A DNA stretch of 64,000 nt from a virus. Taxonomy: Duplodnaviria > Heunggongvirae > Uroviricota > Caudoviricetes. The DNA is taken from IMG/VR virus record IMGVR_UViG_3300045996_002451, positions 147,172 to 211,171 of that record, one strand, 5' to 3'. Each line of letters opens with the position of its first letter. Position 1 is the first letter of the stretch. This document shows positions 1 through 64,000 of this stretch, piece after piece. Position numbers and translations under genes: made by a program. The notes under the pieces were generated by a model. The model was not told where the DNA came from. It saw nothing but the letters and a program-made list of their open reading frames with translations, and made no database searches.

Positions 1-14
1 ACTACTACGCGGCG

Positions 15-1502
15 ATGACCCTCAAAGACCACATCAAAGACATGTACCAGGGGCCTCTCATCATCCAGGGGTCCGGATGGATCAAACCGTACGACCTGTG
101 CCAGGTTCAAGATCTGGTGTCCGGGCTGAACGGACCGTGTGAGGTAAAAGAAGTCATCCACACCATGAGTGTGGAGAGCGGGTTCATCACCGAGGTGACG
201 CCGGACGCGTGTGTGACCTTTATGGACTTCGACGGGCAGGAGATCTACGGCTGGAGCCAGATGATGGCGCTGCAGCTCATGACCAACCTGACCGGTCTCA
301 CCTTGATGGGGCTGGTGGCCCGGCACACCTCGAACCGCATAGCGGTAAAGGGAGTGCGCTTGCTGCGTGACTGGCTGAAGCACGAACTGAAGCACACCAC
401 CGACAGCGCCCTCCTCAATACGATCGGGCGCAAAGAGGCCGAACGGTTACTCCAGTCGATCAACGACGACATCAACCGCACCAGTGGCCGCGGCATCAGC
501 ATCAACGTGCTGCAGCCCGGTAAGGCCACGCCGCTGCGCGAGATGCCGGGTCGCGTCGCCAACAACGTACGTTACTTGAATAACCTGATCCGTCGCGGAG
601 GCTCCGGCAACTACGACAAGATCAACACGCTGCTGACCGAGCTGGTAGATGAGCAAGGGCTGTACCACTCTGTCTTCGCCAAGGCGCCGATGCCGATTCG
701 GAGTGTGGTGTCCACAACGCATGGCCTGCGCCGGATGATCGGGTTCAGCCGGGAAAGCAGCGCCAAGGTCATGGAGAAGGGACGCGAGCTGACTGCCCTC
801 GGACTGGATAAGATCGCGGAGGGCTCTGCCGCCGCCATCGCCAAGTTCCGGGAGCAAGAAGACGCGGCGAGAAAGACCCTGCAAGCCCTGGATCGGCGCA
901 CGGTCAAAGGCCAACGCGTCTACCAACTGCTCCAGCTTAAGAAGAAAGATCTGGAAGCACTGGGAGATGAGGCGGTAAACCTGGTGAAGGAGCATAAGGC
1001 CGCACAGCGGCTGCTGACCCTTTCCCGCGCCGGAATCAAGGGTGCCGAGCAACTGGTCGTCACCTCCGGCAACGCGGTCCGGATGGGTCCCCACGCCCTC
1101 CAGTGGTTGGCGACTTCGGCAGGCTCCCTCGTAGGTAAAGCCGTGGTGATGTCCGTGATCACCGGTCTTACCGACGGCCTGGCCCAGATGATCTTGCGCT
1201 GGGCGATCTCCCGGCAATGTCTGGTGATGTGGCCGCTCAAGGTGCGCGAGACGATCCTGGAAGCCGGGATCAACGGACACCGGGGAGCTGTGGTCGGCGA
1301 CGCGCAGAGCCAGTTCGACGAACTGATTTCCAAGGCGCTGAACCTGGGGAACGAGCACTGGTGGGCAGGCTTCATCCCGATGGTCAGCAACCTCGCCGAA
1401 GGGCAAGTACGCTACGATCACAGCGATCTGAAGCACAAACTTTACGGCGATCTCCGCGAGCTGGAGAACCCTGATCTGGCGACGGATGGCCTGGAACACT
1501 AG
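15..1502 (+). CDS. Tail/baseplate-associated structural protein. The reading frame is open back to the window edge, so it may be the C-terminal part of a larger tail protein.
   Basis: 495-aa ORF with no in-frame stop between position 3 and the ATG at 15. It sits directly upstream of the lysin and baseplate genes. No recognisable catalytic motifs. Confidence 0.4.
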   Translation: MTLKDHIKDMYQGPLIIQGSGWIKPYDLCQVQDLVSGLNGPCEVKEVIHTMSVESGFITEVTPDACVTFMDFDGQEIYGWSQMMALQLMTNLTGLTLMGLVARHTSNRIAVKGVRLLRDWLKHELKHTTDSALLNTIGRKEAERLLQSINDDINRTSGRGISINVLQPGKATPLREMPGRVANNVRYLNNLIRRGGSGNYDKINTLLTELVDEQGLYHSVFAKAPMPIRSVVSTTHGLRRMIGFSRESSAKVMEKGRELTALGLDKIAEGSAAAIAKFREQEDAARKTLQALDRRTVKGQRVYQLLQLKKKDLEALGDEAVNLVKEHKAAQRLLTLSRAGIKGAEQLVVTSGNAVRMGPHALQWLATSAGSLVGKAVVMSVITGLTDGLAQMILRWAISRQCLVMWPLKVRETILEAGINGHRGAVVGDAQSQFDELISKALNLGNEHWWAGFIPMVSNLAEGQVRYDHSDLKHKLYGDLRELENPDLATDGLEH

Positions 1503-1519
1503 GTCCATCCGTGCCCGAC

Positions 1520-1528
1520 GGGTAACAT
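1520..1528 (+). promoter_or_regulatory. Motif C (GGGTAACAT).
   Basis: CGGGTAACATTCC, 30 nt upstream of the lysin ATG and 12 nt 5' of a motif A variant. Confidence 0.35.
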
Positions 1529-1540
1529 TCCTTACGTCCT

Positions 1541-1554
1541 GTTACACGGGTACC
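1541..1554. promoter_or_regulatory. Motif A variant (GTTACACGGGTACC).
   Basis: One-arm mismatch. 4 nt upstream of the lysin ATG. Confidence 0.4.
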
Positions 1555-1558
1555 CGAT

Positions 1559-2164
1559 ATGTTTGACTTCTTGCGGGCGCTCCGACGCGAACAGTTGCAG
1601 ACGAGTGTCGAACCTTTTTCGCGGGTGGTAGAACGCCTGGCGATGCTGAACCCGCAAGCCGCGGAGTTTCAGCCGACGTCGATCGACACCGGTACCAGCG
1701 AGACTGGTGCTACGTTTGACTCCACGGTAAATATCGGGGGTCCGGTTCCCACTCCGAGTGAGGGAACGGTCCAGATCGCCAGCGTACCGGGAGTCGAAGT
1801 AGTTTCGTGGATGAACGCGAAACAGCGGGTGGTGGACGCGGTGCTTTGGAGTGACGTCCAACGTATGGCCAAGGATCTAGGCTTTGGGATCCGGGTCATC
1901 AGCGGCTGGCGACCCCCGGGGAAAATGGGTCAGCGCGGACTGCACGTGCACAACAAAGCGCTGGACATTCAACCGGCAGGGCCTCGACAGGGATCGGCAC
2001 TGTTCAAGTCGCAAGGTGACCAGATGGCGACCTGGCTACAGCACCGCTCAGGCAGAGGCTACGTCCTGAACAAAACCAGCTACACCGGCAGCTCCTACTA
2101 CAGCATCTTGTGGTGGGTAGCAGATCATTACGATCACCTGCACATTGGGGCGCCTGGAAAGTAG
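1559..2164 (+). CDS. Peptidase M15-like (DD/LD-peptidase, Hedgehog-type) cell-wall hydrolase, probably a tail-associated lysin.
   Basis: The motifs 'ISGWRPPGKMGQRGLHVHNKALDIQP' and 'DHLHIG' match the SxxR...H...G.A.D...H zinc-binding signature of M15 peptidases. The gene lies in the tail module. Confidence 0.6.
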   Translation: MFDFLRALRREQLQTSVEPFSRVVERLAMLNPQAAEFQPTSIDTGTSETGATFDSTVNIGGPVPTPSEGTVQIASVPGVEVVSWMNAKQRVVDAVLWSDVQRMAKDLGFGIRVISGWRPPGKMGQRGLHVHNKALDIQPAGPRQGSALFKSQGDQMATWLQHRSGRGYVLNKTSYTGSSYYSILWWVADHYDHLHIGAPGK

Positions 2165-2175
2165 CAAGGACTAAG

Positions 2176-2742
2176 ATGTCACGGTACGAAGATTTGATGA
2201 CCGGGATCGCGCAGCGTGTCCTGAGTGAAGGCGCGCCGATCCCGAATGTCCAGGGCTACATCCCGAAAGACGGGATCAGCGAAAAAGATTGGACCTGCAC
2301 CGTACGGTATCCCAACCCGAAAGGTGGAATGGAAGCCGGACAGATTGCGGGGGGTGGCAGTTACCTGGAGTCGCAAGGGATCTCCCTCCCGCGCGCGCCA
2401 GGCGGCACCATTGAGGGTGTTCGGCAAAAGGTCAAGGAGCACGACTGCGCGGTACTCCTCGGCTTTCAAGGCAACGACATCGGCAAGCCGCACATCATCC
2501 AGTTGCTGGACATCACGCACGGCGTGGATGGTAAGCAGCAACAAAATACCGCGGAGCGGAGCAACCCCACGGCGGACCAGGCCAAGACTGCGGCCACTCC
2601 GGCAATGGCGGCACCCATTATGGGACCGCCGATCCCCCCGAATCTCGCCAGTAAGTACCCGCCTTCTCCGAGCGCTCAGGCCCACGTCCGCAGTGAGGCC
2701 AAACAGTTCAAAGAGTGGTTCAAGAAAGCGCAAGGTAAATGA
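2176..2742 (+). CDS. Hypothetical baseplate-module protein.
   Basis: ATG at 2176 preceded by AAGGAC. Position is between the lysin and the gp25-like gene. No confident family assignment. Confidence 0.4.
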   Translation: MSRYEDLMTGIAQRVLSEGAPIPNVQGYIPKDGISEKDWTCTVRYPNPKGGMEAGQIAGGGSYLESQGISLPRAPGGTIEGVRQKVKEHDCAVLLGFQGNDIGKPHIIQLLDITHGVDGKQQQNTAERSNPTADQAKTAATPAMAAPIMGPPIPPNLASKYPPSPSAQAHVRSEAKQFKEWFKKAQGK

Positions 2743-3365
2743 TGGGACTGGGAAAATCTTTCCGCGAGCTGATCCTGCGCGTCAAAGGCGAGACCCCGCA
2801 GAAGCGGGCAGAGGCGAAGAACTATCCCTCCGGGTACGAAGTAGGGCTGCGCCATCCGGATACCAGCGCCCACGTGCTGCTGGGCGATAACGGGATGGTG
2901 GACCTCAAAGCCAGCGCCGCACGCCTTCTACTCCAGAAGAGTAACGGCACGGCGTTCCTGGAAGGCTCGGCAGTCTCCTTGACCGGTAAGGACATCCACC
3001 TGCACGCCGATCGACTCTGGGTCCACGGCTGGCAGCAGTTCGATCCCCTCGGCATGTGGCACAGTCCAGTCGCGCCGCCTCCCGGAGACCTGACCTGGAC
3101 GTGGCGCTTTGCGCCCCTGGTCGGCAACAGCGCGGAGTTACTGGCTGCGCTGCTCTCGATGCCGTTTGTGGTGGGTGACCCGGCACAACCGCAGTACACG
3201 CGGCCCGGTCCGGGAGGCCCGGCGCACCCGCCCGGCTCCGGTCAGCACACCGCTTACCTGAGTTCGATGCTTCATCCTCAACCCCTTTTCGGACCCAACC
3301 GGCAGATGGAGATGCTCTTCAAGCATCTGGCGGCGTTGACCAAGGAACTGTCCCATGGCGAGTGA
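2739..3365 (+). CDS. Hypothetical baseplate-module protein, possibly a spike or hub component.
   Basis: ATGA stop/start overlap with the upstream gene. Sits in the position of gpV-like genes in Mu/P2-type baseplate operons. Sequence similarity is weak. Confidence 0.35.
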   Translation: MMGLGKSFRELILRVKGETPQKRAEAKNYPSGYEVGLRHPDTSAHVLLGDNGMVDLKASAARLLLQKSNGTAFLEGSAVSLTGKDIHLHADRLWVHGWQQFDPLGMWHSPVAPPPGDLTWTWRFAPLVGNSAELLAALLSMPFVVGDPAQPQYTRPGPGGPAHPPGSGQHTAYLSSMLHPQPLFGPNRQMEMLFKHLAALTKELSHGE

Positions 3366-3753
3366 ACTGGTGGACCTGTTTAGTGACGATCAGGGCGAGA
3401 TCTTTGTCGGCCACAACGGTGACCTGCAGATCGCCCGCGATGACGAAGTGCTGGTGCAGGAAGTCGTGATGCGTCTGAAGACCACGAAAGGGGACTGGCA
3501 GCTTGTCCCTGAGTGCGGGGCCGACCTGGAGCTGTTGATCGGTGAGCCGCAACTGCCCCAGACCGGGGCCATGATGGAGAACCAGATCTCCGAAGCCCTG
3601 ACCAACGACGGCTTCTTCAGCGGTCGGCTGGTCCGGGTCAAAGCGGTACCCATCAACTGGCAGCAACTAAAGGGTATCGTTGAACTGGAAGGCATCGACA
3701 GTGACTTTGGGGTAGCGATGGACCTCGACCTCAAAGAGGGTGTCTTGGGGTAG
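3355..3753 (+). CDS. Baseplate wedge protein, gp25 / GPW family.
   Basis: 'KGDWQLVPECGADLELLIGE' matches the conserved RxGxxxxxPEFGxxL core of T4 gp25 / Mu gp46. Size is 132 aa. It overlaps the upstream gene. Confidence 0.65.
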   Translation: MASELVDLFSDDQGEIFVGHNGDLQIARDDEVLVQEVVMRLKTTKGDWQLVPECGADLELLIGEPQLPQTGAMMENQISEALTNDGFFSGRLVRVKAVPINWQQLKGIVELEGIDSDFGVAMDLDLKEGVLG

Positions 3754-3754
3754 T

Positions 3755-3770
3755 GTAGGACGCGTCATAC
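3755..3770. promoter_or_regulatory. Motif B near-palindrome (GTAGGACGCGTCATAC).
   Basis: Between the gp25-like gene and the glycosyltransferase gene. Confidence 0.45.
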
Positions 3771-3783
3771 ATGGAGCGAGCGG

Positions 3784-4974
3784 GTGTTGTTAAAGTTTGA
3801 TCAGCCTTACCGGGACCTGCGCGTCCTGGGTCTCATTGCCGACATGGCTGCCTGCGGTTACTACCGCATGGAGTATCCGTTTGAGTTCTTACGCCGGGGT
3901 GGGGCCAAGGCCGACACCACCGGTGCCGTCAATCTCCCCCTGCTGCAGGAGTACGACATCATTGTGGTCCAGCGCAGCTACAGCCCGGAACTGTTCGGGA
4001 TGCTGCAAGAGGCCCGGCGCTTCGGTAAGACCGTCCTGTACGAGGTAGACGATTACCTGCACGGCGTGCACCCGCACAGTCCGGCCTACAAGACGTTCCG
4101 ACCCAACGGGATAAACGTGCACTGGGTCGATCAATGGCTGAAGGGATCAGCAGGTCTCCTGACCAGCACTCCGGAGCTGGCGGGCGCCTACGGGCCGCTG
4201 GTGCCGCGTACGTGGGTGCTGCCGAACAACCTCGACTTCGGGATCCGCAACTGGGATCGACCGGCCAGTCGAGATCCGCGGCTGGAAGGCAAGCTGGTGA
4301 TCGGGTGGGCCGGATCCTCGTTTCACCCGGACGACATGTTGCCGCTTCAAGGAAGCCTGAAGAAGGTTCTGGAAAAGTATGGATCGCGGGTGGTGTTTGC
4401 CATCGCCTCCGGTCCGGCGCAGGTACGGCAGTTCCTGCAGCCGCTGAACCTTCCGTCCGAGCAGGTTGTCATCCTGGACCCCGTCCACTTCTGGGACTAC
4501 CCCCAACTCCTTTCCCAGTTTGATATCGGACTTGCCCCGCTTTCCAATACACTCTTCAACCGGTGCAAGTCCGAGCTGAAGCTGCTGGAATACGGCGCTT
4601 GGGGTATCCCGTATGTAGCCTCCAAGGTTGCGCCGTATAACCGCTTCCATCTGGCTAGCGGCGGACACGGAGGTTACCTGGCGACCAACACCCAGGAATG
4701 GGAAGCCGCGCTGGGTGCCCTCGTAGAGGATCCCAACAACTGGGGTGACCGGCACCTGTTCATCAAGGACTACGTCCGGGATCAGCACGACCTGGCGAAA
4801 GCCGCCTACCTGTGGGCAGGTTCGCTGCGTCAAGCGCGCGATCTGGCGCAGTACCAACCCGAGTTACGGTTGACCCCTGCAACGGCGGGTGCGCGCACCC
4901 CCGGCAGGAATGATCGCTGTCCCTGCGAAAGTGGGAACAAGTACAAGAAATGTTGTAGTCCAGCTTACGGATAG
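3784..4974 (+). CDS. GT-B-fold glycosyltransferase (GT4-like) with a C-terminal SEC-C zinc-binding motif.
   Basis: 'ELKLLEYGAWGIPYVAS' is an E-x7-E-type GT4 motif. The C-terminus 'CPCESGNKYKKCC' matches the SecA C-terminal metal-binding (SEC-C) motif. GTG start. Confidence 0.65.
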   Translation: MLLKFDQPYRDLRVLGLIADMAACGYYRMEYPFEFLRRGGAKADTTGAVNLPLLQEYDIIVVQRSYSPELFGMLQEARRFGKTVLYEVDDYLHGVHPHSPAYKTFRPNGINVHWVDQWLKGSAGLLTSTPELAGAYGPLVPRTWVLPNNLDFGIRNWDRPASRDPRLEGKLVIGWAGSSFHPDDMLPLQGSLKKVLEKYGSRVVFAIASGPAQVRQFLQPLNLPSEQVVILDPVHFWDYPQLLSQFDIGLAPLSNTLFNRCKSELKLLEYGAWGIPYVASKVAPYNRFHLASGGHGGYLATNTQEWEAALGALVEDPNNWGDRHLFIKDYVRDQHDLAKAAYLWAGSLRQARDLAQYQPELRLTPATAGARTPGRNDRCPCESGNKYKKCCSPAYG

Positions 4975-4982
4975 GAGTTGTC

Positions 4983-5543
4983 ATGAACCGCAGAAAGTTT
5001 TTTACCGGCCTGGGGTTAGCAGGTACTGGCTCACTCTTACCACCCATCGAGGAGCATCCCTCGGAACTGGTCCGGATCGACCAACCATACTTCGACCAGG
5101 ACGGTCGGGAACAGCTCCCGCTGTACTCTACCTGGAGACTGAGCGCGTTGGCTGTTGCCACCTTGGTCAAAGAAAACGGTCAGGTGGTCGGAAAACTGCA
5201 GGAGATCCAGATCAACTGTTACCGGAAAGTCGAACGCCTTAAGTTCAAAGGTGAAGTTGTTTACCGGTACGGTCCCCGGATCTATCAAGGTGTGTTGACG
5301 CCCTCCACGTTTTCTCCGTGGAGTTGGAACAGCACGCTGCAGCACGAAGTTCTCCACCTAGAAGTCAAAGCGTTGGCAACTAAAAAGTTAGAACGCCCAG
5401 ACTTCCAGATGCGCAATCTACGCATCGAAAGCTCAGATCTCATTAAGTACATGGTCTTTGAAGCTGAGGGTGTCGGTCTTAACTCGCTCAGCGCCTACTG
5501 GCAATACAACCAGTACGTGGACATCGACGGACCTCGTTTTTAA
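4983..5543 (+). CDS. Hypothetical protein with a twin-arginine (Tat)-like signal peptide.
   Basis: The N-terminus 'MNRRKFFTGLGLAGTGSLL' has the RRxFF Tat consensus followed by a hydrophobic h-region. Confidence 0.5.
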   Translation: MNRRKFFTGLGLAGTGSLLPPIEEHPSELVRIDQPYFDQDGREQLPLYSTWRLSALAVATLVKENGQVVGKLQEIQINCYRKVERLKFKGEVVYRYGPRIYQGVLTPSTFSPWSWNSTLQHEVLHLEVKALATKKLERPDFQMRNLRIESSDLIKYMVFEAEGVGLNSLSAYWQYNQYVDIDGPRF

Positions 5544-5548
5544 CTCAT

Positions 5549-5572
5549 GGGGTGTTACACGTGTAACACCCC
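5549..5572. promoter_or_regulatory. 24-bp perfect palindrome GGGGTGTTACACGTGTAACACCCC, the symmetric form of motif A.
   Basis: Intergenic, between the Tat-signal gene and baseplate J. Confidence 0.5.
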
Positions 5573-5584
5573 AACCTTACCACC

Positions 5585-6685
5585 ATGCTTATCCCTCCTA
5601 CCCAAGAAGAACTCTTCGCGCGTTTCCGCAGCGCCATGGAAGCCGTCGGTCTGACGCACTGGAGCCAGGGTAGCCGCATCGGTGCCATGGGTCGAGTGCA
5701 GGCCGCATACGTAGAAGAACTGTGGCAAAGTTTAGCCCAGACCGAAAGTAATCTGAACCCCTCTACCGCCCGCGGTCTGTACCTGGATCGTATGGGTAAC
5801 CAGTTCGGGGTCAAGCGGCTCGGCGCCTTAACGGCGGGCACGCTCGGCCAAGGACCTTCGGTGCAGTTCACCAACAACGGGGGAACACAGCTCACCGTAC
5901 CAGGAGGCACGCGTGTCTGGAGCACCCAGTCTCCGGAACTCGCCTTCTTCACCGTGCAAGATCTGACCTTGAGCGGGGGCGCACAGGGGTTCGTGGACGT
6001 GATGGCGGGAGCGGCAGGCGACCTGCACAACGTCGGTGCCAACACCCTGAACGCCCACAACGCCGGGATGAATCAGCTTACGGTCGTGAACGTGCGCCCG
6101 ATTGGTGGGGGCACCTTGCCGGAGAGCGACGCCAGCTACCGGTTCCGCATCAGCCAGGCGATGATGTCTCGCAGCGGTCAGACTTCGATCGCTTTGCAGC
6201 AGGCACTGCTCAAGTTGCCGGGCGTGCGGGAAGTCCTGATTCGTTCGGGAGCGCGGGGCAGCGGTACGCTGGACGTGATCCTGGTGCCGATCGACCGGGT
6301 GCCCTCCCAGGCTTTGTTGAGCGCGGCAGAGCAAGAAGTTGACCTGAACGTTGCCGCGGGGATCTCCTGGCGACTACTCACCCCGATCGTACGCCGCGTG
6401 GACCTCGACATCCAGCTTCAGATGAAGAGCGGGACAACCGTAGCCAGCGTCAAGGCGGCTGTAGACGGAGCGGCCCGTGCCTACATGGATAACCTCCGCG
6501 TAGATGACGGACTGGGCGGCAGCACCTTGATCTACAACGAGTTGATCTCCCGGATCATGGATGCGCACATCGATATCCTGGACGTCTCGGTTTCCCTCAG
6601 CCTGGACGGAGAGCGGACCTTGCAGACCAACATCCCCACCCGCGCGGGTGAGCGGTTGGTGTCCGGGTCTATCGGGATCAACTAA
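5585..6685 (+). CDS. Baseplate J-like protein (Mu gp47 / P2 gpJ family).
   Basis: 366 aa. Gene order is gp25-like ... J-like ... fibre genes. Composition is typical of Baseplate_J proteins. The call rests mainly on position and size. Confidence 0.5.
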   Translation: MLIPPTQEELFARFRSAMEAVGLTHWSQGSRIGAMGRVQAAYVEELWQSLAQTESNLNPSTARGLYLDRMGNQFGVKRLGALTAGTLGQGPSVQFTNNGGTQLTVPGGTRVWSTQSPELAFFTVQDLTLSGGAQGFVDVMAGAAGDLHNVGANTLNAHNAGMNQLTVVNVRPIGGGTLPESDASYRFRISQAMMSRSGQTSIALQQALLKLPGVREVLIRSGARGSGTLDVILVPIDRVPSQALLSAAEQEVDLNVAAGISWRLLTPIVRRVDLDIQLQMKSGTTVASVKAAVDGAARAYMDNLRVDDGLGGSTLIYNELISRIMDAHIDILDVSVSLSLDGERTLQTNIPTRAGERLVSGSIGIN

Positions 6686-7275
6686 TGCGTACGTTGTCGG
6701 AAGTGCTGGCAGATCCCGCGACCGTCACACGACTGGAAGCGGTCTGCCGAAAGCACCTCACCCATTTTCCAGAAGACCCCCGCAGTAGCTGTCTGTTCAT
6801 GTCCGCAGCCCTCCGGGAAAGCGGCACGAACGTCTCCCTCTTGTACCGGACCGACTACCTGGTTGCGGCTTTACGGCAGCAGGGTTGGGTGCAGATTCAT
6901 CCGGGTGAACTCGGAGACGTGTATGTACGTGGAGAGCAGGTAGGCCTGGTAGACCTGCAGACGGATCTGGAGGATCCTACGCTGCAGTGCTTCCGACTGC
7001 TCTCAGCACCTCTGCCGGAAAAGCCTTCCGGGGGTCCGGGCACCGAGTTGAAAAAGCGGTTGAGCCAGCTAGGTATTCACGTCACCCCTAACTGCTCGTG
7101 TAATCGTCGTGCTGCCTTGATGGATCAGAAAGGTCCGGACTGGTGTACGGAAAACCTGGACCTGATCGTGACGTGGTTGGGTGAAGAGGCGGCTCGCCGC
7201 CATCTCCTATTTGTTCCTTCTATCGCCAAGCTGTTGGTAAAACAGGCGATCCGCGCGAGTCGTCAGGCGCGTTAA
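6685..7275 (+). CDS. Hypothetical baseplate/tail protein, in the gpI-like position.
   Basis: ATGA overlap with the J-like gene. 196 aa. Immediately precedes the fibre genes. Confidence 0.4.
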   Translation: MRTLSEVLADPATVTRLEAVCRKHLTHFPEDPRSSCLFMSAALRESGTNVSLLYRTDYLVAALRQQGWVQIHPGELGDVYVRGEQVGLVDLQTDLEDPTLQCFRLLSAPLPEKPSGGPGTELKKRLSQLGIHVTPNCSCNRRAALMDQKGPDWCTENLDLIVTWLGEEAARRHLLFVPSIAKLLVKQAIRASRQAR

Positions 7276-7287
7276 CCAGCCCTTATT

Positions 7288-9870
7288 ATGGCAGTAACCT
7301 TTCTCGTTAGCCACGCCAGCACTCCTGCCTCCGGCGTCAGTGTGCGGCTTAGGGGCTCCGCTCCCGGCGTACCGGAAGAAGAATGGTATGACACTACCAT
7401 CGTCACCGGTGGGGACGGGTTAGCCGCGTTTTCCGGTGAGGAAGACTGGTCGTCCTGGCAAATGGACACCAGCAAGGCGTGCTACGCGCCTGCCACCTAC
7501 AACTACAACGCCGAGCAGTTGCACAACGTCGATCTGGTCAACGAGATCGGCTACCACGAAGTAGGGATCACCTGGGTGGGCGGCGGGGAGTGTGGCGAGG
7601 AGCCATGTGATCCGGGCGAGCAGCCGGGGCCGTGTTATGTGCTTTCCGAGGACGGGTGTAGCTGGGAACCTCCCGATACCGACTGCGCGGAAGGCGAAGA
7701 GTGGGACGAAGACGAGTGCGAGTGCGTTGCGATCGATCCGGATGAGTGTGCGCTCTCCTTAACGGTGCGCTCCCTGTCCACAGGTAACCCGGTCAGCGGG
7801 GCCCTGGTCACTTTCAGTGATGGTACCAGCGGCACTACCGACGCCAGTGGAGAGGTCACCTTCCCGGAGATGACCGCGGGCACGCTGACCTGGAACGTCA
7901 GCGGCACCAATTATTTACCGGTCTGGGACTCCGGCGAGTGCGGCGAGCACGAGACTTGGCTGCCGGATGATGACGAAACTGTCTCCGAGGTCTCCTACTG
8001 TTTCAGTGATCCCGACTGCGCAGGCTCTGCTGGACCCACGCCTACCGAGTGCTATCCCGCCATTACCAGCGTCCAGATCGTCGAGGATGCGGACGGTATT
8101 CCGCCGATCGATCAGAGTCATACCTACGACTCCACGCCCACGTTCGCCTGGACGGCAGACGGGGGTGTTGAGCCGTACCTGTATGTTTGGGAAGTCCGCA
8201 GCAGTGATGGCACTACCCTACTGGCCAGCGGTACGACGGTAGCCAATTTGGTGGAGCTGCCGGAACTAGACTACGACGAGTATCAGTTCCGCGTGCACGT
8301 CACCGACTCCGAAGGACACTGCTCACTCTGGACCGGGTTTGGTTTTGAGAGCACGGTGTTCGTCCCGGACGTGGTGATCGAGGAACCACCCGTCCTGGAA
8401 CCGGTGATCCCCCGCGCGCCGGAGCTGCTGCGCTACCTGCCCCGGTGGTACTCCGTCTACGGGGATGAAGAAAACCCCGGCACCGCAACCACGCTTTACC
8501 AATACTTCGAGCCTCAGCTCGTGGAGTGGGCCCGGTTTAACCGCAGCGTGGAGGAAGTGGCACAGAGCCTCTCCTTGTTGGAAGCGCCCGTAGCTCAACC
8601 CAGACTGGCCTGGACCCTGCACACCCGGATGGATGTGAACGCATCCTTCACGGTGAACGTCCGGCTGGACGGGGCGAGCGGTACGTTGAGCGGGGAGGTA
8701 CGTCGGGCAGAAAGCCTGTACGACTTCACCACGGCGTACGAACCGATCTATGTCCTGGACGAACAGGGCCGGATGGTGTTTCGCAACCTCTGCAGCCGCA
8801 TGCGTAGCATCACGCCGGACGGGGAAGACGTCTACCACTTGACCGGAGAAACCTCCGGGTTGGTGCGAGATGCGGACCTGACGGTGCTGAAAGACGGACT
8901 CTGGTACATCCTACCGGTAGACGGGGGCAGTGTGAACGTCTACACTGGCTCCTTGATGCTGCCTGCTACCTATAGTGGCGCCGCCACGATCCGCTACCTC
9001 TCCCGACGGTACCAAGAGACGGTTGAGGTCTCGGTAGCCGGAGAGCCATGGCAGACGCCGTATACCCTGGACCTATGGAACCGCTTTGACGAGCTGGGAC
9101 TGTTGATCGGGATCACGCGCCGCGCAGGGGAGGACAACGGACATTACCGGGAACGGTTGTATGCCCGCTGTCTGTCCAAGATCGGCACGGCGCAGGACTC
9201 CCTGGAGCAGCATGTCGCCGAGGATCTCTCCTTGGTTACGGTGCTGGAATGGGACGGCATCAGCACCTTGAATCTCGCAGCCTCCGGTCACTGGGGGATC
9301 CAGGACATCTACATCCAGGACGTACCAGAACTGGGACACGCGGTGGAAGAGGAGTTGCTTCCTACCGGTACCGCGGGACTCTACAGCTCCCATAAGCGTA
9401 CGTGGCTGGAAGGTTATTACCTGCATGTGGATGGCCGCACCGCTACCACCCTCACGTATCCGGACCTGTCCGTCTCCGGAAACCTGGTGGACTTTGGGAC
9501 CGCGGTCCCTGGTCGGGTTTGGGCAAACTACCGTTACCGGAACTACACCTTGACCCGCAGCAGTCAGGACACCATCACCACGGTGACTCCGGTGTCCGGG
9601 AATCTACTTCCCGGAAGCTATCAGGTACTCCTGGTACGCGGGGTTGTCGCCCACACGCTGGACGAGCGTAACTTCATCAACACCGAGTTGTTGGACGGGG
9701 CAGGAAGACCTAATGGTTACTTCCGTCAACTCCGCGAAACCCTCCTGCAGGGCTCACCGGTGCACGTAGGACGTTCCGGTTGGAACGGCTCCTACTGGTT
9801 GGATCGGGAGGACGACCGACCCCAAGTCTCCTACTTACCGCTGGTCTTTGATCAGACGGGGGAGGAGTAA
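7288..9870 (+). CDS. Tail fibre protein 1, with a Cys/acidic-rich N-terminal region.
   Basis: 860 aa. The Cys-rich 'CGEEPCDPGEQPGPC...' segment is in the N-terminal part. The C-terminal ~450 aa are paralogous to the next gene (for example 'LDLWNRFDELGLLIGITRRAGEDNGHYRERLYA' and 'GRSGWNGSYWLDRE'). Confidence 0.55.
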   Translation: MAVTFLVSHASTPASGVSVRLRGSAPGVPEEEWYDTTIVTGGDGLAAFSGEEDWSSWQMDTSKACYAPATYNYNAEQLHNVDLVNEIGYHEVGITWVGGGECGEEPCDPGEQPGPCYVLSEDGCSWEPPDTDCAEGEEWDEDECECVAIDPDECALSLTVRSLSTGNPVSGALVTFSDGTSGTTDASGEVTFPEMTAGTLTWNVSGTNYLPVWDSGECGEHETWLPDDDETVSEVSYCFSDPDCAGSAGPTPTECYPAITSVQIVEDADGIPPIDQSHTYDSTPTFAWTADGGVEPYLYVWEVRSSDGTTLLASGTTVANLVELPELDYDEYQFRVHVTDSEGHCSLWTGFGFESTVFVPDVVIEEPPVLEPVIPRAPELLRYLPRWYSVYGDEENPGTATTLYQYFEPQLVEWARFNRSVEEVAQSLSLLEAPVAQPRLAWTLHTRMDVNASFTVNVRLDGASGTLSGEVRRAESLYDFTTAYEPIYVLDEQGRMVFRNLCSRMRSITPDGEDVYHLTGETSGLVRDADLTVLKDGLWYILPVDGGSVNVYTGSLMLPATYSGAATIRYLSRRYQETVEVSVAGEPWQTPYTLDLWNRFDELGLLIGITRRAGEDNGHYRERLYARCLSKIGTAQDSLEQHVAEDLSLVTVLEWDGISTLNLAASGHWGIQDIYIQDVPELGHAVEEELLPTGTAGLYSSHKRTWLEGYYLHVDGRTATTLTYPDLSVSGNLVDFGTAVPGRVWANYRYRNYTLTRSSQDTITTVTPVSGNLLPGSYQVLLVRGVVAHTLDERNFINTELLDGAGRPNGYFRQLRETLLQGSPVHVGRSGWNGSYWLDREDDRPQVSYLPLVFDQTGEE

Positions 9871-9875
9871 CGCTC

Positions 9876-11363
9876 ATGCCTACACCTAACTCAGAACGCG
9901 CTATCTATCGGCCTCAACCCTCCGGGGGCGAGCGTTACTTGCCCGGTTGGCACATTGCTCGCACGGATCCGGACAGCCTGGTTTACCGCCTGGTACACCA
10001 ACTGGTCGATGAGTGTGTCCCGCTCCGAGAAGAGCAGGCGCGCGCGTATCAGATGAACTGGTTGACCACCGCGCCCGTGGATGAGCCGCGAACGCAGTGG
10101 ACGTGCGTCTATCCGTTTGACCCGCAAGATGAACTGACCGTGACGGTGACGACCGCCGCCGATCTCGAGATCGAGGTGCGTGCCGCGCTGAGCGATCACG
10201 ACTTTGTGCGGGCGACCGATCCGGTCTGGAAGCTGGACACCCCGCAAGGGCGCCTGGTTTTTCGTAACCTGGCCACGGTGGAAAAGGAGCTGACCTCCGT
10301 CACCACCAGCTACACCGTAACCGGAGAAGCTTCGGGACTGGTCGCTGACGCTAATCTATACTGGCAGGGACAGACGGATGATCCCTGGCAAGTCCTATCG
10401 GCAGACAGTTCCTTGCGGGACGGGGTGACCTTTACCTTGCCGGTCACCGGCGTCATCTCGGTGCGTTACCAGTCCCAGGCACGCTACGCTGACCTGGTCT
10501 CGGGCACGGTGCTCTTAGAGCGTCGCAGCAGCCGCACGGTGCCGTTGCCGCTTACCGTGGAGCCGCTCCTGAACCTCTTCGATGGCTGGGGGTCGATCCT
10601 CGGGATCCCCCGCCTGCCGGATGAGGACAACGTCGCGTACAAAGCACGGCTGCTCGCGGAAGCGGAAGCGCCGCCTAACTCCACGGAGACAGGGGTGATT
10701 CGGGGCATCGCCTCGCGTCTGGGGTTGCTTTCGCGCACCTACTGGAACGGGATCGACGAACTCGAGTTCTCTGAAGAGGAGGTCACCGCGGTCCACCTGG
10801 TCGGTGTGGACATGTTCTTCGGGGTCACCGAGCAGCTTACGCCGGAGCCGCGGGAAAGCGTCACCGAACCGGTAGACACCTACTACGCGTCCTACACGGA
10901 CTGGCGGGAAGGGTGGTACGTCTATGTCGACGGCGTGCCCGCACAGGGCGTGACCGTTTCGGGTAACGTCGTTACACTAGGGGAAGAGACCAGTGGGGTG
11001 GTGACCGCGGCCTACACCGTCGCGCGGTACCAGTTGGAGCGCGACGCGGAAGATTACATCCTCAGCGTGCAGCCAGGTCAAGGCCTGCCGCCCGGTAACT
11101 ACGTGGTCCTTTACTCCCGCCAGGTCCTGGTCCATGGGCTGGGTGCGGAGACCGTGCAGGATGCGCTGCTCCTGACCGCAGCCGGGCTGCCGAATGAACT
11201 CTTCCTAGAGCTGCACCGTACCCTGGCGAGTGGGAGTACCACGTCGCTGGGAAGGGCGGGTTGGGAAACTGCGTATTGGTTTGCTTCCCCGGAAGAGACG
11301 CCGGGGACTACTCAGGTGGCGTTGCCGTTTGACGCGCACCTGACATTGGGTGATGATGAGTAA
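9876..11363 (+). CDS. Tail fibre protein 2, a paralogue of fibre 1.
   Basis: It shares blocks with fibre 1: 'LNLFDGWGSILGIPRLPDEDNVAYKARLLA', 'REGWYVYVDGVP...VSGNVVTLG' and 'GRAGWETAYWFASPEE'. Confidence 0.5.
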   Translation: MPTPNSERAIYRPQPSGGERYLPGWHIARTDPDSLVYRLVHQLVDECVPLREEQARAYQMNWLTTAPVDEPRTQWTCVYPFDPQDELTVTVTTAADLEIEVRAALSDHDFVRATDPVWKLDTPQGRLVFRNLATVEKELTSVTTSYTVTGEASGLVADANLYWQGQTDDPWQVLSADSSLRDGVTFTLPVTGVISVRYQSQARYADLVSGTVLLERRSSRTVPLPLTVEPLLNLFDGWGSILGIPRLPDEDNVAYKARLLAEAEAPPNSTETGVIRGIASRLGLLSRTYWNGIDELEFSEEEVTAVHLVGVDMFFGVTEQLTPEPRESVTEPVDTYYASYTDWREGWYVYVDGVPAQGVTVSGNVVTLGEETSGVVTAAYTVARYQLERDAEDYILSVQPGQGLPPGNYVVLYSRQVLVHGLGAETVQDALLLTAAGLPNELFLELHRTLASGSTTSLGRAGWETAYWFASPEETPGTTQVALPFDAHLTLGDDE

Positions 11364-14100
11364 CTACGCTTACAACTATAGCTACGGAACTCCCGTACTG
11401 GGTTCGCCTTCCCTAACCGGACCGGTCGCACCTGTGATGGAGCTGCAGGACGGAGAAGACCGCCTGCAGCTTTTTACGTTGCAGGGGGCGGAAAACTTTC
11501 TGCGCGCTTACGCCCAGCTTTCGGTACTGGAACAGGAAAGAAGGGTGACCTATTGGGTGCCACCCGAGCCCCGACCGACCACCCAAGCGTTAGGCGCCTA
11601 CCTCGGTGCGGACGTGCGTTACACGGGTAACGACTACACGCCGTGGATCCTGTCTCGCCCGCCCGATCCGGTATTGACCAAGGCAACTCGCTACGAAAGC
11701 TTCTACCTCCAGAACCACCTGGCGGTAGATGGGCACACCCAGCACTGGTATCCGGAGTATCCAGTACGCGACCTGCAGGAGCAGTTGCTTCGCGGGGTCA
11801 AGGGAACCCGCCCCAACGTACCCCTCCTGTATCTGGGCGGGGCCTTACCTGGAGGCACCGACGTGCCGCTGCATACCAACTGGTACCAGTATGCGGGGCA
11901 CTCCATGTATTGGAAGCTGCGTCCGGTGGTCGACCATCTTTCCGAAGCGACCGGTAGATTACTACGACAGATCGATCTCCAGCCCTGGAATGAGATGGAG
12001 CTGGAACCGCTCCTGTTTGACCCACTGGGTGAGTGGCAGATCCCGGAACTGATGGAGTGCTTGGCCTCGACCTCCACCGTTATCGGTCGACCGGGCCTGA
12101 CCACTCTCCTGGCTAGCATCCTCGGCAAACCGCTGCACCTTTACACGCCGGACAAGCTACGTATCGATTGGAACTTAGGTCCCCGGAAAGCGACGCAGTG
12201 GACGATTCCCTGGTCGAGTCTCGCTAAGTCGGACATTGACTTCTCATTCTACAACAACGTCTGGGGCGAGTTCCCGAAGCTGGTGGAGCCGAAGAACCGT
12301 CCCCTGCGCGTGGGCATCCTGACCCCGGCCATGCTGATTGGCGGCGTAGAGCAGTGGATCCTCTCCCTGGTCCAACACACAGATAGGCAGCGTCTCTCCT
12401 GGGAAGGCGTCGCCGTTCTTTATCCAGAAAACCTGGACACCCGGATGTCGGACCGCATCGAGCCGTACTGCCCGGTGGGTGTAGGCCTTGGTGAGGTTGC
12501 CCGGCTGTCCCGAAGTTGCGATGTCCTCCTGGCCTGGGGACTTCCGGAATGGTGGAACTTCCTACCTCCGGACCGTAAATGCCAGGTGGTCTACGTGAAC
12601 CACGGCGTGGGTGACTGGTCCACGGCTTCCTGTAAAGGCGCAAGCCATGCGAACGGCCTGGTAGCGGTCTCGACCGCATCCAAGGACTGCTTCCCGGTCA
12701 GCCACCGGTCCCGCGTCCAGGTGATCCCCAACGGAACCGACCGCAAGCGGCTGGAAACCAGCCAGACCAAGGAGTCGCAGAAGTGGGCCTGGGGGATCGC
12801 TCCGGATAAGAAGGTCCTGGGGTTCCTGGGACGCTTTGCGTATGAGAAGAACCCGGACCTCCTGGTCAGCGCTGTGGCCGCGCTGCCGGAAGACTGGGTC
12901 GGGGTGATGGTCGGCAGCGGCAGCCCGGAAGCCGAGTCCGGACTCAAGAGTCTGGCGGAGGCGTGCTGCCCGGGACGCATCTTCTTCCCCGGACCTACTG
13001 AGGACGTGGGCGGGGCGCTTACCGGGTTCGACGTCCTGCTCGTGCCTTCCCATGAAGAAGGCTTCTGTTACGTGGTGATCGAAGCCTGGTTGAACGGCAC
13101 GCCGGTGGTGGCGACTCCCACGGGGGTGGCTGCAGAAGAGGTCGGGCTGGTGGCGTACATTCAAGCCGACGCACTCGGTTATGAAGTAGCGGAAATCGTA
13201 GAGCAGACTTACTACGATAGCTGGCTGCCTGTCCTGCTGAAGGAAGGGGTGAGCACGGCTACTGAGAAATACAGTCAGACGGCGTTTGGTGCAAACTGGA
13301 CGAACTATCTTTGCAGCTTCCCAAAAATCGAGCGCCCGCAGGAGCAACTCTGGGATGTGCGTCAGTTGCCGTTGGAGTTGATTCCGGGTGTCCAGGTAGT
13401 CCTGGCCGCACACAACGCCGGTCCCTGGCTGCAGCGCTGCCTGGACTCCATCGAGGTCGCGATGGAAGGGCTGCACTGGGGACTCTTCCTGGCGGATGAC
13501 GCGAGCACCGACGACACCCTGGCGATCGCCAAGGCGCACCGCACCAGTGCGGACTACGTGCGCATCCAAAGCTTTGCTAAAGCCCGCACCACGGGGGAAG
13601 CCAAGAACCGCGCCCTCGCGCTGGGTGCCGACCTGCGGGAAACCCTTCCGGCAATCGTGCACATGGATGCCGATGACGTGATGATGCCAGGCCGCGTGCG
13701 CTTCTTGCTGGCGCAGGCAGTGCGCACCGGGAAGCCGTTGGTGCACGGCACGGTGCGTTTCCGTTCCGTACCGCCCCAAGGCGTGGCCCAGTTACTGGAA
13801 GTAGCCGGGGGTAACCGGGAACAGTACGAGGCAGCGAACTTAACGCCGTGTATTACCCTGCACCACGCGTGCCTGATCCCCGAAGACCACAAGCTCTTTT
13901 GTGAAGACCTGCGCGCCATCGAGGACGGCGAACTGTGGACCAGGCTCCGCCTCTCCGGCATCCAGAGTGTTCCTTGTCCGGGACCACTCTCCCATGATTA
14001 CTACCCGCACTGGAACAGCACGGCGTATAACCCGGAAACGGAAATAAACATCGAGCGCTACTATCGTCGACGCGCACTACTAAAGCAAGAGACCCTTTAG
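11350..14100 (+). CDS. Tri-domain glycosyltransferase: GT9-like, then GT4, then GT2.
   Basis: The N-terminal region 'VIGRPGLTTLLASILGKPLHLY' resembles the heptosyltransferase (GT9) C-half. The middle 'EGFCYVVIEAWLNGTPVVAT' is a GT4 E-x7-E motif. The C-terminal 'LADDASTDDT' and 'HMDADDVMMP' are GT2 DxD motifs. The start overlaps the fibre 2 stop within 'ATGATGATGAGTAA'. Confidence 0.7.
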   Translation: MMMSNYAYNYSYGTPVLGSPSLTGPVAPVMELQDGEDRLQLFTLQGAENFLRAYAQLSVLEQERRVTYWVPPEPRPTTQALGAYLGADVRYTGNDYTPWILSRPPDPVLTKATRYESFYLQNHLAVDGHTQHWYPEYPVRDLQEQLLRGVKGTRPNVPLLYLGGALPGGTDVPLHTNWYQYAGHSMYWKLRPVVDHLSEATGRLLRQIDLQPWNEMELEPLLFDPLGEWQIPELMECLASTSTVIGRPGLTTLLASILGKPLHLYTPDKLRIDWNLGPRKATQWTIPWSSLAKSDIDFSFYNNVWGEFPKLVEPKNRPLRVGILTPAMLIGGVEQWILSLVQHTDRQRLSWEGVAVLYPENLDTRMSDRIEPYCPVGVGLGEVARLSRSCDVLLAWGLPEWWNFLPPDRKCQVVYVNHGVGDWSTASCKGASHANGLVAVSTASKDCFPVSHRSRVQVIPNGTDRKRLETSQTKESQKWAWGIAPDKKVLGFLGRFAYEKNPDLLVSAVAALPEDWVGVMVGSGSPEAESGLKSLAEACCPGRIFFPGPTEDVGGALTGFDVLLVPSHEEGFCYVVIEAWLNGTPVVATPTGVAAEEVGLVAYIQADALGYEVAEIVEQTYYDSWLPVLLKEGVSTATEKYSQTAFGANWTNYLCSFPKIERPQEQLWDVRQLPLELIPGVQVVLAAHNAGPWLQRCLDSIEVAMEGLHWGLFLADDASTDDTLAIAKAHRTSADYVRIQSFAKARTTGEAKNRALALGADLRETLPAIVHMDADDVMMPGRVRFLLAQAVRTGKPLVHGTVRFRSVPPQGVAQLLEVAGGNREQYEAANLTPCITLHHACLIPEDHKLFCEDLRAIEDGELWTRLRLSGIQSVPCPGPLSHDYYPHWNSTAYNPETEINIERYYRRRALLKQETL

Positions 14101-14103
14101 GTG

Positions 14104-14112
14104 GGGTAACAT
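14104..14112 (+). promoter_or_regulatory. Motif C (GGGTAACAT), 2 nt before the GT2 ATG.
   Basis: GGGGTAACATTTATG. Confidence 0.4.
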
Positions 14113-14114
14113 TT

Positions 14115-14714
14115 ATGGAGTTCAGTATTCTAGTAGTTACGCACAACCACGCGCACTACCTGCAGCGCGCCTTGCGCTCGGTAGCCGCAGTGGCCAAGGA
14201 CAGTGCGTACGAGATCTTGGTGTGTGACGACGGCAGCACCGACCAGACGGCCAAGCTGGTCAAGCAACTGCGCGGTGCGCTGCCGCTGCGTTACTACGCA
14301 GACGATAAAGCTCCGACCATTGGGTTTGCTCGCAACCGCGCGCTCAAGCGGGCACGAGGTACGCACCTGATGTTCCTGGATGCGGACGACATGTTGCTAC
14401 CTGGTCACCTGACTGGGCTGCGCTCCGGAAAAAACCCGGTTACCTACGGAGAGGCAGAGGGACCCCCCTCGCACTTTCCGAAGTTGGGTACCTTGCTTTT
14501 TCGCCGGGAACTGTTTACCAAATCCGGACTGCGTTTTGATCCGCGGTTGAAATGTGGTGAGGACTGGGATCTCTGGCTGCGCCTGCAAGAGCGGCAGATC
14601 GCGACGCACCATGTGCCTCAACTGGTCTACCAGCATTTCGACGCCCCGGAAGCGTTGTCGCAGCAGTACGATCGTGCTGCGTGGGAAGCGTATGTTTCCG
14701 CCCGGCGTCCCTAG
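14115..14714 (+). CDS. GT2-family (GT-A fold) glycosyltransferase.
   Basis: 'ILVVTHNHAHYLQRALRSV', 'ILVCDDGSTDQT' and 'FLDADDMLLPGHL' are canonical GT2 motifs. Confidence 0.7.
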   Translation: MEFSILVVTHNHAHYLQRALRSVAAVAKDSAYEILVCDDGSTDQTAKLVKQLRGALPLRYYADDKAPTIGFARNRALKRARGTHLMFLDADDMLLPGHLTGLRSGKNPVTYGEAEGPPSHFPKLGTLLFRRELFTKSGLRFDPRLKCGEDWDLWLRLQERQIATHHVPQLVYQHFDAPEALSQQYDRAAWEAYVSARRP

Positions 14715-14715
14715 T

Positions 14716-14729
14716 GTTACCCGTGTAAC
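14716..14729. promoter_or_regulatory. Motif A (GTTACCCGTGTAAC).
   Basis: Intergenic, 22 nt upstream of the 14751 ATG. Confidence 0.5.
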
Positions 14730-14750
14730 GGCCTTTGTTTTGAGCACGCG

Positions 14751-16454
14751 ATGTTATTGTCACCCCTCGTTGGTATCGCCAGTTTTCAGTCGGGCGTAGG
14801 TGATCAGGACGACCTCAAAGTCCAGCTCCGTGAGGATCTGAACGGGGGTTGGTTTGTCCGGTTGCGGGAAGGCTTCTACTACATCGGGCACAATGAGAGC
14901 TATCTCTTTGCGCAGAAGGCGTATGCCGAGGACACGCCCGCCTCGACGACTGCGATTGAAACCATCACGGTTACCGGGTTCACCGAGGACCCGACCGAAC
15001 TGGGACCGATCCTCCTCCGCACCAGTACCGGCAAGTCGCTGACGCGCGTCAGCTCCCCTTTCCGCGCCTACCAAAACCTTACCTTCACTGTCTCCGGAGA
15101 CGTGGCGACTGCGCCGGTCTCCGGTTTTGTGGTTTCTGTGGTGTCCGACCCGGCCAGTGGGATCTACTTGCAGGTTCCCAGCCTGGCGGACATCCTCTCG
15201 GTCGAGGACTACGTCTTTGATCCGGTAGCCAACACCGTCAAGGTCAAGGACACCGATCCTCCCGAGCTGTTCGCAACCTGGCTGCGCCACGAAGTAACCG
15301 GCGACCAACTACTCCAGCATGAGATCGTACGCGTAGACCGGGATGGGTTTGTGCGGACCCAGTTGACCGCGGTCTCCATGGCAAGCGGCCTGGTGCCGAC
15401 GATTCGCAAACCCACGCCTACAGGCGCCATCGAGGTCGAGCCTACGGCAGCCTCGGGTAACGTCCTGACCTTACCGACGAACTCCGGCATCAGCTCCGGT
15501 GACCTGGTGGCTGTCGAGTACTACGCGCAAGGCACCTACAGTGCGGTCTACAGTGCCGGAACGTTGACGGTCAAGTACCTGGCGAAAGAGGCGGTCGAAC
15601 ATTATCTGGAGTGGGAAACCAAGAGCACCGGCTACTACGACACCAGCGAACTGCCGGAAAGTCACAACGACTACGTACAGTTGAACCCGCTGCTGGAGCG
15701 TCAAGAGCCGTGCTTCCTTTACCTGTGCGCCACCGATCTGGCCAAACCGGTCGGCACCCGCGTAACCGTTACCCTGGCGGAGCAGAACCCGGTCTGGAGC
15801 GCGGAGCGCCCGGAACCATGTCTGGTCCGCGTGCTGGTGGAGGACCCGGAGGGAACCCGGATCCCGAAGACCGCGGTGACCTTAACGGCTACCCTGGCAG
15901 GTAACCCGCTGGTCTCCCTGGTCGCGCACACGGACTGGCATGGGAAGGCCCTGTTCCAGGTCACGCCCAACGCCTCCGGCGCCCTGGTGCTGACCGCTAC
16001 CGCAGGCGCCGTTTCCGGTACGACCACCATTACCGTGCACGACCGGGCCGCGACCCAGGACAGCGACGAACTGCAGCTCGGCAAGCTGCTCCTGCATCTG
16101 GAGAAAACGCCGTACCGCGACAACCTGTACCGCGTCAGTGCCTACTACTGCCACCTGGACGGCCCCCCTTTCCAGCCCCACAGCACCGTCAGTTCTTCGG
16201 AACCCTGGCGAGGCTCAGTGCGTTTCACCACCCGTCAATCCACCCTCTACACCTTGCAAGGTAATAAGCTCGGCCCCTCAGGCGAAGCCCTGCTAGACGT
16301 GGATGCGGTAGCTACCCTCTTGATCCAGCCGAGTGCCGGAGATGTGTTGCGGGCCGAAATCTACAGCCCGGATGGCACGCGCCGTCGGGTAGCTCGTCCC
16401 CTCCGACTGGTGAGTGTGGACACGAACAGTGCTCCGACTTTGGAAGACGCGTAA
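14751..16454 (+). CDS. Tail fibre / structural protein with a probable bacterial Ig-like domain.
   Basis: 'VTLTATLAGNPLVSLVAHTDWHGKALFQVTPNASGALVLTATAGAVSGTTTITV' is Big-domain-like. Located within the fibre module. Confidence 0.45.
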   Translation: MLLSPLVGIASFQSGVGDQDDLKVQLREDLNGGWFVRLREGFYYIGHNESYLFAQKAYAEDTPASTTAIETITVTGFTEDPTELGPILLRTSTGKSLTRVSSPFRAYQNLTFTVSGDVATAPVSGFVVSVVSDPASGIYLQVPSLADILSVEDYVFDPVANTVKVKDTDPPELFATWLRHEVTGDQLLQHEIVRVDRDGFVRTQLTAVSMASGLVPTIRKPTPTGAIEVEPTAASGNVLTLPTNSGISSGDLVAVEYYAQGTYSAVYSAGTLTVKYLAKEAVEHYLEWETKSTGYYDTSELPESHNDYVQLNPLLERQEPCFLYLCATDLAKPVGTRVTVTLAEQNPVWSAERPEPCLVRVLVEDPEGTRIPKTAVTLTATLAGNPLVSLVAHTDWHGKALFQVTPNASGALVLTATAGAVSGTTTITVHDRAATQDSDELQLGKLLLHLEKTPYRDNLYRVSAYYCHLDGPPFQPHSTVSSSEPWRGSVRFTTRQSTLYTLQGNKLGPSGEALLDVDAVATLLIQPSAGDVLRAEIYSPDGTRRRVARPLRLVSVDTNSAPTLEDA

Positions 16455-16457
16455 CTC

Positions 16458-18425
16458 ATGGCCATCAGCACACCTGTAAATCTGGGCCAAGACTCAGTAA
16501 CCACCACCGCTACCACGACCCCGCTGGTCGTAACCGTGGCAGCCGCTGCCGGTTCCGCCGTGATCGTCACGCTGTACTGCCGGGACCTGTTCCAGGCAGC
16601 TAGCGGCATGACGGTGGCGGACAGCGCCGGGAATACGTACACGCTGGTCCAGTGGAACGGGAACCTGTCCACTTACGGACGGATGGTGGTGTTCGCGAAC
16701 TACGACCTGGACTTCGATCTGGATGTCAGCGACACCATCACGGTTACCCATACCTCCACCAGTTCGCGGCGGCTGATTGGCGCAGTCGGGGTGACTGGCA
16801 TCAACTCCGTTAACCTGTACCGCGGTGCGCATGGTTACTGGCAGTCGGCGGACTCCGGCTACACTGCCGAGGAGACGCAGGGCGAAGAGCTGATCCTCAG
16901 CTACGTCGGGTTCCATGACAACGGCAACGTGCCACCCTTGTTTGTAGAGGGGGATGGCTTGAGCCCGCTGGCGGGAGAGCGCACCACCCTGGAAGCGCTG
17001 AACACCAGCTACAAAATTGTGAACACGCCCACCCGGGCCCGCGCGTACGGCTGGTTCACCACGAACTGGGAGAACCGCGGTTTCTACGCGGCCTACAACG
17101 CGTTTGTCCTTTCCTTCAAACAGGACACCGAACCGTTCTATGTGACGGTGCAGGACGGGGGTAGCCTGGCGGAAAGCGTGGCGACCCTGGGAGGTAACCG
17201 CTCGTTCACTGTCACGGACAGTGGGAGCTTGACGGAAGCGATGGGCGGCGGTACCAGCACCGCTCCGCCCGACGGCGCGCCGTTTGCGTTTACCGCTACG
17301 GATCAGGGCAGCCTGGGTGAGCGGATCTCCATCGGTTACGGCAACGTCACCCATGAACTGCGACTGGGTTCCCGGGTGCCGGAAGGCGGCGTCAACCTTG
17401 CCTGGCTGCAGATCCCGATCCTCTTCCCGCATGAGAACCTGTCGATCATCGACACCGCCAGTTTTGTCGCGGAAAACGAGGACCTGGTCTGGAAAGAGAA
17501 CGTCCCTACGGAGAGCGGCTTCCTCGATTCCGAGAACGGCTGGCTGTACCGCACGATCTACAACGAGTCGCTTCCCGGGGTCAGCGGGACAATCGGTGAG
17601 GGGCTGGCCAACTACGAACTGACGCGTGCTCCGGACGTCGGCACCACCCCCGCACAGTGGCACTTGCAGCACTTCACCAGTGAGATCCGGGTGCACCATC
17701 CGCGCAGCGGCGAACAGGGTATCGGCTGGTATCCCCGCGTCCAGGATGGACTGGTGATCCGGCGTCACATCCTACAGGCGAACGATACCAGTTGGCTTTC
17801 GGAGGTCTTCACGCCAGGCGACGAGCTGGTGCTCTACTACACCGTCTACGAGGCGCAGGATCTGCCGTACGACTCGGACGATCGCACTCTCCAGGTAACC
17901 CATCTGGTGACGGACCTGGACGGGAAAAACCTGCAGCTCCCGGATGGACTGCTGACTGAAGTCTCGAGCATCCGGGTCAACGATCAGGAACTGCTCAGCG
18001 CGACCCTCGATGCCAGCAGCACCCTGCCGGACAGTGTGGTAACTGGTTGGGATCCCGAGCAGGGCACCGTGAAGCTGGCCCGGACGCTGGACCCCGCGGA
18101 CCGGGTGTATGTGACGTACAAGCACCAGGCCGAGTTGTATACTTTCCGGGGCTTCTACGACGACACGGACGCGGTGTACCGAGACCTCGACCTGAACCCC
18201 GAGCCGGGGCACACGTACGATGGGGGCAGCCCTACGAGCGAGCTGCTGGACCGACCGGTCTTTATCTACCTGTTGCCGACCGCGGCTTACCGCCGCAGCG
18301 TCAAGAACGCCGACGGTTCTCGCACCTACGAAACCGAGCGTGTGTTCTACAGCGGCACGCGGTTCACGAAAAGCTTCTTGCGCTGGCAGTTGGGCAGTCG
18401 CACCAACGAAGCGGGCGATGTCTAG
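16458..18425 (+). CDS. Structural protein, fibre or spike associated.
   Basis: 655 aa. ATGG overlap with the upstream gene. Thr/Ser/Gly-rich beta-type composition. Confidence 0.4.
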   Translation: MAISTPVNLGQDSVTTTATTTPLVVTVAAAAGSAVIVTLYCRDLFQAASGMTVADSAGNTYTLVQWNGNLSTYGRMVVFANYDLDFDLDVSDTITVTHTSTSSRRLIGAVGVTGINSVNLYRGAHGYWQSADSGYTAEETQGEELILSYVGFHDNGNVPPLFVEGDGLSPLAGERTTLEALNTSYKIVNTPTRARAYGWFTTNWENRGFYAAYNAFVLSFKQDTEPFYVTVQDGGSLAESVATLGGNRSFTVTDSGSLTEAMGGGTSTAPPDGAPFAFTATDQGSLGERISIGYGNVTHELRLGSRVPEGGVNLAWLQIPILFPHENLSIIDTASFVAENEDLVWKENVPTESGFLDSENGWLYRTIYNESLPGVSGTIGEGLANYELTRAPDVGTTPAQWHLQHFTSEIRVHHPRSGEQGIGWYPRVQDGLVIRRHILQANDTSWLSEVFTPGDELVLYYTVYEAQDLPYDSDDRTLQVTHLVTDLDGKNLQLPDGLLTEVSSIRVNDQELLSATLDASSTLPDSVVTGWDPEQGTVKLARTLDPADRVYVTYKHQAELYTFRGFYDDTDAVYRDLDLNPEPGHTYDGGSPTSELLDRPVFIYLLPTAAYRRSVKNADGSRTYETERVFYSGTRFTKSFLRWQLGSRTNEAGDV

Positions 18426-18434
18426 GGTTGCACC

Positions 18435-20126
18435 ATGTCTACCTACTATGTAAGCCCTCAGGGCAGTAACACCAACAACGGCTCCACCAACGCGCCGTTC
18501 AAGACCCTCGCGAAAGCGGAGACGGTGGTCGTGAGCGGCGACACGGTGGTCCTGCGTGCAGGTAACCACACGGGTGGCGTCCTGTTCTCCGGGATCGATA
18601 ACTTGACCCTGGAAGCAGAAGGGGTAGCGGTACTAAACGCGGCAGGTGCAGGGTATGCGCTCAAGGTAATCGAGTGTGAGAACCTGGCAATCTCGGGGAT
18701 CCACTGCAAGAACGCCACCAACCATGGGTTGTTCCTGGTGGATGTGTCGGGCGGCGTCATCGAAGAGTGCCACTTCTACGACAACGACAGCAACGGTCTT
18801 TTGACCGCGAACTCCTCCGACCTGATCATCCGTAATAACCAGGCGTACCGGAACGGCAGCCACGGCATCTACTGCTCCCAGTCCGGAGACAACCTGGAGA
18901 TCTACGAAAACGAGTTGTGGGAGAACGACAGCTCGCAGCTTCAGGTCAACGCCAACCAAAGCGGCAAAGACTCGGGCAATCCCTATGAAGATGGGATCAG
19001 TGAGAACTGCGAGATCTACCGCAACAAGATCTGGAATGGTGGGAAGAACGGCGGCGCTGCCATCAACTTGATGGGCGTACATACCAGCACAATCCACAAC
19101 AACCTGATCTACGGACAGGTGAGCGGCGGGGGCATCGCCCTCTCCGACGACGGTGCCGGTGCGGGTTTCGGTTGTGAAGACAATACGATCTACCACAACA
19201 CCATCGTCTTTAAGCGGGATGTGGGACGGTTCGGCATCCAGGTCGTGGAAGACTCCACCGGCAATACCCTGAAGGCCAACATCATCGTGCGGCCTGGTAC
19301 GGCTTACGACTGTTTGGACACGGACGCCAGCACCCTCGCCACGCTTACCAGCGACTACAACATTTTCTACGGGGACACCAACGGGGTAGTAGACGGCCTG
19401 ACCCTTGCGGCCTGGGTCACCGCCAGTGGGGAGGACACCAACTCCCAGTTCCTGGACCCGGGGCTGACCTCCGACTTCCAACTGCTCGCGGACTCTCCGT
19501 GCCGGGAAGCCGCCCCCTCAGGTCTGGTCACCGTAGACTACGCCGGGGTGACGCGCCCGCAGGGTACCTTGCCGGACATCGGCTGCTACGAAGCCGTGGC
19601 GCTGACCGAGGATGAAGAGGAAGAGATCGCGGACAACGGCACGGGCGAAGCGGAAAGCGGGGACTGCTCCAAGCGCAGCACCTTCGGCCACGTCACCTTC
19701 GCGCGGGCCTACTTCGTAAATAGTTTGCCGCAAGACGACAGCCTTCCTGAAGACGACACCGTTGGCGGCGGTCTGGCAACCCTCCCGTCGGCGCTCCTGC
19801 TGGCCAAGATCCATGTGACGCCGAACTCTCACCTCCAGAATCTGAAGCTGGTGGATACGCGCGTACGCGGAGGCGGGATCCCGGTGTCGGTCAATACTGC
19901 CGACGTCAACCTGCCGGGGAACACCCGGCGCCAGGCGGAGACCTACTGGGACATCGGTGGATGGGACGGCGTGCCGGTTCCACTGGCCGGTTCGGTCCTG
20001 GTCGATCTGCCGGAGGGCGTACGCAATGGCAGCAGCCAGTACGCGCAGTTCACCGAGGAAGAGATCCTCGAGATTGCTCAGCGACACGTAGCCGCAGGGG
20101 TACGGGTCCTCGTGAGGTACCGTTGA
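18435..20126 (+). CDS. Tailspike with a right-handed parallel beta-helix (pectate-lyase-like), a putative polysaccharide depolymerase.
   Basis: Repeated PbH1-like turns: 'GIHCKNATNHGLFLVDVSGGVIEECHFYDNDSNGLL', 'NQAYRNGSHGIYCSQSGDNLEIYENELWEND', 'IYRNKIWNGG' and 'IHNNLIYG'. Confidence 0.7.
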   Translation: MSTYYVSPQGSNTNNGSTNAPFKTLAKAETVVVSGDTVVLRAGNHTGGVLFSGIDNLTLEAEGVAVLNAAGAGYALKVIECENLAISGIHCKNATNHGLFLVDVSGGVIEECHFYDNDSNGLLTANSSDLIIRNNQAYRNGSHGIYCSQSGDNLEIYENELWENDSSQLQVNANQSGKDSGNPYEDGISENCEIYRNKIWNGGKNGGAAINLMGVHTSTIHNNLIYGQVSGGGIALSDDGAGAGFGCEDNTIYHNTIVFKRDVGRFGIQVVEDSTGNTLKANIIVRPGTAYDCLDTDASTLATLTSDYNIFYGDTNGVVDGLTLAAWVTASGEDTNSQFLDPGLTSDFQLLADSPCREAAPSGLVTVDYAGVTRPQGTLPDIGCYEAVALTEDEEEEIADNGTGEAESGDCSKRSTFGHVTFARAYFVNSLPQDDSLPEDDTVGGGLATLPSALLLAKIHVTPNSHLQNLKLVDTRVRGGGIPVSVNTADVNLPGNTRRQAETYWDIGGWDGVPVPLAGSVLVDLPEGVRNGSSQYAQFTEEEILEIAQRHVAAGVRVLVRYR

Positions 20127-20515
20127 TGGACACTAAGGTCATTCAGGTGGGGGACCGCTCCAATCTCCGCTCCACCATCAGTATGACGTTGAAGCGGGTG
20201 CAAGAAGAAAATCTTGGCATCGACTTCAACCTCTTTAGAAAAGTTGTAGGGATCCTCACACAACTAGAGGATCATCAACTTCCAGCAGTGCTCTCTGTGG
20301 CACGTACCGAAACAGAGACGTCCGGGTCGGCCCTTCTGCTAGGGTGGGCCTTGGGATCAGAGGTGTTGTTTTTTGTGCTCTTCTCTAAGGAAGGTATCGG
20401 AACCCGAACCGGAGTGCTCGAAGCCGACTCAGAGTACCAGCCTTATCTGGGCAACGATCTGATCGGGTTGATCCGCAAGGTGCTGGAAACAGAAGAGTTA
20501 CCGGTACTGCAGTAA
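20126..20515 (+). CDS. Hypothetical protein.
   Basis: An ATG at 20126 overlaps the upstream stop (TGATG). The longer M at 19961 would overlap the tailspike by 165 nt. Confidence 0.3.
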   Translation: MDTKVIQVGDRSNLRSTISMTLKRVQEENLGIDFNLFRKVVGILTQLEDHQLPAVLSVARTETETSGSALLLGWALGSEVLFFVLFSKEGIGTRTGVLEADSEYQPYLGNDLIGLIRKVLETEELPVLQ

Positions 20516-20518
20516 CGT

Positions 20519-20532
20519 GTTACACGGGTAAC
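20519..20532. promoter_or_regulatory. Motif A (GTTACACGGGTAAC).
   Basis: Intergenic, 32 nt upstream of the 20564 ATG. Confidence 0.5.
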
Positions 20533-20563
20533 AGGTGCGTGCACTGCTAAGAAACAAGAGAAC

Positions 20564-21067
20564 ATGGCGACTAACAGTTACGAACAAGTGGTCTATCCCC
20601 AGGGGATCGATACCTTCCGGGAAGTCTTTGAAGTAGACAACCCGGAGAACATCGTCCATGCGGAGTTGCTCAACAAGGCGCAGAACGCAGTCCGCGCGAT
20701 TCAAACACATGTGCTCTACACCGCGGTTGGTCCGGAGACCCATGCCCCGGTGCTTTGTGTGGTGGCCCAGACCAAGGTGATTACCGGAGACACCGGCAGC
20801 AAGCGGTACAAGCTCCGCTTTGAGGTAGAAAGCGGCGTAGCCGACACCCTCTTCGGCGGCGCCCCGTTTGACCGAGACTTCGGGGTGATTCCCGCGGTGA
20901 CGGGCTACCGGGTAAAGAACGGGGTGCGCCAGTACTTCCGCGTGCAGTGCGCGCTGGGACCGGTGGATGAGACCAGCCGCTCCGTAATCGTGGACTGCGT
21001 CAAGAGCGGCAACGAGTGGAAGCGCGGCGATCAGATCGAGTGCGAACTGCTTTTGGTGAAGTTGTAG
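20564..21067 (+). CDS. Hypothetical structural-module protein.
   Basis: 167-aa ORF downstream of a motif A site at 20519. Confidence 0.4.
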   Translation: MATNSYEQVVYPQGIDTFREVFEVDNPENIVHAELLNKAQNAVRAIQTHVLYTAVGPETHAPVLCVVAQTKVITGDTGSKRYKLRFEVESGVADTLFGGAPFDRDFGVIPAVTGYRVKNGVRQYFRVQCALGPVDETSRSVIVDCVKSGNEWKRGDQIECELLLVKL

Positions 21068-21076
21068 GAAAGCCCC

Positions 21077-21574
21077 ATGGCCAAGATCATTGATCAACTG
21101 GATAACCTGACCGACTTTCCCAGTGCGGTGGATACGTTCACCAACTACCGGGATGGTGAAGGTCAAAGCTCCTGCATCAGTGCGACCATCGTCAACAAGC
21201 TGGAAGGCGCGTTGTATCGCACGCAGGAGTACGGTCAGCGTGTGGTACGGGTGCAGGAGAGCGCCAGTGTTACGGGAGACCGTAAACGGCTGGCCGTCCA
21301 CGCCACGCTGACCCTGGCCGCGACCGTGAAGTTCTATGAGTACGATCTGGTACTCAGTGCCGAGCAGGTACGCTTCCTCGGTAACTCCCCCTTCCGTCCG
21401 GGGAACATGCTCTTGGTCTCGGTCGCTCGTACTGACGCAGGTGGGGTGTCCTACCGCGGGGTGGCCACGCCGGTGGGCAATGACACCTTACGGATCTACC
21501 TGGACAACCTGGACACCTCCGGCTCCTTGACGGCAGGAACCTATCACCTGAGCGTGACCATTCTCGGAGGTTAA
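21077..21574 (+). CDS. Hypothetical structural-module protein.
   Basis: 165-aa ORF, tightly packed. Confidence 0.4.
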   Translation: MAKIIDQLDNLTDFPSAVDTFTNYRDGEGQSSCISATIVNKLEGALYRTQEYGQRVVRVQESASVTGDRKRLAVHATLTLAATVKFYEYDLVLSAEQVRFLGNSPFRPGNMLLVSVARTDAGGVSYRGVATPVGNDTLRIYLDNLDTSGSLTAGTYHLSVTILGG

Positions 21575-21575
21575 G

Positions 21576-22112
21576 ATGGCGATCGATGGAGAGAGTTCGG
21601 ACTTCCCAGAACGGCTCGACGACTGGGGCGAAGCGTTCAAGAACAACCAGTGCCCTCCGGAACGCTTCCGTGCTTCCCGGATGAACGCCCTGCATGACGC
21701 GTTATACAATCTGGAACAGCACACCCGCCGCGTGCTGATCACTGGTGATACCAACCTGCGCACCGATACCGGGGCCGATCGGCCCAAGCTCATGGTCAAG
21801 ACCTTCGTGGTCACCGTAACGGGCGGCGACGCGGAGACCAAGACCGCTAACCTGGAGGCGTTCACCACGGCTGAACTGGCTTTCTGGGACGGTAACCCGC
21901 TGGCCGCTACGCACAACGTGCACCTCTACGTGCGCAAGATCCGGGTAGACAACACCGAGAAGCAGTCCTACGTGGCCGGGTTAGCCTCCCCCGTAGTGGC
22001 TAGCGGCTCCGGCCAAACGATCACGCTCGCCCCTCTTCGCGATACCACCGGGGAAACCAACCTCAAGATTGGCAATGGTGATTACATCGTGACTTTGCTG
22101 ATTACGCGTTAG
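21576..22112 (+). CDS. Hypothetical structural-module protein.
   Basis: 178-aa ORF, 2-nt spacing from the upstream gene. Confidence 0.4.
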   Translation: MAIDGESSDFPERLDDWGEAFKNNQCPPERFRASRMNALHDALYNLEQHTRRVLITGDTNLRTDTGADRPKLMVKTFVVTVTGGDAETKTANLEAFTTAELAFWDGNPLAATHNVHLYVRKIRVDNTEKQSYVAGLASPVVASGSGQTITLAPLRDTTGETNLKIGNGDYIVTLLITR

Positions 22113-22114
22113 CT

Positions 22115-25100
22115 ATGAACAGTCTTATTCACCTGGTCCAAACTCACCTGCCGCAAGGGCAGCGCCGCGCGCTCGCGCAGTTCCTGGAGGAAGTCCAGAC
22201 CGGACGGGTTCCGGGTAACACCGAGGAGCTGCAGCGCCTGCTTACCTACGTCGGCGAGCTGCTTCCGGCGCCGAACAGTGACGTGACGTTGTCCGAAGGG
22301 TACAACGGAACGCTGCGCTCACTTCTGGCAAACCTGGCCGGGATGTATGCTGAGTTGGATCGGGTCGAAGCGGCGCAGGACGGGATGCTCGTCATGAACC
22401 AGCAGGAGCTGGACCGCATGGAGCTGGCGCTGCGTGACCTGGCCTCGATCCTAGAACAGGCGCAGCGTCTCTATGCCCCCAGCCTGCAGTACCACGACGT
22501 CTTCTTCGAGACCTTCGGACCGGGTACCGAATGGGAGCGCGGGCGCGACTGGTACTTGCCGAACCCCTCGATTAGCAGCAGCACCCAGGTAGAAAGCTTT
22601 CTCCCGGCCTACATCGATCCTCAGGACCGCTCCTTGAAGCTGCGTCCGGGCGGAGACTTCTCTCGCTCGACGAACACGCGCGGAGAACCGCTGGTCCGGG
22701 CAGAGATCGAAGAGCTGCTGGGTCTTTCCCTGGACCGGGTCCACGATCTGGACAAAGCCCTGGATGGTCGAAACGATACCTACTGGCGCGAGCTGATCCT
22801 CTCCTCTGCTCCGATTGAAGGCGATCCGCTCACCACGCCGTGGTTGCCGGAAACCTACACCGGGGGAGCCGCCTGCCGGGTACACCTGCAGTTCCCGTTC
22901 GCAGTCCCTTTCACCGAGCTGCAACTGCGCCCCTTTTCCAGCTACCCCGTGCGTGCCCTCCAGGTTATCTGGGACAACCGCAAGGATCGTTCGGACAATT
23001 TGCTCGTCGACGCGGACTTCACCTCCGGGGCAGTAACCTGGCTGAGCTACGCCCCTTCAGGGACCGTGGAGTTTGAAAGCGACGGCGGCTACGACAACGC
23101 GCCGCACGCGGTTCTCACGCCTGGGGGCGCACGCGCTACCGTAACCAACGCGGCCCAGTTCGCTCTGGCCAATGAGACGTTTGGTTACCACTTCCATGCC
23201 AAGGTCAAGCGTCACTCCACGTCCACCGTCCGGACCTTGATGCAGTGGTACAGCAGCGGTTCCGTCTTGCTCCGTAGTGACTGGTTGGATGTCCTGGGGC
23301 CGGACCAGGAATGGTTCGAGTACAGCAAACTCTTGATCCCGCCGACGACTGCCGCCTACGGTCTGGTGACCATGATGGCCGACGGCTCCGGTTCGGTTTG
23401 CCTGACGGATGTCCAACTTTCACCCACTGCCGGGGTGAGTAACCTGAACGAGACCGCGGAGCTGGAGAGTGGGATCCTGACCCTGCCGGTAGAAGGCGCC
23501 ACCGCCACCGATGTCTGGCTGGTCCTGTGTCAGCCGCACTACGAGTTCCTGCAGGTCGCGATGCCGGAGTCGCATGTGGCGCGCGAAGAGGTGTGGGAAG
23601 AGATCCTGCTGGCCGCGGAAAGCCGGGCCGATCAGATCTTCAACACCACCTATTCCAACTGGCAACTGGAGTCCGGTAAAGGACTTCAGGTAGAGCGCGA
23701 ACTAGGCGACGAGTCGCTCCTATTGCAGCAGGCCAAACAGCTTGGCGGACGGGTCCGTCAACTGGTGGTCGACCTTCTGCGCTACGTAAAGCCGGGTCCG
23801 GAGACGGTGCAGCTAAACCGTTACCTGTATGTCCTGGGAGCCTGGGAGATCACGGTGCGCCACCGGGAGTACGCGCCGCAAGGACTCTGGGTCTCCACGC
23901 CGTACACCCCGCGCGGGGAAGTGCGCGAAGTGCGCCTGCTCACCAACCCGCCTCTGTCCCAGCTTACCGCAGGGGATCCTCCGGAGGTGCGCTTCTGGTT
24001 GACCGCCCGTGCCGAGGACGGCGTGGATAAGGCGCAGGAGTTCAATGGGCGAGCCACCTTTGCCGCGGCGCATGAAGAGGCTGCCGATCGCAGCGACACC
24101 CACTTCTCCTTGATCCCGATCACCAAGAGCGAAGCCTACAGCGGCACGGACTACCGCGGTATCCTGCCGCTCAACCACCACCCGTATGTAGACCGTGAGC
24201 GCGTCTGGGAGATCCAGCGCACCTTGACTGAAGGGGATGTGGCCTGGCCGCTGCAGTACGACCCCAATCAAGAAAGCTACCACCTGTACCAGGTCGGTAA
24301 CCCGGAGAAGCGGGCCGGGCTGCTGGATGGTGATTGGGAGCTGGTCCATGTAGACGGCTACCGACCACTGCGGATCTCCATCGAGTTCCCGAACGGTACG
24401 TATGCCTTGCCGGACATCCTGGGACCGGTGCACCGCGGGGACTTCGGTTACGCCGGACCCGAGCTGCTGCGTATCACGGAAGTAGAGGGTGAGCGCTACA
24501 GCGAGGACGACGTCGACGAGGACGGACTGCCCGATCCCGATTTCCAGATCTCTCCGGAAGACTTGCAGGCTTATCGTAAAGCGGTACGCCGTAATCGGCG
24601 CAAGCGCAACCAGCGCAACAGCCGCCGCGTCAAGCTGCTGGATGTCGCGCTCCAGACGCGCTTCCAGGGGATCGTAACCAGTCCGAAGGGATCGGCCTTT
24701 ACCCTCTACTGGCACAAGAGCAGTGACGTGGTTACCGGGGCCGTTCCAACTTCTGGTAACATCATTACGAGTGGGGACGTGCTGATCAGTCCGTCCCTCT
24801 ACACCGTCGATCCGGTGAACGGCATCATCACCGTACACGCCACGCCGCCGAGCAACAATGCGGAGTACGACGCGTTCGTCGCGTACTACCATTACTACCG
24901 CAGCGAGGTGAACGGGCGCGAAGAGTTCGACACCCAGCGGACCGGCAGCGTGCCGACCTCCGGCATCGACTACGAAGGGGTGGCGGTACAGACCTATCCG
25001 GTAACCCGGAACATGACCGACTACGTACAGGGCGATACCGCCCGCTTGCGTGCCCCGGTCCTGAGCGAACTGGCAGAAGACTACTACCCGGTCTACGAGT

Positions 25101-25309
25101 ACCTGATTGATGAACGCGGGCGCGTCATCTTTGCCCAGAACTTCCACCCCTTCTCCGACACCCCGGTGAAGAAGATCACGGTGGAGTATGAAACCCTGGC
25201 CATCGAACCACGCCTGATGATCGAGTTTCCGAAGCGCTCCTCTGGCGGGTTCGCCGTTAAGAGTCCGGTGCTGCACGACTTCACGTTGGCCATGAACAGC
25301 CGTCAGTAG
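22115..25309 (+). CDS. Large virion-associated protein with a discoidin (F5/8 type C)-like motif.
   Basis: 1064 aa. 'ALDGRNDTYWRELIL' resembles the carbohydrate-binding-module 'DG...T.W' signature. Highly expressed-looking long ORF in the structural arm. Confidence 0.45.
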   Translation: MNSLIHLVQTHLPQGQRRALAQFLEEVQTGRVPGNTEELQRLLTYVGELLPAPNSDVTLSEGYNGTLRSLLANLAGMYAELDRVEAAQDGMLVMNQQELDRMELALRDLASILEQAQRLYAPSLQYHDVFFETFGPGTEWERGRDWYLPNPSISSSTQVESFLPAYIDPQDRSLKLRPGGDFSRSTNTRGEPLVRAEIEELLGLSLDRVHDLDKALDGRNDTYWRELILSSAPIEGDPLTTPWLPETYTGGAACRVHLQFPFAVPFTELQLRPFSSYPVRALQVIWDNRKDRSDNLLVDADFTSGAVTWLSYAPSGTVEFESDGGYDNAPHAVLTPGGARATVTNAAQFALANETFGYHFHAKVKRHSTSTVRTLMQWYSSGSVLLRSDWLDVLGPDQEWFEYSKLLIPPTTAAYGLVTMMADGSGSVCLTDVQLSPTAGVSNLNETAELESGILTLPVEGATATDVWLVLCQPHYEFLQVAMPESHVAREEVWEEILLAAESRADQIFNTTYSNWQLESGKGLQVERELGDESLLLQQAKQLGGRVRQLVVDLLRYVKPGPETVQLNRYLYVLGAWEITVRHREYAPQGLWVSTPYTPRGEVREVRLLTNPPLSQLTAGDPPEVRFWLTARAEDGVDKAQEFNGRATFAAAHEEAADRSDTHFSLIPITKSEAYSGTDYRGILPLNHHPYVDRERVWEIQRTLTEGDVAWPLQYDPNQESYHLYQVGNPEKRAGLLDGDWELVHVDGYRPLRISIEFPNGTYALPDILGPVHRGDFGYAGPELLRITEVEGERYSEDDVDEDGLPDPDFQISPEDLQAYRKAVRRNRRKRNQRNSRRVKLLDVALQTRFQGIVTSPKGSAFTLYWHKSSDVVTGAVPTSGNIITSGDVLISPSLYTVDPVNGIITVHATPPSNNAEYDAFVAYYHYYRSEVNGREEFDTQRTGSVPTSGIDYEGVAVQTYPVTRNMTDYVQGDTARLRAPVLSELAEDYYPVYEYLIDERGRVIFAQNFHPFSDTPVKKITVEYETLAIEPRLMIEFPKRSSGGFAVKSPVLHDFTLAMNSRQ

Positions 25310-25311
25310 TT

Positions 25312-25325
25312 GTTACCCGTGTAAC
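25312..25325. promoter_or_regulatory. Motif A (GTTACCCGTGTAAC).
   Basis: Intergenic, 3 nt upstream of the 25328 ATG. Confidence 0.5.
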
Positions 25326-25327
25326 CC

Positions 25328-27256
25328 ATGCTTACTTCTCCCCCTCCTTACAAACCGATTGTCGCACGGGCTGCCCGCTTACTGGAAACGCTGAATCAGC
25401 AGCTTCAGTCCGGGCAGATCAAAACGCGGGCGGAACTCCTGTTCCGCCTGCTAGGCTCCGTGCAAAACTTCACCCGAAACTTGCGCACGCCGACCATGGT
25501 CCCGCAACCGATGGGACGCGACGACCTGCTGATGCGCCAGTTGGTGGAGACCCCGCTAGGGCAGGCGCGCGAAGACCTGACCCTGGGGTTCGAGCAGACC
25601 GAGGCGGCGCGCCAGCTAACGCGGCACGTCTTGAACCTCTCCCTCTCGGAGCAGGCAGGGATGCAGGAGCGGTTGGCGGAGGTTACCTCACTGGTGGACC
25701 AGTTCCGACTCTGGGTCTCGGACACTACCGGGGACTTTGTGTGGGCCGGGGACACCTTCAACGACCTGACTAAGGTCGAGCCGCTCTCCACGATCTGGGT
25801 GAACACGCGGGGCGGTTGGACCAGCCTCAAGCCCCTCAGTAGCCGTTCCCTAACGTCGTTCATCCGTTCGGCGACGATCGATCGCGAGTACTCCAAGTGC
25901 GGACTGCCAGGCAACAACCTGGAGATCCGGTTTCCCGGCCAGGAAGCGTTTACCCGAATCAACTCGGAGCCCAGCCCGGTCCTGTATCGCACGACCGGCA
26001 ACACGGACCGGCTTGCCAACCTCTGGGACGGGGATCCAGGCACGTGGTTTGAATGGGAGATGACCCTGGTCCCGATCCCGCAAAAGACCATCCAGGCCGG
26101 GCTCTCCTACGTCTACGACCCTTCCGGTAAAGAGAACAAGACGATCCCGAACCTGGGGGACTGGCGCTGCTACATCCAGTGGCCGGGAGAGCAGGGGATC
26201 GACACCGGGACCGCCCGGTCCGGCTACCCGCTGGTCCAGTTCCAGACTTCCTTGACCGGAGCTGGGGATGAGGCGGAACACCAGCATGTCGAGGCTACGG
26301 GTAAGCCGGTGCGCCGCAAAGGCACGCGCCGGATCCAACCGGTGAACACCGGCAACACACGACAGTACCCGGTCGTCGAAGACGATCACCGCCTCCGTCT
26401 CGGGCTGACGGTGGAGCTGGATCAGGCGCGACCGATCTCCTGGATCGAGCTAACCCCCTTTATCCAGGGCGGCACCTATCCCACCGTTGAGCAGATCCTG
26501 ATCTCCCAGGACGGCGAACGGTGGAAGACCCTGCTGACCGAACCGACGACGTTGCATCCACGAATGAACCGCGGCATCGACTTCCAGAGCTATGGGGTAA
26601 CGGGTAGTAACTTTGAAGGGGTCGGAGTCTGGCCACTGCCCAGCACCCCCATTCAGTACCTGAAGTTCCTCTTCAAGCAAGAGGATGCCTACGAGTGTCC
26701 CCTGGGTATTGGGCACAGCTACCTGGTCCGGAAGAAGGGCAAGAAGGGCAACCGCCTGAAGGGTCCGATCCTGGTGGTGGGCAACGCGGAAAGCACCCCG
26801 AACACCACCGAACGGATCGCCCCGGAAGAAAGCGCCCAACAGACCGGGCGGCGCCTCCAGACCGGCTACGACATTTTCCAGGCCAGTCGCATGGTGATCG
26901 CACTGCGGGACCTGATGTTGGAAGAGCGCACCTACCAGGAACTGGGGATGCTGCTTGCCAAGCCGTACCGGCTATCCCGTGCGGTGCGCGCCGTTAGCTT
27001 GCTGGCTACGGAAGCGCTGCCGGAAGACTGGGAGCCTACCGATCCCGACGGCAACCGCTGGATCGAGTACGAAGTCAGTCCGAACGGGACGAACTGGTCC
27101 CGTATCATTCCGCAAGAGACGGAGCTGGACGAGAGCGTGGTCACCTTTGCTCAGCCCACCGATACCCTCTACTTCCGGGCCTCTTTCCGCCGACCGGAAG
27201 CGGTCCTGTCCGGCTCGCCTGCGCTACTGGCCTACGCACTGAAGTGCCTGGTCTAA
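25328..27256 (+). CDS. Large virion-associated protein, discoidin-like.
   Basis: 642 aa. 'NLWDGDPGTWFEWEM' and 'WIELTPFIQGGTYPTVEQILISQDGERW' motifs. Preceded by motif A at 25312. Confidence 0.45.
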   Translation: MLTSPPPYKPIVARAARLLETLNQQLQSGQIKTRAELLFRLLGSVQNFTRNLRTPTMVPQPMGRDDLLMRQLVETPLGQAREDLTLGFEQTEAARQLTRHVLNLSLSEQAGMQERLAEVTSLVDQFRLWVSDTTGDFVWAGDTFNDLTKVEPLSTIWVNTRGGWTSLKPLSSRSLTSFIRSATIDREYSKCGLPGNNLEIRFPGQEAFTRINSEPSPVLYRTTGNTDRLANLWDGDPGTWFEWEMTLVPIPQKTIQAGLSYVYDPSGKENKTIPNLGDWRCYIQWPGEQGIDTGTARSGYPLVQFQTSLTGAGDEAEHQHVEATGKPVRRKGTRRIQPVNTGNTRQYPVVEDDHRLRLGLTVELDQARPISWIELTPFIQGGTYPTVEQILISQDGERWKTLLTEPTTLHPRMNRGIDFQSYGVTGSNFEGVGVWPLPSTPIQYLKFLFKQEDAYECPLGIGHSYLVRKKGKKGNRLKGPILVVGNAESTPNTTERIAPEESAQQTGRRLQTGYDIFQASRMVIALRDLMLEERTYQELGMLLAKPYRLSRAVRAVSLLATEALPEDWEPTDPDGNRWIEYEVSPNGTNWSRIIPQETELDESVVTFAQPTDTLYFRASFRRPEAVLSGSPALLAYALKCLV

Positions 27257-27268
27257 AGGGTTGTTCGT

Positions 27269-29530
27269 ATGATTGCACGCCTGCAGAAAACTAAGCTCGT
27301 GGAGGAGATCCTCCTTAAAACGTTACAGTCCGGCGTCTACCCGGAGACGTCCAGCGTCCTGGAAGAGGTGCAGGCCCAACTGGGGAACCGGGCGTTCGGA
27401 AAACCGTTGACCCGGCTGCGACCCGCAGTACCCGGCAGACCGATCGGAAACACCCTCGGCACGGATCTGTACCTCACCCAGCTTGAGCTACGCGAAGATC
27501 TCGAGACCCTGTACACTGGGTTGATTAACCTCTCGGCGCGCGCGGTGGATGCCTACTCGATCTTTTCCGTGCGCCGGGACCGGCTCAGCTTGAAGATGGC
27601 GCAGCTCAAGGTGCAGGCCGGGACCATGCTGGCCCAGGTCTCTGCGGGCAGCCGGGCCTCGGTCAGCGACTCGTTCAATACGCTGGAGCATGTCGATCTG
27701 GACCGGACCAACGCCTACCTCGAACTGAACGAGGGCGTGGCCACCTTGAAGCCGGACAACGCGCAAAGCGTCGCTTACGACGGACGCCGGATCCGGGTCA
27801 CCCAACTGAACCGCCCGCTGGGAGCCGTGGAACTGGGGATGCCGTTCAGCGCGGTCTTTACCGCCTACCGGACCGATGCCTGGTACGTACAGGTCCCCAG
27901 CCTGGAAAGTGAATACGACGTAGTCGTCTCGGTTACGGGCGCAGACTACGAGCAGGGAGATACCGAAGAGGTTGAGGTCAACGCGCTGCGCGTGCAGCCG
28001 ACCGGTCCGCTCAAGCTGCGCCTGCAGTGGAGTCCGGACGGGTTCAACTGGCATGAGTTGGAGCCGGGCGTAGACACCCTGGTCACAGACCAGCGGACCT
28101 TCCACTTCCAGACCATTCGGGCCGGTTACCTGCGCCTGCGTCTCAAGCCCAGCGGCGGCGTCAGCAACAACGCCTACGTCCTGGGTCTCAAGAAGATCGA
28201 GCTGTTCCAGCGCGGGTATAACACCCAGACCACCCTCTACTCCCAGGAGTGGACGTTCTCGCAACCGGTACATACGGTGGTGGCGGAACTGGAAAAGGAA
28301 ACGCCCAGCGGTACGCGGATCGACAGCTACTTGGCGCAGAACCCGGACGGTCCCTGGATCAAGATCGGCAACGGCCCGGTAGCGTTTGGCACGGTGCGGG
28401 CGCCGCAGATCACCTTGAAAGACTTCAACCCGGAAAGCGACCTGAAGCGGTTCTACTACAGCACGGTGCCGGATCAGTACGTACTGCCGGAATCTGGAGA
28501 GCTGTGGGGCGGACGCAATCAGGTGCACCTCTCCGCGTTCCCCTGGAACTGGAACGCCAGCATGGACCGCGACCACCTGCCGATGCGCGAAGACTGGCAA
28601 CAGCCGCGCGGTGTGGTGCGGCAAGGGATCTTCGGTAACCGCGGCGAGCTTTCTTCTGCCGACGCCGTCGAGGACGGTTGGGTGGAAGACCGCAACCCGC
28701 TCGCGTTCCAAGAGTACAACGGTGAAAGCTACAGCGTCCTGGCCGTCACCCAGAGCGACGGCGAGTTCTCCCTGCAGCCGGGGTACAACTACCGCGTGCG
28801 CTCCTACCTGTACTGCAGCACGCCGCTTACCCTGGAAGGGCAGAAGATCGGCGTAGTGAACCCCGCGGATACCGGGGGCATCAGCAGCGCCGTCGTAGCG
28901 CCGCACAGTCTTTACCTGAACGGGGTCAAGGTGTACGAGCGCAAGGACTGCGTCCTTTCCCTGGACAACCTGACCGAAAGTTACCAGGCCACGCTGCCGT
29001 TGCAGCAAGGGTGGAACGAGCTGGAACTGCTGGTGCAGATTCCGGCAGACTTGCCCACGCTGCGTGAGACAGAAGATAGCGGCGTCTCCTCAGGTGGGAT
29101 CTACCTCTACTTCCAGCCGGATGTCTTCAACCACATCGACTCCATCATCACGGAAAGCCGCGCTTACCGCGAGCCCTGGAAGAAAGTCAGCGAGTTTGAT
29201 CTCCGCTACAACGTAGCTCCAGGTCGACGGGAAGTCTGGAGTTGGTGGAGGGACGCGACGACCGATGCGGTCTCCGGCGTCCTGTTTAACCACAACCCTG
29301 CGAACCCTACGTCGGGGTCTGTGGACTTCGATGAGGATGCTCCGTTCTACACCGTAGACGGACTGAACGCCGGGCGCGTGGTCGAGCTGGAACTGCGCTA
29401 CACCGTCGAGCGGACCGACCTGGATACCGACATCTATCCACGTAGCCTTTGGTTCCGCGCTGACCTGTCCAAGGACCCGGACGCGACCAGTCCGCCGCTC
29501 CTACACGGCTACCGGCTCATCGTGAACTAG
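27269..29530 (+). CDS. Large virion-associated protein.
   Basis: 753 aa. Contains 'LRLRLKPSGGVSNNAYVLGLKKIELFQ'. Same operon as the discoidin-like proteins. Confidence 0.45.
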   Translation: MIARLQKTKLVEEILLKTLQSGVYPETSSVLEEVQAQLGNRAFGKPLTRLRPAVPGRPIGNTLGTDLYLTQLELREDLETLYTGLINLSARAVDAYSIFSVRRDRLSLKMAQLKVQAGTMLAQVSAGSRASVSDSFNTLEHVDLDRTNAYLELNEGVATLKPDNAQSVAYDGRRIRVTQLNRPLGAVELGMPFSAVFTAYRTDAWYVQVPSLESEYDVVVSVTGADYEQGDTEEVEVNALRVQPTGPLKLRLQWSPDGFNWHELEPGVDTLVTDQRTFHFQTIRAGYLRLRLKPSGGVSNNAYVLGLKKIELFQRGYNTQTTLYSQEWTFSQPVHTVVAELEKETPSGTRIDSYLAQNPDGPWIKIGNGPVAFGTVRAPQITLKDFNPESDLKRFYYSTVPDQYVLPESGELWGGRNQVHLSAFPWNWNASMDRDHLPMREDWQQPRGVVRQGIFGNRGELSSADAVEDGWVEDRNPLAFQEYNGESYSVLAVTQSDGEFSLQPGYNYRVRSYLYCSTPLTLEGQKIGVVNPADTGGISSAVVAPHSLYLNGVKVYERKDCVLSLDNLTESYQATLPLQQGWNELELLVQIPADLPTLRETEDSGVSSGGIYLYFQPDVFNHIDSIITESRAYREPWKKVSEFDLRYNVAPGRREVWSWWRDATTDAVSGVLFNHNPANPTSGSVDFDEDAPFYTVDGLNAGRVVELELRYTVERTDLDTDIYPRSLWFRADLSKDPDATSPPLLHGYRLIVN

Positions 29531-29566
29531 GGGAACATTACATGTCTCTCAAAGATTGGAGTTGAT

Positions 29567-30010
29567 ATGGAAACCTTTATCCCCGTTCCGCCCATGCGTC
29601 CCGCAGCCTGTCTAACCACCACAAAAGGTCTAGGTTTTAACTGTACGTACGAACAGTACCCCAGTGCCGAAGCTTGGTTCCAGGCCCGCATCGGGGTAGA
29701 CAAGTTCACCCAAAGCTTGACCGACCTCCTTAATAAGCACCAAGCCGTGCTCAAGGCCAACGACCTTTGCGCGCGCCTGATCTTCGAGGCCCTGCTCCTC
29801 ACCGCGATGATCACCAATATGGGAGATGTAGGGCATCCCTACCTCGAGTTCATGGTACGCGGTGGGGGCAAAGACACAATGGACTTTTCCAGTTTGGATA
29901 TCCTGGTCGCGGAGATCCATGACGCGTACACCGATCGGGTCTTTCTGAAGGTCCGTATCACACGTGATCCGGAAAGTGACCAACTCCTCATCACCTCGGT
30001 TACCACCTAA
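29567..30010 (+). CDS. Hypothetical protein.
   Basis: 147-aa ORF. An upstream 'GGGGAACATTACATG' motif C variant lies at 29530. Confidence 0.4.
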   Translation: METFIPVPPMRPAACLTTTKGLGFNCTYEQYPSAEAWFQARIGVDKFTQSLTDLLNKHQAVLKANDLCARLIFEALLLTAMITNMGDVGHPYLEFMVRGGGKDTMDFSSLDILVAEIHDAYTDRVFLKVRITRDPESDQLLITSVTT

Positions 30011-30019
30011 CCGCTCGCT

Positions 30020-30033
30020 GGTACACGGGTAAC
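30020..30033. promoter_or_regulatory. Motif A variant (GGTACACGGGTAAC).
   Basis: Abuts the ATG at 30035. Confidence 0.4.
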
Positions 30034-30034
30034 A

Positions 30035-30259
30035 ATGATGTTCCCTTTCTGTCTGGATGATGCTCAGACCCTGCTCGCACTTGAAGCCGTCACCCGTATC
30101 CACCAAGAAGAAATCCTGCAAGTCAGCGCGATGTTGCAGGCTCCGATGGATAGAGAGTGGGCTGAAAATCTTCGTTACCACCGGGATCGTCGCAACGTCT
30201 CCCACGAAGTGATGGAGATCCTGAAAGAAGGACTACCAGATGCAGAGCCAGAAGGCTAA
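30035..30259 (+). CDS. Hypothetical small protein.
   Basis: 74 aa. The ATG directly follows a motif A variant ('GGTACACGGGTAACAATGATG'). Confidence 0.3.
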   Translation: MMFPFCLDDAQTLLALEAVTRIHQEEILQVSAMLQAPMDREWAENLRYHRDRRNVSHEVMEILKEGLPDAEPEG

Positions 30260-30470
30260 TCATCGCAAGCGCGGTTACCGAGAGAGCCGGACGTTTGTCA
30301 GCCGAGGTAAGCTGGCGGCGTCCGATCTCGCTCGCTTGCGTCAGGCGCAGCAGGTGAATGAACAAACTGCGCTGGAACTGCGCGACCTCTTTGTAGCGCC
30401 GCGGGAAACCTCCGTCAGTGCAGTTCAACACCTGCGCGCTCAACTTGCGTTTTACCTCAGAAACAACTAA
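30240..30470 (+). CDS. Hypothetical small protein.
   Basis: 76-aa ORF overlapping the previous gene by 20 nt. Confidence 0.3.
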   Translation: MQSQKANHRKRGYRESRTFVSRGKLAASDLARLRQAQQVNEQTALELRDLFVAPRETSVSAVQHLRAQLAFYLRNN

Positions 30471-30473
30471 GCC

Positions 30474-31535
30474 ATGGCCAACGAACAGCTTCGCTCCGCC
30501 CGCTCCCTCATGGAGACGGCAGACCTGGATACGATGCAGGCCGGGGGCCCCAGCAGCAGCACGCTCCTCAATGAGCAGCAGGCGTCCTTACTGACCGACC
30601 TGGTGGAACTGGATCGTCGCACCAGCGAGACGGAAACGGAGCTGGACCTGGCGACGCTTCTTTTCACGCACCAAAACTCGGCGCTGGCAGCACTACTGAC
30701 CAGCTTGGAGAGTCAGCTCCCGGCCACCTCCGAAACCTGGCTGGCCGACTTCTACACAGACAGCTACGTAGATGCGTCCACCACGGCAGAACACTCGGTG
30801 GAGTACGGTCAGGTGACGCTGCCGATTCTGCGTACGCAGGAAAACCTGGTGGGGTTCGACAGCCGCGAGCAGATCTGGGTACCGAAGACCACCCGCATCG
30901 CCTATGCCACCAGCGACGAAACGCCGGAAGAACAGGAATGGCTTTTCGACGACCGCGCGGTCTACGCCCTGGACGGGCGCAAAGATACGACGTGGTGGCG
31001 CGCGCGTCCTACGACGGAGGTCGTCTGGGTACGGGTGCAGGTCCCGGCGAACCTGAACGCTAGTCGTCTTTCCAATTGCATCATCCTCCACGCGTTTCCC
31101 TCCTTTGGGGCGGCACTGCTCTCCCTAGAGTACCGCGATCCGGCAGGTAACTGGACCGCGGCAGACCTTTCCTACCTGCCCGGTTGGGACGAGACGCAGG
31201 TGCAGAACATCGCCAACCTGCGCCTCTGGCTACCGCCGACCCAGATCACGGAGTTCCGGCTCAAGCTCGACCTGTCCGGCACGCAAGCCGATCTCTGGGG
31301 GTTCTCGAACATCCAACTCCAGTGGGTGGAGTTCCAGCCGTCGGCTACCTTGGTGGTAGACTACAGTCAACATTCTCCGCCTACCCTCGAAACCATCACG
31401 GTACTGGGTAAGGATCAGGATGCGCTGGAGTACCTGACGCAGAACCTGGTCGGTCCGCAAGTCTCGATCGGGTTGACGCAGGTCAGCCAGGGTACTACCC
31501 CGGTAATCACCGGTGTCCAGGTCGAAGCTGCGTAA
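30474..31535 (+). CDS. Discoidin-like domain protein.
   Basis: 'VYALDGRKDTTWWRARPTTEVVWVRVQVP' is a classic F5/8-type-C-like motif. 353 aa. Last gene before the hairpin at 31573. Confidence 0.45.
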   Translation: MANEQLRSARSLMETADLDTMQAGGPSSSTLLNEQQASLLTDLVELDRRTSETETELDLATLLFTHQNSALAALLTSLESQLPATSETWLADFYTDSYVDASTTAEHSVEYGQVTLPILRTQENLVGFDSREQIWVPKTTRIAYATSDETPEEQEWLFDDRAVYALDGRKDTTWWRARPTTEVVWVRVQVPANLNASRLSNCIILHAFPSFGAALLSLEYRDPAGNWTAADLSYLPGWDETQVQNIANLRLWLPPTQITEFRLKLDLSGTQADLWGFSNIQLQWVEFQPSATLVVDYSQHSPPTLETITVLGKDQDALEYLTQNLVGPQVSIGLTQVSQGTTPVITGVQVEAA

Positions 31536-31562
31536 AATAACTGCGTCGCCTTTGTCCATTTT

Positions 31563-31571
31563 GGGTAACAT
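31563..31571 (+). promoter_or_regulatory. Motif C (GGGTAACAT) followed by a hairpin.
   Basis: TGGGTAACATATAGTG, then an 11-bp-stem hairpin at 31573-31603. Confidence 0.4.
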
Positions 31572-31625
31572 ATAGTGCCTACTGAATCGCTAAGTAGGCA
31601 CTACGGATACTTAAAGGAACACTCA

Positions 31626-32555
31626 ATGGAACAGACAAAAGGGCGCTGGGTTCAGATCGGTCGAGCTGATTCGCGCGACATCCTCCTGGACATCACCGAC
31701 CCGGATGCGGACGGCGCGTTTTGGGATCGCTCGGAGGAGCGGCGCAAAAAGCAGAACAACGAACCGTTCAAGCGCGAACCGCGTTATGCGTTGACCCTGG
31801 TCAAGTACGACAAGTCCAAACCTGCGGGCAGCCGCGGTGAGGAGACGACGCACTGGCTGGAGGAGAACGCGTTGCTGCTCCTCATGCATGACATCCTCTC
31901 CCTTCGAAAAGGCGCAGAGAAAGAAGGCACCAACGGACGCAAGTTCCGAGAGCCGATCTGCCGCGACTACAAGGGAAGTCCGGAAGTCATCGAAGAGGGT
32001 AAACCCAAGGTCATGGTTTCCCGCAGTCTGACCGTCAAGTACAACGACGGACTCACCATGGGACCGGTCTACGAGTTCAACTTCATGAAGTGTGAAGGCG
32101 TAGCCAATGATCAGGGTGCCGTGGAACCCAAGAAGGGACCCGACGGCAAACCCGCCAAGGTCTTCTACGAAGGCGTGATCCGCGTTGGTACGGTCGGCAA
32201 CAAGCAGGGTGACTTTGTCCGCGAGATGGCGATGGGTGTCATCGAGTACATCCGGGCCAAGAAGTCGGCACAGCTCGCCCAGTTCCGCAACCAGTCAACC
32301 AAGTCGACTCCGTCTTACAGAGAGCGGCGACAAAACAACTACGAGCGTCCGGCGCCTCAGGAAGCGCCAGAACGCAACGTAGCTCCGCCCATCGGTCGCC
32401 AGGCTCCGGTAACGAGCCACGGTAACGGACGCCCACCGGTGGCAGAAACCGCTCCGGTACTCGCCGGTCCGGCTACCATCGACGATGGACAGTTTGACGA
32501 TCCGTTTTCGGAAGCCAACCTCGTGCCGCCGCCTCCGCCTAGCCGCGGCGGCTAG
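31626..32555 (+). CDS. Hypothetical protein with a disordered Pro/Gln-rich linker and an acidic 'DDGQFDDPF' C-terminal region (SSB-like tail). Function uncertain.
   Basis: ATG at 31626 with 'AAAGGAAC' upstream. The alternative GTG at 31575 lies inside a hairpin. The C-terminal architecture resembles SSB acidic tips. Confidence 0.35.
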   Translation: MEQTKGRWVQIGRADSRDILLDITDPDADGAFWDRSEERRKKQNNEPFKREPRYALTLVKYDKSKPAGSRGEETTHWLEENALLLLMHDILSLRKGAEKEGTNGRKFREPICRDYKGSPEVIEEGKPKVMVSRSLTVKYNDGLTMGPVYEFNFMKCEGVANDQGAVEPKKGPDGKPAKVFYEGVIRVGTVGNKQGDFVREMAMGVIEYIRAKKSAQLAQFRNQSTKSTPSYRERRQNNYERPAPQEAPERNVAPPIGRQAPVTSHGNGRPPVAETAPVLAGPATIDDGQFDDPFSEANLVPPPPPSRGG

Positions 32556-32561
32556 TCACGG

Positions 32562-32577
32562 TATGACGCGTCATACA
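32562..32577. promoter_or_regulatory. Motif B perfect palindrome (GTATGACGCGTCATAC).
   Basis: Immediately 5' of the 32580 terminator. Confidence 0.5.
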
Positions 32578-32579
32578 GC

Positions 32580-32607
32580 CCGAGAGATCGATCTCTCGGG
32601 CTTTTTC
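32580..32607 (+). terminator. Rho-independent terminator.
   Basis: Palindrome CCGAGAGATCGATCTCTCGG followed by GCTTTTTCTTG. Confidence 0.6.
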
Positions 32608-32613
32608 TTGTTC

Positions 32614-32622
32614 GGGTAACAT
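32614..32622 (+). promoter_or_regulatory. Motif C (GGGTAACAT) just after a terminator.
   Basis: CGGGTAACATC, ~95 nt upstream of the 32718 ATG. Confidence 0.35.
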
Positions 32623-32717
32623 CTTTCAGTGCACGTGCACACCCCGCTTCCGCTCCTTTTTTGCAAGCTGTACCCGGCCTCTGGTAAGGCGCCCCGGTTG
32701 GCCCTTTGGAGTATGTT

Positions 32718-33299
32718 ATGGCGTCGAGTCAACCACTCAATACGCACCCTTCGTTGAAGTCCTTAGCCGCAGACGAAGTAGAGATTGTCGTCAACTGGAT
32801 CCAGGATCTGGCCAAAGCTTCCCTAGAGCCGGACGCGCAGGTCCTCCTGCAAAACCTGGACAGCCTGATCTTCGGAAACAGCACCTCCGCCAAGTCCATT
32901 CCAGAACGTCTCCTGAACGAGATCAAGGACTGGCTGGACGAAGATGCGAACGAGGCTGGGATCCTCAACCTGTTGCAGCACGCCCTGGAGCGTGCAGGCA
33001 AGACGCGCTCTATCCCGCGCGCCACCCCGGAACAGATCAACATCATTCTGGAAAGCCAGGAAGAGGTCGGGGTCTTCTGGACCGTCGTCCAGCTTGAGGA
33101 CCTGACCCGCTGGCAAGCCGACACGATCATCAAAGGGTTGATCGTGCGCTCGGAAGTACGCCGGGCCACGGACTATTACGATTACCCGATCCGGCGCTTA
33201 CGCCGTGCGGTACGCGAAGAGCTGAACCTGGCCAAGGGTGAAGCAGCATCCGTACCGATTCGCCGCCCCGTGCGGCCCCACCTGGCCACGAACAGTTAA
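32718..33299 (+). CDS. Hypothetical protein.
   Basis: ATG at 32718 with GGAG 6 nt upstream. 194 aa. Confidence 0.4.
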   Translation: MASSQPLNTHPSLKSLAADEVEIVVNWIQDLAKASLEPDAQVLLQNLDSLIFGNSTSAKSIPERLLNEIKDWLDEDANEAGILNLLQHALERAGKTRSIPRATPEQINIILESQEEVGVFWTVVQLEDLTRWQADTIIKGLIVRSEVRRATDYYDYPIRRLRRAVREELNLAKGEAASVPIRRPVRPHLATNS

Positions 33300-33313
33300 C
33301 CCGAGAAACGTAG

Positions 33314-33709
33314 ATGCTCGACTTCATTTTCCAGAATGTGCCGCAAGTCACACCTCCTGCCGGGATGACGGTAGAGCAACTTGTTTCCGGTGTCGTCGGG
33401 ACGATGGTCCCGTTCCTCGCACAGATCGTGCGCAACCAAGTAATTGAGTTGAAGGGCTTGCAAGCGCTAGCCTTATCCATTATAGTGTCTGCAGTGCTCA
33501 CACTTTGGGGCTACCTAAGCCTGGACACCACCCCTACGACTGGTGAGTTCCTAACCAACCTAAGTGTGTGTTTCGCGAGCGCTCAGTTGGTTTACAATAG
33601 CTTGCAGAAAGGTGCTGTAAGCCAAGTGGCCAACCTAGCTGTAGGACTTCCTACCCTGACCGGAACCCCCCAACCGGAGCTGGAAAAGGAAGAGGCGCAG
33701 ACCGATTAA
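33314..33709 (+). CDS. Small membrane protein with 2-3 TM helices, a holin-like candidate.
   Basis: The hydrophobic segments 'GVVGTMVPFLAQIV', 'ALALSIIVSAVLTLWGYL' and 'LSVCFASAQLVY' are followed by a charged C-terminus. Confidence 0.35.
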   Translation: MLDFIFQNVPQVTPPAGMTVEQLVSGVVGTMVPFLAQIVRNQVIELKGLQALALSIIVSAVLTLWGYLSLDTTPTTGEFLTNLSVCFASAQLVYNSLQKGAVSQVANLAVGLPTLTGTPQPELEKEEAQTD

Positions 33710-33717
33710 CTCCTGCC

Positions 33718-33731
33718 GTTACCCGTGTAAC
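33718..33731. promoter_or_regulatory. Motif A (GTTACCCGTGTAAC).
   Basis: Intergenic, 16 nt upstream of the 33747 ATG. Confidence 0.5.
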
Positions 33732-33746
33732 CTTGTCCCGAAGTGA

Positions 33747-34442
33747 GTGTTGAAGATGCCTGCCCCGCGTAAGACCTCCACGAGCACCAAAGCGTTAGGC
33801 CCGGATGAGAAAATCGTCCAGCTCTTTTTCAAGAGTGTGGGCGCGCAGCTCGGTTATTACAACGCGCAGACCAAGTCGTTTAGCGACGACATGAAGATGC
33901 AGCCTCAATACCACACCACCCTCAAGGTGGTGCAGGAAGTCCTGACCAGCGGACAACTGAGCAGCAAGGAACTGGAGGACCTGATCCTCGACCGGTATCG
34001 TGCCGGGGAGCGTACGGTCAGTCTGGCCTCCCTGTTGCCCAAGCAGAAGAAGGCACTCGACGGTTCGGAGAACCTCCTAGAAGACGGGTTTACCTACGCT
34101 CATACGTACCTGTACGAGCGTACGAACCCGTCTTTTGCGATTGTGGGAGAGGGAATGGTCGCCACGGTTCCGGGTCGGGTCGCGTTGAAGAAGACCTTTA
34201 CCCTGGATGACCTGCTCACCTACTACTACGCCAAGACCGGGTGTGCCAAGGTTCCCGGTCGCAAGAACCGCGACCTGGGTGCGTTCCGTTACCTGCTCGA
34301 AGCGTATCCGCTCGACCGCGTGCTGCACGCCATTGACCTGGCTGGAGACATCGGGGTTCGGTCGGTACTCAAGTTAGAAGATCACATGGACGCCGCGGAA
34401 AAGGAAGTCAAGTACCTTGCCGCCCGTCGCCACGCCCTCTAA
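33747..34442 (+). CDS. Hypothetical protein.
   Basis: 231-aa ORF downstream of motif A at 33718. Confidence 0.4.
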   Translation: MLKMPAPRKTSTSTKALGPDEKIVQLFFKSVGAQLGYYNAQTKSFSDDMKMQPQYHTTLKVVQEVLTSGQLSSKELEDLILDRYRAGERTVSLASLLPKQKKALDGSENLLEDGFTYAHTYLYERTNPSFAIVGEGMVATVPGRVALKKTFTLDDLLTYYYAKTGCAKVPGRKNRDLGAFRYLLEAYPLDRVLHAIDLAGDIGVRSVLKLEDHMDAAEKEVKYLAARRHAL

Positions 34443-34452
34443 GGAGTTGATT

Positions 34453-34911
34453 ATGTCGTCCAAGTCTATTTACGAGATCCCTGCCGAACTGCGCGAAGCC
34501 GTGGCACAGATGGACAGCAACTGCGCCCTGGAAACCACCGTCTTTGATGCGATCGATGCGGCTGCCGACCTCCTCCAGTCCGTAGGCCTTGCGATGCGCC
34601 AGCGCAACCACCTCCAGCGCCAGATGAGCCTGGACACCTGTGGTGAAGGAGAACCGCTGGTGACCTACCTGGTAGAGATCAACAAGATGTTCAACCGCGT
34701 CGGCGTGCGCGTGCAAGCTCACCTCGAAGAGGGCATGAGCGCTGCCGTCGGGTTCGACAACGCAGAGTTCGGCACCGACTATGTGTTTGAGTTCGATGCG
34801 GACGGGCAGAACCGCCTAACGACTGCATCGGCCCAGAAGATGGAGCGGGAGTCGGGCAGCGATAAGGTAGCCGACATGTACCTGGCCGACACGGTCGGGG
34901 TGGAAGAGTAA
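34453..34911 (+). CDS. Hypothetical protein.
   Basis: ATG at 34453 preceded by AAGGAG. Confidence 0.4.
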   Translation: MSSKSIYEIPAELREAVAQMDSNCALETTVFDAIDAAADLLQSVGLAMRQRNHLQRQMSLDTCGEGEPLVTYLVEINKMFNRVGVRVQAHLEEGMSAAVGFDNAEFGTDYVFEFDADGQNRLTTASAQKMERESGSDKVADMYLADTVGVEE

Positions 34912-35531
34912 TGATCCTTTCCGATCAATGCATCCTCCGCGCACTGGAAGAACGGGGACTAGCCGTAGAGCCGCTAGAACTCGGTCATGTTGGTCCCAGT
35001 TCTTTTGATGTGCGTCTCGGAGTCGACCTGCAGCGCTTTCCCCGGAATGGAGACTGGGACAGCGAAGAGCTAGAAACGGTCTGGTGTCCGCGCTCCAAGC
35101 GTTATATTGGAGTGCTCGATCCGCTCAACCCCAAGTCTTTCCCGACGATGGTGCAGAACCGGATCAGCCGCGAAGCTCCGTACATCTTGATGCCCAACGA
35201 GTTCATCCTCGGCACTACCCTGGAGCGGGTAGTGATCCCCGCGGACCTGTGCGCGTTGGTAGATGGTCGGAGCAGCTACGGTCGACTCGGTCTGCTGGTG
35301 CACGCCACGGCAGGGTTCATCGACGCGGGGTTCGAGGGTCAGATCACCCTGGAAATTAAGAACTTGAACGACCACGCGATCAAGCTCTATCCCGGGGAAC
35401 GTTTGGGACAACTGCTGTTCTTTCAGCAGACCAGCCCGTCGCAAGTGCCCTATGGTCAGCGACCGGGCAGCAAGTATCAGGGTCAGACTGGGACCACGGC
35501 CAGTCGAGTTTGTTTGGATACTGAAAAGTAG
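34911..35531 (+). CDS. dcd: dCTP deaminase (dUTPase superfamily).
   Basis: 'MILSDQCILRALEERGLAVEP' is the canonical Dcd N-terminus. 'GFIDAGFEGQITLEIKN' is the conserved Dcd/dUTPase motif. Confidence 0.75.
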   Translation: MILSDQCILRALEERGLAVEPLELGHVGPSSFDVRLGVDLQRFPRNGDWDSEELETVWCPRSKRYIGVLDPLNPKSFPTMVQNRISREAPYILMPNEFILGTTLERVVIPADLCALVDGRSSYGRLGLLVHATAGFIDAGFEGQITLEIKNLNDHAIKLYPGERLGQLLFFQQTSPSQVPYGQRPGSKYQGQTGTTASRVCLDTEK

Positions 35532-35546
35532 TTTACGGAGTTTACG

Positions 35547-36569
35547 TTGCCACCTGCTGTTGCCTCCTCCCCGTTGCGTATCGGTCAGCCCGGGGGAAAC
35601 ATTTTTGACGCGCTAGAGACGAGTTGGTATCTGCGTGACTTCCACGACCGCGGTCTGCAGGTCACGGAGCCCCACTGGAACTTCGGCCAGTTCGAGAAGC
35701 TCGGAGCGTCCCTTCCCCAGCTCCGTGCCGGGATCTGGTACCACATTGCCCCGGAGAACGTGGGTAAGTCCATGTGGATGATCAACCTGGCGTGGCAGAT
35801 CCTGCAGAACAACGAGAACTGTTACTGGCTCGATTTCTCGCTGGATGACAGCAAGGACATGCGCTACAGCTACATCCTGGCGCGCACCGGGGAGATGCCG
35901 ATCGGACTAACCCTCCGGGCCGGAGATGCGTCGCTGGAGGACCGCCAACTGCGCACTTCGGAGATCGGGAAGTTCGCCAAGAACTGGTCCACGCGCCACA
36001 AGGTCTTTGCTACCTATCGTCAGAAGGACGGTCAGCCGGTAGAACCGCCGCGCCACGCGGAGCGGATCATCGACTGCATCAAGGAAGCCCGCAAGCAGAT
36101 CGGTCCGGACGCCAAGCTATGGGTCACCATCGACGGGTTCCACGACATTCGCCTGGAAGCCCGCGCCCAGGACGAAAACGAGCGTCAGCGCATCAAGAGC
36201 CAGATGTTCAAGGATGCGGCTCCGATGTACGACGCCATGATCATGATGAGCGCGCACTGCCGCAAGGACAGTCGCCGCCGTGGTATGAACGCCGACTCTT
36301 TCAAGGGGGATGACTCGGTGCTCTACGACGCGGTCGTCGTTACCACGGTTTACTCCGACGTGAACCTGAACCGCGAAGCCGCCGAACTCTCCTGGCAGCA
36401 GGAAGGTTCCGAGCGCAAGCTGCCGGTCCACGAGATCGATATCCAGAAGAACAAAGCGGGCGGGAACAAGGACGTTCTCTTCTACAACTTCCTGCCAGAA
36501 CGCTGCTGGGACTTCGAAGTAGACGAGGCTACCCAGACCTTCTACCGCAGCCTACTCTTCGGAGGTTAA
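35547..36569 (+). CDS. RecA-superfamily P-loop ATPase (DnaB-C / AAA_25-like), a putative replication helicase or loader.
   Basis: Walker A-like 'APENVGKS' and Walker B-like 'LWVTIDGFHD'. TTG start with ACGGAG upstream. Confidence 0.4.
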   Translation: MPPAVASSPLRIGQPGGNIFDALETSWYLRDFHDRGLQVTEPHWNFGQFEKLGASLPQLRAGIWYHIAPENVGKSMWMINLAWQILQNNENCYWLDFSLDDSKDMRYSYILARTGEMPIGLTLRAGDASLEDRQLRTSEIGKFAKNWSTRHKVFATYRQKDGQPVEPPRHAERIIDCIKEARKQIGPDAKLWVTIDGFHDIRLEARAQDENERQRIKSQMFKDAAPMYDAMIMMSAHCRKDSRRRGMNADSFKGDDSVLYDAVVVTTVYSDVNLNREAAELSWQQEGSERKLPVHEIDIQKNKAGGNKDVLFYNFLPERCWDFEVDEATQTFYRSLLFGG

Positions 36570-36592
36570 CTCCGAGAAAGGAGGGACCCACC

Positions 36593-36922
36593 GTGAAGCG
36601 CCCCCCTAGTTTCACGACGTGGGTCCGCCGCCAGGCAGGTCGCGACGACCTGATCGGTGACGTCGGACGCGCCGCGCAGAAAGAGGACTGGCCTCTCTGG
36701 GCATGGAAGCGGGAACACTACGCCGCTCACCTGCGCACTCATTCCTTTCGCAGCGCACAAAAAGCCCTGCGTATGGCCTGGTCCGAGTTCCAAGCAGAAC
36801 TGGAACGGCTAACAAAGCGGGAACCCCATGGCCGACAAAGAGACCCCCGACCAGACCCTGGACTTGATGGTCAAGTTACCGTCAGTGTACCAGTCCACTT
36901 TCCACCCTCTGTACAACGCTGA
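36593..36922 (+). CDS. Hypothetical protein.
   Basis: GTG-start ORF overlapping the next gene by ~95 nt. Boundaries uncertain. Confidence 0.25.
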   Translation: MKRPPSFTTWVRRQAGRDDLIGDVGRAAQKEDWPLWAWKREHYAAHLRTHSFRSAQKALRMAWSEFQAELERLTKREPHGRQRDPRPDPGLDGQVTVSVPVHFPPSVQR

Positions 36923-37424
36923 GATCATCCACGGCGACGAGGTCGAAGCGATTCTGGACGCTGCCGCCGAGCGAGGTCACCTGAACCTGCCGATGTCGGA
37001 TCTGCCGGTCAAGCACGCCTTAGCCAGAGCGTGGAAGTGTTACTGCAAAGAGGTGGAGCTGCCGTATATCGTAGTGGAGATCGACGCCTTGTGGGGTGGC
37101 TCGATTGAGTATGACCTGCGCCCGATGGGAGCGAAGATCCCGAGCATCCCTTTCCAGCTTTTCTGCCATGAGTTAAACGACTACCACGCCTCGTGTGTCG
37201 GTAAGGTTTCGAACCTGCTCCTGTCGATGCTGTACCGAGTCGCACCCACGGATGGGACGATCCTCTTTACCGCAAGCCGCTACGACGCCGTCCAGTTGGT
37301 CTTGGGCTACATTCTGGAAGTGCGTAACCGTTGTTGGGTCGAACAGGCCCCTGTGAACCCGAAAGACGTTGATGAGCAAATCGAACAGTCTGGTCCTGAT
37401 GATGGGCCGACCGAAGCACGGTAA
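36828..37424 (+). CDS. Hypothetical protein.
   Basis: 198-aa ORF. Confidence 0.35.
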   Translation: MADKETPDQTLDLMVKLPSVYQSTFHPLYNAEIIHGDEVEAILDAAAERGHLNLPMSDLPVKHALARAWKCYCKEVELPYIVVEIDALWGGSIEYDLRPMGAKIPSIPFQLFCHELNDYHASCVGKVSNLLLSMLYRVAPTDGTILFTASRYDAVQLVLGYILEVRNRCWVEQAPVNPKDVDEQIEQSGPDDGPTEAR

Positions 37425-37881
37425 AACTACCTTTGCCCGCAAAGCCGCGGCTGAACTAAAGGTACCGCTGGTTTCTTACCGGGACTTGTTTCAAGCGTTG
37501 ACCGGAGGCATCGTGGTCGACGAGTTCAATGTCAGACTGAACCAGGTGGTGCTGGATACAATTGGTTGGTACTTGTTAAAGGGGAAAACCGTCATCTATG
37601 ATGCGGGGAACATGACACGTGCCTCCCGGCAACCCCTGATGGAGATGGCGCAGGTGTTGGAGATCCCGGTGCACGGGATCTGGTGCGTGTGTGATGCTGC
37701 CACCCAGAAGGAACGTTTGCTTAGCGCAGGGTTCCCCCTGGAGCAGGCAGAGTTGATTAACCGTGTCTGGGAAGCGCCGAACATGGACGAGGGGTACGAA
37801 GAGATCGTCGTCCAGTTCACCGATGCTTCCGCGTTGTCCGAAGTAAAGTTGGTACATGATGGAGACCTCGGAAAAGCCTAA
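37369..37881 (+). CDS. P-loop kinase (AAA_33 / polynucleotide-kinase-like), a possible (d)NMP kinase.
   Basis: Walker A 'LMMGRPKHGKTTFA'. Small size. Sits in the nucleotide-metabolism neighbourhood. Confidence 0.5.
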   Translation: MMSKSNSLVLMMGRPKHGKTTFARKAAAELKVPLVSYRDLFQALTGGIVVDEFNVRLNQVVLDTIGWYLLKGKTVIYDAGNMTRASRQPLMEMAQVLEIPVHGIWCVCDAATQKERLLSAGFPLEQAELINRVWEAPNMDEGYEEIVVQFTDASALSEVKLVHDGDLGKA

Positions 37882-38254
37882 GCCCTGCTACTGGCTATTG
37901 CGGATCCCGCCGCTTGCCGTCGTGAAGCTGCTCTTTCGCGAAGACGGCATCTACTTCTGGAAAGCCCGGCTTAAAGGGAAGGTGGTGGACCCCGAGACCC
38001 AGGTGATCCGGGTAGGCTACGACATGGAGACCGACGCGATCCTGATGGTACTTCAGGGAAACAACGGATACCTGGTACCTGAAGGATCAACCATCCCCAC
38101 CGTCGCTCCAGAAATCACCCTGGTCAATCTGGACTACGAAGAGTTGGAACAACTACCCGAGCTGTTCGCTGACCCGGACTGCGGCAAAGGGGTAGAAGCC
38201 TGGGTGCGCCAGGTTACCGAAGACATGAAAGCCCTCGTAGGTAAACCGCTATGA
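37856..38254 (+). CDS. Hypothetical protein.
   Basis: 132-aa ORF. Confidence 0.35.
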   Translation: MMETSEKPKPCYWLLRIPPLAVVKLLFREDGIYFWKARLKGKVVDPETQVIRVGYDMETDAILMVLQGNNGYLVPEGSTIPTVAPEITLVNLDYEELEQLPELFADPDCGKGVEAWVRQVTEDMKALVGKPL

Positions 38255-38451
38255 GTATCGATCTCTTGTTAAGACGTGTAAGCAAAGAGCTAGCACAGCT
38301 CGAAGACGACCGTCTTTTCGCTAAGAGCTACACACAACGTTACCAATATCAACCGGACTTCGGACCGGGATATTACACGCTGTTGGGAGAGCCGATGCTC
38401 TCTTTTGCCAAGCGCCGTGCCGAACGCGCGTTGACTCAACTGAACTCATGA
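38251..38451 (+). CDS. Hypothetical small protein.
   Basis: 66 aa. ATGA overlap. Confidence 0.3.
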   Translation: MSIDLLLRRVSKELAQLEDDRLFAKSYTQRYQYQPDFGPGYYTLLGEPMLSFAKRRAERALTQLNS

Positions 38452-38666
38452 AACGTAAAGACCTTTCGCCTAATCCTTTAGACGCCCTCTTGTGTGCGCT
38501 GGCAGTGCTCGCGTTCTGCTACGGACTTGCCCACTTGGTCAGTACGTCGGAACGTGCGGTAAGGGTAGTCCAACCGCCTGCGCGTCTAAACGACGGCTGG
38601 CCCCACTTCTCCGCCAAACGTAACCGACGGCAGCGTCGGACGGGTAATGATTGGGATGTCGGATAA
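38448..38666 (+). CDS. Small membrane protein.
   Basis: 'LLCALAVLAFCYGLAHLV' is a TM segment. Confidence 0.3.
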   Translation: MKRKDLSPNPLDALLCALAVLAFCYGLAHLVSTSERAVRVVQPPARLNDGWPHFSAKRNRRQRRTGNDWDVG

Positions 38667-38913
38667 GCAGCTTCCTGTACTCCACGTAGGAGATAAAGTC
38701 TGGATCGAGGGCGAAGTCGTCGGTCTGACCAATATGAAGGGAGAGGCTCGGGTGAAGATCCGGGCCCTCTCTGGTTTTAGAGACGGTCGTACCCTTGTCC
38801 CGGCCCGGTTCTTGCAGCCGGACCGCTGGAACTGGGGACGCCGTCTGCGCGCGCGCCTGGGTGTTTGGTGGCGCTGTAAAGTCTGTCGACAGCAAGGACC
38901 CCCATGTCTTTAG
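38647..38913 (+). CDS. Hypothetical small protein.
   Basis: 88 aa. Followed by a terminator. Confidence 0.3.
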   Translation: MIGMSDKQLPVLHVGDKVWIEGEVVGLTNMKGEARVKIRALSGFRDGRTLVPARFLQPDRWNWGRRLRARLGVWWRCKVCRQQGPPCL

Positions 38914-38919
38914 CTCGAT

Positions 38920-38956
38920 AAGCAAGCCCTCTCTTGAAAGGGGGCTTGCTTTTTAT
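38920..38956 (+). terminator. Rho-independent terminator.
   Basis: AAGCAAGCCC / GGGCTTGCTT stem followed by TTTTATTT. Confidence 0.6.
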
Positions 38957-38980
38957 TTGGACCTCTCGTACAATACTGGT

Positions 38981-38996
38981 GTATGACGCGTCATAC
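38981..38996. promoter_or_regulatory. Motif B perfect palindrome (GTATGACGCGTCATAC).
   Basis: Immediately 3' of the 38920 terminator. Confidence 0.5.
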
Positions 38997-39019
38997 AATA
39001 TTTTGAACCGGAGATCTCG

Positions 39020-39469
39020 TTGAACTACCGTTCCCTCACCACCAAATTACTCTTCGTGTTCCTGGCTGGCTGTGTGGGGTTGGCACTGTACGACTTCCTG
39101 CCTGCGACTAATCGCGCCAATGGGGACACGATCAGCGAGGTTATGGGAGGCTTACCGCCGATCCCGATCCTCCTCATTGTCCTACTGGTTGGACTGCTGG
39201 TAGGTCATTTCTGGTGGGAGAACCCGCTGTGGCGCAAGCTGGAGTTCCAGCGTATCCAGCAGTGGTTTGCGTTGGCGCCGCAACGCTGTGCGCTTTGCCG
39301 CCTGGAGTCTTACGGTTATACAGAGGGGTTCATCGATGCTGGAGCGCCCTGGCCGGAGCACGCCTGCGGTGACGCTCTGGCCAAATGTACCCGGCTTCCG
39401 CACGACGGGCCGTGTAACGGGTTACCGTGTGATTACGTGCTGGAAAAGCTAGCAGAGCAAACCAAGTAA
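39020..39469 (+). CDS. Membrane protein with a Cys-rich C-terminus and a possible lipoprotein signal.
   Basis: 'LLFVFLAGCVGLALYDF' lipobox-like segment, a second TM, and multiple Cys in the C-terminus. TTG start. Confidence 0.35.
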   Translation: MNYRSLTTKLLFVFLAGCVGLALYDFLPATNRANGDTISEVMGGLPPIPILLIVLLVGLLVGHFWWENPLWRKLEFQRIQQWFALAPQRCALCRLESYGYTEGFIDAGAPWPEHACGDALAKCTRLPHDGPCNGLPCDYVLEKLAEQTK

Positions 39470-39669
39470 TGAGCAACCTTTACTTTACGAAGGAAGAGTT
39501 TGCCGAGTGCTACCCATCCTTAGCTAAGCCGCTTTTCGAGTCGCCGGACGGCGTCTACCTAGGGGCACGGCTGCGTTACAAACTGGTCGGGAACGTGGTG
39601 ATCGCGGGACAGATGGGTTTCTGGGAAACCCTCGGTCACTTGTTCAAGACGTGGAGGAAACACGCCTGA
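39469..39669 (+). CDS. Hypothetical small protein.
   Basis: 66-aa ORF. Confidence 0.3.
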   Translation: MSNLYFTKEEFAECYPSLAKPLFESPDGVYLGARLRYKLVGNVVIAGQMGFWETLGHLFKTWRKHA

Positions 39670-39935
39670 TGGAATACGTCCATGTCAACGTCAACCGGAT
39701 CAAGAGCAACGGGGTGAAACTGCGCGAAGGCGCCGTCACCACCCTGGCAGAACTGGAACCGGTAGTGACCGCCAAGCCTAGTCGGAGCGAAACCGGTGTC
39801 TACGGCCAGCGGATCGCGATCCTGGATGCCCTCGGTAACGAGGTGGCGTACGTGACCTACGATCCGTTTCATCCACTGCCGTGCGGAGCCAAGGCGTGGA
39901 TCGAAGCACCGCATGGGACTAAGGTAATCGCATGA
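39651..39935 (+). CDS. Hypothetical small protein.
   Basis: 94-aa ORF. Confidence 0.3.
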   Translation: MEETRLMEYVHVNVNRIKSNGVKLREGAVTTLAELEPVVTAKPSRSETGVYGQRIAILDALGNEVAYVTYDPFHPLPCGAKAWIEAPHGTKVIA

Positions 39936-40495
39936 GCCAGATCAAGACCAAACGCGAAGCGATCGACCTGGCACAGCGCGGACGTTTCGGCAATACGATG
40001 CCGGTGTGGAAAAGCCTGGAAGAGGTAGAGGCTAGCGGTTACACGGGTAACGTGATGGTCCGCTACGCCGAGCCGGGCAGCGCCTGGAATATACCCAGTG
40101 CCGATCTCGCCACGGCAGGTTATTGGGTCCACGCTTTCTGTCGCCAAGGGGCGCTGCTCGAAAAGTTTCACTTCACCGTCGGCGGAAGCTGCGGTAGCCG
40201 CCTGATCAACGGCGAGGTGATGCAAAACTACTTAGGCTTCCAACTGCACTACAACGACACGCAGCCGACGATGGTCATGCGGGAGTCGTTGAAGCAGGAA
40301 AACGGTGTCAAGAACGCCTCCGGCCTCCAGGCTAAGCTGATCCTCCAGCACTACATGGACCCCTCCAGCTACGCCGACCTGGAGGCGATCTGGGACGAAT
40401 GGCCGGATGCCGTGGTGGAGTTTACGGTGTTCAGTCAGGATGTGGGGAACATCCCTCGTCGCAACACCATCTTCTGGGAAGTACGCAGCTATTGA
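39932..40495 (+). CDS. Hypothetical protein.
   Basis: 187-aa ORF. Contains an in-coding motif A copy at 40038. Confidence 0.4.
   Translation: MSQIKTKREAIDLAQRGRFGNTMPVWKSLEEVEASGYTGNVMVRYAEPGSAWNIPSADLATAGYWVHAFCRQGALLEKFHFTVGGSCGSRLINGEVMQNYLGFQLHYNDTQPTMVMRESLKQENGVKNASGLQAKLILQHYMDPSSYADLEAIWDEWPDAVVEFTVFSQDVGNIPRRNTIFWEVRSY
40038..40051. promoter_or_regulatory. Motif A (GTTACACGGGTAAC) inside coding sequence.
   Basis: Lies within the 39932-40495 ORF. A possible internal regulatory site. Confidence 0.3.
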
Positions 40496-40733
40496 AACCC
40501 CTAGCACAAGACGTCCGGATCGATTACACCAACTGGCGCAACGAACGCTCCAGTCGGATCATCTCTCCGATCGAGTTGTTCTTCGGCTCCAACCTCTACC
40601 ATCCAGAAGCTCAGTGGCTTCTCGTGGCCCTGGATGTAGAGAAGAACGCCACACGCACCTTTGCGTTGAAGAACATCCATCATTGGCAGCCCGCTCGCTC
40701 AACCCACATGCTCTCGGAGCAGAAAGAAACCCC

Positions 40734-41303
40734 ATGAGTTTTACTAAGCAGCAGATTACCGGTTTCCTGAAGCGCACCTACGAGTTGGCCAGTCAGAGCC
40801 GCGACACCAGCAACCAGAACGGCGCCATCATCGTGGACTCCTATTCAGGGAAGATCCTGAGCGAAGGGTTCAATGACTTCCCGACCGGCTGCCAGGATCT
40901 TCCGGAGCGTCACGAGCGCCCCCTCAAGTACTCCTACTTCCGCCATGCCGAGCGACACGCCTGCTACAACGCGGCCAAGCGCGGCAACAAGACCGACGGC
41001 ATGACGATGATCTGTCCCTGGTTCGCCTGCGACAGTTGCGCCATTGCCATCATCGAGTCCGGCGTACGCCGTGTCATCGGCCATCAGCAGCGTATGGCAG
41101 AGACGCCGGAGCGCTGGAAAGAGAATGTGGATCTCGCCCTGGAGATGCTGGCCGAAGCGGGGGTGGACTACACCTTTTTCGACGGCCCGGTGAAGGCTGA
41201 CCCCATCATCGTCAACAGCGTGCTCTGGTCTCCGAGCGGTAAGATCGTGGTACCCGTTGCTGCCCCGGTGGTACCGGTAGAGGTGCAGCATGTGGCGGAA
41301 TGA
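40734..41303 (+). CDS. dCMP / cytidine-deoxycytidylate deaminase.
   Basis: 'FRHAERHACYNA' (H-A-E) and 'CPWFACDSC' (PCxxC) zinc-binding motifs. ATG at 40734. Confidence 0.7.
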   Translation: MSFTKQQITGFLKRTYELASQSRDTSNQNGAIIVDSYSGKILSEGFNDFPTGCQDLPERHERPLKYSYFRHAERHACYNAAKRGNKTDGMTMICPWFACDSCAIAIIESGVRRVIGHQQRMAETPERWKENVDLALEMLAEAGVDYTFFDGPVKADPIIVNSVLWSPSGKIVVPVAAPVVPVEVQHVAE

Positions 41304-41754
41304 AACTCCGGAGAAGCGCGTAGACCGCTTGTGGTGGGGCGGTCTAACCTTGCTCATTCTCGTTGGTATTCTCCTCCTAGGGCTGGCGATCAAACACGTG
41401 ATCACCACCCCGGTAAAAGCTGAGATTACCTGGGAAGCGGGTAAGGGCTACACCAACGGGATCGATAACGACTACCTGGGAGAGGAGGGCGTGAAGCACA
41501 CCCCGGTGGTGATCGCGGAAGCACAACTCACACCCCTCTCGCGCGAGCGCTCGTTATACACCGTCGTCTTCTATGACCGTGAGACCGCCACCAAGTGGGT
41601 CCTCCAAGGCAGCGAGGAGAGCCTGGCTGAGCGTGTCTGGAGCCGGGTCGTTGAGAACGACGGCGTAGAGATGGACTGGACCGGTAGCCCGGAAAACGCG
41701 CTGATCGTTGGTTGTAGCTGGGGTACGGAAGACAACGTGACGGAAGTACGCTAA
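41290..41754 (+). CDS. Membrane protein.
   Basis: The N-terminal segment 'LWWGGLTLLILVGILLLGLAI' is a TM helix. Confidence 0.4.
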   Translation: MWRNETPEKRVDRLWWGGLTLLILVGILLLGLAIKHVITTPVKAEITWEAGKGYTNGIDNDYLGEEGVKHTPVVIAEAQLTPLSRERSLYTVVFYDRETATKWVLQGSEESLAERVWSRVVENDGVEMDWTGSPENALIVGCSWGTEDNVTEVR

Positions 41755-42095
41755 TGGCCAAGCGAAAGAGCCTGAAGCCAGAGCACTGTGAGATCCGACC
41801 GATCCATGCGCTGACGTGTGACGAAACCGGGGCGCTCGTTTGGCAAACAGGAAGCTGGGAGCTGGTGCTGCGCACCGAGGATGAAGACTCCTTTATGGAC
41901 GGGGACATCTTCCTTTCCATGACCCCGGAAGCGATGCGCATGATTCATCGGTTGCTCGGCGTCGCTCTTTCCCAGGAAGAGATCTTCGGAAAAGAAACGC
42001 CCTACCCGCCTCCGGTTGAGCAGACTGAAGAGTTGACCCCTACCCATGAAACCCCCAAAGCCGCAGTTGGAAAGTTCGACACCCGCCCGCGTTAG
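41754..42095 (+). CDS. Hypothetical protein.
   Basis: 113-aa ORF. ATGG overlap. Confidence 0.35.
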   Translation: MAKRKSLKPEHCEIRPIHALTCDETGALVWQTGSWELVLRTEDEDSFMDGDIFLSMTPEAMRMIHRLLGVALSQEEIFGKETPYPPPVEQTEELTPTHETPKAAVGKFDTRPR

Positions 42096-42393
42096 CTGGT
42101 TCTGGAACGACGTTAAGCTCGTAGGTAAGTACTCCCCTTACGTGTCGATGGTGCTGCTGGAGTCCGCCAACCTCCAGCAGCTCTGGCAAATGTGGACGCG
42201 GCAGACCGCAGCCGGGCAGTCCTTTACCGGTTGGTTCACGGTCTGGCTGGCCCTGGTGGTCTGGTGCAACTTCTACCGCACCATTGCGCCGGAGCAAAAC
42301 CGCTCCGCCTTCCGGGTAACGCTGGTGGGGGTAGCCATCAACTCCCTGGTCTGGGGGTCGGTGCTGTACTTCCGCATGATCGGGAGAGGTTGA
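42046..42393 (+). CDS. Membrane protein. Start uncertain.
   Basis: Trp-rich TM segments 'WFTVWLALVVWCNFY' and 'VGVAINSLVWGSVLYF'. The listed start overlaps the upstream gene by 50 nt. Confidence 0.3.
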   Translation: MKPPKPQLESSTPARVSWFWNDVKLVGKYSPYVSMVLLESANLQQLWQMWTRQTAAGQSFTGWFTVWLALVVWCNFYRTIAPEQNRSAFRVTLVGVAINSLVWGSVLYFRMIGRG

Positions 42394-42770
42394 TGATCTC
42401 GCTAAAAGATTGGTATGCCAAGCTCGTAGGTAATCGTGAAGAGTCGAAGGTAGAGAAACCGGAACCTACCGTGCTTGAGCCTCAACCCGTAAGACGCCTG
42501 GTCAGTACTCTGCTGTACGACACGGAACTCGCGGAGAAGGTAGCCTGGAAGATGGAAACCAGCTACAACGGTCGGTACATGTACTACAAATGGATCCTCT
42601 ACCGTACCGATAACGGACGCTGGTTTCGGGTGAACTACCTAGATGACCGAGAACAGTTAACGCCGCTGGATACCGGTATGGCAGAACAACACCTGAGAGA
42701 GACGCTGCCGATGCAGCAGCTCCTACCGCTATTGGAAAAGCACTTTAACGTGCGGGTGTCTCCCGCGTGA
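42393..42770 (+). CDS. Hypothetical protein.
   Basis: An ATG at 42393 overlaps the upstream stop (TGATGA). ~125 aa. Confidence 0.4.
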   Translation: MISLKDWYAKLVGNREESKVEKPEPTVLEPQPVRRLVSTLLYDTELAEKVAWKMETSYNGRYMYYKWILYRTDNGRWFRVNYLDDREQLTPLDTGMAEQHLRETLPMQQLLPLLEKHFNVRVSPA

Positions 42771-42786
42771 AATCAGGAAACGGATC

Positions 42787-42972
42787 ATGCCTAGTTGGGG
42801 AGAGGTCACGCAGGTCAAACAATGCGCGTGCTGTAAGCAGGTGGACGACCCACTCTACTTCCAGGAGTTCAAGGATCAACACACCATGAGTGATTACCTG
42901 AACAAGGAGAACTGGGTCTGCCGCGGCTGCCTGAACACCGGGAAGCCTCAAGCAGCCAAGGGTAACATCTGA
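42787..42972 (+). CDS. Small zinc-ribbon protein.
   Basis: 'CACCKQ ... CRGC' pairs. 61 aa. Confidence 0.35.
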   Translation: MPSWGEVTQVKQCACCKQVDDPLYFQEFKDQHTMSDYLNKENWVCRGCLNTGKPQAAKGNI

Positions 42973-43191
42973 GGGGATCACGTCCCCTTTTCCACCGCTG
43001 CTCTCCCCTCAGGACCACCGCCATGTCCGACCAGAACGAAGTGATCTTTAGTGCCGACTTCAAAGGTCTCCCGCTCAAAAACAGCCAGTACGGCGGGCCG
43101 AAGCCGCCGAAAGGACCCAGTACCTCCAAAGGCTCCAAGCCGCCGAAAGGCAAAGGCTCCGGCAAGTCCGGCAAGAAGTAGGAGTACGGGG

Positions 43192-43557
43192 ATGCCACGC
43201 CAGCCCAAGCCGCCTCGACGCCGGACCGTTATCTACGGTCTCGTGGATCCACGCGATGGCTTGATCTACTACGTTGGCAAGACCACGAACCCGAGCCGTC
43301 GGGTTGAGGGTCACCTGAAGGAGACCGTCAACAAGAACCGGGTCGCGTGGATCAAGGATCTGGTAGCACACAAGTTGCTGCCGATCCTGATCATCCTGGA
43401 AACGGTCCCCAAGGACAAGACCTGGGAAGATACGGAAATCTATTGGATCGCCAAGGGAAGGGCGCTGGGATGGCCGCTGCTTAACGTCAGCGACGGCGGC
43501 AACGAACCGCCTCGCTACACCAACGTGCCTACCCGAGGAACACGCAGAGGATACTGA
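43192..43557 (+). CDS. GIY-YIG endonuclease, a free-standing homing-endonuclease-like gene.
   Basis: 'VIYGLVDPRDGLIYYVGKTTNPSRRVEGH' is the GIY-x10-YIG motif with a conserved R and H. ATG at 43192 with GGAG upstream. Preceded by a 52-aa Lys/Pro/Gly-rich ORF (43022-43180). Confidence 0.6.
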   Translation: MPRQPKPPRRRTVIYGLVDPRDGLIYYVGKTTNPSRRVEGHLKETVNKNRVAWIKDLVAHKLLPILIILETVPKDKTWEDTEIYWIAKGRALGWPLLNVSDGGNEPPRYTNVPTRGTRRGY

Positions 43558-43568
43558 TGAGCCCTCCT

Positions 43569-43582
43569 GTTACCCGTGTAAC
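43569..43582. promoter_or_regulatory. Motif A (GTTACCCGTGTAAC).
   Basis: Just after the GIY-YIG gene stop. Confidence 0.45.
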
Positions 43583-43767
43583 ACGTTCCCTGCACTGTAA
43601 GTTGTTGGGAGCACTGGGTAACCCGATGACCGCTTACGGAGGCGGCGTGCTCACCACGATCAGTTTGTTAGTGAACGAGAAGCTGCCGGAACTGGCAGTG
43701 CTTACCCATCTAGCCATGGTGGTTCTGGTGGTTGGAGTACTGTCGGGCTGGCGAGATTACGGAGAAG

Positions 43768-44004
43768 ATGATGGCAGGTAATAACGCGGTGCGCCGACCT
43801 TCAGTGATGCTGTGCAAGGCATGCAAGGCTGAAGCCGTTGTGGGCCAGGGGAACTTCCGCAAGGAAACCCGCATGGCATACCGAGAGATCGGAGACCCCA
43901 CGCAAAAGGAAAGCTATTCCCGCTCCCTGGCCGTTAGCCAGGAGGTGCTGGTGTGCATCCACTGCAACCACGTGCAGGAAGAACTCGGCTTCATTCGGAG
44001 CTAA
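43768..44004 (+). CDS. Small zinc-ribbon protein.
   Basis: 'CKAC ... CIHC' pairs. Confidence 0.35.
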   Translation: MMAGNNAVRRPSVMLCKACKAEAVVGQGNFRKETRMAYREIGDPTQKESYSRSLAVSQEVLVCIHCNHVQEELGFIRS

Positions 44005-44121
44005 GTAATGAACCTGGAAGAGCGCATCCTACTCGTGATCAGTCTGGTGCTGGTAGGAGCGCTCGCCCTTTTTTCCGCGTTGATTCAGTTGAGTCTGGTT
44101 AGTCGTTAACGGGGTAGAATA

Positions 44122-44409
44122 ATGAACAACCGAGCGTTGAACCGAAATGAGTGGGGCGTGCGAGTAGAGACCCAGATCGTCCGGGCCGGGGCACAGCACC
44201 GGGTGGAAGCGACCAAAGCACAGATCCAGAAATGGGATCCCGCGCTAGTCGGCAAGAGTGTCTTTAATGAGCAGCGACTGGTGGAAGCCCGAGAGCGCCT
44301 GCAGCGCGACCAACTGTACCTCTCGGTGCTACAAAGCCACGGGGCGCCGCACATCATCCTCTCGGTTGAAGACTGCGTCTACTTTGGTCTGCATGTGTTA
44401 GAGAGCTAG
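44122..44409 (+). CDS. Hypothetical protein.
   Basis: 95-aa ORF. Confidence 0.35.
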   Translation: MNNRALNRNEWGVRVETQIVRAGAQHRVEATKAQIQKWDPALVGKSVFNEQRLVEARERLQRDQLYLSVLQSHGAPHIILSVEDCVYFGLHVLES

Positions 44410-44415
44410 AACCTC

Positions 44416-45018
44416 GTGGCTAACAGCTTTGAGAACGAGATGAGCGAGAGCGCGCAGCATCTGGGCATCTGTTACCAGAAGCTGGCAATCCCCATGCGGC
44501 TCTGCCACATGACCAAGCGCTTGATCAAGCTAAAAACCAACCCTTACGACGCCTTTGCCATCCATGAAGGTCGGCACTACGCGCTGGAGTTGAAAAGCTT
44601 GGACGAGCACGGCAGCTTTCCACTGGTCAACATCGAACCTCATCAGATCGAAGGTCTCCAGTCCGCGGCGATCTCCGGGGCCAAAGCCTTCTTACTGGTT
44701 AACATGAGAAGGCAGAAGGGCAAGACAGCGAACCGCGCGTGGTCGCTTCCTATTGAGTACTGGGATGAACTCCTGGCTTTACTGGAAACGGCCAAGCGGA
44801 AGAGTATTCCCTACCGCTACTTTACGGAAGAGCTGCTCTTTACTGAGTTGCCTCGCCGCCGAGTAGAGAACGCGTTTGGTGCAGAGGAGCTGGTCTGGGA
44901 CCTCCGGGTTCCGCTGGGTATCGTAACTGAGCCGGTCAAGCTGCCTGCGTTAGATGATGAGCCTCCTTATGATCCGGAGAACCCTTGGGCGTTGCCTCCG
45001 GTTGAAGTACGCGTGTAG
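44416..45018 (+). CDS. Putative PD-(D/E)xK nuclease (VRR-NUC / RecU-like).
   Basis: 'YDAFAIHEGRHYALELKS' fits a D ... E-x-K catalytic core. Tentative. Confidence 0.3.
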   Translation: MANSFENEMSESAQHLGICYQKLAIPMRLCHMTKRLIKLKTNPYDAFAIHEGRHYALELKSLDEHGSFPLVNIEPHQIEGLQSAAISGAKAFLLVNMRRQKGKTANRAWSLPIEYWDELLALLETAKRKSIPYRYFTEELLFTELPRRRVENAFGAEELVWDLRVPLGIVTEPVKLPALDDEPPYDPENPWALPPVEVRV

Positions 45019-45024
45019 CACGCG

Positions 45025-45040
45025 TCATACATAGAGTCCG
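45025..45040. promoter_or_regulatory. Motif B variant (GTAGCACGCGTCATAC).
   Basis: Upstream of the GroES-like gene. Confidence 0.4.
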
Positions 45041-45061
45041 TATCCCGAGTTAAGAGAGTTT

Positions 45062-45604
45062 ATGAACACCCTGCTTTCCCAGATCCTTGAAAACAAGAAC
45101 CTCGCCCTGAAGACGATCGGCGCCAACCCGCAGCTTGTCCAGCCGCTCGGCAGCTACATCGTCGTGAAGCTGATCAAGGCGGACGAGTACACCCTGGGTG
45201 GGATCGCCCTGACCGCGCAGTCCATCGAGAAGAACCAGCCGCAGCTTGCGGAGGTGATCAGCGTGGGCCCGGGACAGCGCGGCATGACCGACGGCGTCGC
45301 GATCCCGGTCTGCACCAAGCCGGGCGATCTGGTGCTGGTCGTAAAGCACACCCCGTACGAGATCAAGCTGAACGGCGAAGTCTTCTGGGTGGCGTTTGAA
45401 GGCGACCTGCTGGGCGTCATCAACCAGGAAGAGCTGGCGGTGACCCTGGCCGTAGAGCAGGCCCGCCTGGAAGCGGAGCGGCTGGACCGAGAAGCCAAGC
45501 TCGCTGCCGAAGAGGCGACGAAGGGCAAACTGGTCGAGAAGCTGGATGATGGAGAGCTGCGCGAGAGCAAGGGCGGCATCCTGATCGCCACTGCGGGGGC
45601 CTAA
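45062..45604 (+). CDS. GroES / Cpn10-like co-chaperonin (T4 gp31-like) with a charged coiled-coil C-terminal extension.
   Basis: The pattern 'YIVVKLIKADEYTLGGIALTAQSIEKNQPQLAEVISVGPG ... KPGDLVLVVKHTPYEIKLNGEVFWVAFEGDLLGVI' parallels the GroES mobile-loop and roof-hairpin layout. Confidence 0.5.
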   Translation: MNTLLSQILENKNLALKTIGANPQLVQPLGSYIVVKLIKADEYTLGGIALTAQSIEKNQPQLAEVISVGPGQRGMTDGVAIPVCTKPGDLVLVVKHTPYEIKLNGEVFWVAFEGDLLGVINQEELAVTLAVEQARLEAERLDREAKLAAEEATKGKLVEKLDDGELRESKGGILIATAGA

Positions 45605-45609
45605 GCCCT

Positions 45610-45960
45610 ATGTCCCAGAAGCTTTCACCCCCTGCCTTGCGCGGGGGGTTGTACCCTTCGGCGCACATGCGGCGCTGCCCGGCCTTCCACTACTGCGCGC
45701 GCTGTCACATGTGCGCGAACTTCAACATCCATAATGAGATGTGTAATCGGTGTGAAGAACGGAAAGCGCCCAAGCGTTACTGCAAGTGTACGCCTGCAGA
45801 ACGCCACGCTCTGATCCAGGTGGAGAAGATCACGAACAAACCGCTCTGGGATCCAAACAACGCCGAGCGCGGCGAAGTGTTAATCCAGACGGACCACACC
45901 CCGATCAACCAGGACATGGTCCAGGCGATCAAAGAGATGAAGTCCGCGGGTCAGGAGTAG
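45610..45960 (+). CDS. Cys/His-rich small protein.
   Basis: 'RRCPAFHYCARCHMCANFNIHNEMCNRCEERKAPKRYCKC' is a multi-Cys metal-binding-like segment. Confidence 0.35.
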   Translation: MSQKLSPPALRGGLYPSAHMRRCPAFHYCARCHMCANFNIHNEMCNRCEERKAPKRYCKCTPAERHALIQVEKITNKPLWDPNNAERGEVLIQTDHTPINQDMVQAIKEMKSAGQE

Positions 45961-45962
45961 CG

Positions 45963-46136
45963 ATGTCGTACCTAGAGATTGTTCGTAAAGACGGCACCGT
46001 CCTCGGTACGATCGATGAGGTGAACCACCACGTTGAGGTGGGCGTGGACTGGGCTAACCAGCCGCATAAGACCGTTAAGCAGGCTAAAGCCAAGAAGGCT
46101 AAGGCCAAGAAAGAAGAGCAGATCGATGAGCGTTGA
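45963..46136 (+). CDS. Hypothetical small basic protein.
   Basis: 57 aa with a 'KAKKAKAKKEE' tail. ATG at 45963. Confidence 0.3.
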   Translation: MSYLEIVRKDGTVLGTIDEVNHHVEVGVDWANQPHKTVKQAKAKKAKAKKEEQIDER

Positions 46137-46614
46137 GAACACTGGCGTAGAAGGTACCGAGATCAACTTTGAGGTGATCGTGCTGCGCTTCCTGCAGGCG
46201 TGTCAGCAGATCCGGGAGATGGGCACGTACATTCATCACGTCCGCATCCATCCCGACCTGAAGCAAGGGTTTCAAGCAGAGTTGGGACGCGTGCCGGAGG
46301 AGGTCCTACCCTCCGCGATGATTGCCAAGATTCAGATCGAAGAAGATCCCTCTGAAAAAGAGATCCGGATCATCACGGGTAAGGACATCGAACGCATGTA
46401 CCTGGAGCGGCACTTCGGTCCGCGCGAGGAAGGCGGCACGGGAGTCCTGCCCAATCTGATGAACTACCTACAGAAGAACAAGATCCCCGTTACGGTAGAT
46501 CTCCCCTTCCTACGTACCCTCTTTCTTTTGGAGGCCGTGGAACGGATCGACAGTCGGGTAATCACCGCTTCTGCAGGAGCGCTTCCCAACCTCGCCGATT
46601 TGCGTCGGCGATAA
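46126..46614 (+). CDS. Hypothetical protein.
   Basis: ATG at 46126. 162 aa. Followed by a terminator. Confidence 0.35.
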   Translation: MSVENTGVEGTEINFEVIVLRFLQACQQIREMGTYIHHVRIHPDLKQGFQAELGRVPEEVLPSAMIAKIQIEEDPSEKEIRIITGKDIERMYLERHFGPREEGGTGVLPNLMNYLQKNKIPVTVDLPFLRTLFLLEAVERIDSRVITASAGALPNLADLRRR

Positions 46615-46626
46615 CCGACGGTCTTT

Positions 46627-46657
46627 AAGGTCACCTGGAAACGGGTGACCTTTTTTA
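46627..46657 (+). terminator. Rho-independent terminator upstream of the sigma factor gene.
   Basis: AAGGTCACC-tggaaacg-GGTGACCTT followed by TTTTTT. Confidence 0.6.
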
Positions 46658-46662
46658 ACGCT

Positions 46663-47289
46663 ATGGAACCTAAAAGCTGTGCCGATCAGTCCAGCGCTTT
46701 AACCGAGAGTATCGCGCGTTACCAAGCTGGAGACTCGCAGGCGGCTGCCGAGCTGCTCACGTCCTGCGAAGCTTATCTGAACCGCTGGTTCCGACTCCTG
46801 ATCCAGGGAACGTTCACCAAGAACGACACGGAGATCCGCCAGTTTCTAGGGCTGCTTAGCAGTGATCTGGAGCCCGCCCTGGCTGCCAAGAACCTGGCCC
46901 GCCAGTTGCGCTCCTATTCCTCAGCCGATCTACGGCAGGAGGTACGCGCGCTCTTTCTCCAGCTTGCTCTGGAACATGGTGAGATCTACGCGCACTTTCC
47001 GCACCAGCTCAAGGGACGCATCCACGTCCTCCTCGGCGATCCCCTCAACTATCAGGACGAGCTAGGGAACAGCACACCCTTCGGCGCACTGGACGAAGCT
47101 TGGGTACAGGGACAGTGTGGAAACGGGTTCTCGCAGCTTACAGAGCAGCAGAGACGTATTGTGCGCTGCTGCTTCTGGCACGCCTACCCGATTCCCCACA
47201 CGGCGCACATCTTAAAGCTCTCGGTGGAAGAGATCCAGCAAGAACTGGCCACTATCCGGAACGCGTTAAAAGACCTAAACCGACGTTAA
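46663..47289 (+). CDS. Sigma-70-family (ECF-like) sigma factor.
   Basis: Region-2-like 'SIARYQAGDSQAAAELL ... YLNRWFRLL' and region-4 HTH 'LTEQQRRIVRCCFWHAYPIPHTAHILKLSVEEIQQELATIRNALKDL'. The ATG at 46663 follows a terminator. Confidence 0.55.
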   Translation: MEPKSCADQSSALTESIARYQAGDSQAAAELLTSCEAYLNRWFRLLIQGTFTKNDTEIRQFLGLLSSDLEPALAAKNLARQLRSYSSADLRQEVRALFLQLALEHGEIYAHFPHQLKGRIHVLLGDPLNYQDELGNSTPFGALDEAWVQGQCGNGFSQLTEQQRRIVRCCFWHAYPIPHTAHILKLSVEEIQQELATIRNALKDLNRR

Positions 47290-47306
47290 ACAGCTTAAAG
47301 AAACTC

Positions 47307-47343
47307 AGCTAGTGGTGGCCCTAGGGCCACCACTAGCTTTTTG
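47307..47343 (+). terminator. Rho-independent terminator.
   Basis: A 32-bp perfect palindrome AGCTAGTGGTGGCCCTAGGGCCACCACTAGCT followed by TTTTT. Confidence 0.65.
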
Positions 47344-47356
47344 TTACACGGGTAAT
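47343..47356. promoter_or_regulatory. Motif A variant (GTTACACGGGTAAT).
   Basis: Immediately after the 47307 terminator, upstream of the nuclease gene. Confidence 0.4.
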
Positions 47357-47423
47357 TGCGTGAGTCAAGCGAGGGCATCTTCGCTACATTAAAGTAGATG
47401 TAGAGCGCTTGCACTCCCCCAAG

Positions 47424-47432
47424 GGGTAACAT
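47424..47432 (+). promoter_or_regulatory. Motif C (GGGTAACAT) overlapping the TTG at 47432.
   Basis: GGGGTAACATTGAG. Confidence 0.4.
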
Positions 47433-48604
47433 TGAGTAGTAAGCAGCACCACCGGAAACGAGGAATCAGTATGGGTGTACGACTCGCCAAACCAGTCCTG
47501 GACTGGGCAGCCACCGAAGACGTGGCCACCGCGCTTCATCTGGAGCGTGATGTCTCTCCGCGAGACAACAGCTACATCCGCCTTTCCGGGCTCTACCAGT
47601 GTAAGCGTCAGCTCGCGTACCGCGTTAACTGGTTCAAGGAAGGGCGTGAAGAGCTGCCGATGGGTGCGCAGACCCTGGGGATCTTTGACGTCGGTCACGC
47701 GATGCACTACCACCTACAGATGCGGCTGTCCAAGCACGGAACGCTGGGTTGGGTGGACGCAGATCCGGTGATCGCTGAAAACGCGGACGGGAAGAAGCGC
47801 CTGGACTGGGAAGGAAACTTCGAAGTCTCCCTGATCGACCATGAGTACCGGGTGCGAGGTACGTTGGACTGTCTGACGTATCCGCTGCTCCTGAAGACCG
47901 TGGAGCGCGATGGTCAGACGTTCGAGACGTACGAGGTTGTGCCAGAAGGTACGGAAGGTGCCAAACGGTACATCATCGACATCAAGACGTGTTCAGCACG
48001 CGACACGTGGAAGGTCAACAAGAAAACGGGGAACCTGGAACGTAAGCCTTCCGGTTTCGAAAAGCTGGAGGCGCCTAAGCCGGAGCACGTGACTCAGGCC
48101 ATGATGTATAGCTGGATGGTGACCCGTCCGAACTTCTCGACGGAGCGCGAACCCAAGCCCCTGGCCGTGATGCCAGACGTCATGATCCTGTACGTGGCGA
48201 AGGACGTACCACCTGATTACTACTCTCGCTATCCCGAGATGTACCCCGAGGACAAGCGCCTGCTCCACTCGCCGTACAAGATCTTCCGGGTAGCGGCAGA
48301 CATGGTGCGGGTGAACACCGCCCTGACCAAGGTGAACTCGGTCTGGTCAGACCTGGATAACAACCGTCTTCCGAGTCGTGATTATCAACACCGGGTGGAC
48401 TGGCCTGCGTATCCTTGCCTTGATTGTGGCTTCCGCAAGGAGTGCTACTCCGAAGAAGGTTTCTTCAAAGCGGATCCTGAAGACTACCCGCTGCGCGTCC
48501 TTTACCGACGTGAACAGCTTCTGGAGCAAATCGATGCCCGCAAAACCGCAGACGCTCAAGATGGTACGAACGGTGGCGGAGGTAGCAGTCTACCAATTGG
48601 GTAA
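47432..48604 (+). CDS. RecB-family / Cas4-like PD-(D/E)xK exonuclease with a C-terminal Cys cluster.
   Basis: 'GIFDVGHAMHYHLQ', 'IDHEYRVRGTLDCL', 'YIIDIKT' (D-x-K), the 'QAMMY' (QxxxY) motif, and C-terminal 'CLDCGFRKEC'. TTG at 47432 or ATG at 47472. Confidence 0.5.
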   Translation: MSSKQHHRKRGISMGVRLAKPVLDWAATEDVATALHLERDVSPRDNSYIRLSGLYQCKRQLAYRVNWFKEGREELPMGAQTLGIFDVGHAMHYHLQMRLSKHGTLGWVDADPVIAENADGKKRLDWEGNFEVSLIDHEYRVRGTLDCLTYPLLLKTVERDGQTFETYEVVPEGTEGAKRYIIDIKTCSARDTWKVNKKTGNLERKPSGFEKLEAPKPEHVTQAMMYSWMVTRPNFSTEREPKPLAVMPDVMILYVAKDVPPDYYSRYPEMYPEDKRLLHSPYKIFRVAADMVRVNTALTKVNSVWSDLDNNRLPSRDYQHRVDWPAYPCLDCGFRKECYSEEGFFKADPEDYPLRVLYRREQLLEQIDARKTADAQDGTNGGGGSSLPIG

Positions 48605-48926
48605 CTGCGCGGACCCGAGCTGCAATGCGCCGCTGATCCCTGCAATGAAGCAGATGCTCTTCGTGATCTCGGAGAGCACCTGCATGGGCTTCTGTGATCG
48701 CGAATGCTACCTGTCGGGGCATCAGGCCTTACTGGAACGCTATGAAGCGAGTAAGGCCGTAGAGAAGACAGACATGCTCAGCGGACTGGGTTACGATGAG
48801 CACAAGCCGGAACCGGTCGGTGAAAACGAAGGGTTAGCGGTCAGTCCGAAAGCGGAAGCCGTCGCAGCCAAACCGGTGAAGACCCGTACTCGGAAGGTGA
48901 AGAAGCCTACCACAGAAGGCACCTAA
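48561..48926 (+). CDS. Cys-rich hypothetical protein. Start uncertain.
   Basis: 'CADPSCNAP ... CMGFCDRECY'. The last + strand gene before the convergent terminator. It overlaps the upstream gene for any candidate start before 48646. Confidence 0.3.
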   Translation: MVRTVAEVAVYQLGNCADPSCNAPLIPAMKQMLFVISESTCMGFCDRECYLSGHQALLERYEASKAVEKTDMLSGLGYDEHKPEPVGENEGLAVSPKAEAVAAKPVKTRTRKVKKPTTEGT

Positions 48927-48951
48927 ACCCGGCGAGCAAACGAAAATAAGC

Positions 48952-48984
48952 GGCACCCCTCCGAATCAGGAGGGGTGCCTTTTT
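48952..48984. terminator. Bidirectional rho-independent terminator at the convergence of the + and - arms.
   Basis: GGCACCCCTCC-gaatca-GGAGGGGTGCC with TTTTT downstream and AAAATAAG upstream, which reads as a T-run on the - strand. Confidence 0.65.
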
Positions 48985-49193
48985 ATTGGTCAGACACTCA
49001 AGGCTTTTGCGGATGCAGTAGACCGGTCCACCGACACGACTGACAGTTCCAGCGACCGTGTTTAGGTGGTAGGGACGTCCGCAGCGTCTTTTTCAAGGTA
49101 GCCGCAGACGTGGCTACTTGCATCTTTACACTCTGGCAGCGCGGGCACTCCGGCCAACCATCCCCATTCCAGGTGGTGGTGAGCCGTTCTTCT

Positions 49194-49574
49194 TTAGGTT
49201 TGGCCATGGGGCTCAACCGGCTCAGGCAGCATGCTGGCGTCCAGTACCGCGTCTACGTAGGCGCCGATACTCTCTGCCAAGCTACGACTCCGGGGGTCTG
49301 CCGAGGCGCTGGCCAATACGTGTAGGCCTTTTTCGCGGACTTGCTTCAAAGTCGTGTGCAGCGTGTTCATGTTACGCCGGACCAACTGCAGCTCGTCCGT
49401 CACACGAACTAGCTCTAACGCCGCGCGCGGTGCGGTCTTCTGCAACAGAAAGTATTTTTGCGTACGCTCGACGGCTTCCCCGTGTGCGATCCGCAACTCT
49501 CCGGCCAACGTGTCCCGTTCAGCGCGCAGCGCGTCCAGCTCGGCTTGCAAAGACTCCAGGGTAGGTTCCGACAT
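49194..49574 (-). CDS. Hypothetical coiled-coil protein.
   Basis: An ATG at 49574 is preceded by AAGGAG. 'LESLQAELDALRAERDTLAGELR' is coiled-coil-like. Confidence 0.4.
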   Translation of the reverse strand: MSEPTLESLQAELDALRAERDTLAGELRIAHGEAVERTQKYFLLQKTAPRAALELVRVTDELQLVRRNMNTLHTTLKQVREKGLHVLASASADPRSRSLAESIGAYVDAVLDASMLPEPVEPHGQT

Positions 49575-49578
49575 AGGG

Positions 49579-49956
49579 CTACTCCTTCTTCTTACTCCGC
49601 CGCGCCTGTTCTTCCAGAATGATCTTACGGATGGACTTGGCGGCATCCTTCACGTTGCCGTAATGGCTGACCAGCCCGTCGAAGTCCGCCATAAGTTGGA
49701 CCCGTTCCAGGTTCTCGTTCAACGGCTTCTGCGGAAAGTGAATGCCGTTCTCGGCATACTTCCAGTCTTCCAGATGACCCACCAGGCAGCGCGCGCCTGC
49801 GGCGTTGACGAACTTTCCCTCGACCCAGTGTTCGGGTCGGGTAATCACGATGCGCGCGAGCACCTCATCGGACAGCTTCTTCACCGCGGCGGTAATCCGG
49901 CTCAATCGTTCAGAAGCAGTGGGCTCAGTGTAGCCCTTAGTTGCACCCCAGGCCAT
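49579..49956 (-). CDS. Hypothetical protein.
   Basis: An ATG at 49956 is preceded by AAGGAAG. Confidence 0.4.
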   Translation of the reverse strand: MAWGATKGYTEPTASERLSRITAAVKKLSDEVLARIVITRPEHWVEGKFVNAAGARCLVGHLEDWKYAENGIHFPQKPLNENLERVQLMADFDGLVSHYGNVKDAAKSIRKIILEEQARRSKKKE

Positions 49957-49960
49957 GGTA

Positions 49961-50374
49961 TTATCTCTTCCTTTTTTGTTGCCCTTTGATGTACGGGGCA
50001 CGGTCGTCCAGCTCAGTGAAGACAAAGCTGCAGTGATGACAACTGGTGTTCGCTTTCAAGATCTGATGCTTGCAGACAGGGCACTGTTTCTCGGCACTTG
50101 CGGTCATCCGAGAGCCTTCTTGGCTAAGCCAGGTCGAGGTTTCCCTGTCCCTGGCTAGTTGGATCCGCTGACTAACATCTCCGCTGTAGTGCCGTTTCAT
50201 CCGTTCTTGATAGGTCTGCTTCGGCTCGATTGCTTTGATAACGTGCTGCTGCAAGTACGTGAACTTTTCCCCGCACTCCGGACTGTGGTGGGTGATCTCG
50301 ACGTCCAACAGGTAGATCCAAATCTCCTGGAGACAGAAGGGGCAACGTACCAACCAACGAAGTTTGTCTGCCAT
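49961..50374 (-). CDS. Zinc-ribbon protein.
   Basis: 'CPFC ... HHSPEC' and 'CPVCKH ... CHHC' knuckles. Confidence 0.4.
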   Translation of the reverse strand: MADKLRWLVRCPFCLQEIWIYLLDVEITHHSPECGEKFTYLQQHVIKAIEPKQTYQERMKRHYSGDVSQRIQLARDRETSTWLSQEGSRMTASAEKQCPVCKHQILKANTSCHHCSFVFTELDDRAPYIKGQQKRKR

Positions 50375-50379
50375 AGGAT

Positions 50380-50772
50380 CTAGACTTCAGGTCGAGGCGG
50401 GGACTTACTGGGACCTTCGGCCCCGACCATCGCGATCCTCGATATCAAGCTGGAAAAGAAGGGATGTTCGTCCATGCCATTCTGCTCGGTCCAATCGATC
50501 AGCTCCCCGAAAAGTGCGTAGTAGTCCCGCTCGCGCAGTTCGTACGCCAGGTTCGCCTTTTCGAGGTAGTCCAGTGAGCGCTGCTGGCGAGCTACTAGCT
50601 CCAACAAGAAGACGACGTCTCGATCGTAGAAGTCGACGTAGTCATATTTTTTCCACCGGCTCCGCGTGGGTAGGTTCTTTTCGATCCACGCCAGGCGCGT
50701 CGCGATCTCTTCTTCGACGAACCAGTGCCACTTTCTTTTGGACTTGGCCTGCTTCTTCTTTTTCTTAGCCAT
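50380..50772 (-). CDS. Hypothetical protein with a Lys-rich N-terminus.
   Basis: 'MAKKKKKQAKSKRK ...'. GGAGGA RBS. Follows a - strand terminator and a motif A site. Confidence 0.4.
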   Translation of the reverse strand: MAKKKKKQAKSKRKWHWFVEEEIATRLAWIEKNLPTRSRWKKYDYVDFYDRDVVFLLELVARQQRSLDYLEKANLAYELRERDYYALFGELIDWTEQNGMDEHPFFSSLISRIAMVGAEGPSKSPPRPEV

Positions 50773-50803
50773 TAGCTCGTCCTCCAGGTAAGTATAGTAG
50801 GTT

Positions 50804-50835
50804 CAAAAAGAGGGAGGCTCAATTGAGCCTCCCTC
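50804..50835 (-). terminator. Rho-independent terminator on the - strand.
   Basis: GAGGGAGGCTC-aatt-GAGCCTCCCTC. The plus-strand AAAAA at 50805-50809 reads as a T-run on the - strand. Confidence 0.6.
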
Positions 50836-50842
50836 GGTGGGT

Positions 50843-50856
50843 GTTACCCGTGTAAC
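50843..50856. promoter_or_regulatory. Motif A (GTTACCCGTGTAAC).
   Basis: Between the SPFH gene stop and the - strand terminator. Confidence 0.5.
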
Positions 50857-50859
50857 CGG

Positions 50860-51717
50860 TTAGCGCAGTTGAATGTTGGTGAACGGGATCCCGGGAGTAC
50901 CGACCCGCGGCACTTCGCCGCCCGCCTTCTTCCACTTCTCGATCGCCAGTTTGCGCAGCTCCAGCTTTTTGATCTTGATCGCAGTGCTGCCGCTCTGGGA
51001 ACCCAGCAACCGGTTTTGTTCGGCTTGCTGCTGGGCCTTGATCAGGATGGTCTGGGCTTCCTGCTCGGCACGCTTCTGCTCGGCCTGCGCGTTACCCAGT
51101 TCTTGCCGGGCTTCGAGGCGTTCCTTGATACGAGCTTCGATCTCATTGGGGCGCCGCATGTCCTGGATGTACAGGTTGTCCAGGGTAAAGCCGGACTCAC
51201 TCATCGATGCACGCAAGGCGGACTGAGCCTGGTCGCCGAAGAGGGCCTTCTTGTTGGCCACGATCTCGGCGAAACTCATCTTGGTGGCGGCGTTGACCAT
51301 CGCTTCCTGGGTAAAAACCAGAAGGATCTCGTGGAACTTGCTCATGTCCGCGGTGCCGAAGGTCTCAAAGACGCGCACGGCGTTGGACTTATCCACGTGA
51401 AACGCGACAGTGGTGTCCACCTCGATCGGGACACCCTCCTGGGTGACCACCACGATGGCGTCCCCTTCGGCGTCCGACTCGTCCACCTTCTTCTGGGCGA
51501 AGCTAACGTTGATCGTCTTGGTGGGGAAGTCCTCTACCCGCTCCTGGTCCAGCGGGTTGACGCTGACCACGCTCGGCTCGAGCGGTTGGGAGTTAATCCC
51601 GGTGCGCCCGTTGTACTTGATCCCCACATGGGAGGGCGGGATCTGGTGACAGCCGGAGGTGAACCCCAGGACGATCAGGGCGCCGAGCCCGCAGAGCACG
51701 TTTTTCCAGTTCTTCAT
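50860..51717 (-). CDS. SPFH / Band-7 (prohibitin / HflC-like) protein with a signal peptide and possible lipobox.
   Basis: N-terminal 'LCGLGALIVLGFTSGC'. The SPFH core is followed by a long Ala/Gln/Glu-rich coiled coil 'EARIKERLEARQELGNAQAEQKRAEQEAQ'. Confidence 0.6.
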   Translation of the reverse strand: MKNWKNVLCGLGALIVLGFTSGCHQIPPSHVGIKYNGRTGINSQPLEPSVVSVNPLDQERVEDFPTKTINVSFAQKKVDESDAEGDAIVVVTQEGVPIEVDTTVAFHVDKSNAVRVFETFGTADMSKFHEILLVFTQEAMVNAATKMSFAEIVANKKALFGDQAQSALRASMSESGFTLDNLYIQDMRRPNEIEARIKERLEARQELGNAQAEQKRAEQEAQTILIKAQQQAEQNRLLGSQSGSTAIKIKKLELRKLAIEKWKKAGGEVPRVGTPGIPFTNIQLR

Positions 51718-52640
51718 TAGTTTCCTCCCACGGCCACTGCGGCCTCGCCGACGACTACCGAGACGCCCTTACCACTGGGCACATCCGGGAAGCGCCCGTT
51801 CCAGGCGTCGATCGCCGCTTCGTCAATTTCCAAGCTCATCATTTCCAGCGAAGCGCTGTGGGTCTTCGTGGCGGTCATCTCCCGGGCCTTGGCCTGGGCG
51901 TTGGCGGTAATGAGCGCCGTCTTGCGCTCGATCTCCGCCTGCTCCTTGTGCGTCTTGGCGATCTCCGTACCGGTCATGATGTTGACCCGCTGGTTGATCT
52001 TGGTCTGCACGTTAGCATCCGGGTAGGGACGCAGGAAGAAGGCACGGTAGATGGTGATCCCCTTGCTCTCGAGTTTCTTCTTGAGGTTCAGGGTAAGCTT
52101 CTTGCCCGCGTCTTCCAGGGCCGGGGCGATTAACGTCTGCGCATCATACTCCGGACCGATGTCGTTCGCGGCATCCTGCAGCGCCCGGCGAATGTGCTGG
52201 CTCTGGATCGTCCGGATATCCGCTTTGCCGAAGTTGGCAAAGACGGTACCGAGCTTATCCGGATCGATGTGGTAAAGCACGCCGACATCAAAGAGAGTGG
52301 ACGCGGTGTCCGAGGTGGTGATGCGCACCGCGTCGGCCTGCTTCAGATCGCCGACCCGAGCATCCTGGGTGTAGAGGGCGAGCTGCGGCTTCGTGGGGAA
52401 CGTGTACAACTCATACATCGGCGCCACGTAGTGACGTCCGGGCTTGAAGATCTTCACGGTACCGTCCGGGTTGATCACCAGACCGTTCTTGGTGTTTGCG
52501 CCTGCACGGGCGCTGTACATCACCCCGACTTCACCGGCGTCTACCCGGGTCCCGGTGAAGAACCACACGCCCCAGACCACCACAATGACCGCCAAGGCGG
52601 CGATCAGGGCACATCCTACGTTGCTTGATTTACTGGACAT
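51717..52640 (-). CDS. SPFH / Band-7 (HflK-like) membrane protein.
   Basis: N-terminal TM 'CALIAALAVIVVVWGVWFF'. SPFH-type core with a C-terminal coiled coil 'EQAEIERKTALITANAQAKARE'. Confidence 0.6.
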   Translation of the reverse strand: MSSKSSNVGCALIAALAVIVVVWGVWFFTGTRVDAGEVGVMYSARAGANTKNGLVINPDGTVKIFKPGRHYVAPMYELYTFPTKPQLALYTQDARVGDLKQADAVRITTSDTASTLFDVGVLYHIDPDKLGTVFANFGKADIRTIQSQHIRRALQDAANDIGPEYDAQTLIAPALEDAGKKLTLNLKKKLESKGITIYRAFFLRPYPDANVQTKINQRVNIMTGTEIAKTHKEQAEIERKTALITANAQAKAREMTATKTHSASLEMMSLEIDEAAIDAWNGRFPDVPSGKGVSVVVGEAAVAVGGN

Positions 52641-52861
52641 TAGTTTCCTTTTCCGAACCGAGCTTGAAGGTCCTGCTCGATTTCTTGGTGTGCGCGCTGT
52701 TTCAACTCGGCGTCCAGCGCCGCGCGCTGACGTTTTTCCTCATCCTCTTGGGAGAGGCGCTGCCAGTCCTGCTTGATCCGTCTCCACACGCGCGCCGCGG
52801 TGAAGCCGAGCACTAAGCCCAGGATCAGCAGTAAAAACATGTTCAGCCAGATTGCTGTCAT
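52640..52861 (-). CDS. Small single-TM protein co-encoded with the SPFH pair, an NfeD-like accessory candidate.
   Basis: 'IWLNMFLLLILGLVLGF' TM segment then a charged coiled coil. ATGT/ATGA overlaps on both sides. Confidence 0.4.
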   Translation of the reverse strand: MTAIWLNMFLLLILGLVLGFTAARVWRRIKQDWQRLSQEDEEKRQRAALDAELKQRAHQEIEQDLQARFGKGN

Positions 52862-54510
52862 TCTTGGTCCTTGTGATTTCTCACCGCGTCCAGGAACGCG
52901 TTGAACAGGGGGTGCGCTGCCTCGAACTGACTCTTGTACTCGGGGTGGTACTGGACACCGACAAAGAAAGGATGCACGGATGGATCCAGCTCAACCGCAT
53001 CGTACGTATCTCGACCATTGTCCTTGGCCATCGCAGAGATGGTCAAGCCTCCCTCGATCAGTTTTGGCGCATACTCCGGGTTCAGTTGGTACCGGTGCCG
53101 GTAGCGCTCTTGCACGACTTCCCCTTCGATGTAGATCTCCTGAAGGCGCGTCCCGGACCCAAAGGCCACCGAGACGTTTCCCTTACGTAAGGCACCCCGA
53201 ATATCGGTGGAGGAGAAGCGTTGGATAACCACCGGATGCGGCGTCTTCGGATCGATCTCCGTACTGTTTGCCCCGGCCAGGGCCAGCACGTTTTGCGCGT
53301 ACTCGACCACCGCCATCTGGAACCCATAGCAGAGTCCCAGGTAAGGCAGCTTCTTTTCTCGCGCGTAACGGATCGCACGGATCTTACCGTCGGCGCCGCG
53401 GCTGCCCCACCCCTGCGGGATGATCACCCCGTCGCAGTACTTCATGGTGGTCTCGAAGCTTTCAGGATCTTGTTCGATCCCTTCCGCATCGATCCATTCT
53501 ACCAGGACCCGCACGCCGGTATGCGTCTCAGAGTGCTTCAGCGCCTCAATGACGGACACGTAGCTATCGGGAAGCTGGTAGTCGCCGGAACCGAGGTACT
53601 TGGCCACGATGCCGATGCGAACGGCGGCGCCCTCTCCGTTCAAGAGGAGATTGACCCGCTTCTTCCAGTTCGCTAACTTGGGCCGGGCAATGACCGTAAC
53701 CCCCAGGCGCTTCAGTAGTTTCTGCGCGAACTTCTGCTCTTCGAACAAGAGCGGCACCTGGTAGATGGTCTTCACGTCCGGGGCCAGGATGATCTCATCC
53801 TCACGCAGGTGCGTGTTGGCTGCGATCTTCTCCTTGCGCACCCCGTCTACCACGTACTTAGCGGCGGAACGAAGCACCAGGAAATCCGGCTGGATCCCCG
53901 CATCATAAAGCTGGCGAATGGAGAGCTGTACCGGTTTGCTCTTCATCTCGCCCAGGCTCTCGATGTACGGCAGGTACGCCACGTGAACGTGCGCCACCCG
54001 TCCGGGATGCTTCTTGGTCATCATCCGCGCAGCTTCCAGGAAGACCTGGATCTGGTACTCACCCACCGTGCCGCCAAACTCGCAGATGACGAAGTCGGCT
54101 TCATGGTGTTTCCCGCAGGCTTCCACGCGGCGGATGACCGCCTCGGGCACGTGGGGTACCATCTCCAAGGTCTTCCCGCCGAAGGCGTGGGAGCGCTCCT
54201 CATCCATGATCTCGCGAAGCACGCTGCCCATCGTGAGGTAGTTGTGGGCCGTCGTGTCTTCACCGATGAAGCGCTCGTAGTGTCCCAGGTCTTGGTCGGT
54301 CTCGAGCCCGTCCGAAGTGACAAACACTTCGCCGTGCTCCACCGGGTTCATCGTGCCTGCATCGCCATTCAAGTACGCGTCGGCTTTCATGCAAGCCACG
54401 GAATAACCGCGCGTCCGAAGTAGCGTGCCAAGGGAAGCAGCCACGATCCCCTTACCCAGACCGGAGATCACGCCTCCGGAAATGAAAATGTAACGTGTGT
54501 GGTTAGCCAT
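52858..54510 (-). CDS. pyrG: CTP synthase.
   Basis: N-terminal 'TRYIFISGGVISGLGKGI' is the canonical PyrG start. The GATase domain has 'LGLCYGFQMAVVEYA' and 'YHPEY'. 550 aa. Confidence 0.85.
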   Translation of the reverse strand: MANHTRYIFISGGVISGLGKGIVAASLGTLLRTRGYSVACMKADAYLNGDAGTMNPVEHGEVFVTSDGLETDQDLGHYERFIGEDTTAHNYLTMGSVLREIMDEERSHAFGGKTLEMVPHVPEAVIRRVEACGKHHEADFVICEFGGTVGEYQIQVFLEAARMMTKKHPGRVAHVHVAYLPYIESLGEMKSKPVQLSIRQLYDAGIQPDFLVLRSAAKYVVDGVRKEKIAANTHLREDEIILAPDVKTIYQVPLLFEEQKFAQKLLKRLGVTVIARPKLANWKKRVNLLLNGEGAAVRIGIVAKYLGSGDYQLPDSYVSVIEALKHSETHTGVRVLVEWIDAEGIEQDPESFETTMKYCDGVIIPQGWGSRGADGKIRAIRYAREKKLPYLGLCYGFQMAVVEYAQNVLALAGANSTEIDPKTPHPVVIQRFSSTDIRGALRKGNVSVAFGSGTRLQEIYIEGEVVQERYRHRYQLNPEYAPKLIEGGLTISAMAKDNGRDTYDAVELDPSVHPFFVGVQYHPEYKSQFEAAHPLFNAFLDAVRNHKDQE

Positions 54511-55298
54511 CAGTCCTCAAAGTCGTAAAGACGCACCAGTACTTCCGGTTCCGGTTCCGCTGCAGGGGGTTCTGGGTTGGGTGAGAACGCTCGAAGTTGG
54601 GCCGCTTCGGTGTAGTAGTTTCCGTTTCGGTTCTTAAGGCGTGCTTTTCTTAACGTTTCCAAACCGCTAAAGAAAATACGCAGCATGATTTGTTCCGGAG
54701 GAACGTTAGCCCAACGGCTGATCGAGGTCACCCGTTCCTGTACGGTGCGCCACGGCATATTGGGGTTTACGGCGTCCTGGAGTTCGTCGAGTACGCTATC
54801 GATCCGGTCTTCCCGCGTCTCCTCTCGGCGACTAAAGAGGGGAATAGAGGGGTCGACAGGGTTAAGGCCTTGGATGTAGTTCTCATAAAACCGCACCTGA
54901 TTAGCGCGCTCAACCTCCTGCATGCTGATACGTTTCTGCCTAACATCCGAGAAGTCGATGGCGGGTGGTGTGGGCTTGGCAGCGTTCTTCCAGTACTGAC
55001 CTAAATTTGGGAAACTGATTGCTTCTATCTTTTCCAACGAAGCTAATAAGCGATTCGCTTCGCCTCCGCCCGCGATACTCTCCGCGCGTGCAGCACCCGT
55101 CTCTCCAGACACTCCAGTTGGATCTGGAAGGGGTGTTGAAACTGGGTCTTGCGACACAACGCCTTGAGCTTCAGCTTCGCTTCCGTCAGGCTGGAAAGTG
55201 GACTTTCGACGAGCTTTTTCACGTAAACGGGGAAGCTTCCCTTTTCCACCTGACTTAGTTGGTTTGCCGCTACCAGTTCCATCTTTTGGATCGTCCAT
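54510..55298 (-). CDS. Hypothetical protein ending in 'VRLYDFED'. Start uncertain.
   Basis: C-terminal motif shared with the family. The listed start overlaps the 55043-55540 ORF. An alternative in-frame ATG lies at 54923. Confidence 0.35.
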   Translation of the reverse strand: MDDPKDGTGSGKPTKSGGKGKLPRLREKARRKSTFQPDGSEAEAQGVVSQDPVSTPLPDPTGVSGETGAARAESIAGGGEANRLLASLEKIEAISFPNLGQYWKNAAKPTPPAIDFSDVRQKRISMQEVERANQVRFYENYIQGLNPVDPSIPLFSRREETREDRIDSVLDELQDAVNPNMPWRTVQERVTSISRWANVPPEQIMLRIFFSGLETLRKARLKNRNGNYYTEAAQLRAFSPNPEPPAAEPEPEVLVRLYDFED

Positions 55299-55540
55299 AC
55301 CGTCACTACCCCTCCCAAAAACCCGGGTTCTTCTCTCTGCTGCACCACCAGGGCAGTTCGGTATTCATCCTGTTCCGCCCGCTGGAATAGTAGCTCTTCC
55401 GCCTCTGCTTGCGTGGCGCACTGTTCTACAGGTACCAGGTGATACCACAACGTGCTCCAGAGAGAGTCGTAGTCTTCTTCGCTAGGCCGCACGAAGGTAA
55501 ACAGACTGTAGACGATTTGGAAATCGGTGGTGGCAGCCAT
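55043..55540 (-). CDS. Hypothetical protein.
   Basis: An ATG at 55540 immediately follows a motif B half-site. Confidence 0.35.
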   Translation of the reverse strand: MAATTDFQIVYSLFTFVRPSEEDYDSLWSTLWYHLVPVEQCATQAEAEELLFQRAEQDEYRTALVVQQREEPGFLGGVVTVWTIQKMELVAANQLSQVEKGSFPVYVKKLVESPLSSLTEAKLKLKALCRKTQFQHPFQIQLECLERRVLHARRVSRAEAKRIAY

Positions 55541-55544
55541 AGTG

Positions 55545-55560
55545 TAACACGCGTCATACA
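55545..55560. promoter_or_regulatory. Motif B variant (GTAACACGCGTCATAC).
   Basis: Abuts the 55540 start codon on the - strand. Confidence 0.4.
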
Positions 55561-55615
55561 AGAGAGCAAGCAACGGCTGATTTAGTGTAACGCTAAATGG
55601 GACTTATGTCACTTC

Positions 55616-56014
55616 CTACGATGGGATCGCGTCTTCCGGATCGTCAAAATCATACAGGCGTACTGGTGCTTGTTCTGGCTCCGGGGGCGTTACTGCTCGC
55701 TTCTGATTCTTAGGCATCCAACCTTTGTACGGCTTAGGCTCCGGAGGACTGATTTTGATAGGAATGGCTGCCATCTGAGCGATCAACTGGTCTTGCAGTT
55801 TTGTGTAATCTTTTTTCGAAGCACGCGCGGATCCCTGCTGAACTGTGCGTTCAGCTCTAAGCTTTTCCGCGACGCTTTGATCGTAGACCAGTTCAGTGCC
55901 TTCCCAATTAAGGGGTACTAAACAGATGCGGCAGTAAGAAGGTTGCTCAGCTATTTTCAAGCGGGTGTAACAAACCGGGCAACCCGTCGTCTTAGAGATG
56001 TCTAGGCTTGGCAT
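55616..56014 (-). CDS. N-terminal zinc-ribbon protein with C-terminal 'VRLYDFDDPEDAIPS'.
   Basis: 'CPVC ... CRIC' plus the shared terminal motif. Confidence 0.45.
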   Translation of the reverse strand: MPSLDISKTTGCPVCYTRLKIAEQPSYCRICLVPLNWEGTELVYDQSVAEKLRAERTVQQGSARASKKDYTKLQDQLIAQMAAIPIKISPPEPKPYKGWMPKNQKRAVTPPEPEQAPVRLYDFDDPEDAIPS

Positions 56015-56838
56015 GGTACGCTAAAGAACTCCCGCTGAGGCAGCATCACCGCGGTCAGTAGACCGCCGTAGCAACTTCCGGTATCGATCCCAATCTTTTC
56101 CGGACGGTTCAAAGGCTTCCAGCTATCTTTCATCCCAGGTTGCCAGATACCACTCTGCACCTCCGTGGACTGCGGCGTGTGTCCGAAGATCACCGGCTTG
56201 TCCAGACGATGCTTGGTGTCGTAGATCCATTCGTCCCGGATCCAGAGCTTCTGAAAACGGCTGCACTGGCCGGGACGCTTCCCCGGCTGGAAACCGGCGT
56301 GCACGTAGTAACCGTGCTCGTCCTCATAGTCCAGCTTCAGGGAAGCAAACCAGTTCATCAAATCTTGGCCCAGCAGGGAGGTGATCCCTTCCGCGGCCAC
56401 GCCGAGAAATACCTTTTCCAGCAGTTTCAAGGTGACTGCGCGGCGTCCACCTGCGACATCGATCAGGCGCGCAAACTCCACCGGACCCAGGAAGCTTTTC
56501 ATCGCTTCGACGCCGCCGTTGCTTTCCCAGAGACCCGCATCGTAGAGTCTATGTCCACCCTGTTCCACCCGCAGGTGATCCAGCAGCATGTCCTCATGGT
56601 TGCCGATTAAGGTCACCACGGGTCCGGGCCAATAAGCCTGGCACTCTTTGGCCACTCCCCATTCCTGCAGCTCCTGCACGATGCGGATCACACCCCGACT
56701 GTCGGGGCCCCGGTCGATGTAGTCGCCTACAAAGACCAGGGTATCCCCTTCTTCAGCCAGGGGCTCGATCTGCGCCAGCAACTGCTGCAAAGGTTCGGCA
56801 AAGCCGTGTACATCACCGATCGCAAAGGTTTTACTCAT
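56002..56838 (-). CDS. Ser/Thr protein phosphatase (PPP-family metallophosphoesterase, lambda-PPase / ApaH-like).
   Basis: 'GDVHG', 'GDYIDRG' and 'GNHE' metallophosphatase motifs. Confidence 0.75.
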   Translation of the reverse strand: MSKTFAIGDVHGFAEPLQQLLAQIEPLAEEGDTLVFVGDYIDRGPDSRGVIRIVQELQEWGVAKECQAYWPGPVVTLIGNHEDMLLDHLRVEQGGHRLYDAGLWESNGGVEAMKSFLGPVEFARLIDVAGGRRAVTLKLLEKVFLGVAAEGITSLLGQDLMNWFASLKLDYEDEHGYYVHAGFQPGKRPGQCSRFQKLWIRDEWIYDTKHRLDKPVIFGHTPQSTEVQSGIWQPGMKDSWKPLNRPEKIGIDTGSCYGGLLTAVMLPQREFFSVPCQA

Positions 56839-56871
56839 GGGTTTCTCCGGCTTCGCCTTACCTACCTCTGG

Positions 56872-57804
56872 CTACGTCACGATCTCCAGGACTTCCATCG
56901 CCTGACGCAGCAAGTTTAACCGAGCGTCTCGGGTCATACTGCGCCACTGCTGCTTACTCATCCCGGTACTGCCGCCACTCACCAGCTCCAGTACGGCATC
57001 CAGGTTGCCGACAGGCACCACCGCGGTGGTGCGCGTAGCATCGGGCTGGATGTGGTGACCCCGCTTCACCGCCTCGGAAGGGCGCACGCGGACCGAGGTG
57101 ATTTTCGTGCCACTGCGGCGAGGAGGCGCAGCGGTGAGCGGCGTGCGCGTATTGGTACGCATCACCCCGTTCTTGATGTTGCGCGCCAACATCTGTACGT
57201 AGCTGTACACCGCGTTAGCGACTTTGCCGATCTCCACCTGTTCGGTGTAGGTGGGCATGCGCTTGCGGGGATCGATCCCCCGGGCCAGCAACTCCTTGAC
57301 GATCGTATGGGCCTTGGTGCCCTCTTGAAAGTTCTGGAGCAGGTCCTGGGACGGATCAGCGGGAGGAGCCGTTTCGATCACCTCAGTCGGAGAGGTCGTC
57401 ATGATTTGTCGAGGTCCTACTTGGTAGACCGGAGGCGCTTTGGCGTCCTGCGCGCTGACGTACTCGAAGAACGCCTCCAGCACGCGCAGCTCGTTCAAAG
57501 CCCTTCGGACCAGAATACATGGGATATCCAGCTTATCAGCCGCCTTACGGGTATTGACGGAGTTGGTGTGGCTGATGCAGTCGAGCATGATCATGGCAAG
57601 ATCTGCCCCGGACAGCTCCTGCTCCAGCTTTCGCAGGGGCAAGCGCCTTTTCGTGTCCACCCACACCAACTCCGCCGCTAACAGTTCGGAGAGTGCTTCA
57701 AGCCGTTTTTCCTCTCGCCTGCCACCAATCAGGAAGATCCGTTTGCCCTGGGTAAGCGACAGGACACGTTCCATAAATGGTTCGGTGGAAGAGGGGGTTT
57801 GCAT
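56872..57804 (-). CDS. Hypothetical protein with a possible N-terminal Rossmann / SLOG-like domain and a low-complexity C-terminus.
   Basis: The spacing in 'RIFLIGGRREEK ... LAMIMLDCISHTNS ... DIPCILV' resembles DUF2325/SLOG. An ATG at 57804 has GGAG upstream. Confidence 0.35.
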   Translation of the reverse strand: MQTPSSTEPFMERVLSLTQGKRIFLIGGRREEKRLEALSELLAAELVWVDTKRRLPLRKLEQELSGADLAMIMLDCISHTNSVNTRKAADKLDIPCILVRRALNELRVLEAFFEYVSAQDAKAPPVYQVGPRQIMTTSPTEVIETAPPADPSQDLLQNFQEGTKAHTIVKELLARGIDPRKRMPTYTEQVEIGKVANAVYSYVQMLARNIKNGVMRTNTRTPLTAAPPRRSGTKITSVRVRPSEAVKRGHHIQPDATRTTAVVPVGNLDAVLELVSGGSTGMSKQQWRSMTRDARLNLLRQAMEVLEIVT

Positions 57805-57808
57805 GCGG

Positions 57809-59383
57809 TTACTCCGGCTCGGCACTGCCTTCGAGGATGCGCGCCTGGGTCTTAGGATACAGGGCGTACCACTTCTTAAGCAAGCGTCGATAGTCGTTGG
57901 CGTATTTGTACAGCGCCCCTACGCCCGTGCGCAGCTCGCACTCGTAGAGGAACTTGTCTGCTGTGGTGCCGTGCTCGTAGCTACTCTCCGCGCCCAACAC
58001 CAACCAGTAGACATAGGTAGAGTACCCTTGCGTCAGCAGGTTCAACGCCGTACGCGTCATCGTCCGCCCGATCTCCGCAAGCGCTTCTAGCTGTTTGCGT
58101 TCCTCCTGGGCCCAGCTCGGCAACTCATCCTCGGCCCAGTAGAAACCGACCGGGATCAGCGGCGCGAACTTGTACCCCGTACGGTGCCGGTTCATGTCCC
58201 GCAGACAAGCGAAGTCTACGGCTCCGATCGAAAAGCGTACAAAGGTACGCCGCAGCCAGGCCCCTACCCAGGCATACCGGTTCTCGTGGAACTCCAGGTC
58301 CTGGTAGAACTCCCCGTCGAAGAAGTTGCGTTCTTCTTGGTGCCCGTAGAACGTGTGCTCTGTTTCAGGACACCAGACGGCCAGGTGAACCGGCGAAGTC
58401 GCACTGGAACGGGTGATCGGAAGCGTCTCATTCAGGAAGGTCTGCCCGATCCCGGTATAGGAAGTCTGCCGCGCGGCCTTGAACTCCTGCTCGAAGCCTT
58501 GGGTCCAGTACGCCTTGGCCACGGCGTGCTTGACCAGTCGCGGGGTAACCAGCTCCAGTTCTTCCCGCAGCAGCTTGCCTAGCGCCTGGCCTTCGGACAG
58601 CGGTTGAGACAGCAGCTTCTGGATCAACTCGGTCCAGCCGCGGGCGTTCATGACCAGCATCACGTTGGTCTGTACGGCAGCCGGGATGAAGCAGCGTGCC
58701 CGGTCGAAGGCGTAGTTGCGCTTCAGCCGTTCCAGCTTGAGCCGGGCTTTTTCGTCGGTCTTGGCTTCTTCGATGAGTGAACTGGGGATCTTGGCGACGG
58801 TGGGATCCTTTTCGAAGATTCCGGACCAGAGCGCGTACGCCTGATTGTAGGCGTCAAACGCGAGCGCGGTCTGCTGCGTCCATTCAGGGGCGTCCACTAC
58901 GCCTAGCGCCTCTGCCGAAGGTAAGCCTTCCGCGGAGAACTTGCAGTAGCGCGTGCTCGTCTCCTGTCCGGAGGCCGTCGGCACCTGACTCCAGATCCAG
59001 TAGACCAGGTAGACCGAGACGTTGTCGAGGAACATCGCGACTGGCGCCATGTCCGCAATCGAGGCATGGCCGTAGTCCACCATCTTGAAGATGGAGTCGA
59101 CCCCTTTGTCCGGGTTGCCGGGGCGATAATTGTTCGCTACGGTGTGGAAGCGTTCGTAATCGTCATCCCATTCCGCACGGTGGCTTTCTGCCACGAGCGT
59201 AAGGAACTTCTCGAGGGTTTCCTGCTTGTTACCAAGATCAATCTTTTCGAGGATCGCCTCCAAGCCCTCTCCATTGCGACTGTAGCGCGCGCCGGTGGCA
59301 GCTAGTTCTTCGGCGGTCAGGGCAACCTTCCCCGCGGCCAGCGCGGCTTCAGTGGGCTTTAGGGCGACGTATGTAACTTTCAT
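57809..59383 (-). CDS. Tandem-domain flavin-dependent thymidylate synthase (ThyX)-like protein.
   Basis: 'ARCFIPAAVQTNVMLVMNARGWTELI' matches the ThyX AR..LP...T...N.R motif. The first half has 'ETSTRY' without RHR. The second half has 'NRHRTGYKF'. 524 aa is about twice ThyX length. Confidence 0.45.
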   Translation of the reverse strand: MKVTYVALKPTEAALAAGKVALTAEELAATGARYSRNGEGLEAILEKIDLGNKQETLEKFLTLVAESHRAEWDDDYERFHTVANNYRPGNPDKGVDSIFKMVDYGHASIADMAPVAMFLDNVSVYLVYWIWSQVPTASGQETSTRYCKFSAEGLPSAEALGVVDAPEWTQQTALAFDAYNQAYALWSGIFEKDPTVAKIPSSLIEEAKTDEKARLKLERLKRNYAFDRARCFIPAAVQTNVMLVMNARGWTELIQKLLSQPLSEGQALGKLLREELELVTPRLVKHAVAKAYWTQGFEQEFKAARQTSYTGIGQTFLNETLPITRSSATSPVHLAVWCPETEHTFYGHQEERNFFDGEFYQDLEFHENRYAWVGAWLRRTFVRFSIGAVDFACLRDMNRHRTGYKFAPLIPVGFYWAEDELPSWAQEERKQLEALAEIGRTMTRTALNLLTQGYSTYVYWLVLGAESSYEHGTTADKFLYECELRTGVGALYKYANDYRRLLKKWYALYPKTQARILEGSAEPE

Positions 59384-59393
59384 CGCGTTCTTT

Positions 59394-59804
59394 CTAGTTG
59401 AGGACCGCAGCTTTTCGGGGGAGGGGGCGAGACGGTACGTCGTCCATGTCTTGCATGTCCGGACAGTCGGGTCCGTGTACCGGACAGATCCCTTCCTTCA
59501 AACCCTGCATCGCCAGCAGGACCTGGGTGACCTTACCTAACGTATCCATCGCGACATCGATACCGACGGCAAGCACGGCATCTATCTGCTTGGGCATATC
59601 GGTATGCCCTTCCACCAGTTCGACCATGGCAGATACGAGCTTCCAGCGTACGGCGTCGTCGCCTTCCAGCACCAGGTTGTCCAGACTGAGGCTCACGGGA
59701 GGTTCGGGGATCCCCTGTGCTTTACGACTCAGCGCTTCCTGGGAGATCCGCTTGGTCGTTTCAACCAATGCTTGCATGTTTTCCAGGGTTAAATCTCTGC
59801 GCAT
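59394..59804 (-). CDS. Hypothetical protein.
   Basis: 136-aa ORF downstream of a hairpin and motif A at 59825. Confidence 0.4.
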   Translation of the reverse strand: MRRDLTLENMQALVETTKRISQEALSRKAQGIPEPPVSLSLDNLVLEGDDAVRWKLVSAMVELVEGHTDMPKQIDAVLAVGIDVAMDTLGKVTQVLLAMQGLKEGICPVHGPDCPDMQDMDDVPSRPLPRKAAVLN

Positions 59805-59824
59805 CCCAGTGTTCCTAACTACGG

Positions 59825-59838
59825 GTTACCCGTGTAAC
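59825..59838. promoter_or_regulatory. Motif A (GTTACCCGTGTAAC).
   Basis: 20 nt upstream (on the - strand) of the 59804 start codon. Confidence 0.5.
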
Positions 59839-59846
59839 AAAGATGA

Positions 59847-59881
59847 GTGCCTGGAGCCGATCGGACTGTGCTCCAGGCACA
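59847..59881 (-). terminator. Hairpin (11-bp stem) immediately 3' of the 59888 gene. A weak terminator or an RNA processing site.
   Basis: GTGCCTGGAGC-12 nt loop-GCTCCAGGCAC with a weak T-tract. Confidence 0.35.
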
Positions 59882-59887
59882 GTGGCA

Positions 59888-60235
59888 TCAACTCCCGGTA
59901 ATGGCGTGAAGGAATCCGAACCTCTTGAGGTGTTCCGGCTCTTCAAATTGAATGGCCGCTTCTGCGAACCCTTCCACGATTGTCGGTGTGAAGCCTTGTT
60001 CAGACGTTAAGGTGACTACCTTTACTTTGAACGAGACGGTGACGTGATGTAGCTCAAGTTCTTCGTGAGGTCGTACCTCCTCAACCTGAAGAGAACCAAC
60101 CTCATAGGTGTATTGACACAGATGATCGAACCCTTCCGGGGTACCCCCGTTGACCTGCGCTGGAACCATTGCGTCCAACTGGCGGCGGAGATCTTCGAGC
60201 ATGGTGTCAGTGACACTATAAAACTGAGCGGGCAC
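59888..60235 (-). CDS. Hypothetical protein.
   Basis: 115-aa ORF. Confidence 0.4.
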   Translation of the reverse strand: MPAQFYSVTDTMLEDLRRQLDAMVPAQVNGGTPEGFDHLCQYTYEVGSLQVEEVRPHEELELHHVTVSFKVKVVTLTSEQGFTPTIVEGFAEAAIQFEEPEHLKRFGFLHAITGS

Positions 60236-60301
60236 ACTGCCTCCATTATGCAGTTTTTAGCGGCTAGATTGCCGCGGCAGCAGGATAACTGAACAGTTAC
60301 C

Positions 60302-60535
60302 CTACTTCGGTTCCTCGCAAGGCACCTCGACTACCAGGGTCTCGTTCCAGTCAACTGCTGGTTGGACTACCCGGAAGGACCGCCGATAGCCACGGTTCGT
60401 GTCCCAGCCTGAGACAACCTCACCGATACGTGGTTTGGACGCACCTTGAAATTGCAGGCGGACCTCACGAGGACATTCTTGGACCCGTAACACGTGGGTC
60501 CGAGCTTTTCTACGCATCCTAACTCTTCTGGGCAA
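60302..60535 (-). CDS. Hypothetical small basic protein.
   Basis: 77 aa, starting 'MPRRVRMRRKAR'. Confidence 0.3.
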   Translation of the reverse strand: MPRRVRMRRKARTHVLRVQECPREVRLQFQGASKPRIGEVVSGWDTNRGYRRSFRVVQPAVDWNETLVVEVPCEEPK

Positions 60536-60540
60536 GCAGG

Positions 60541-60643
60541 TAGTGAGACAGGGTGCCCTTAAAAGTGCAGCACGCTGAAGTCGCCCTCCATTGTAACTGT
60601 TCGCCCTGTCTCACTACCTGCTCTTTAAGCGGACCCTGACCCG
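60541..60643. other. Structured non-coding region: a ~20-bp inverted repeat enclosing a ~45-nt loop, plus smaller hairpins.
   Basis: GCAGGTAGTGAGACAGGG(T)G at 60546-60565 pairs with CGCCCTGTCTCACTACCTGC at ~60612-60631. The 175-nt gap between - strand genes has no convincing ORF. Confidence 0.4.
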
Positions 60644-60709
60644 CCCACGGCCAGGTCCTACCGGTCAGTCTTCCCAAACCCACCGGTAGCTGTTTCACCC
60701 GGCACCTGG

Positions 60710-61369
60710 TTAGCCGCCCATACCCGGTGCGAGCTGGTCCGAAGTCTTGACTACGGGACACTTAAGGAGTTTTCCGTTGTAGTTAGGGAAGACTTGCGTG
60801 AAGACGCGCGTCTGCGTCTCGAAGTCCTCGATGGCCTCCAAGAAGTTCACAGCTTCAGCGCCCATTGATTGCCGGACGTGGTTGCGCATCGCAATCCGCA
60901 TCTGCTCCTGAGCCAGCTCGTAGGTTGCACAAACCTGTAAGCTGGCAGTTTCTCCAACAGGTTGCAGAATGACCAAGAACACCTCGTCTCGCGGTTCTTG
61001 GGCGTCCGTCAGTACTGCTTCCTCAGGCTCGGGTGCCGGGTTAGGATCGGGAAGCAACGAAACCAGTACGTCATCCGGAAGGGTGTTGCGATGATTGATC
61101 TGGGATGCGAGCAGGTCCACACGGGCGTAGTCCGGGAGGCTGGCGATCGGAATGACGCCACCGGGGTCTTCGACGGAGAAACCATCCTTGACCCAGTAGA
61201 AGATGGCTTCAGTCGCCTGGAGCCTGATCGCGTTCTGTTCTTCCGGCTCCGCGTTGCTCTGCAGGTAGTGGCGTTTGAACGCACCGGTGGGTCGTTCTTC
61301 GAGCACACAGGTTGGTGCCGAGCGCCGGTCAAACTCCACCAACACGATCGTTTCGGGGTTTACACTCAT
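60710..61369 (-). CDS. Hypothetical protein.
   Basis: 219-aa ORF. Confidence 0.4.
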   Translation of the reverse strand: MSVNPETIVLVEFDRRSAPTCVLEERPTGAFKRHYLQSNAEPEEQNAIRLQATEAIFYWVKDGFSVEDPGGVIPIASLPDYARVDLLASQINHRNTLPDDVLVSLLPDPNPAPEPEEAVLTDAQEPRDEVFLVILQPVGETASLQVCATYELAQEQMRIAMRNHVRQSMGAEAVNFLEAIEDFETQTRVFTQVFPNYNGKLLKCPVVKTSDQLAPGMGG

Positions 61370-61380
61370 GGGATATCCTC

Positions 61381-61785
61381 TCAGGTTTTCTTACGCGGAA
61401 CGATGGTGACACGTCCCTCTTTATCGGAAGCATCAAACGCTTCCAAGGCCTCTAACTGCAACCGCTCGTAAACGGAGATCTTCTCTAGGCCTAGATTCGA
61501 CGTCTTCCTATTGCCTACATAACGGCGCATCGCGTTTACCAGCTTATCCAGTACAGCGGTAGGAAGCTGCGTCATCTGGTTCTTTTTACGGTTCGCCAAC
61601 TCAACTTCCGCCTGTTGGATCAACGTGGTGATCTCCCCGTCTTCCAGATCCTCCAGATTAAACGCCAGGGAGTTTTCGTCTGCAAACGGATCATAACCGT
61701 AGATACGGGTGTTCGAGTTGGGAGGGGGAGTGTCTTGCGACGCAGGATCATCTTCTCCCAAAAAATCGTACATACGCTCAGACAA
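61381..61785 (-). CDS. Hypothetical protein with an N-terminal 'RMYDFLGEDDP' motif.
   Basis: Terminal motif family. Also an internal 'RIYGYDPFADE'. Confidence 0.4.
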   Translation of the reverse strand: MSERMYDFLGEDDPASQDTPPPNSNTRIYGYDPFADENSLAFNLEDLEDGEITTLIQQAEVELANRKKNQMTQLPTAVLDKLVNAMRRYVGNRKTSNLGLEKISVYERLQLEALEAFDASDKEGRVTIVPRKKT

Positions 61786-61803
61786 CCGTTTCCTCCTTTC
61801 TAC

Positions 61804-62220
61804 TTACGTCGATTCCTCGAAGTCGTAGAGACGAGGACGCTTTTCCGTCATGGTGTAGTACCGGGTCTCGGCGGTGTGCGTGGTTGCAGGCGCCGCGGTC
61901 ATTTCTGGTAACGGTTGCCCAGCCTTTAAGTAGACGACCTCTCGGTCAATCAGGTCTCCGAACTCCGACTCCCAACCCAGCACTTCGGGAGCTACCGTAA
62001 CAAAGTCGCGCTTCATGCGGTCCATGACAAAGGTGTTGTGCATCCGCAGGGCCTCGTCCACGGTGCCGAAGCAGCTCTGCATCGAGGTAGAGAGGTGTTT
62101 AAGCGTACCCCAATGCGTGCGAAAGTAGTAACGCTTTCCTTGCTTGAGGACCCTGGAGACAAAGGCTTCCTTTTTAGACCCCTTGGTGCGGAGCAGGTAG
62201 ACAGAGGCAATGACACTCAT
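61804..62220 (-). CDS. Hypothetical protein ending in 'RLYDFEEST'.
   Basis: C-terminal motif family. Confidence 0.4.
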   Translation of the reverse strand: MSVIASVYLLRTKGSKKEAFVSRVLKQGKRYYFRTHWGTLKHLSTSMQSCFGTVDEALRMHNTFVMDRMKRDFVTVAPEVLGWESEFGDLIDREVVYLKAGQPLPEMTAAPATTHTAETRYYTMTEKRPRLYDFEEST

Positions 62221-62221
62221 T

Positions 62222-62521
62222 TTAACCTACCTGTTCCAGATCGGCGAGTAGCTGCGCGGCAGTCTTGATCCCGTAGATAGAGATCGGTGACCAGATACCT
62301 TGGACCTCGTACGGAAAGAACCCTTGCCGGAGTACGTACTGTTCGGGATCGGCGTAGCGCGTCAGTGCTGCGTGCAGTCGATTGAAGAGCGGACGCTCGA
62401 TTACAATCGGTGTCTTGCGGCGCTGTGCCACGAACTCCAGCAGTTCTTCATCCGTGTACTGGTTCAGGGGATGCTGGTGCGAATTGGGAAGCGCATCAAA
62501 ATCATAAGCTCGTGCAGACAT
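62222..62521 (-). CDS. Hypothetical protein with N-terminal 'MSARAYDFD'.
   Basis: Its ATG overlaps the stop of the upstream gene (TGATG). No Cys. Confidence 0.4.
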   Translation of the reverse strand: MSARAYDFDALPNSHQHPLNQYTDEELLEFVAQRRKTPIVIERPLFNRLHAALTRYADPEQYVLRQGFFPYEVQGIWSPISIYGIKTAAQLLADLEQVG

Positions 62522-62796
62522 CACTCTTCTCCGAAACTATAGACCCGGTTGATGTTGCTGGAAACGGTGGGTCCGCTCACGAGCAACGCGTCCGATCTAG
62601 CGAGGATGGCATGCCGGGGGCAGTAATCCTTTTTGTTGGGCTTGTCGTAGACCCAGCCCTGCTTTTCCAGCGCCTGTCGGGCCACACCCGGCGTGAACTG
62701 CTCATGGTTAAAGAGCGGAGTCGGCATCTGGCAGGCGTCGCAGCAGACGTTGAAGTGTTTAGCTGCTGGACCTTTTCCTCCGCGCCTAGTAATCAT
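62521..62796 (-). CDS. Small zinc-ribbon protein, paralogue E, ending in 'NRVYSFGEE'.
   Basis: 'CCDAC ... GWVYD ... DYCPRH'. Alignable with paralogues A-D. Confidence 0.45.
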   Translation of the reverse strand: MITRRGGKGPAAKHFNVCCDACQMPTPLFNHEQFTPGVARQALEKQGWVYDKPNKKDYCPRHAILARSDALLVSGPTVSSNINRVYSFGEE

Positions 62797-62798
62797 CT

Positions 62799-63134
62799 TC
62801 ACTCCTCAAAATCGTAAACCCGGTTGGGTGACTCAGTCTCTCCGAGCTGATCCGTTTTGTAGCGCAAGTCCACCACGATACCTGCGTCTTCGAGCGCTGA
62901 CTTGGCAATGGCCAGATCGATACGCAGTTGCGTGACCAGACAGCGTGGACAGCTAGGTCCACGGCGACTAGACCCAGGAAGCGGGACATCCCAGCCGCGG
63001 ATCGTCAACTCTTCGCGTAACTCGGCATCGTCCAGCTCGAACGCGGTCTTCCAATTGATCTTTACGTTACAAAACTCACAGCCCACGTCATAAAGCCAAC
63101 TGGAGGACATCTGGGTCTTTCTGAGGTACCGCAT
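62799..63134 (-). CDS. Small zinc-ribbon protein, paralogue D, ending in 'NRVYDFEE'.
   Basis: 'WLYDVGCEFCN ... LTIRGW ... SCPRC'. Confidence 0.45.
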   Translation of the reverse strand: MRYLRKTQMSSSWLYDVGCEFCNVKINWKTAFELDDAELREELTIRGWDVPLPGSSRRGPSCPRCLVTQLRIDLAIAKSALEDAGIVVDLRYKTDQLGETESPNRVYDFEE

Positions 63135-63139
63135 GTGCG

Positions 63140-63421
63140 TTAGTCCTCGAAGTCGTAGATGCGCGTGGGCGAGGTCTTAGCGATGAAGCCCTGGGTGATC
63201 CGATCCTGGCAAACGGGACAGACGTCCATGATCGTATTGGTCTTCTCGTGGATCTCGGTCGTCCAGCCTTCGCTTTTGGCGAGCGCTCGAACCTTGGACT
63301 CCAGACCTGCGCCGCGGGAAAAAGCGGCTCGAAACGCGGTATGGCATCCCGGCACGTTACAGCCAAGGTAATACACCACGAGTTTACTTTCCGCTTCTTT
63401 ACCCCAAGCTGTATCGATCAT
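63140..63421 (-). CDS. Small zinc-ribbon protein, paralogue C, ending in 'TRIYDFED'.
   Basis: 'YYLGCNVPGCH ... LAKSEGW ... DVCPVCQ'. Confidence 0.45.
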   Translation of the reverse strand: MIDTAWGKEAESKLVVYYLGCNVPGCHTAFRAAFSRGAGLESKVRALAKSEGWTTEIHEKTNTIMDVCPVCQDRITQGFIAKTSPTRIYDFED

Positions 63422-63696
63422 TAGGGATCCTCGAAGCTGTAGACGCGGTTGCTCTCTTTTTCAGCTTTTGGTTGGGCTACATCTGTAAGCGCGCACTGTT
63501 CGCAATAGTCCATGCTGGTGACCAAATCAGGTCTAGCGTAGCAGACCCAACCGTGCTTAGCAGAAAGCTCCCGTAAACCTACTGGGTTGTTGTAACCGTC
63601 AAAGCAACCCAGACGCAGTGCCCGCACACACCGATATCCAGAGCAGTAAAGGTAGTACCACGACCAACTGCCCCTGTCCTTAAAGATGTGGAACAT
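63421..63696 (-). CDS. Small zinc-ribbon protein, paralogue B, ending in 'NRVYSFEDP'.
   Basis: 'YYLYCSGYRC ... LSAKHGW ... DYCEQC'. TAATG overlap with paralogue C. Confidence 0.45.
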   Translation of the reverse strand: MFHIFKDRGSWSWYYLYCSGYRCVRALRLGCFDGYNNPVGLRELSAKHGWVCYARPDLVTSMDYCEQCALTDVAQPKAEKESNRVYSFEDP

Positions 63697-63698
63697 GA

Positions 63699-64000
63699 CT
63701 ACTCCTCAAAGCTGTAGATCCGGTTTTGAAGGGTTGGTTCTGGGGATGGCGGTGCTTGTTCGACCTGACATGCCGGACAGACGTCTTTTACATTCATATT
63801 TACAGGCGTAGCAACACTACTACGCCACGACACGCTAAAGTTATCCCAATTGTAGCGTCTCTTTACTTCTGCTCTTAGTTTCGCTCGATCGCTAATAGAG
63901 AGCACGAGATCTCTTTGTACGAGAGCTACCGCATGGTGACACCCGTGAATGTCACAATGAACGAAGTACAGGTACGTGTTACGGTTACTGTCACCTAAGT
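63699..64000 (-). CDS. Small zinc-ribbon protein, paralogue A, ending in 'NRIYSFEE'. Its 5' end is cut by the window edge.
   Basis: The in-frame upstream translation to the window edge gives 'YLYFVHCDIHGCHH ... VKRRYNW ... DVCPACQ', which is the same architecture. The listed GTG start is therefore probably internal. Confidence 0.4.
   Translation of the reverse strand, partial: LGDSNRNTYLYFVHCDIHGCHHAVALVQRDLVLSISDRAKLRAEVKRRYNWDNFSVSWRSSVATPVNMNVKDVCPACQVEQAPPSPEPTLQNRIYSFEE

What the first reader, a model, noticed from the sequence alone, without database searches (positions are those of the whole stretch)
3755..55560. Second recurrent palindrome GTATGACGCGTCATAC (motif B) flanking terminators
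Perfect 16-bp palindromes lie at 32562 and 38981. Near-palindromes or half-sites ending ACGCGTCATACA lie at 3755, 45025 and 55545. Two copies directly abut rho-independent terminators, one 5' and one 3' of the hairpin. Two abut start codons. It is distinct from motif A. It may be an operator for a second regulator, or a recognition site for a nuclease, recombinase or partition protein.
Basis: seen in the sequence. Interest (0 to 1): 0.65.

Follow-up and report, generated by a model that had tools for sequence, protein, structure and literature searches.

The report
Conserved palindromic DNA-binding site in jumbo phage
A 16-18 bp palindrome (TGTATGACGCGTCATACA) recurs at gene boundaries of an uncultivated giant phage and is kept at the same spot in a distant relative, so it is most likely a docking site for a still unidentified regulatory DNA-binding protein: real, but a familiar kind of element.

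Summary
GTATGACGCGTCATAC occurs six times with at most 2 mismatches (0.19 expected at up to 3 mismatches). The 12-mer ACGCGTCATACA occurs five times. All five strong copies lie in the 5.8% of the window that is non-coding (P about 7e-7). The window is part of a 211-kb metagenomic jumbo-phage contig with no close relative.

Motif B survives in relatives whose proteins are only 44-57% identical. One relative has GGTATTACGCGTAATACC at the orthologous position, in the same stop codon / palindrome / terminator arrangement, with a symmetric G:C to T:A change. Another has GTATGACGCGTAATAC.

The family consensus is GTA-NN-ACGCGT-NN-TAC. Orientation does not follow transcription, the distance to start codons varies, and half the copies cannot form a hairpin. 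This fits a double-stranded DNA site for a dimeric protein (operator-like). It fits an RNA hairpin or a directional promoter poorly.

No binding protein was found in the window. The MluI core is neither enriched nor avoided. The 18-mer is not enriched in bacterial genomes.

Verdict: genuine, conserved cis-element; a new member of a known kind (phage palindromic operator-like repeats); mechanism inferred, not shown. Separately, motif A is strikingly similar to parS.

The parts
3753..3772 (.). Motif B copy 1, GTGTAGGACGCGTCATACAT (core 3755-3770, 1 mismatch, T4 to G). It fills the 30-nt spacer between a baseplate-like gene (3355-3753) and a glycosyltransferase gene (GTG 3784, SD GGAG 3773-3776).
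21692..21707 (.). Weak motif B copy, GCATGACGCGTTATAC (2 mismatches), inside gene 21576-22112 (codons LHDALYN). It is built from rare codons: TTA is 2.9% of Leu, AAT 13% of Asn, CAT 28% of His. The DNA pattern is not shared by orthologues. Probably a real low-affinity site.
32561..32576 (.). Motif B copy, perfect 16-bp palindrome. It lies 5 nt after the stop codon of gene 31575-32555 (last gene of the structural block) and directly abuts the terminator.
32577..32607 (+). Intrinsic terminator (11-bp stem AGCCCGAGAGA/TCTCTCGGGCT plus a T run) next to motif B. A -10-like GGGTAACAT follows at 32614.
38980..38997 (.). Motif B copy, perfect 18-bp palindrome TGTATGACGCGTCATACA. It lies 28 nt after terminator stem 38920-38951 and 6 nt after a -10-like TACAAT (38969-38974). 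It lies 22 nt before TTG 39020 (SD GGAG) of a lipobox-bearing ORF.
45013..45032 (.). Motif B copy, GTGTAGCACGCGTCATACAT (core 45015-45030, 2 mismatches). The stop codon TAG (45016-45018) of the RecU-like gene lies inside it. It lies 31 nt before the ATG 45062 of a GroES/Cpn10-like gene. An extra ACGCGT at 45009 forms the inverted repeat ACGCGTG-TAG-CACGCGT.
55542..55561 (.). Motif B copy, GTGTAACACGCGTCATACAA (core 55544-55559, 2 mismatches), in the minus-strand gene block. On the minus strand it lies 3 nt upstream of ATG 55540 (gene 55043-55540). It lies about 17-33 nt downstream of a sigma70-like promoter, GTGACA-17-TACACT (55612-55584).

Best explanation
Motif B is a double-stranded DNA recognition site with consensus GTA-NN-ACGCGT-NN-TAC and optimum TGTATGACGCGTCATACA. 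I propose it is bound by a dimeric sequence-specific DNA-binding protein. That protein is most likely phage-encoded and lies outside this 64-kb window. It would be separate from whatever reads motif A.

The sites sit at gene and operon boundaries and act as operators on transcription:
- At 38981 the site begins where a TACAAT -10 element would place the transcription start.
- At 55544 it lies in the 5' leader between a sigma70-like promoter and the ATG.
- At 3755 it overlaps a GGGTAGTGT -10-like element.
- At 32561 it is welded to the terminator that closes the structural-gene block.

Binding would therefore block or modulate initiation or elongation at these junctions (repression or roadblock).

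Shown: the motif is real, non-random, intergenic, dyad-symmetric, conserved in position and sequence across deep divergence, and not a consistent RNA structure.

Inferred: that a protein binds it, that the protein is a dimer, and that the effect is on transcription.
For: - Statistics: 6 copies against 0.19 expected. The 12-mer occurs 5 times against about 0.004 expected. All 5 strong copies are intergenic, P = 6.5e-7.
- Conservation: relative JAXOUH010034734.1 has proteins 44-51% identical. It carries GGTATTACGCGTAATACC between the stop of the orthologue of gene 31575-32555 and a strong terminator, the same architecture as window 32561. Positions 5 and 12 changed symmetrically.
- The closest relative, L025 (57% helicase identity), carries GTATGACGCGTAATAC at a gene junction. 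The chance of such a match there is about 1.5e-4.
- Variation across the 8 family members is confined to positions 4-5 and 12-13. The outer GTA/TAC and inner ACGCGT stay fixed apart from position 2 in the weak coding copy at 21692. This fits two contact patches per half-site.
- Orientation is not tied to transcription. The better half faces away from the gene at 55544 and in L025.
- A sixth copy lies in coding DNA and is built from rare codons. Relative L042 also has 3 of 7 copies of its own palindrome in coding DNA. These point to a DNA-level rather than mRNA-level signal.
- RNA folds are weak, -1.9 to -6 kcal/mol, and no better than shuffles. At 45015 a different hairpin wins. Rfam gives no match.
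- The 18-mer is not enriched in 596 Gb of bacterial genomes (5 stretches, about 9 expected). Hits in viral contigs are single and unrelated; the one inspected (L017) lies in coding sequence. The motif is therefore lineage-specific.
Against: - No DNA-binding protein was identified. Pfam, PHROGs and NCBIfam scans of essentially all window ORFs found only an orphan, weakly ECF-sigma-like protein at 46645-47289.
- The position relative to predicted promoters is not constant. The promoters themselves are only consensus matches.
- A site just upstream of a terminator is not a classical operator position.
- The three imperfect window copies all keep the same (right) half perfect. This could hint at an asymmetric, directional element, although it has a 1-in-4 probability by chance.
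- Only about 64 kb of 211 kb could be examined. More distant relatives (L031, L042, L043, L147) lack motif B.
Confidence: 0.5

Rival explanations
1. Motif B is a centromere-like or clamp-loading site for a ParB/KorB-family protein. B would be one of two orthogonal 16-bp palindromic site families (A and B). Each would nucleate a ParB-like CTPase that spreads or slides, to organise, position or globally silence the jumbo-phage genome, as KorB does from its OB sites on plasmid RK2.
For: - B is a 16-bp perfect palindrome whose 6-bp core has 2C, 2G, 1A and 1T. This is the composition described for Burkholderiales parS sites (PMC5450999).
- The companion motif A, TGTTACACGTGTAACA (5553), differs from the universal parS TGTTNCACGTGAAACA at one position. 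Eight A sites match the relaxed pattern TGTTNCACGTGNAACA against 0.22 expected (consensus from PMC7022226 and PMC5450999).
- Arms co-vary symmetrically between lineages, as in ParB/parS specificity switching.
- A naturally asymmetric parS with one arm differing at two positions is documented (PMC5450999).
- Some copies lie in coding DNA.
Against: - The sequence of B does not resemble any parS I could compare it with. Its central dinucleotide is GC, not CG.
- No ParB-like (ParBc) domain was found in any window ORF.
- Restriction to tiny intergenic spacers is not typical of parS.
- A lytic-looking jumbo phage has no obvious need for partition.
Confidence: 0.12
2. Motif B is a contiguous phage-specific promoter, or the -10/initiator element of one. 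It would be read by a phage sigma factor (for example the sigma-like ORF 46645-47289) or by a phage RNA polymerase, and would drive a temporal gene class.
For: - There is a 19-20 bp contiguous conserved block, GTGTA-NN-ACGCGTCATACA, with the 12-mer on the + strand in all five strong copies.
- Three copies are followed by a purine-rich or SD tract and a + strand gene within 13-31 nt.
- A start within the 5' arm of the 32577 hairpin would let such transcripts escape that terminator.
- A weak ECF-type sigma-like ORF exists.
Against: - At 55544 the element points antisense to all surrounding genes.
- Distance to start codons varies from 3 to 31 nt.
- The perfect copies are symmetric, and in JAXOUH both halves changed together.
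- No -35/-10 bipartite pattern or ECF-type AAC-N16-CGT arrangement accompanies the sites.
- The sigma-like ORF has no detectable homologues, whereas the motif is conserved in relatives.
Confidence: 0.12
3. Motif B is an RNA-level hairpin: a 5' or 3' stabiliser, a processing site for a phage endoribonuclease, or a nut/boxB-like antitermination signal. It would act in the transcript rather than in DNA.
For: - The perfect copies are exactly those next to terminators (32561, 38981 and the JAXOUH copy).
- The G:C to U:A double change and the extra flanking pair (T:A in 38980, G:C in JAXOUH) preserve pairing.
- The positions, promoter-proximal leader and 'stop codon / hairpin / terminator', parallel lambda nutL and nutR (own knowledge).
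- At 38981 the predicted transcript would begin with the hairpin.
Against: - Four of 8 family members break the stem at positions 4/13 or 5/12, leaving 3+1 bp.
- Folding energies are -1.9 to -6 kcal/mol, with z-scores of +0.5 to -1.3 for the five intergenic copies (+0.9 for the coding copy at 21692). None is better than shuffles.
- No single RNA sequence is shared by all copies once 55544 is read on its transcribed strand, whereas a dsDNA sequence is.
- One copy lies in coding DNA.
- Rfam gives no match.
Confidence: 0.1
4. Motif B is a recognition or cleavage site for a site-specific nuclease, nickase or recombinase. Examples are strand-specific nicks as in T5 or phiKMV-type phages, a crossover site, or a cruciform target for the adjacent RecU-like resolvase.
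For: - The 12-mer lies on one strand in all five window copies.
- The site has a 7-2-7 dyad with a palindromic GC centre.
- Two perfect copies bracket the module 32.6-38.95 kb in mirror arrangement (B-terminator ... terminator-B).
- The stop codon of the RecU-like gene lies inside copy 45015, and a GIY-YIG gene lies at 43051-43557.
Against: - The strand bias rests on only three informative copies and is reversed in L025.
- The bracket is absent in JAXOUH, which has a single copy in 31.6 kb.
- No recombinase was found.
- Strict intergenic placement and association with promoter/terminator landmarks are not explained by this model.
Confidence: 0.06

Closest known systems
17-bp palindromic repeats of Cluster O mycobacteriophages (5'-TGTTCGGNNNCCGAACA; PMC4351075)
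   Same: Both are short dyad-symmetric repeats scattered through a lytic phage genome. Both are mostly in intergenic gaps with a minority in coding DNA. Orientation is unrelated to transcription, arms are invariant with a tolerated centre, and the binding factor and function are unknown.
   Different: Cluster O has more than 30 copies per roughly 70-kb genome. Motif B has 6 copies in 64 kb. Motif B has a contiguous 16-18 bp dyad rather than 7-3-7. There is no sequence similarity and the host phylum is different.
Stoperators of Cluster A mycobacteriophages (L5 gp71 repressor sites; as summarised in PMC4351075)
   Same: Both have many copies of one short site in very short intergenic spacers, often at or overlapping stop codons. 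Bound protein is thought to stop transcription. Motif B copies at 3755, 32561 and 45015 lie 0-5 nt from, or overlap, stop codons.
   Different: Stoperators are asymmetric 13-14-mers orientated with transcription and belong to temperate phages with a known repressor. Motif B is palindromic, is not orientated with transcription (55544, L025), and has no known repressor.
ParB-parS / KorB-OB palindromic sites (universal parS TGTTNCACGTGAAACA; Bsr parS families; PMC7022226, PMC5450999)
   Same: Both are 16-bp perfect palindromes with a GC-rich 6-bp core. Lineage-specific variants differ by symmetric changes. Asymmetric natural variants are known. KorB-type sites are multi-copy and sit in promoter or intergenic regions (the KorB point is from my own knowledge).
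   Different: Motif B has a central GC, not CG, and no sequence match to parS. No ParB-like gene was found in the window. It is the companion motif A, not B, that matches parS.
Classical phage operators for dimeric HTH repressors (lambda OR/OL, P22, 434; own knowledge)
   Same: Both are 14-18 bp dyad-symmetric sites overlapping or flanking promoters, with half-sites of unequal quality.
   Different: Classical operators are clustered in one or two control regions next to the repressor gene. Motif B copies are dispersed over more than 50 kb. One sits upstream of a terminator, and no repressor gene is adjacent.
Lambda nut sites (boxB RNA hairpin; own knowledge)
   Same: The positional pattern is similar: one site in a promoter-proximal leader and one between a stop codon and a terminator.
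   Different: nut sites act as RNA hairpins. Half of the motif B copies cannot fold, and the shared feature is a dsDNA sequence.

Membership tests
Palindromic operator of a dimeric DNA-binding regulator | Dyad-symmetric site of about 14-20 bp | tested here: met
   Two perfect 16/18-bp palindromes. Other copies match 6-7 of 8 symmetric pairs.
Palindromic operator of a dimeric DNA-binding regulator | Located in regulatory (non-coding, promoter-proximal) DNA | tested here: inconclusive
   5 of 5 strong copies are intergenic (P = 6.5e-7). Promoter proximity rests only on consensus-type -10/-35 matches at 38969, 55612-55584 and 3751.
Palindromic operator of a dimeric DNA-binding regulator | Conserved across relatives, with symmetric (both half-site) substitutions | tested here: met
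   JAXOUH has GGTATTACGCGTAATACC at the orthologous position. L025 has GTATGACGCGTAATAC.
Palindromic operator of a dimeric DNA-binding regulator | Cognate DNA-binding protein encoded by the element | tested here: not met
   No HTH, RHH or ParB domain in the window ORFs; only a weak sigma70_r4 hit. The remaining 147 kb of the genome was not available.
Cluster A stoperator | [quoted passage not shown] | tested here: not met
   Motif B is palindromic. The imperfect copies at 55544 and in L025 face the opposite way relative to genes.
Cluster A stoperator | Short intergenic location at or near stop codons | tested here: met
   Copy 3755 is 1 nt after a TAG. Copy 32561 is 5 nt after a TAG. Copy 45015 contains the TAG. 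The L025 copy contains a TAA.
ParB/parS or KorB/OB site | 16-bp palindrome with central CG and similarity to a known parS family | tested here: not met
   It is a 16-bp palindrome, but the centre is GC and there is no match to TGTTNCACGTGAAACA. Motif A matches instead (PMC5450999).
ParB/parS or KorB/OB site | ParB-family protein encoded in the same replicon | tested here: inconclusive
   None in the 64-kb window. The rest of the 211-kb contig could not be fetched.
Phage-specific (T7-type or sigma-dependent) promoter | Constant orientation and spacing relative to downstream genes or transcription starts | tested here: not met
   The element is antisense at 55544 and in L025. It lies 3-31 nt from start codons. 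One copy faces a terminator.
Phage-specific (T7-type or sigma-dependent) promoter | Phage RNA polymerase or sigma factor present | tested here: inconclusive
   Orphan ORF 46645-47289 has sub-threshold hits: Sigma70_r4 22.1 bits against a cutoff of 24.1, and TIGR02937 at 1.3e-4. It has no homologues. The AF2 model had pLDDT 46.
Structured RNA element (terminator, boxB-like hairpin, Rfam family) | Stable hairpin maintained in all copies, or a covariance-model match | tested here: not met
   MFE is -1.9 to -6 kcal/mol, no better than shuffles. Four of 8 copies break the stem. Rfam gives no hits.
Restriction-site avoidance or enrichment (MluI ACGCGT) | Hexamer count deviates from expectation | tested here: not met
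   28 observed against 23.2 +/- 4.6 expected.

The most novel reading that the evidence does not exclude
Motifs A and B are two orthogonal centromere-like site families. A is parS-like. B is a diverged 16-bp palindrome. They would load phage-encoded, or hijacked host, ParB/KorB-type CTP-dependent clamps. From gene boundaries these clamps would organise and temporally silence blocks of a jumbo-phage genome. This would be a KorB-style global control system in a lytic giant virus.
Probability: 0.1. Interest if true: 0.7.

Novelty: new member of a known kind. Interest (0 to 1): 0.4.

Why it matters
Gene regulation in uncultivated jumbo phages is essentially unknown. This window shows at least two short palindromic site families under strong purifying selection across lineages whose proteins have diverged to about 45-55% identity.

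This gives concrete, testable handles (oligonucleotides for pull-down or DAP-seq) for finding the regulators of a whole clade of 200-500 kb soil phages. The conserved 'stop codon / palindrome / terminator' junction marks the boundary between the structural and replication modules.

In itself the element is an ordinary type of feature, an operator-like repeat. Its value is as an entry point, not as a new principle.

Tried and rejected
- Source contig and close relatives. Megablast against INPHARED found nothing, and tblastn with the 1064-aa virion protein found no match. The exact-protein look-ups tried (two window ORFs and P0001) were not on record, so the contig could not be retrieved. IMG/VR and GTDB scans found only relatives of 25-33% identity or none. 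The JGI metagenome scan gave only short contigs.
- Collection-wide motif scans. GTANNACGCGTCATACA in IMG/VR gave only singletons in unrelated contigs; the one inspected (L017) encodes MLYDASYNH. Motif A's 14-mer gave only singletons. The 18-mer in GTDB genomes gave 5 stretches against about 9 expected.
- Hybrid A/B site at 55544. The left half, GTGTAAC, equals a motif A arm. It is in direct rather than inverted orientation, so I rejected it as coincidence.
- ECF-type bipartite promoter (GTAAC-N16-CGTC) linking A and B: no consistent spacing.
- MotA-box-like role: no -10 element at a fixed distance downstream of B.
- Class I activator position for the GGGTAACAT element: -60 in the window against about -85 in JAXOUH, so not conserved.
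- Cassette bracketed by the two perfect copies: not reproduced in JAXOUH.
- Single-sequence structure prediction of the sigma-like ORF and of the gene downstream of copy 55544: pLDDT about 46 for both, so unusable, and no fold search was run. PDB sequence searches were empty.
- Literature search for the exact motifs: nothing relevant.
Full report
**What the window is**

The 64-kb window has about 60% G+C. It carries a plus-strand block (15-48604) and a minus-strand block (about 49000-63696).

- The plus-strand block encodes baseplate and virion proteins. These are followed by a dCTP deaminase, a DnaB-like ATPase, kinases, a dCMP-deaminase-like protein, a GIY-YIG protein, a RecU-like resolvase and a GroES-like protein.
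- The minus-strand block encodes CTP synthase, a ThyX-like protein, a phosphatase and many small ORFs.
- A 100% identical protein is recorded on a 211,171-bp JGI metagenome contig, so this is part of a jumbo phage.
- Megablast of 30000-48000 against INPHARED found no match. The best protein-level relatives are only 41-57% identical.
- The source contig itself could not be fetched.

Yes.

- GTATGACGCGTCATAC occurs at 32561 and 38981 (perfect), 3755 (1 mismatch), and 45015, 55544 and 21692 (2 mismatches each). That is 6 matches against 0.19 expected at up to 3 mismatches, and no shuffle reached 6.
- The 12-mer ACGCGTCATACA is identical in five copies. A position-weight scan shows a clean gap between these sites and everything else.
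- The five strong copies all lie between genes. My gene map leaves only 5.8% of the window non-coding, giving P = 6.5e-7.
- Only copy 32561 truly abuts a terminator. Copy 38981 lies 28 nt beyond one.
- The ATG after 3755 is out of frame; the gene starts at GTG 3784 behind a GGAG.
- MluI sites are neither enriched nor avoided.

**Anatomy of the copies**

- 3755 fills a 30-nt spacer between two co-directional genes.
- 32561 lies 5 nt after the stop codon of the last structural-block gene. It runs straight into the hairpin 32577-32602. After the T run comes a -10-like GGGTAACAT.
- 38980-38997 is an 18-bp perfect palindrome. It starts 6 nt after a TACAAT hexamer, where a transcript would begin, and lies 22 nt before the next gene.
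- 45015 contains the TAG stop codon of the RecU-like gene and precedes the GroES-like gene by 31 nt.
- 55544 lies in the minus-strand block. It sits between a sigma70-like promoter (GTGACA-17-TACACT) and the ATG at 55540.

**Conservation in relatives**

This is the key evidence.

- JAXOUH010034734.1 (L032/L033) has proteins 44-51% identical and conserved gene order. It has GGTATTACGCGTAATACC 12 nt after the stop codon of the orthologue of 31575-32555 and 2 nt before a strong terminator hairpin. This is the same three-part junction as window 32561. Both halves changed together, G5 to T and C12 to A.
- L025 is the closest relative (57% identity in the helicase-like protein). It has GTATGACGCGTAATAC, one half of each type, at an overlapping stop/start junction. 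A 15/16 match in 13.5 kb has a chance of about 1.5e-4.
- L024 has the intergenic palindromes TGCAGTACGCGTACTGCA and CGAGTAGACGTCTACTCG, which share the ACG|CGT core.
- More distant or lower-G+C relatives (L031, L042, L043, L147) lack motif B.
- Across the eight family members, variation is confined to positions 4-5 and 12-13. The consensus is GTA-NN-ACGCGT-NN-TAC.

**DNA or RNA?**

- As RNA the copies fold at only -1.9 to -6 kcal/mol, no better than shuffled sequence. At 45015 a different hairpin is preferred. Four of eight members break the stem.
- When 55544 is read on its transcribed strand, no single RNA sequence is common to all copies. One double-stranded sequence is.
- The coding copy at 21692 uses TTA (2.9% of Leu codons), AAT and CAT in a gene with 76% GC3. 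Its orthologues encode similar residues with unrelated DNA. This suggests selection on the DNA.
- Relative L042 has seven copies of its own palindrome GATAC-A(GG/CC/TC)T-GTATC, three of them in coding DNA.
- Rfam gives no match.
- I therefore place the function at the DNA level.

**Promoter or binding site?**

- The three imperfect window copies keep the same half perfect, but this has a 1-in-4 probability by chance.
- In L025 the better half is on the other strand, and the site overlaps the downstream start codon.
- At 55544 the element would fire antisense.
- Distance to start codons ranges from 3 to 31 nt.
- No bipartite -35/-10 or ECF-like spacing accompanies the sites.
- A directional promoter is therefore disfavoured. 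An orientation-independent dimer-binding site is favoured.

**Who binds?**

Unknown.

- Pfam, PHROGs and NCBIfam scans of virtually all window ORFs found no HTH, RHH or ParB domain. The only hit was an orphan 214-aa ORF (46645-47289) with sub-threshold sigma70 region 4 / ECF matches.
- That ORF has no homologues. Its single-sequence AF2 model was unusable, as was that of the gene downstream of copy 55544.
- The 18-mer is not enriched in bacterial genomes. Hits in IMG/VR are single copies in unrelated contigs; the one inspected (L017) lies in coding sequence. A widespread host regulon motif is therefore unlikely, and a phage-lineage-specific factor is the more economical assumption.

**Context: motif A**

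The window's other repeat is TGTTAC(A/C)CG(T/G)GTAACA.

- It has at least ten copies in both orientations, mostly in 18-50-nt spacers. It also occurs before or after terminators.
- It is likewise conserved at orthologous junctions. Window 25311 corresponds to L033 13209. L025 6194 carries an identical copy. L043 8423 corresponds to window 20519.
- Its perfect copy differs at one position from the published universal parS consensus TGTTNCACGTGAAACA.
- This raises the possibility that both families are read by ParB/KorB-like proteins. For motif B there is no sequence support and no ParB gene in view.

**Comparison with known systems**

- The best described analogue is the 17-bp palindromic repeat of Cluster O mycobacteriophages. 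It is also of unknown function and also independent of orientation (PMC4351075).
- L5-type stoperators share the stop-codon-proximal placement, but they are asymmetric and orientated with transcription.
- Classical operators share the dyad but are clustered next to their repressor gene.

**Verdict**

Motif B is a genuine, selectively maintained, lineage-specific cis-element. It is most probably an operator-like protein-binding site acting at gene and operon boundaries (confidence about 0.5). The rivals are a ParB/KorB-type site (0.12), a phage promoter (0.12), an RNA hairpin (0.10) and a nuclease or recombinase site (0.06). It is a new member of a known kind and of moderate interest.

Noticed in passing
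window 5548-5573, 14715-14730, 20518-20533, 25311-25326, 30019-30034, 33718-33731, 43568-43583, 47343-47356, 50842-50857, 59824-59839; coding copies at 11618 and 40038: Motif A, TGTTAC(A/C)CG(T/G)GTAACA, is parS-like. The perfect copy TGTTACACGTGTAACA has one mismatch to the universal parS consensus TGTTNCACGTGAAACA. Eight sites match TGTTNCACGTGNAACA with at most 2 mismatches (0.22 expected). It occurs in both orientations, mostly in tiny intergenic spacers, and three copies lie next to terminators. It is conserved at orthologous junctions in L033, L025 and L043. The copy at 5548 is a 26-bp perfect palindrome.
   Followed up: partly
window 1520, 14104, 31563, 32614, 47424; L031 about 8730 and 16690; L033 about 18905 and 19795; L147 about 6310: A -10-like element GGGTA(A/T)NAT recurs across the clade. 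It is GGGTAACAT in the window, GGGTATAAT in L031, GGGTAAAAT/GGGTAAACT in JAXOUH and GGGTACAAT in L147. It often follows terminators. In the window several copies lie only 0-5 nt before annotated start codons that lack a Shine-Dalgarno sequence. This suggests either mis-called starts or unusual (leaderless?) initiation.
   Followed up: partly
window 54510-55298, 55616-56014, 62521-62802, 62799-63134, 63140-63421, 63421-63696 (all minus strand): Several small minus-strand proteins, including a tandem array of about 92-aa paralogues, end with the same C-terminal tail ...(V/I)RLYDFE(D/E). It shows up as DNA repeat families D1 and D10. It could be a shared docking or targeting peptide.
   Followed up: no
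window 46645-47289 (+): An orphan 214-aa ORF has sub-threshold ECF-sigma / sigma70 region 4 matches (Pfam 22.1 bits against a cutoff of 24.1; TIGR02937 E = 1.3e-4; phrog_1740). No homologue was found among the 5.8 billion clusters searched. It lies just upstream of the strong terminator 47307-47338.
   Followed up: partly
window 34911-35531, 37369-37881, 40407-41303, 52858-54510, 57809-59383, 3784-4974, 11350-14100: There is a dense nucleotide-metabolism set: dCTP deaminase, an AAA_33 kinase, a dCMP-deaminase-like protein, CTP synthase and an unusually long (524 aa) ThyX-like protein. There are also glycosyltransferase domains, one inside a 916-aa protein of the virion-gene block. Together these are suggestive of DNA base hypermodification.
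   Followed up: no
L042 1030, 4256, 5639, 9980, 16970, 19685, 20820: A relative with 46% protein identity carries its own 14-bp palindrome GATAC-A(GG/CC/TC)T-GTATC. It has seven copies in 23 kb, four in short spacers and three in coding DNA. The architecture is the same as motif A, with symmetric arm changes. This suggests site and binder have co-evolved across the clade.
   Followed up: partly
window 45009-45025: The inverted repeat ACGCGTG-TAG-CACGCGT places the stop codon of the RecU-like gene in the loop of a 7-bp hairpin (-8.9 kcal/mol, z = -2.3). It overlaps the left half of motif B copy 45015.
   Followed up: no
window 30011-30473 and 38255-38646: Two 'intergenic' gaps of about 400 nt have no ORF in my gene list, which was compiled from ORFs of 80 aa or more. 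The first begins with motif A followed directly by ATGATG (30035). Both probably hold small unannotated genes.
   Followed up: no
window 50860-51717 and 51717-52640 (minus strand); 39020-39469 (+): There are two tandem paralogues of phrog_200 ('lipoprotein'). Separately, the ORF immediately downstream of motif B copy 38981 bears a lipobox (LAGC).
   Followed up: no

What the first reader, a model, noticed from the sequence alone, without database searches (positions are those of the whole stretch)
3784..14714. Three glycosyltransferase genes, five catalytic domains, embedded between baseplate and tail-fibre genes
A GT4-like enzyme sits between the gp25-like and J-like baseplate genes. A 916-aa fused GT9-like/GT4/GT2 enzyme and a separate GT2 enzyme sit directly between the paralogous fibre genes and the downstream fibres and tailspike. 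Sugar-modifying enzymes inside a virion structural operon are uncommon. They point to glycosylation of fibre or virion proteins, or to phage-directed remodelling of the host surface receptor (a seroconversion-like superinfection barrier). The lipid/Tat-type signals and the beta-helix depolymerase nearby fit a glycan-centred adsorption apparatus.
Basis: partly seen in the sequence, partly recalled or inferred. Interest (0 to 1): 0.85.

Follow-up and report, generated by a model that had tools for sequence, protein, structure and literature searches.

The report
Glycosyltransferases built into a jumbo-phage baseplate operon
Three intact sugar-transferring enzymes sit inside the tail-building operon of an uncultivated ~211-kb phage; one of them, which carries a SecA-type zinc tail, is a fixed part of the baseplate gene block in a whole phage lineage, but what any of the three glycosylates is still unknown.

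Summary
There are three glycosyltransferase (GT) genes at the stated coordinates. Four catalytic domains pass Pfam thresholds and keep their catalytic motifs. The fifth, the "GT9-like" N-terminal domain of the 916-aa protein, is not confirmed. The window is part of a 211-kb metagenomic jumbo myophage with no cultured relative.

The new result is that the genes have two different histories.
- **GT-B (3784-4974).** This is a GT4-type enzyme ending in a SecA-like zinc motif. It lies between the gp25-like and J-like baseplate genes in all 13 lineage members examined (GC 35-70%). That includes 6 of 6 found through the J gene alone. It is absent from that slot in 55 more distant J-bearing phage contigs. 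It co-diverges with its neighbours. Two homologues carry an insert, in one of them a recognisable intein, at the conserved K|S motif.
- **The 916-aa tri-domain enzyme and the 199-aa GT2.** These form a 3.4-kb accessory cassette. Only the closest relative shares it, and there the middle domain differs.

The most likely function is late cytoplasmic glycosylation of baseplate or fibre proteins (about 0.4). Remodelling of host surface glycans and DNA glycosylation remain open. Interest is moderate: a new variant of a known kind.

The parts
3355..3753 (+). gp25-like sheath-initiator baseplate gene. It is the upstream anchor of the conserved gp25 / GT-B / J block.
   Evidence: Pfam Sheath_initiator 25.7 bits (below its 32.9 cut-off) and PHROG baseplate wedge families. 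It is 38-60% identical to the gene in the same position in L010, L012-L015 and L017, which Pfam calls Sheath_initiator in several relatives.
3784..4974 (+). GT-B: a 396-aa soluble GT-B fold (GT4-like) glycosyltransferase. It is a core gene of the baseplate module in this jumbo-phage lineage.
4906..4962 (+). C-terminal SecA-type metal-binding (SEC-C) motif of GT-B: RCPCESGNKYKKCCSPAYG.
   Evidence: Pfam SEC-C 27.7 bits. phmmer hits to the YchJ and SecA C-terminal peptides in the PDB. The tail is conserved in canonical or degenerate form across the family members inspected.
4983..5543 (+). 186-aa ORF with a Tat-like N-terminus (MNRRKFFTGLGLAGTGSLL). It occupies a variable slot between GT-B and J and is not part of the conserved block.
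   Evidence: Sequence and hydropathy. No Pfam, PHROG, NCBIfam or PADLOC hit. GC 0.52 and GC3 0.63, against about 0.61 and 0.75 for the neighbours. No homologue in the relatives, whose slot holds other small genes.
5585..6685 (+). Baseplate J (gp6-like) wedge gene. It is the downstream anchor of the conserved block.
   Evidence: Pfam Baseplate_J 85 bits; phrog_6. It is 39-69% identical to the relatives' gene.
7288..11363 (+). Two paralogous conserved virion proteins (860 aa at 7288-9870 and 495 aa at 9876-11363). They form the upstream flank of the accessory GT cassette.
   Evidence: Both hit phrog_21059. Cross-hits show paralogy, and orthologues occur in all relatives.
11350..12273 (+). N-terminal domain (aa 1-308) of the 916-aa fused enzyme. 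Its nature is uncertain. It is at best a remote GT9-like GT-B half, and it lacks the GIGD motif of its homologues. It may bind the acceptor or act as a scaffold.
   Evidence: No Pfam hit at E<10. It is 41% identical to the N-terminus of the L010 814-aa protein. Remote homologues are P0131-P0133. hhalign to GT9 gives E 0.0019 and probability 14%, against 0.038 and 0.48 for the GT4 controls. The alignment shows GAEN in place of GIGD.
12274..13317 (+). Central GT4 (GT-B) domain (aa 309-656) of the fused enzyme. It is the swappable module.
   Evidence: Pfam Glycos_transf_1 71.4 bits. EX7E at 570-578. It is 32% identical over aa 309-656 to P0002 only. The L010 orthologue lacks it and has a different middle region with a weak GT2 signal.
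13330..14100 (+). C-terminal GT2 (GT-A) domain (aa about 661-916) of the fused enzyme.
   Evidence: Pfam Glycos_transf_2 51-54 bits. DD716 and DADD773. It is 42% identical to the C-terminus of the L010 814-aa protein.
14115..14714 (+). Stand-alone 199-aa GT2 (GT-A) enzyme. It is the second gene of the accessory cassette.
   Evidence: Pfam Glycos_transf_2 73.8 bits. DD38, DADD89 and ED149. No transmembrane segment. It is 52% identical to the 215-aa GT2 in the same position in L010.
14751..20126 (+). Downstream conserved tail or fibre proteins: a 567-aa Big_1 protein (14751-16454), a 655-aa protein (16458-18425) and a 563-aa beta-helix protein (18435-20126). They form the downstream flank of the cassette.
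   Evidence: Pfam Big_1 at 29.8 bits (below its 34.9 cut-off) and Beta_helix at 66.5 bits, with NosD. In relatives without the cassette, the orthologue of 14751-16454 directly follows the orthologue of 9876-11363.

Best explanation
**Shown.** The region is part of the late, single-strand, tightly packed baseplate and tail operon of an uncultivated jumbo myophage of about 211 kb. It encodes three intact, soluble, cytoplasmic glycosyltransferases. They have two different evolutionary statuses.
1. The 396-aa GT4-like GT-B enzyme carries a SecA-type zinc tail. It is a vertically inherited core gene, fixed between the gp25-like and J-like baseplate genes. This holds throughout a lineage whose members span 35-70% GC.
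2. The 916-aa enzyme (unknown domain, then GT4, then GT2) and the 199-aa GT2 form a 3.4-kb accessory cassette. It is inserted between two conserved tail genes. Only the nearest relative shares it, and there the middle domain has been exchanged.

**Inferred.** The enzymes are made together with the structural proteins. They use host nucleotide-sugars to glycosylate virion proteins in the cytoplasm, before or during assembly.
- The core GT-B would modify a conserved, phage-encoded baseplate or tail component.
- Its zinc tail may tether it to ribosomes or to a chaperone, as the SecA metal-binding domain does. This step is speculative.
- The cassette would build or extend a short, strain-variable glycan of up to three linkages on neighbouring tail or fibre proteins.
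- The closest analogues are mycobacteriophage capsid and tail glycosylation, and the multi-domain GTs that glycosylate the chlorovirus capsid.
For: **Real enzymes**
- Pfam scores lie above the cut-offs and the catalytic motifs are intact.
- Putative catalytic residues are invariant across 60 homologues.
- One homologue (P0058) carries a LAGLIDADG intein exactly at K262|S263. A second (P0097) has an insert of about 280 aa at the same place. This marks a conserved active-site motif in a gene under strong constraint.

**Operon membership**
- Gaps between genes are 8-40 nt, or the genes overlap, all on one strand.
- There is no excess of promoter-like or terminator-like sites.
- GC and codon use match the structural genes.

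**Core status of GT-B**
- It lies between gp25 and J in L010/L011, L012, L013, L014, L015, L017 and L018.
- Its identity to relatives falls in step with gp25 and J: 62/60/69% down to 35/38/39%.
- Control sampled through J alone: 6 of 6 loci with J identity of at least 32% have it, and 0 of 55 more distant loci do.
- The lineage spans GC 0.35-0.70. The hosts are therefore diverse, which favours a conserved phage-encoded acceptor over a host-specific glycan.

**Cassette**
- L010 has orthologues in the same position.
- The other relatives have the two flanking genes directly adjacent.

**Precedent**
- Phage GTs glycosylate mycobacteriophage capsids and tail tubes (Freeman 2023, as cited in PMC12619734 and PMC10877033).
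- The SecA metal-binding domain binds SecB and ribosomes (PMC6620043; 10.1101/613315).
Against: - No acceptor has been identified and nothing here shows a glycoprotein.
- GT-B family members also occur outside structural modules. Examples are next to DNA polymerase and Dam in a phage contig of about 44 kb (L019/L020), near a ThyX-like gene and an AAA/Cpn60 pair in a 370-kb contig (L016), and in GT clusters near replication genes in Phapecoctavirus and Arthrobacter phages. The fold and family are therefore not tied to baseplates.
- The slot between gp25 and J is plastic. It holds homing endonucleases, an Acb2/Tad1-like gene and the Tat-signal ORF. Position alone is weak functional evidence.
- The structural neighbours are GT4 enzymes that act on small molecules or lipid-linked sugars. 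Protein O-GTs rank lower.
- Only 64 of about 211 kb was visible.
Confidence: 0.4

Rival explanations
1. **Host envelope glycan remodelling.** The soluble GT4 and GT2 enzymes act on lipid-linked or nascent host polysaccharide at the inner face of the membrane. This would alter the receptor glycan. Infected cells and their debris would then stop binding this phage or competing phages (a seroconversion-like barrier). Linkage to the fibre and tailspike genes would keep receptor specificity and receptor masking together.
For: - The best NCBIfam similarities are to exopolysaccharide, teichuronic acid, O-antigen and PglI-type enzymes, all below their cut-offs.
- The cassette is accessory, restricted to a sub-clade and domain-swapped, and it sits among tail and beta-helix genes. 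That is the pattern expected of a host-specific trait.
- GT clusters in jumbo phages have been interpreted this way (PMC7824862). Cyanophage GT sets have been as well (PMC12801897).
Against: - There is no membrane anchor, flippase, priming transferase or Gtr-type partner in 1-25 kb.
- The genes sit in what looks like a late structural operon with no promoter of their own.
- The core GT-B is conserved across phages of GC 0.35-0.70. That is hard to reconcile with a host-specific surface acceptor.
Confidence: 0.2
2. **DNA glycosylation.** The GTs add one to three sugars to a hydroxylated or hydroxymethylated pyrimidine in phage DNA to evade restriction. Known cases are T4, RB69, RL38JI and the metagenomic gene clusters of Pyle et al.
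For: - GT4-like GT-B and GT-A enzymes do glycosylate DNA, and such clusters are sometimes found next to structural genes (10.1101/2023.12.21.572611). RL38JI uses three successive GTs (PMC13326640).
- GT-B homologues lie beside DNA polymerase and Dam (L019) and near a long ThyX-like gene (L016).
- The window itself encodes dCTP deaminase, dCMP deaminase, CTP synthase and a 524-aa ThyX-like protein.
- The basic zinc tail could bind nucleic acid (inference).
- DNA is a host-independent acceptor, so this reading also fits conservation across diverse hosts.
Against: - None of the ORFs searched in the 64 kb (about 50 against Pfam and/or PHROGs) is a ThyA-family hydroxymethylase or hydroxylase, a TET/5mYOX enzyme, a C5-methyltransferase or a dNMP kinase. 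Smaller ORFs were not scanned. ThyX is a canonical dTMP synthase family.
- The GT genes are not in the nucleotide-metabolism block (31-60 kb). They are in the tail operon.
- The family median pI is 6.5, so it is not consistently basic.
Confidence: 0.15
3. **Other target, or virion-borne GT-B.** In one version, the core GT-B is itself a baseplate- or virion-associated protein. In another, it is a counter-defence or takeover enzyme that glycosylates a host protein, a signalling nucleotide or a small molecule. In that case its place in the baseplate block is a frozen accident of insertion into a permissive slot.
For: - The slot between gp25 and J collects unrelated accessory genes, including an Acb2/Tad1-hairpin gene in L013 and homing endonucleases in L017.
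- The closest structural neighbours act on small molecules: BshA, MshA, TreT and SPS.
- SEC-C tails also occur on defence-system E2-like proteins.
- In P0002 a homologous GT4 domain is fused behind a fibre-like CarboxypepD_reg region.
Against: - Thirteen of 13 lineage members keep the gene in place, and it co-diverges with the flanking genes. That argues against a dispensable insert.
- A virion-borne GT would have no nucleotide-sugar donor outside the cell.
- No GT domain hits any PADLOC model.
Confidence: 0.15

Closest known systems
Mycobacteriophage virion glycosylation (Che8, Corndog and Myrna type; Freeman et al. 2023, cited in PMC12619734 and PMC10877033)
   Same: Phage-encoded cytoplasmic GTs are proposed, and in that system shown, to decorate structural proteins. 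Several GTs act together.
   Different: In that system the acceptors are the C-termini of the capsid and tail-tube proteins of siphophages and myophages of actinobacteria. Here the GT genes are embedded in the baseplate and fibre block of a jumbo-phage lineage. One of them is a lineage-wide core gene with a SEC-C zinc tail. No glycoprotein has been demonstrated here.
Chlorovirus capsid-glycan GTs (PBCV-1 multi-domain A064R-type enzymes, from own knowledge; NY2A B736L, PDB 3oy2)
   Different: Those are eukaryotic giant viruses with a different domain make-up. No sequence-level homology to the 916-aa enzyme was detected.
Phage DNA glycosyltransferases (T4 alpha-GT and beta-GT; RB69, DLP3, HY126 and RL38JI 5hoC glycosylation; the gene clusters of Pyle et al.)
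   Same: These are GT-B and GT-A enzymes in phage genomes. Up to three successive GTs act together, and the clusters are sometimes next to structural genes.
   Different: They require a ThyA-homologue or a TET/5mYOX enzyme to supply the acceptor. None was found among the window ORFs searched. These enzymes are more distant structural neighbours than GT4 enzymes.
Lysogenic conversion GTs (GtrABC) and jumbo-phage or cyanophage surface-polysaccharide GT clusters (PMC7824862; PMC12801897)
   Same: They contain GT2 and GT4 enzymes of polysaccharide type, and the gene content varies between related phages.
   Different: Gtr systems have a membrane-anchored GtrB, a GtrA flippase and a polytopic GtrC. 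The cyanophage clusters carry nucleotide-sugar synthesis genes. None of these is in or beside this region.
SecA C-terminal metal-binding domain and the MBD proteins YchJ and YecA (PMC6620043; 10.1101/613315)
   Same: The CxCxSGxKYKxCC zinc or iron motif sits at the extreme C-terminus after a flexible linker (pLDDT drops at residues about 360-370).
   Different: Here it is attached to a glycosyltransferase encoded by a phage. Binding to SecB, ribosomes or anything else is untested.
GT4 retaining glycosyltransferases (BshA, MshA, PimA, TreT, SPS, WaaG)
   Different: Identity is 10-17%. GT-B lacks the canonical EX7E motif and has K262-S263-x5-E269 with a D89-D90/H181 set instead.

Membership tests
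GT4 / Glycos_transf_1 (central domain of the 916-aa protein) | Profile match above the Pfam gathering score | tested here: met
   PF00534 scores 71.4 bits against a 26.4 cut-off. PF13692 scores 67.8 bits against 27.
GT4 / Glycos_transf_1 (central domain of the 916-aa protein) | EX7E motif in the C-terminal Rossmann domain | tested here: met
   E570-x7-E578 lies within SHEEGFCYVVIEAW.
GT2 / Glycos_transf_2 (C-terminal domain of the 916-aa protein, and the 199-aa protein) | Profile match above the gathering score, plus DXD and upstream DD motifs | tested here: met
   PF00535 scores 51-54 bits and 73.8 bits against a 23.3 cut-off. The motifs are DD716 and DADD773 in the fused enzyme, and DD38, DADD89 and ED149 in the 199-aa protein.
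GT-B fold, GT4-like (396-aa protein) | Two-Rossmann GT-B fold and a profile match | tested here: met
GT-B fold, GT4-like (396-aa protein) | Canonical EX7E motif | tested here: not met
   There is no EX7E at the homologous place. The family has FNRxK-S-x5-E (K262, S263, E269) instead. It should be filed as GT4-like, not as a typical GT4.
SEC-C / SecA metal-binding domain | C-terminal CxC...C(C/H) motif matching PF02810 | tested here: met
   PF02810 scores 27.7 bits against 20.4, at residues 375-393. There are PDB hits to the YchJ-C and SecA peptides. Metal binding and partner binding cannot be tested with these tools.
GT9 heptosyltransferase-like (N-terminal domain of the 916-aa protein) | Match to PF01075 or to GT9 sequences | tested here: not met
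   No Pfam hit at E<10. A profile of five sequences finds no PDB sequence. hhalign to WaaF/C/Q/U gives probability 14% and E 0.0019. The remote homologue P0133 has only a 12.8-bit hit against a 22 cut-off.
GT9 heptosyltransferase-like (N-terminal domain of the 916-aa protein) | N-terminal G-D motif (invariant in E. coli WaaF/C/Q/U; the Asp is the catalytic residue by own knowledge) and the C-terminal D-S-G...H donor motif | tested here: not met
   The window protein has GAEN and L010 has GGLDQ where the remote homologues have GIGD. No member of the family has the D...H motif.
Gtr-type O-antigen conversion module | GtrB with C-terminal membrane helices, plus a GtrA flippase and a polytopic GtrC | tested here: not met
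   The maximum 19-residue hydropathy is 0.86, 1.53 and 0.94 for the three GTs. No polytopic membrane protein lies among the genes in 1-25 kb. The PHROG GtrB-like hits cover only the GT2 core, with E of about 1e-6.
Phage DNA-base glycosylation pathway | Co-encoded enzyme that makes the acceptor base (ThyA-type hydroxymethylase or hydroxylase, or C5-MT with 5mYOX/TET) and a dNMP kinase | tested here: inconclusive
   None was found among the window ORFs searched (about 50 against Pfam and/or PHROGs). Only ThyX, dCTP deaminase, dCMP deaminase and CTP synthase turned up. About 147 kb of the genome was not available.
Phage virion-glycosylation system (mycobacteriophage type) | Glycan demonstrably attached to a virion protein and dependent on the phage GTs | not testable with these tools
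   This needs virion mass spectrometry, or co-expression followed by MS.
Core gene of the baseplate module (this lineage) | Present in the same slot in relatives sampled independently of the gene itself, and co-diverging with its neighbours | tested here: met
   Among loci found through J, 6 of 6 with J identity of at least 32% have it, and 0 of 55 more distant ones do. Its identity to relatives tracks that of gp25 and J.

The most novel reading that the evidence does not exclude
A cosmopolitan lineage of uncultivated jumbo myophages (GC 35-70%) needs a dedicated glycosyltransferase as part of baseplate assembly. This GT4-like enzyme would be tethered by a SecA-type zinc tail to ribosomes or to a chaperone. 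It would glycosylate a conserved baseplate or tail protein as that protein is made. Sub-lineages would add swappable multi-domain GT cassettes that diversify the glycan on the adsorption apparatus. That would make obligatory, lineage-wide glycosylation of tail machinery a new feature of phage assembly.
Probability: 0.25. Interest if true: 0.75.

Novelty: new variant of a known kind. Interest (0 to 1): 0.55.

Why it matters
Phage GTs are usually treated as accessory genes for DNA protection or seroconversion. Here one GT is fixed inside the baseplate gene block of a whole jumbo-phage lineage. It stays there across very different host GC contents. Two homologues carry an insert, in one of them a recognisable intein, at its conserved motif. 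Together these suggest a conserved phage-intrinsic role, possibly glycosylation of the tail machinery.

If that is right, it would extend virion glycosylation beyond actinobacteriophages. It would offer a marker gene arrangement (gp25, GT-B, J) for the lineage. It would also provide a natural example of modular GT-domain swapping next to adsorption genes, which bears on host range, immune recognition and phage engineering.

The SEC-C tail on a GT is an untested handle for how the enzyme might be targeted.

Tried and rejected
**Searches for close relatives**
- Megablast of 3000-15000 against the phage collection found nothing. tblastn of the 916-aa and 1064-aa proteins found nothing either.
- IMG/VR scans with single proteins (the 916-aa protein, J, the 1064-aa protein) found no relative. 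The 396-aa protein found only distant or tail-only matches.

**N-terminal domain of the 916-aa protein**
- The word-index search found nothing.
- The single-sequence AF2 model was unusable (pLDDT 31.6).
- A profile search of the PDB found nothing.

**Look-ups and scans that gave little**
- The exact-sequence look-up of P0001 failed, so the rest of the 211-kb contig could not be reached.
- The metagenome scan with the GT2 alignment gave three uninformative distant hits.
- The genome scan gave one Armatimonadota-MAG contig with no baseplate context.
- afdb50 was unavailable.
- PADLOC hit only the SEC-C tail.
- NCBIfam hits were all far below their cut-offs.

**Ideas considered and dropped**
- I asked whether this is the 'moraphage' lineage, which has four core GT families (PMC12619734). 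I dropped this: those phages are predicted to infect Bacteroidota, and no sequence link was found.
- I asked whether the GTs are recent foreign cargo. This is rejected by GC and codon use equal to the flanks.
- I asked whether the cassette has its own promoter or terminator. There is no excess over shuffled sequence.
- I could not read Freeman 2023 directly, because it is not held.

Full report
**1. What is in the sequence**

The region lies in a run of co-oriented, tightly packed + strand genes. Pfam and PHROGs identify them as follows.

| Coordinates | Product |
|---|---|
| 15-1502 | C-terminal part of a giant SLT-type tail protein |
| 3355-3753 | gp25-like sheath initiator (Pfam 25.7 bits, below its 32.9 cut-off; PHROG baseplate families and orthology support it) |
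| 3784-4974 | 396-aa GT-B enzyme: Glyco_trans_1_4 33.8 bits, phrog_7162 E 4e-42, ending in a SEC-C zinc motif (27.7 bits) |
| 5585-6685 | Baseplate_J |
| 7288-9870, 9876-11363 | two paralogous virion proteins |
| 11350-14100 | 916-aa protein: Glycos_transf_1 at aa 474-598 (71.4 bits), Glycos_transf_2 at aa 683-809 (51.1 bits) |
| 14115-14714 | 199-aa Glycos_transf_2 protein (73.8 bits) |
| 14751-16454, 16458-18425, 18435-20126 | a Big_1 protein (29.8 bits, below its 34.9 cut-off), a 655-aa protein and a beta-helix protein |

- The catalytic motifs are intact: EX7E at 570-578, DADD at 773-776, and DD/DADD/ED in the small GT2.
- None of the three GTs has a hydrophobic segment that could span a membrane.
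- The window has about 59% GC and no tRNA genes.
- It is part of a 211,171-bp JGI contig.
- It has no near relative among 50,697 phage records or in IMG/VR.

**2. The fifth domain**

Residues 1-308 of the 916-aa protein were called GT9-like. The tests do not confirm this.
- Pfam gives nothing even at E<10.
- The word-index search gives nothing.
- A single-sequence AF2 model is unusable (pLDDT 31.6).
- Exhaustive phmmer over 1.8 billion representatives finds three remote homologues, P0131-P0133, at E 2e-5 to 9e-4.
- These are stand-alone proteins of about 357 aa, or a fusion to a zeta-toxin-type kinase. They carry a GIGD motif that resembles the G-D motif invariant in E. coli WaaF/C/Q/U.
- P0133 has a sub-threshold Glyco_transf_9 hit (12.8 bits).
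- hhalign of the five-sequence profile against E. coli WaaF/C/Q/U gives E 0.0019 and probability 14%, over 88 columns in register. The two GT4 control profiles give E 0.038 and 0.48.
- A profile search of PDB sequences finds nothing.
- The window protein has GAEN, and its closest orthologue has GGLDQ, where the homologues have GIGD.

I therefore count four supported catalytic domains. The fifth is of uncertain nature. It is perhaps a degenerate GT-B half that now binds the acceptor.

The conserved N-terminal extension in L010 suggests that the long ORF, starting at 11350-11356, is the real one, and not the ATG at 11437 used by the JGI gene call.

**3. Two different evolutionary statuses**

*How the relatives were found.* A search with the 396-aa protein found about 120 homologues, many on contigs of 210-538 kb.

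*GT-B is in the same slot in every lineage member found this way.*
- Context look-ups placed the gene between the gp25-like gene and Baseplate_J in L010/L011 (62% identity), L012 (47%), L013 (48%), L014 (39%), L015 (47%), L017 (35%) and L018 (52%).
- blastp shows that its identity to relatives falls in step with its neighbours. For GT-B/gp25/J the values are 62/60/69% in L010 and 35/38/39% in L017.

*Control for sampling bias.* That sample was found through the GT itself, so I ran a control.
- I scanned IMG/VR with an alignment of the J proteins, which gave 61 loci.
- I then asked which of these loci hold a GT-B homologue.
- All six loci with J identity of at least 32% do, again between gp25 and J (L026-L031, contigs of 100-217 kb).
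- None of the 55 more distant loci does. Wherever a gp25-like gene was detected in those, it lies within a few hundred bases upstream of J.

*What this means.* The gp25 / GT-B / J arrangement is a shared derived character of one jumbo-phage lineage. It was seen in 13 distinct phages, counting the window. Their GC ranges from 0.35 to 0.70, so their hosts are very diverse.

*The cassette is different.*
- The 916-aa and 199-aa genes have orthologues only in L010, as an 814-aa and a 215-aa protein in the same place.
- In L012, L013, L014, L015, L017, L018 and L026-L031 there is no homologue within the flanks. Where both flanking genes are visible, the orthologue of 9876-11363 is directly followed by the orthologue of 14751-16454.
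- The cassette is thus a 3.4-kb accessory insertion.

*The cassette is modular.*
- L010 shares the N-terminal domain (41% identity) and the C-terminal GT2 (42%), but not the central GT4.
- Its middle region has only a weak GT2 signal.
- The window's GT4 domain has a single detectable homologue, P0002. There it follows a fibre-like CarboxypepD_reg region on a different phage-like contig.

*Composition.* GC and codon use of all three GT genes match the structural genes. There is no excess of promoter-like or terminator-like sites.

**4. Is GT-B an enzyme?**

- Across 60 homologues, D89, D90, N148, H181, D247, P252, S263 and E269 are invariant. R28, R64 and K262 are nearly so.
- The AF2 model built on this alignment has pLDDT 94.4 and pTM 0.93.
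- The DNA enzymes score lower: T4 alpha-GT 20.9, T4 beta-GT 17.5 and the HY126 DNA-GT 17.1.
- The canonical EX7E motif is replaced by FNRxK-S-x5-E.
- One homologue, P0058, carries a LAGLIDADG intein exactly between K262 and S263, with S263 as the +1 residue. A second, P0097, has an insert of about 280 aa at the same place.
- By general knowledge, inteins home to conserved active-site motifs of genes that cannot easily be lost. This supports an active, constrained enzyme.
- The C-terminal CPCxSGxKYKKCC tail is kept in canonical or degenerate form across the family members inspected.
- In SecA this domain binds zinc or iron, SecB and ribosomes (PMC6620043; 10.1101/613315). What it binds here is unknown.

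**5. What the enzymes may do**

*Virion-protein glycosylation (about 0.4).* I rank this first, for four reasons.
- The genes sit in the tail operon.
- GT-B is a core gene that co-diverges with the baseplate genes.
- It is kept across phages of very different hosts, which favours a phage-encoded acceptor.
- There is precedent in mycobacteriophages (Freeman 2023, as cited in PMC12619734 and PMC10877033) and, from my own knowledge, in chloroviruses.

*Weaknesses of this reading.*
- No acceptor is known.
- GT-B family members also occur in replication or other contexts. Examples are L019/L020 beside DNA polymerase A and Dam, L016 near a ThyX-like gene, and the Phapecoctavirus and Arthrobacter phage GT clusters.
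- The gp25-to-J slot also collects unrelated genes: homing endonucleases, an Acb2/Tad1-like gene, and the Tat-signal ORF at 4983-5543.

*Host glycan remodelling (about 0.2).*
- It fits the accessory, domain-swapped cassette next to the tail and beta-helix genes.
- It has been proposed for jumbo phages (PMC7824862).
- There are no membrane or Gtr-type partners, and it does not fit the conserved GT-B.

*DNA glycosylation (about 0.15).*
- It is a genuine rival. GT4-like enzymes glycosylate DNA, three successive GTs are known in RL38JI, and such clusters can lie near structural genes (10.1101/2023.12.21.572611; PMC13326640).
- The window ORFs searched include only ThyX, dCTP deaminase, dCMP deaminase and CTP synthase, and no enzyme that makes an acceptor base. 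However, 147 kb of the genome was not seen.

*Residual class (about 0.15).* This covers a virion-borne GT-B or a takeover or counter-defence target.

**6. Verdict**

- The new finding is the split between a lineage-defining baseplate-module GT with a SecA-type tail and a modular accessory GT cassette.
- It is a new variant of a known kind, namely phage-encoded GTs associated with structural genes.
- Interest is moderate (0.55). It would be considerably higher if obligatory glycosylation of tail machinery were shown.

Noticed in passing
P0058 and P0097 (homologues of window 3784-4974); the insertion point corresponds to window codons K262|S263, about nt 4567-4572: One homologue of the baseplate-module GT (P0058, HYT46479.1) carries a LAGLIDADG intein exactly at the conserved FNRxK|S motif. 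A second (P0097) has an insert of about 280 aa at the same place. An intein in a phage glycosyltransferase is unusual, and it marks the motif as functionally critical.
   Followed up: partly
window 4983-5543: This 186-aa ORF has a twin-arginine-like N-terminus (MNRRKFFTGLGLAGTGSLL). It has no family hit and has low GC (0.52; GC3 0.63). It sits in the variable slot between GT-B and J. Relatives carry other small genes there, including an Acb2/Tad1-hairpin gene in L013 (11227-11454) and GIY-YIG homing endonucleases in L017.
   Followed up: partly
window 16458-18425 and 18435-20126, compared with L012 19557-21155: One gene in the relatives matches two adjacent window genes. Its aa 1-365 match the C-terminal part of the 655-aa protein, and its aa 379-531 match the last 155 aa of the beta-helix protein. 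The gene was apparently duplicated or split, and a Beta_helix/NosD domain was swapped in as the N-terminus.
   Followed up: partly
window 34911-35531, 40407-41303, 52858-54510 (-) and 57809-59383 (-): This is a set of nucleotide-metabolism genes: dCTP deaminase, dCMP deaminase, a full-length CTP synthase (phrog_28378, E 2e-143) and an unusually long (524 aa) ThyX-like protein. A similarly long Thy1 protein lies about 2 kb from a GT-B homologue in L016. The relevance to DNA modification is unknown.
   Followed up: partly
window 50860-51717 (-) and 51717-52640 (-): Two tandem SPFH/Band_7 paralogues (phrog_200) lie next to the CTP synthase gene.
   Followed up: no
window 11350-11437: The JGI gene call (P0001, 887 aa) starts at the ATG at 11437. 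However, the upstream 29 codons resemble the N-terminal extension of the L010 orthologue. The longer ORF, which overlaps the stop codon of the preceding gene, is therefore probably the real one.
   Followed up: partly
P0133 (remote homologue of the window 11350-12273 domain): Here the stand-alone GT9-like domain family is fused to a zeta-toxin/AAA_33 kinase domain. This hints at a sugar or nucleotide-sugar phosphorylation partner.
   Followed up: no
L006 5619-8468 (P0002): The only homologue of the window's central GT4 domain is fused behind a region of about 500 aa with a CarboxypepD_reg-like domain. It sits at the end of a block of large, putative tail proteins on a 71% GC phage-like contig, just before the replication genes.
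   Followed up: partly
L022 (Armatimonadota MAG contig JAFAZD010000348.1, 144 kb), 1873-10283: A GT-B homologue (35% identity) lies beside an ORF of about 1870 aa on the opposite strand that contains several GT2-like segments. No baseplate genes lie within 8 kb. The contig may be a mis-binned phage or a bacterial polysaccharide locus.
   Followed up: no
window 2110-2742 versus 2225-2890: These are overlapping ORFs. Synteny with L010 (a 203-aa gene before the orthologue of 2739-3365) suggests that 2110-2742 is the real gene. The S/T-rich 2225-2890 frame is probably spurious.
   Followed up: no
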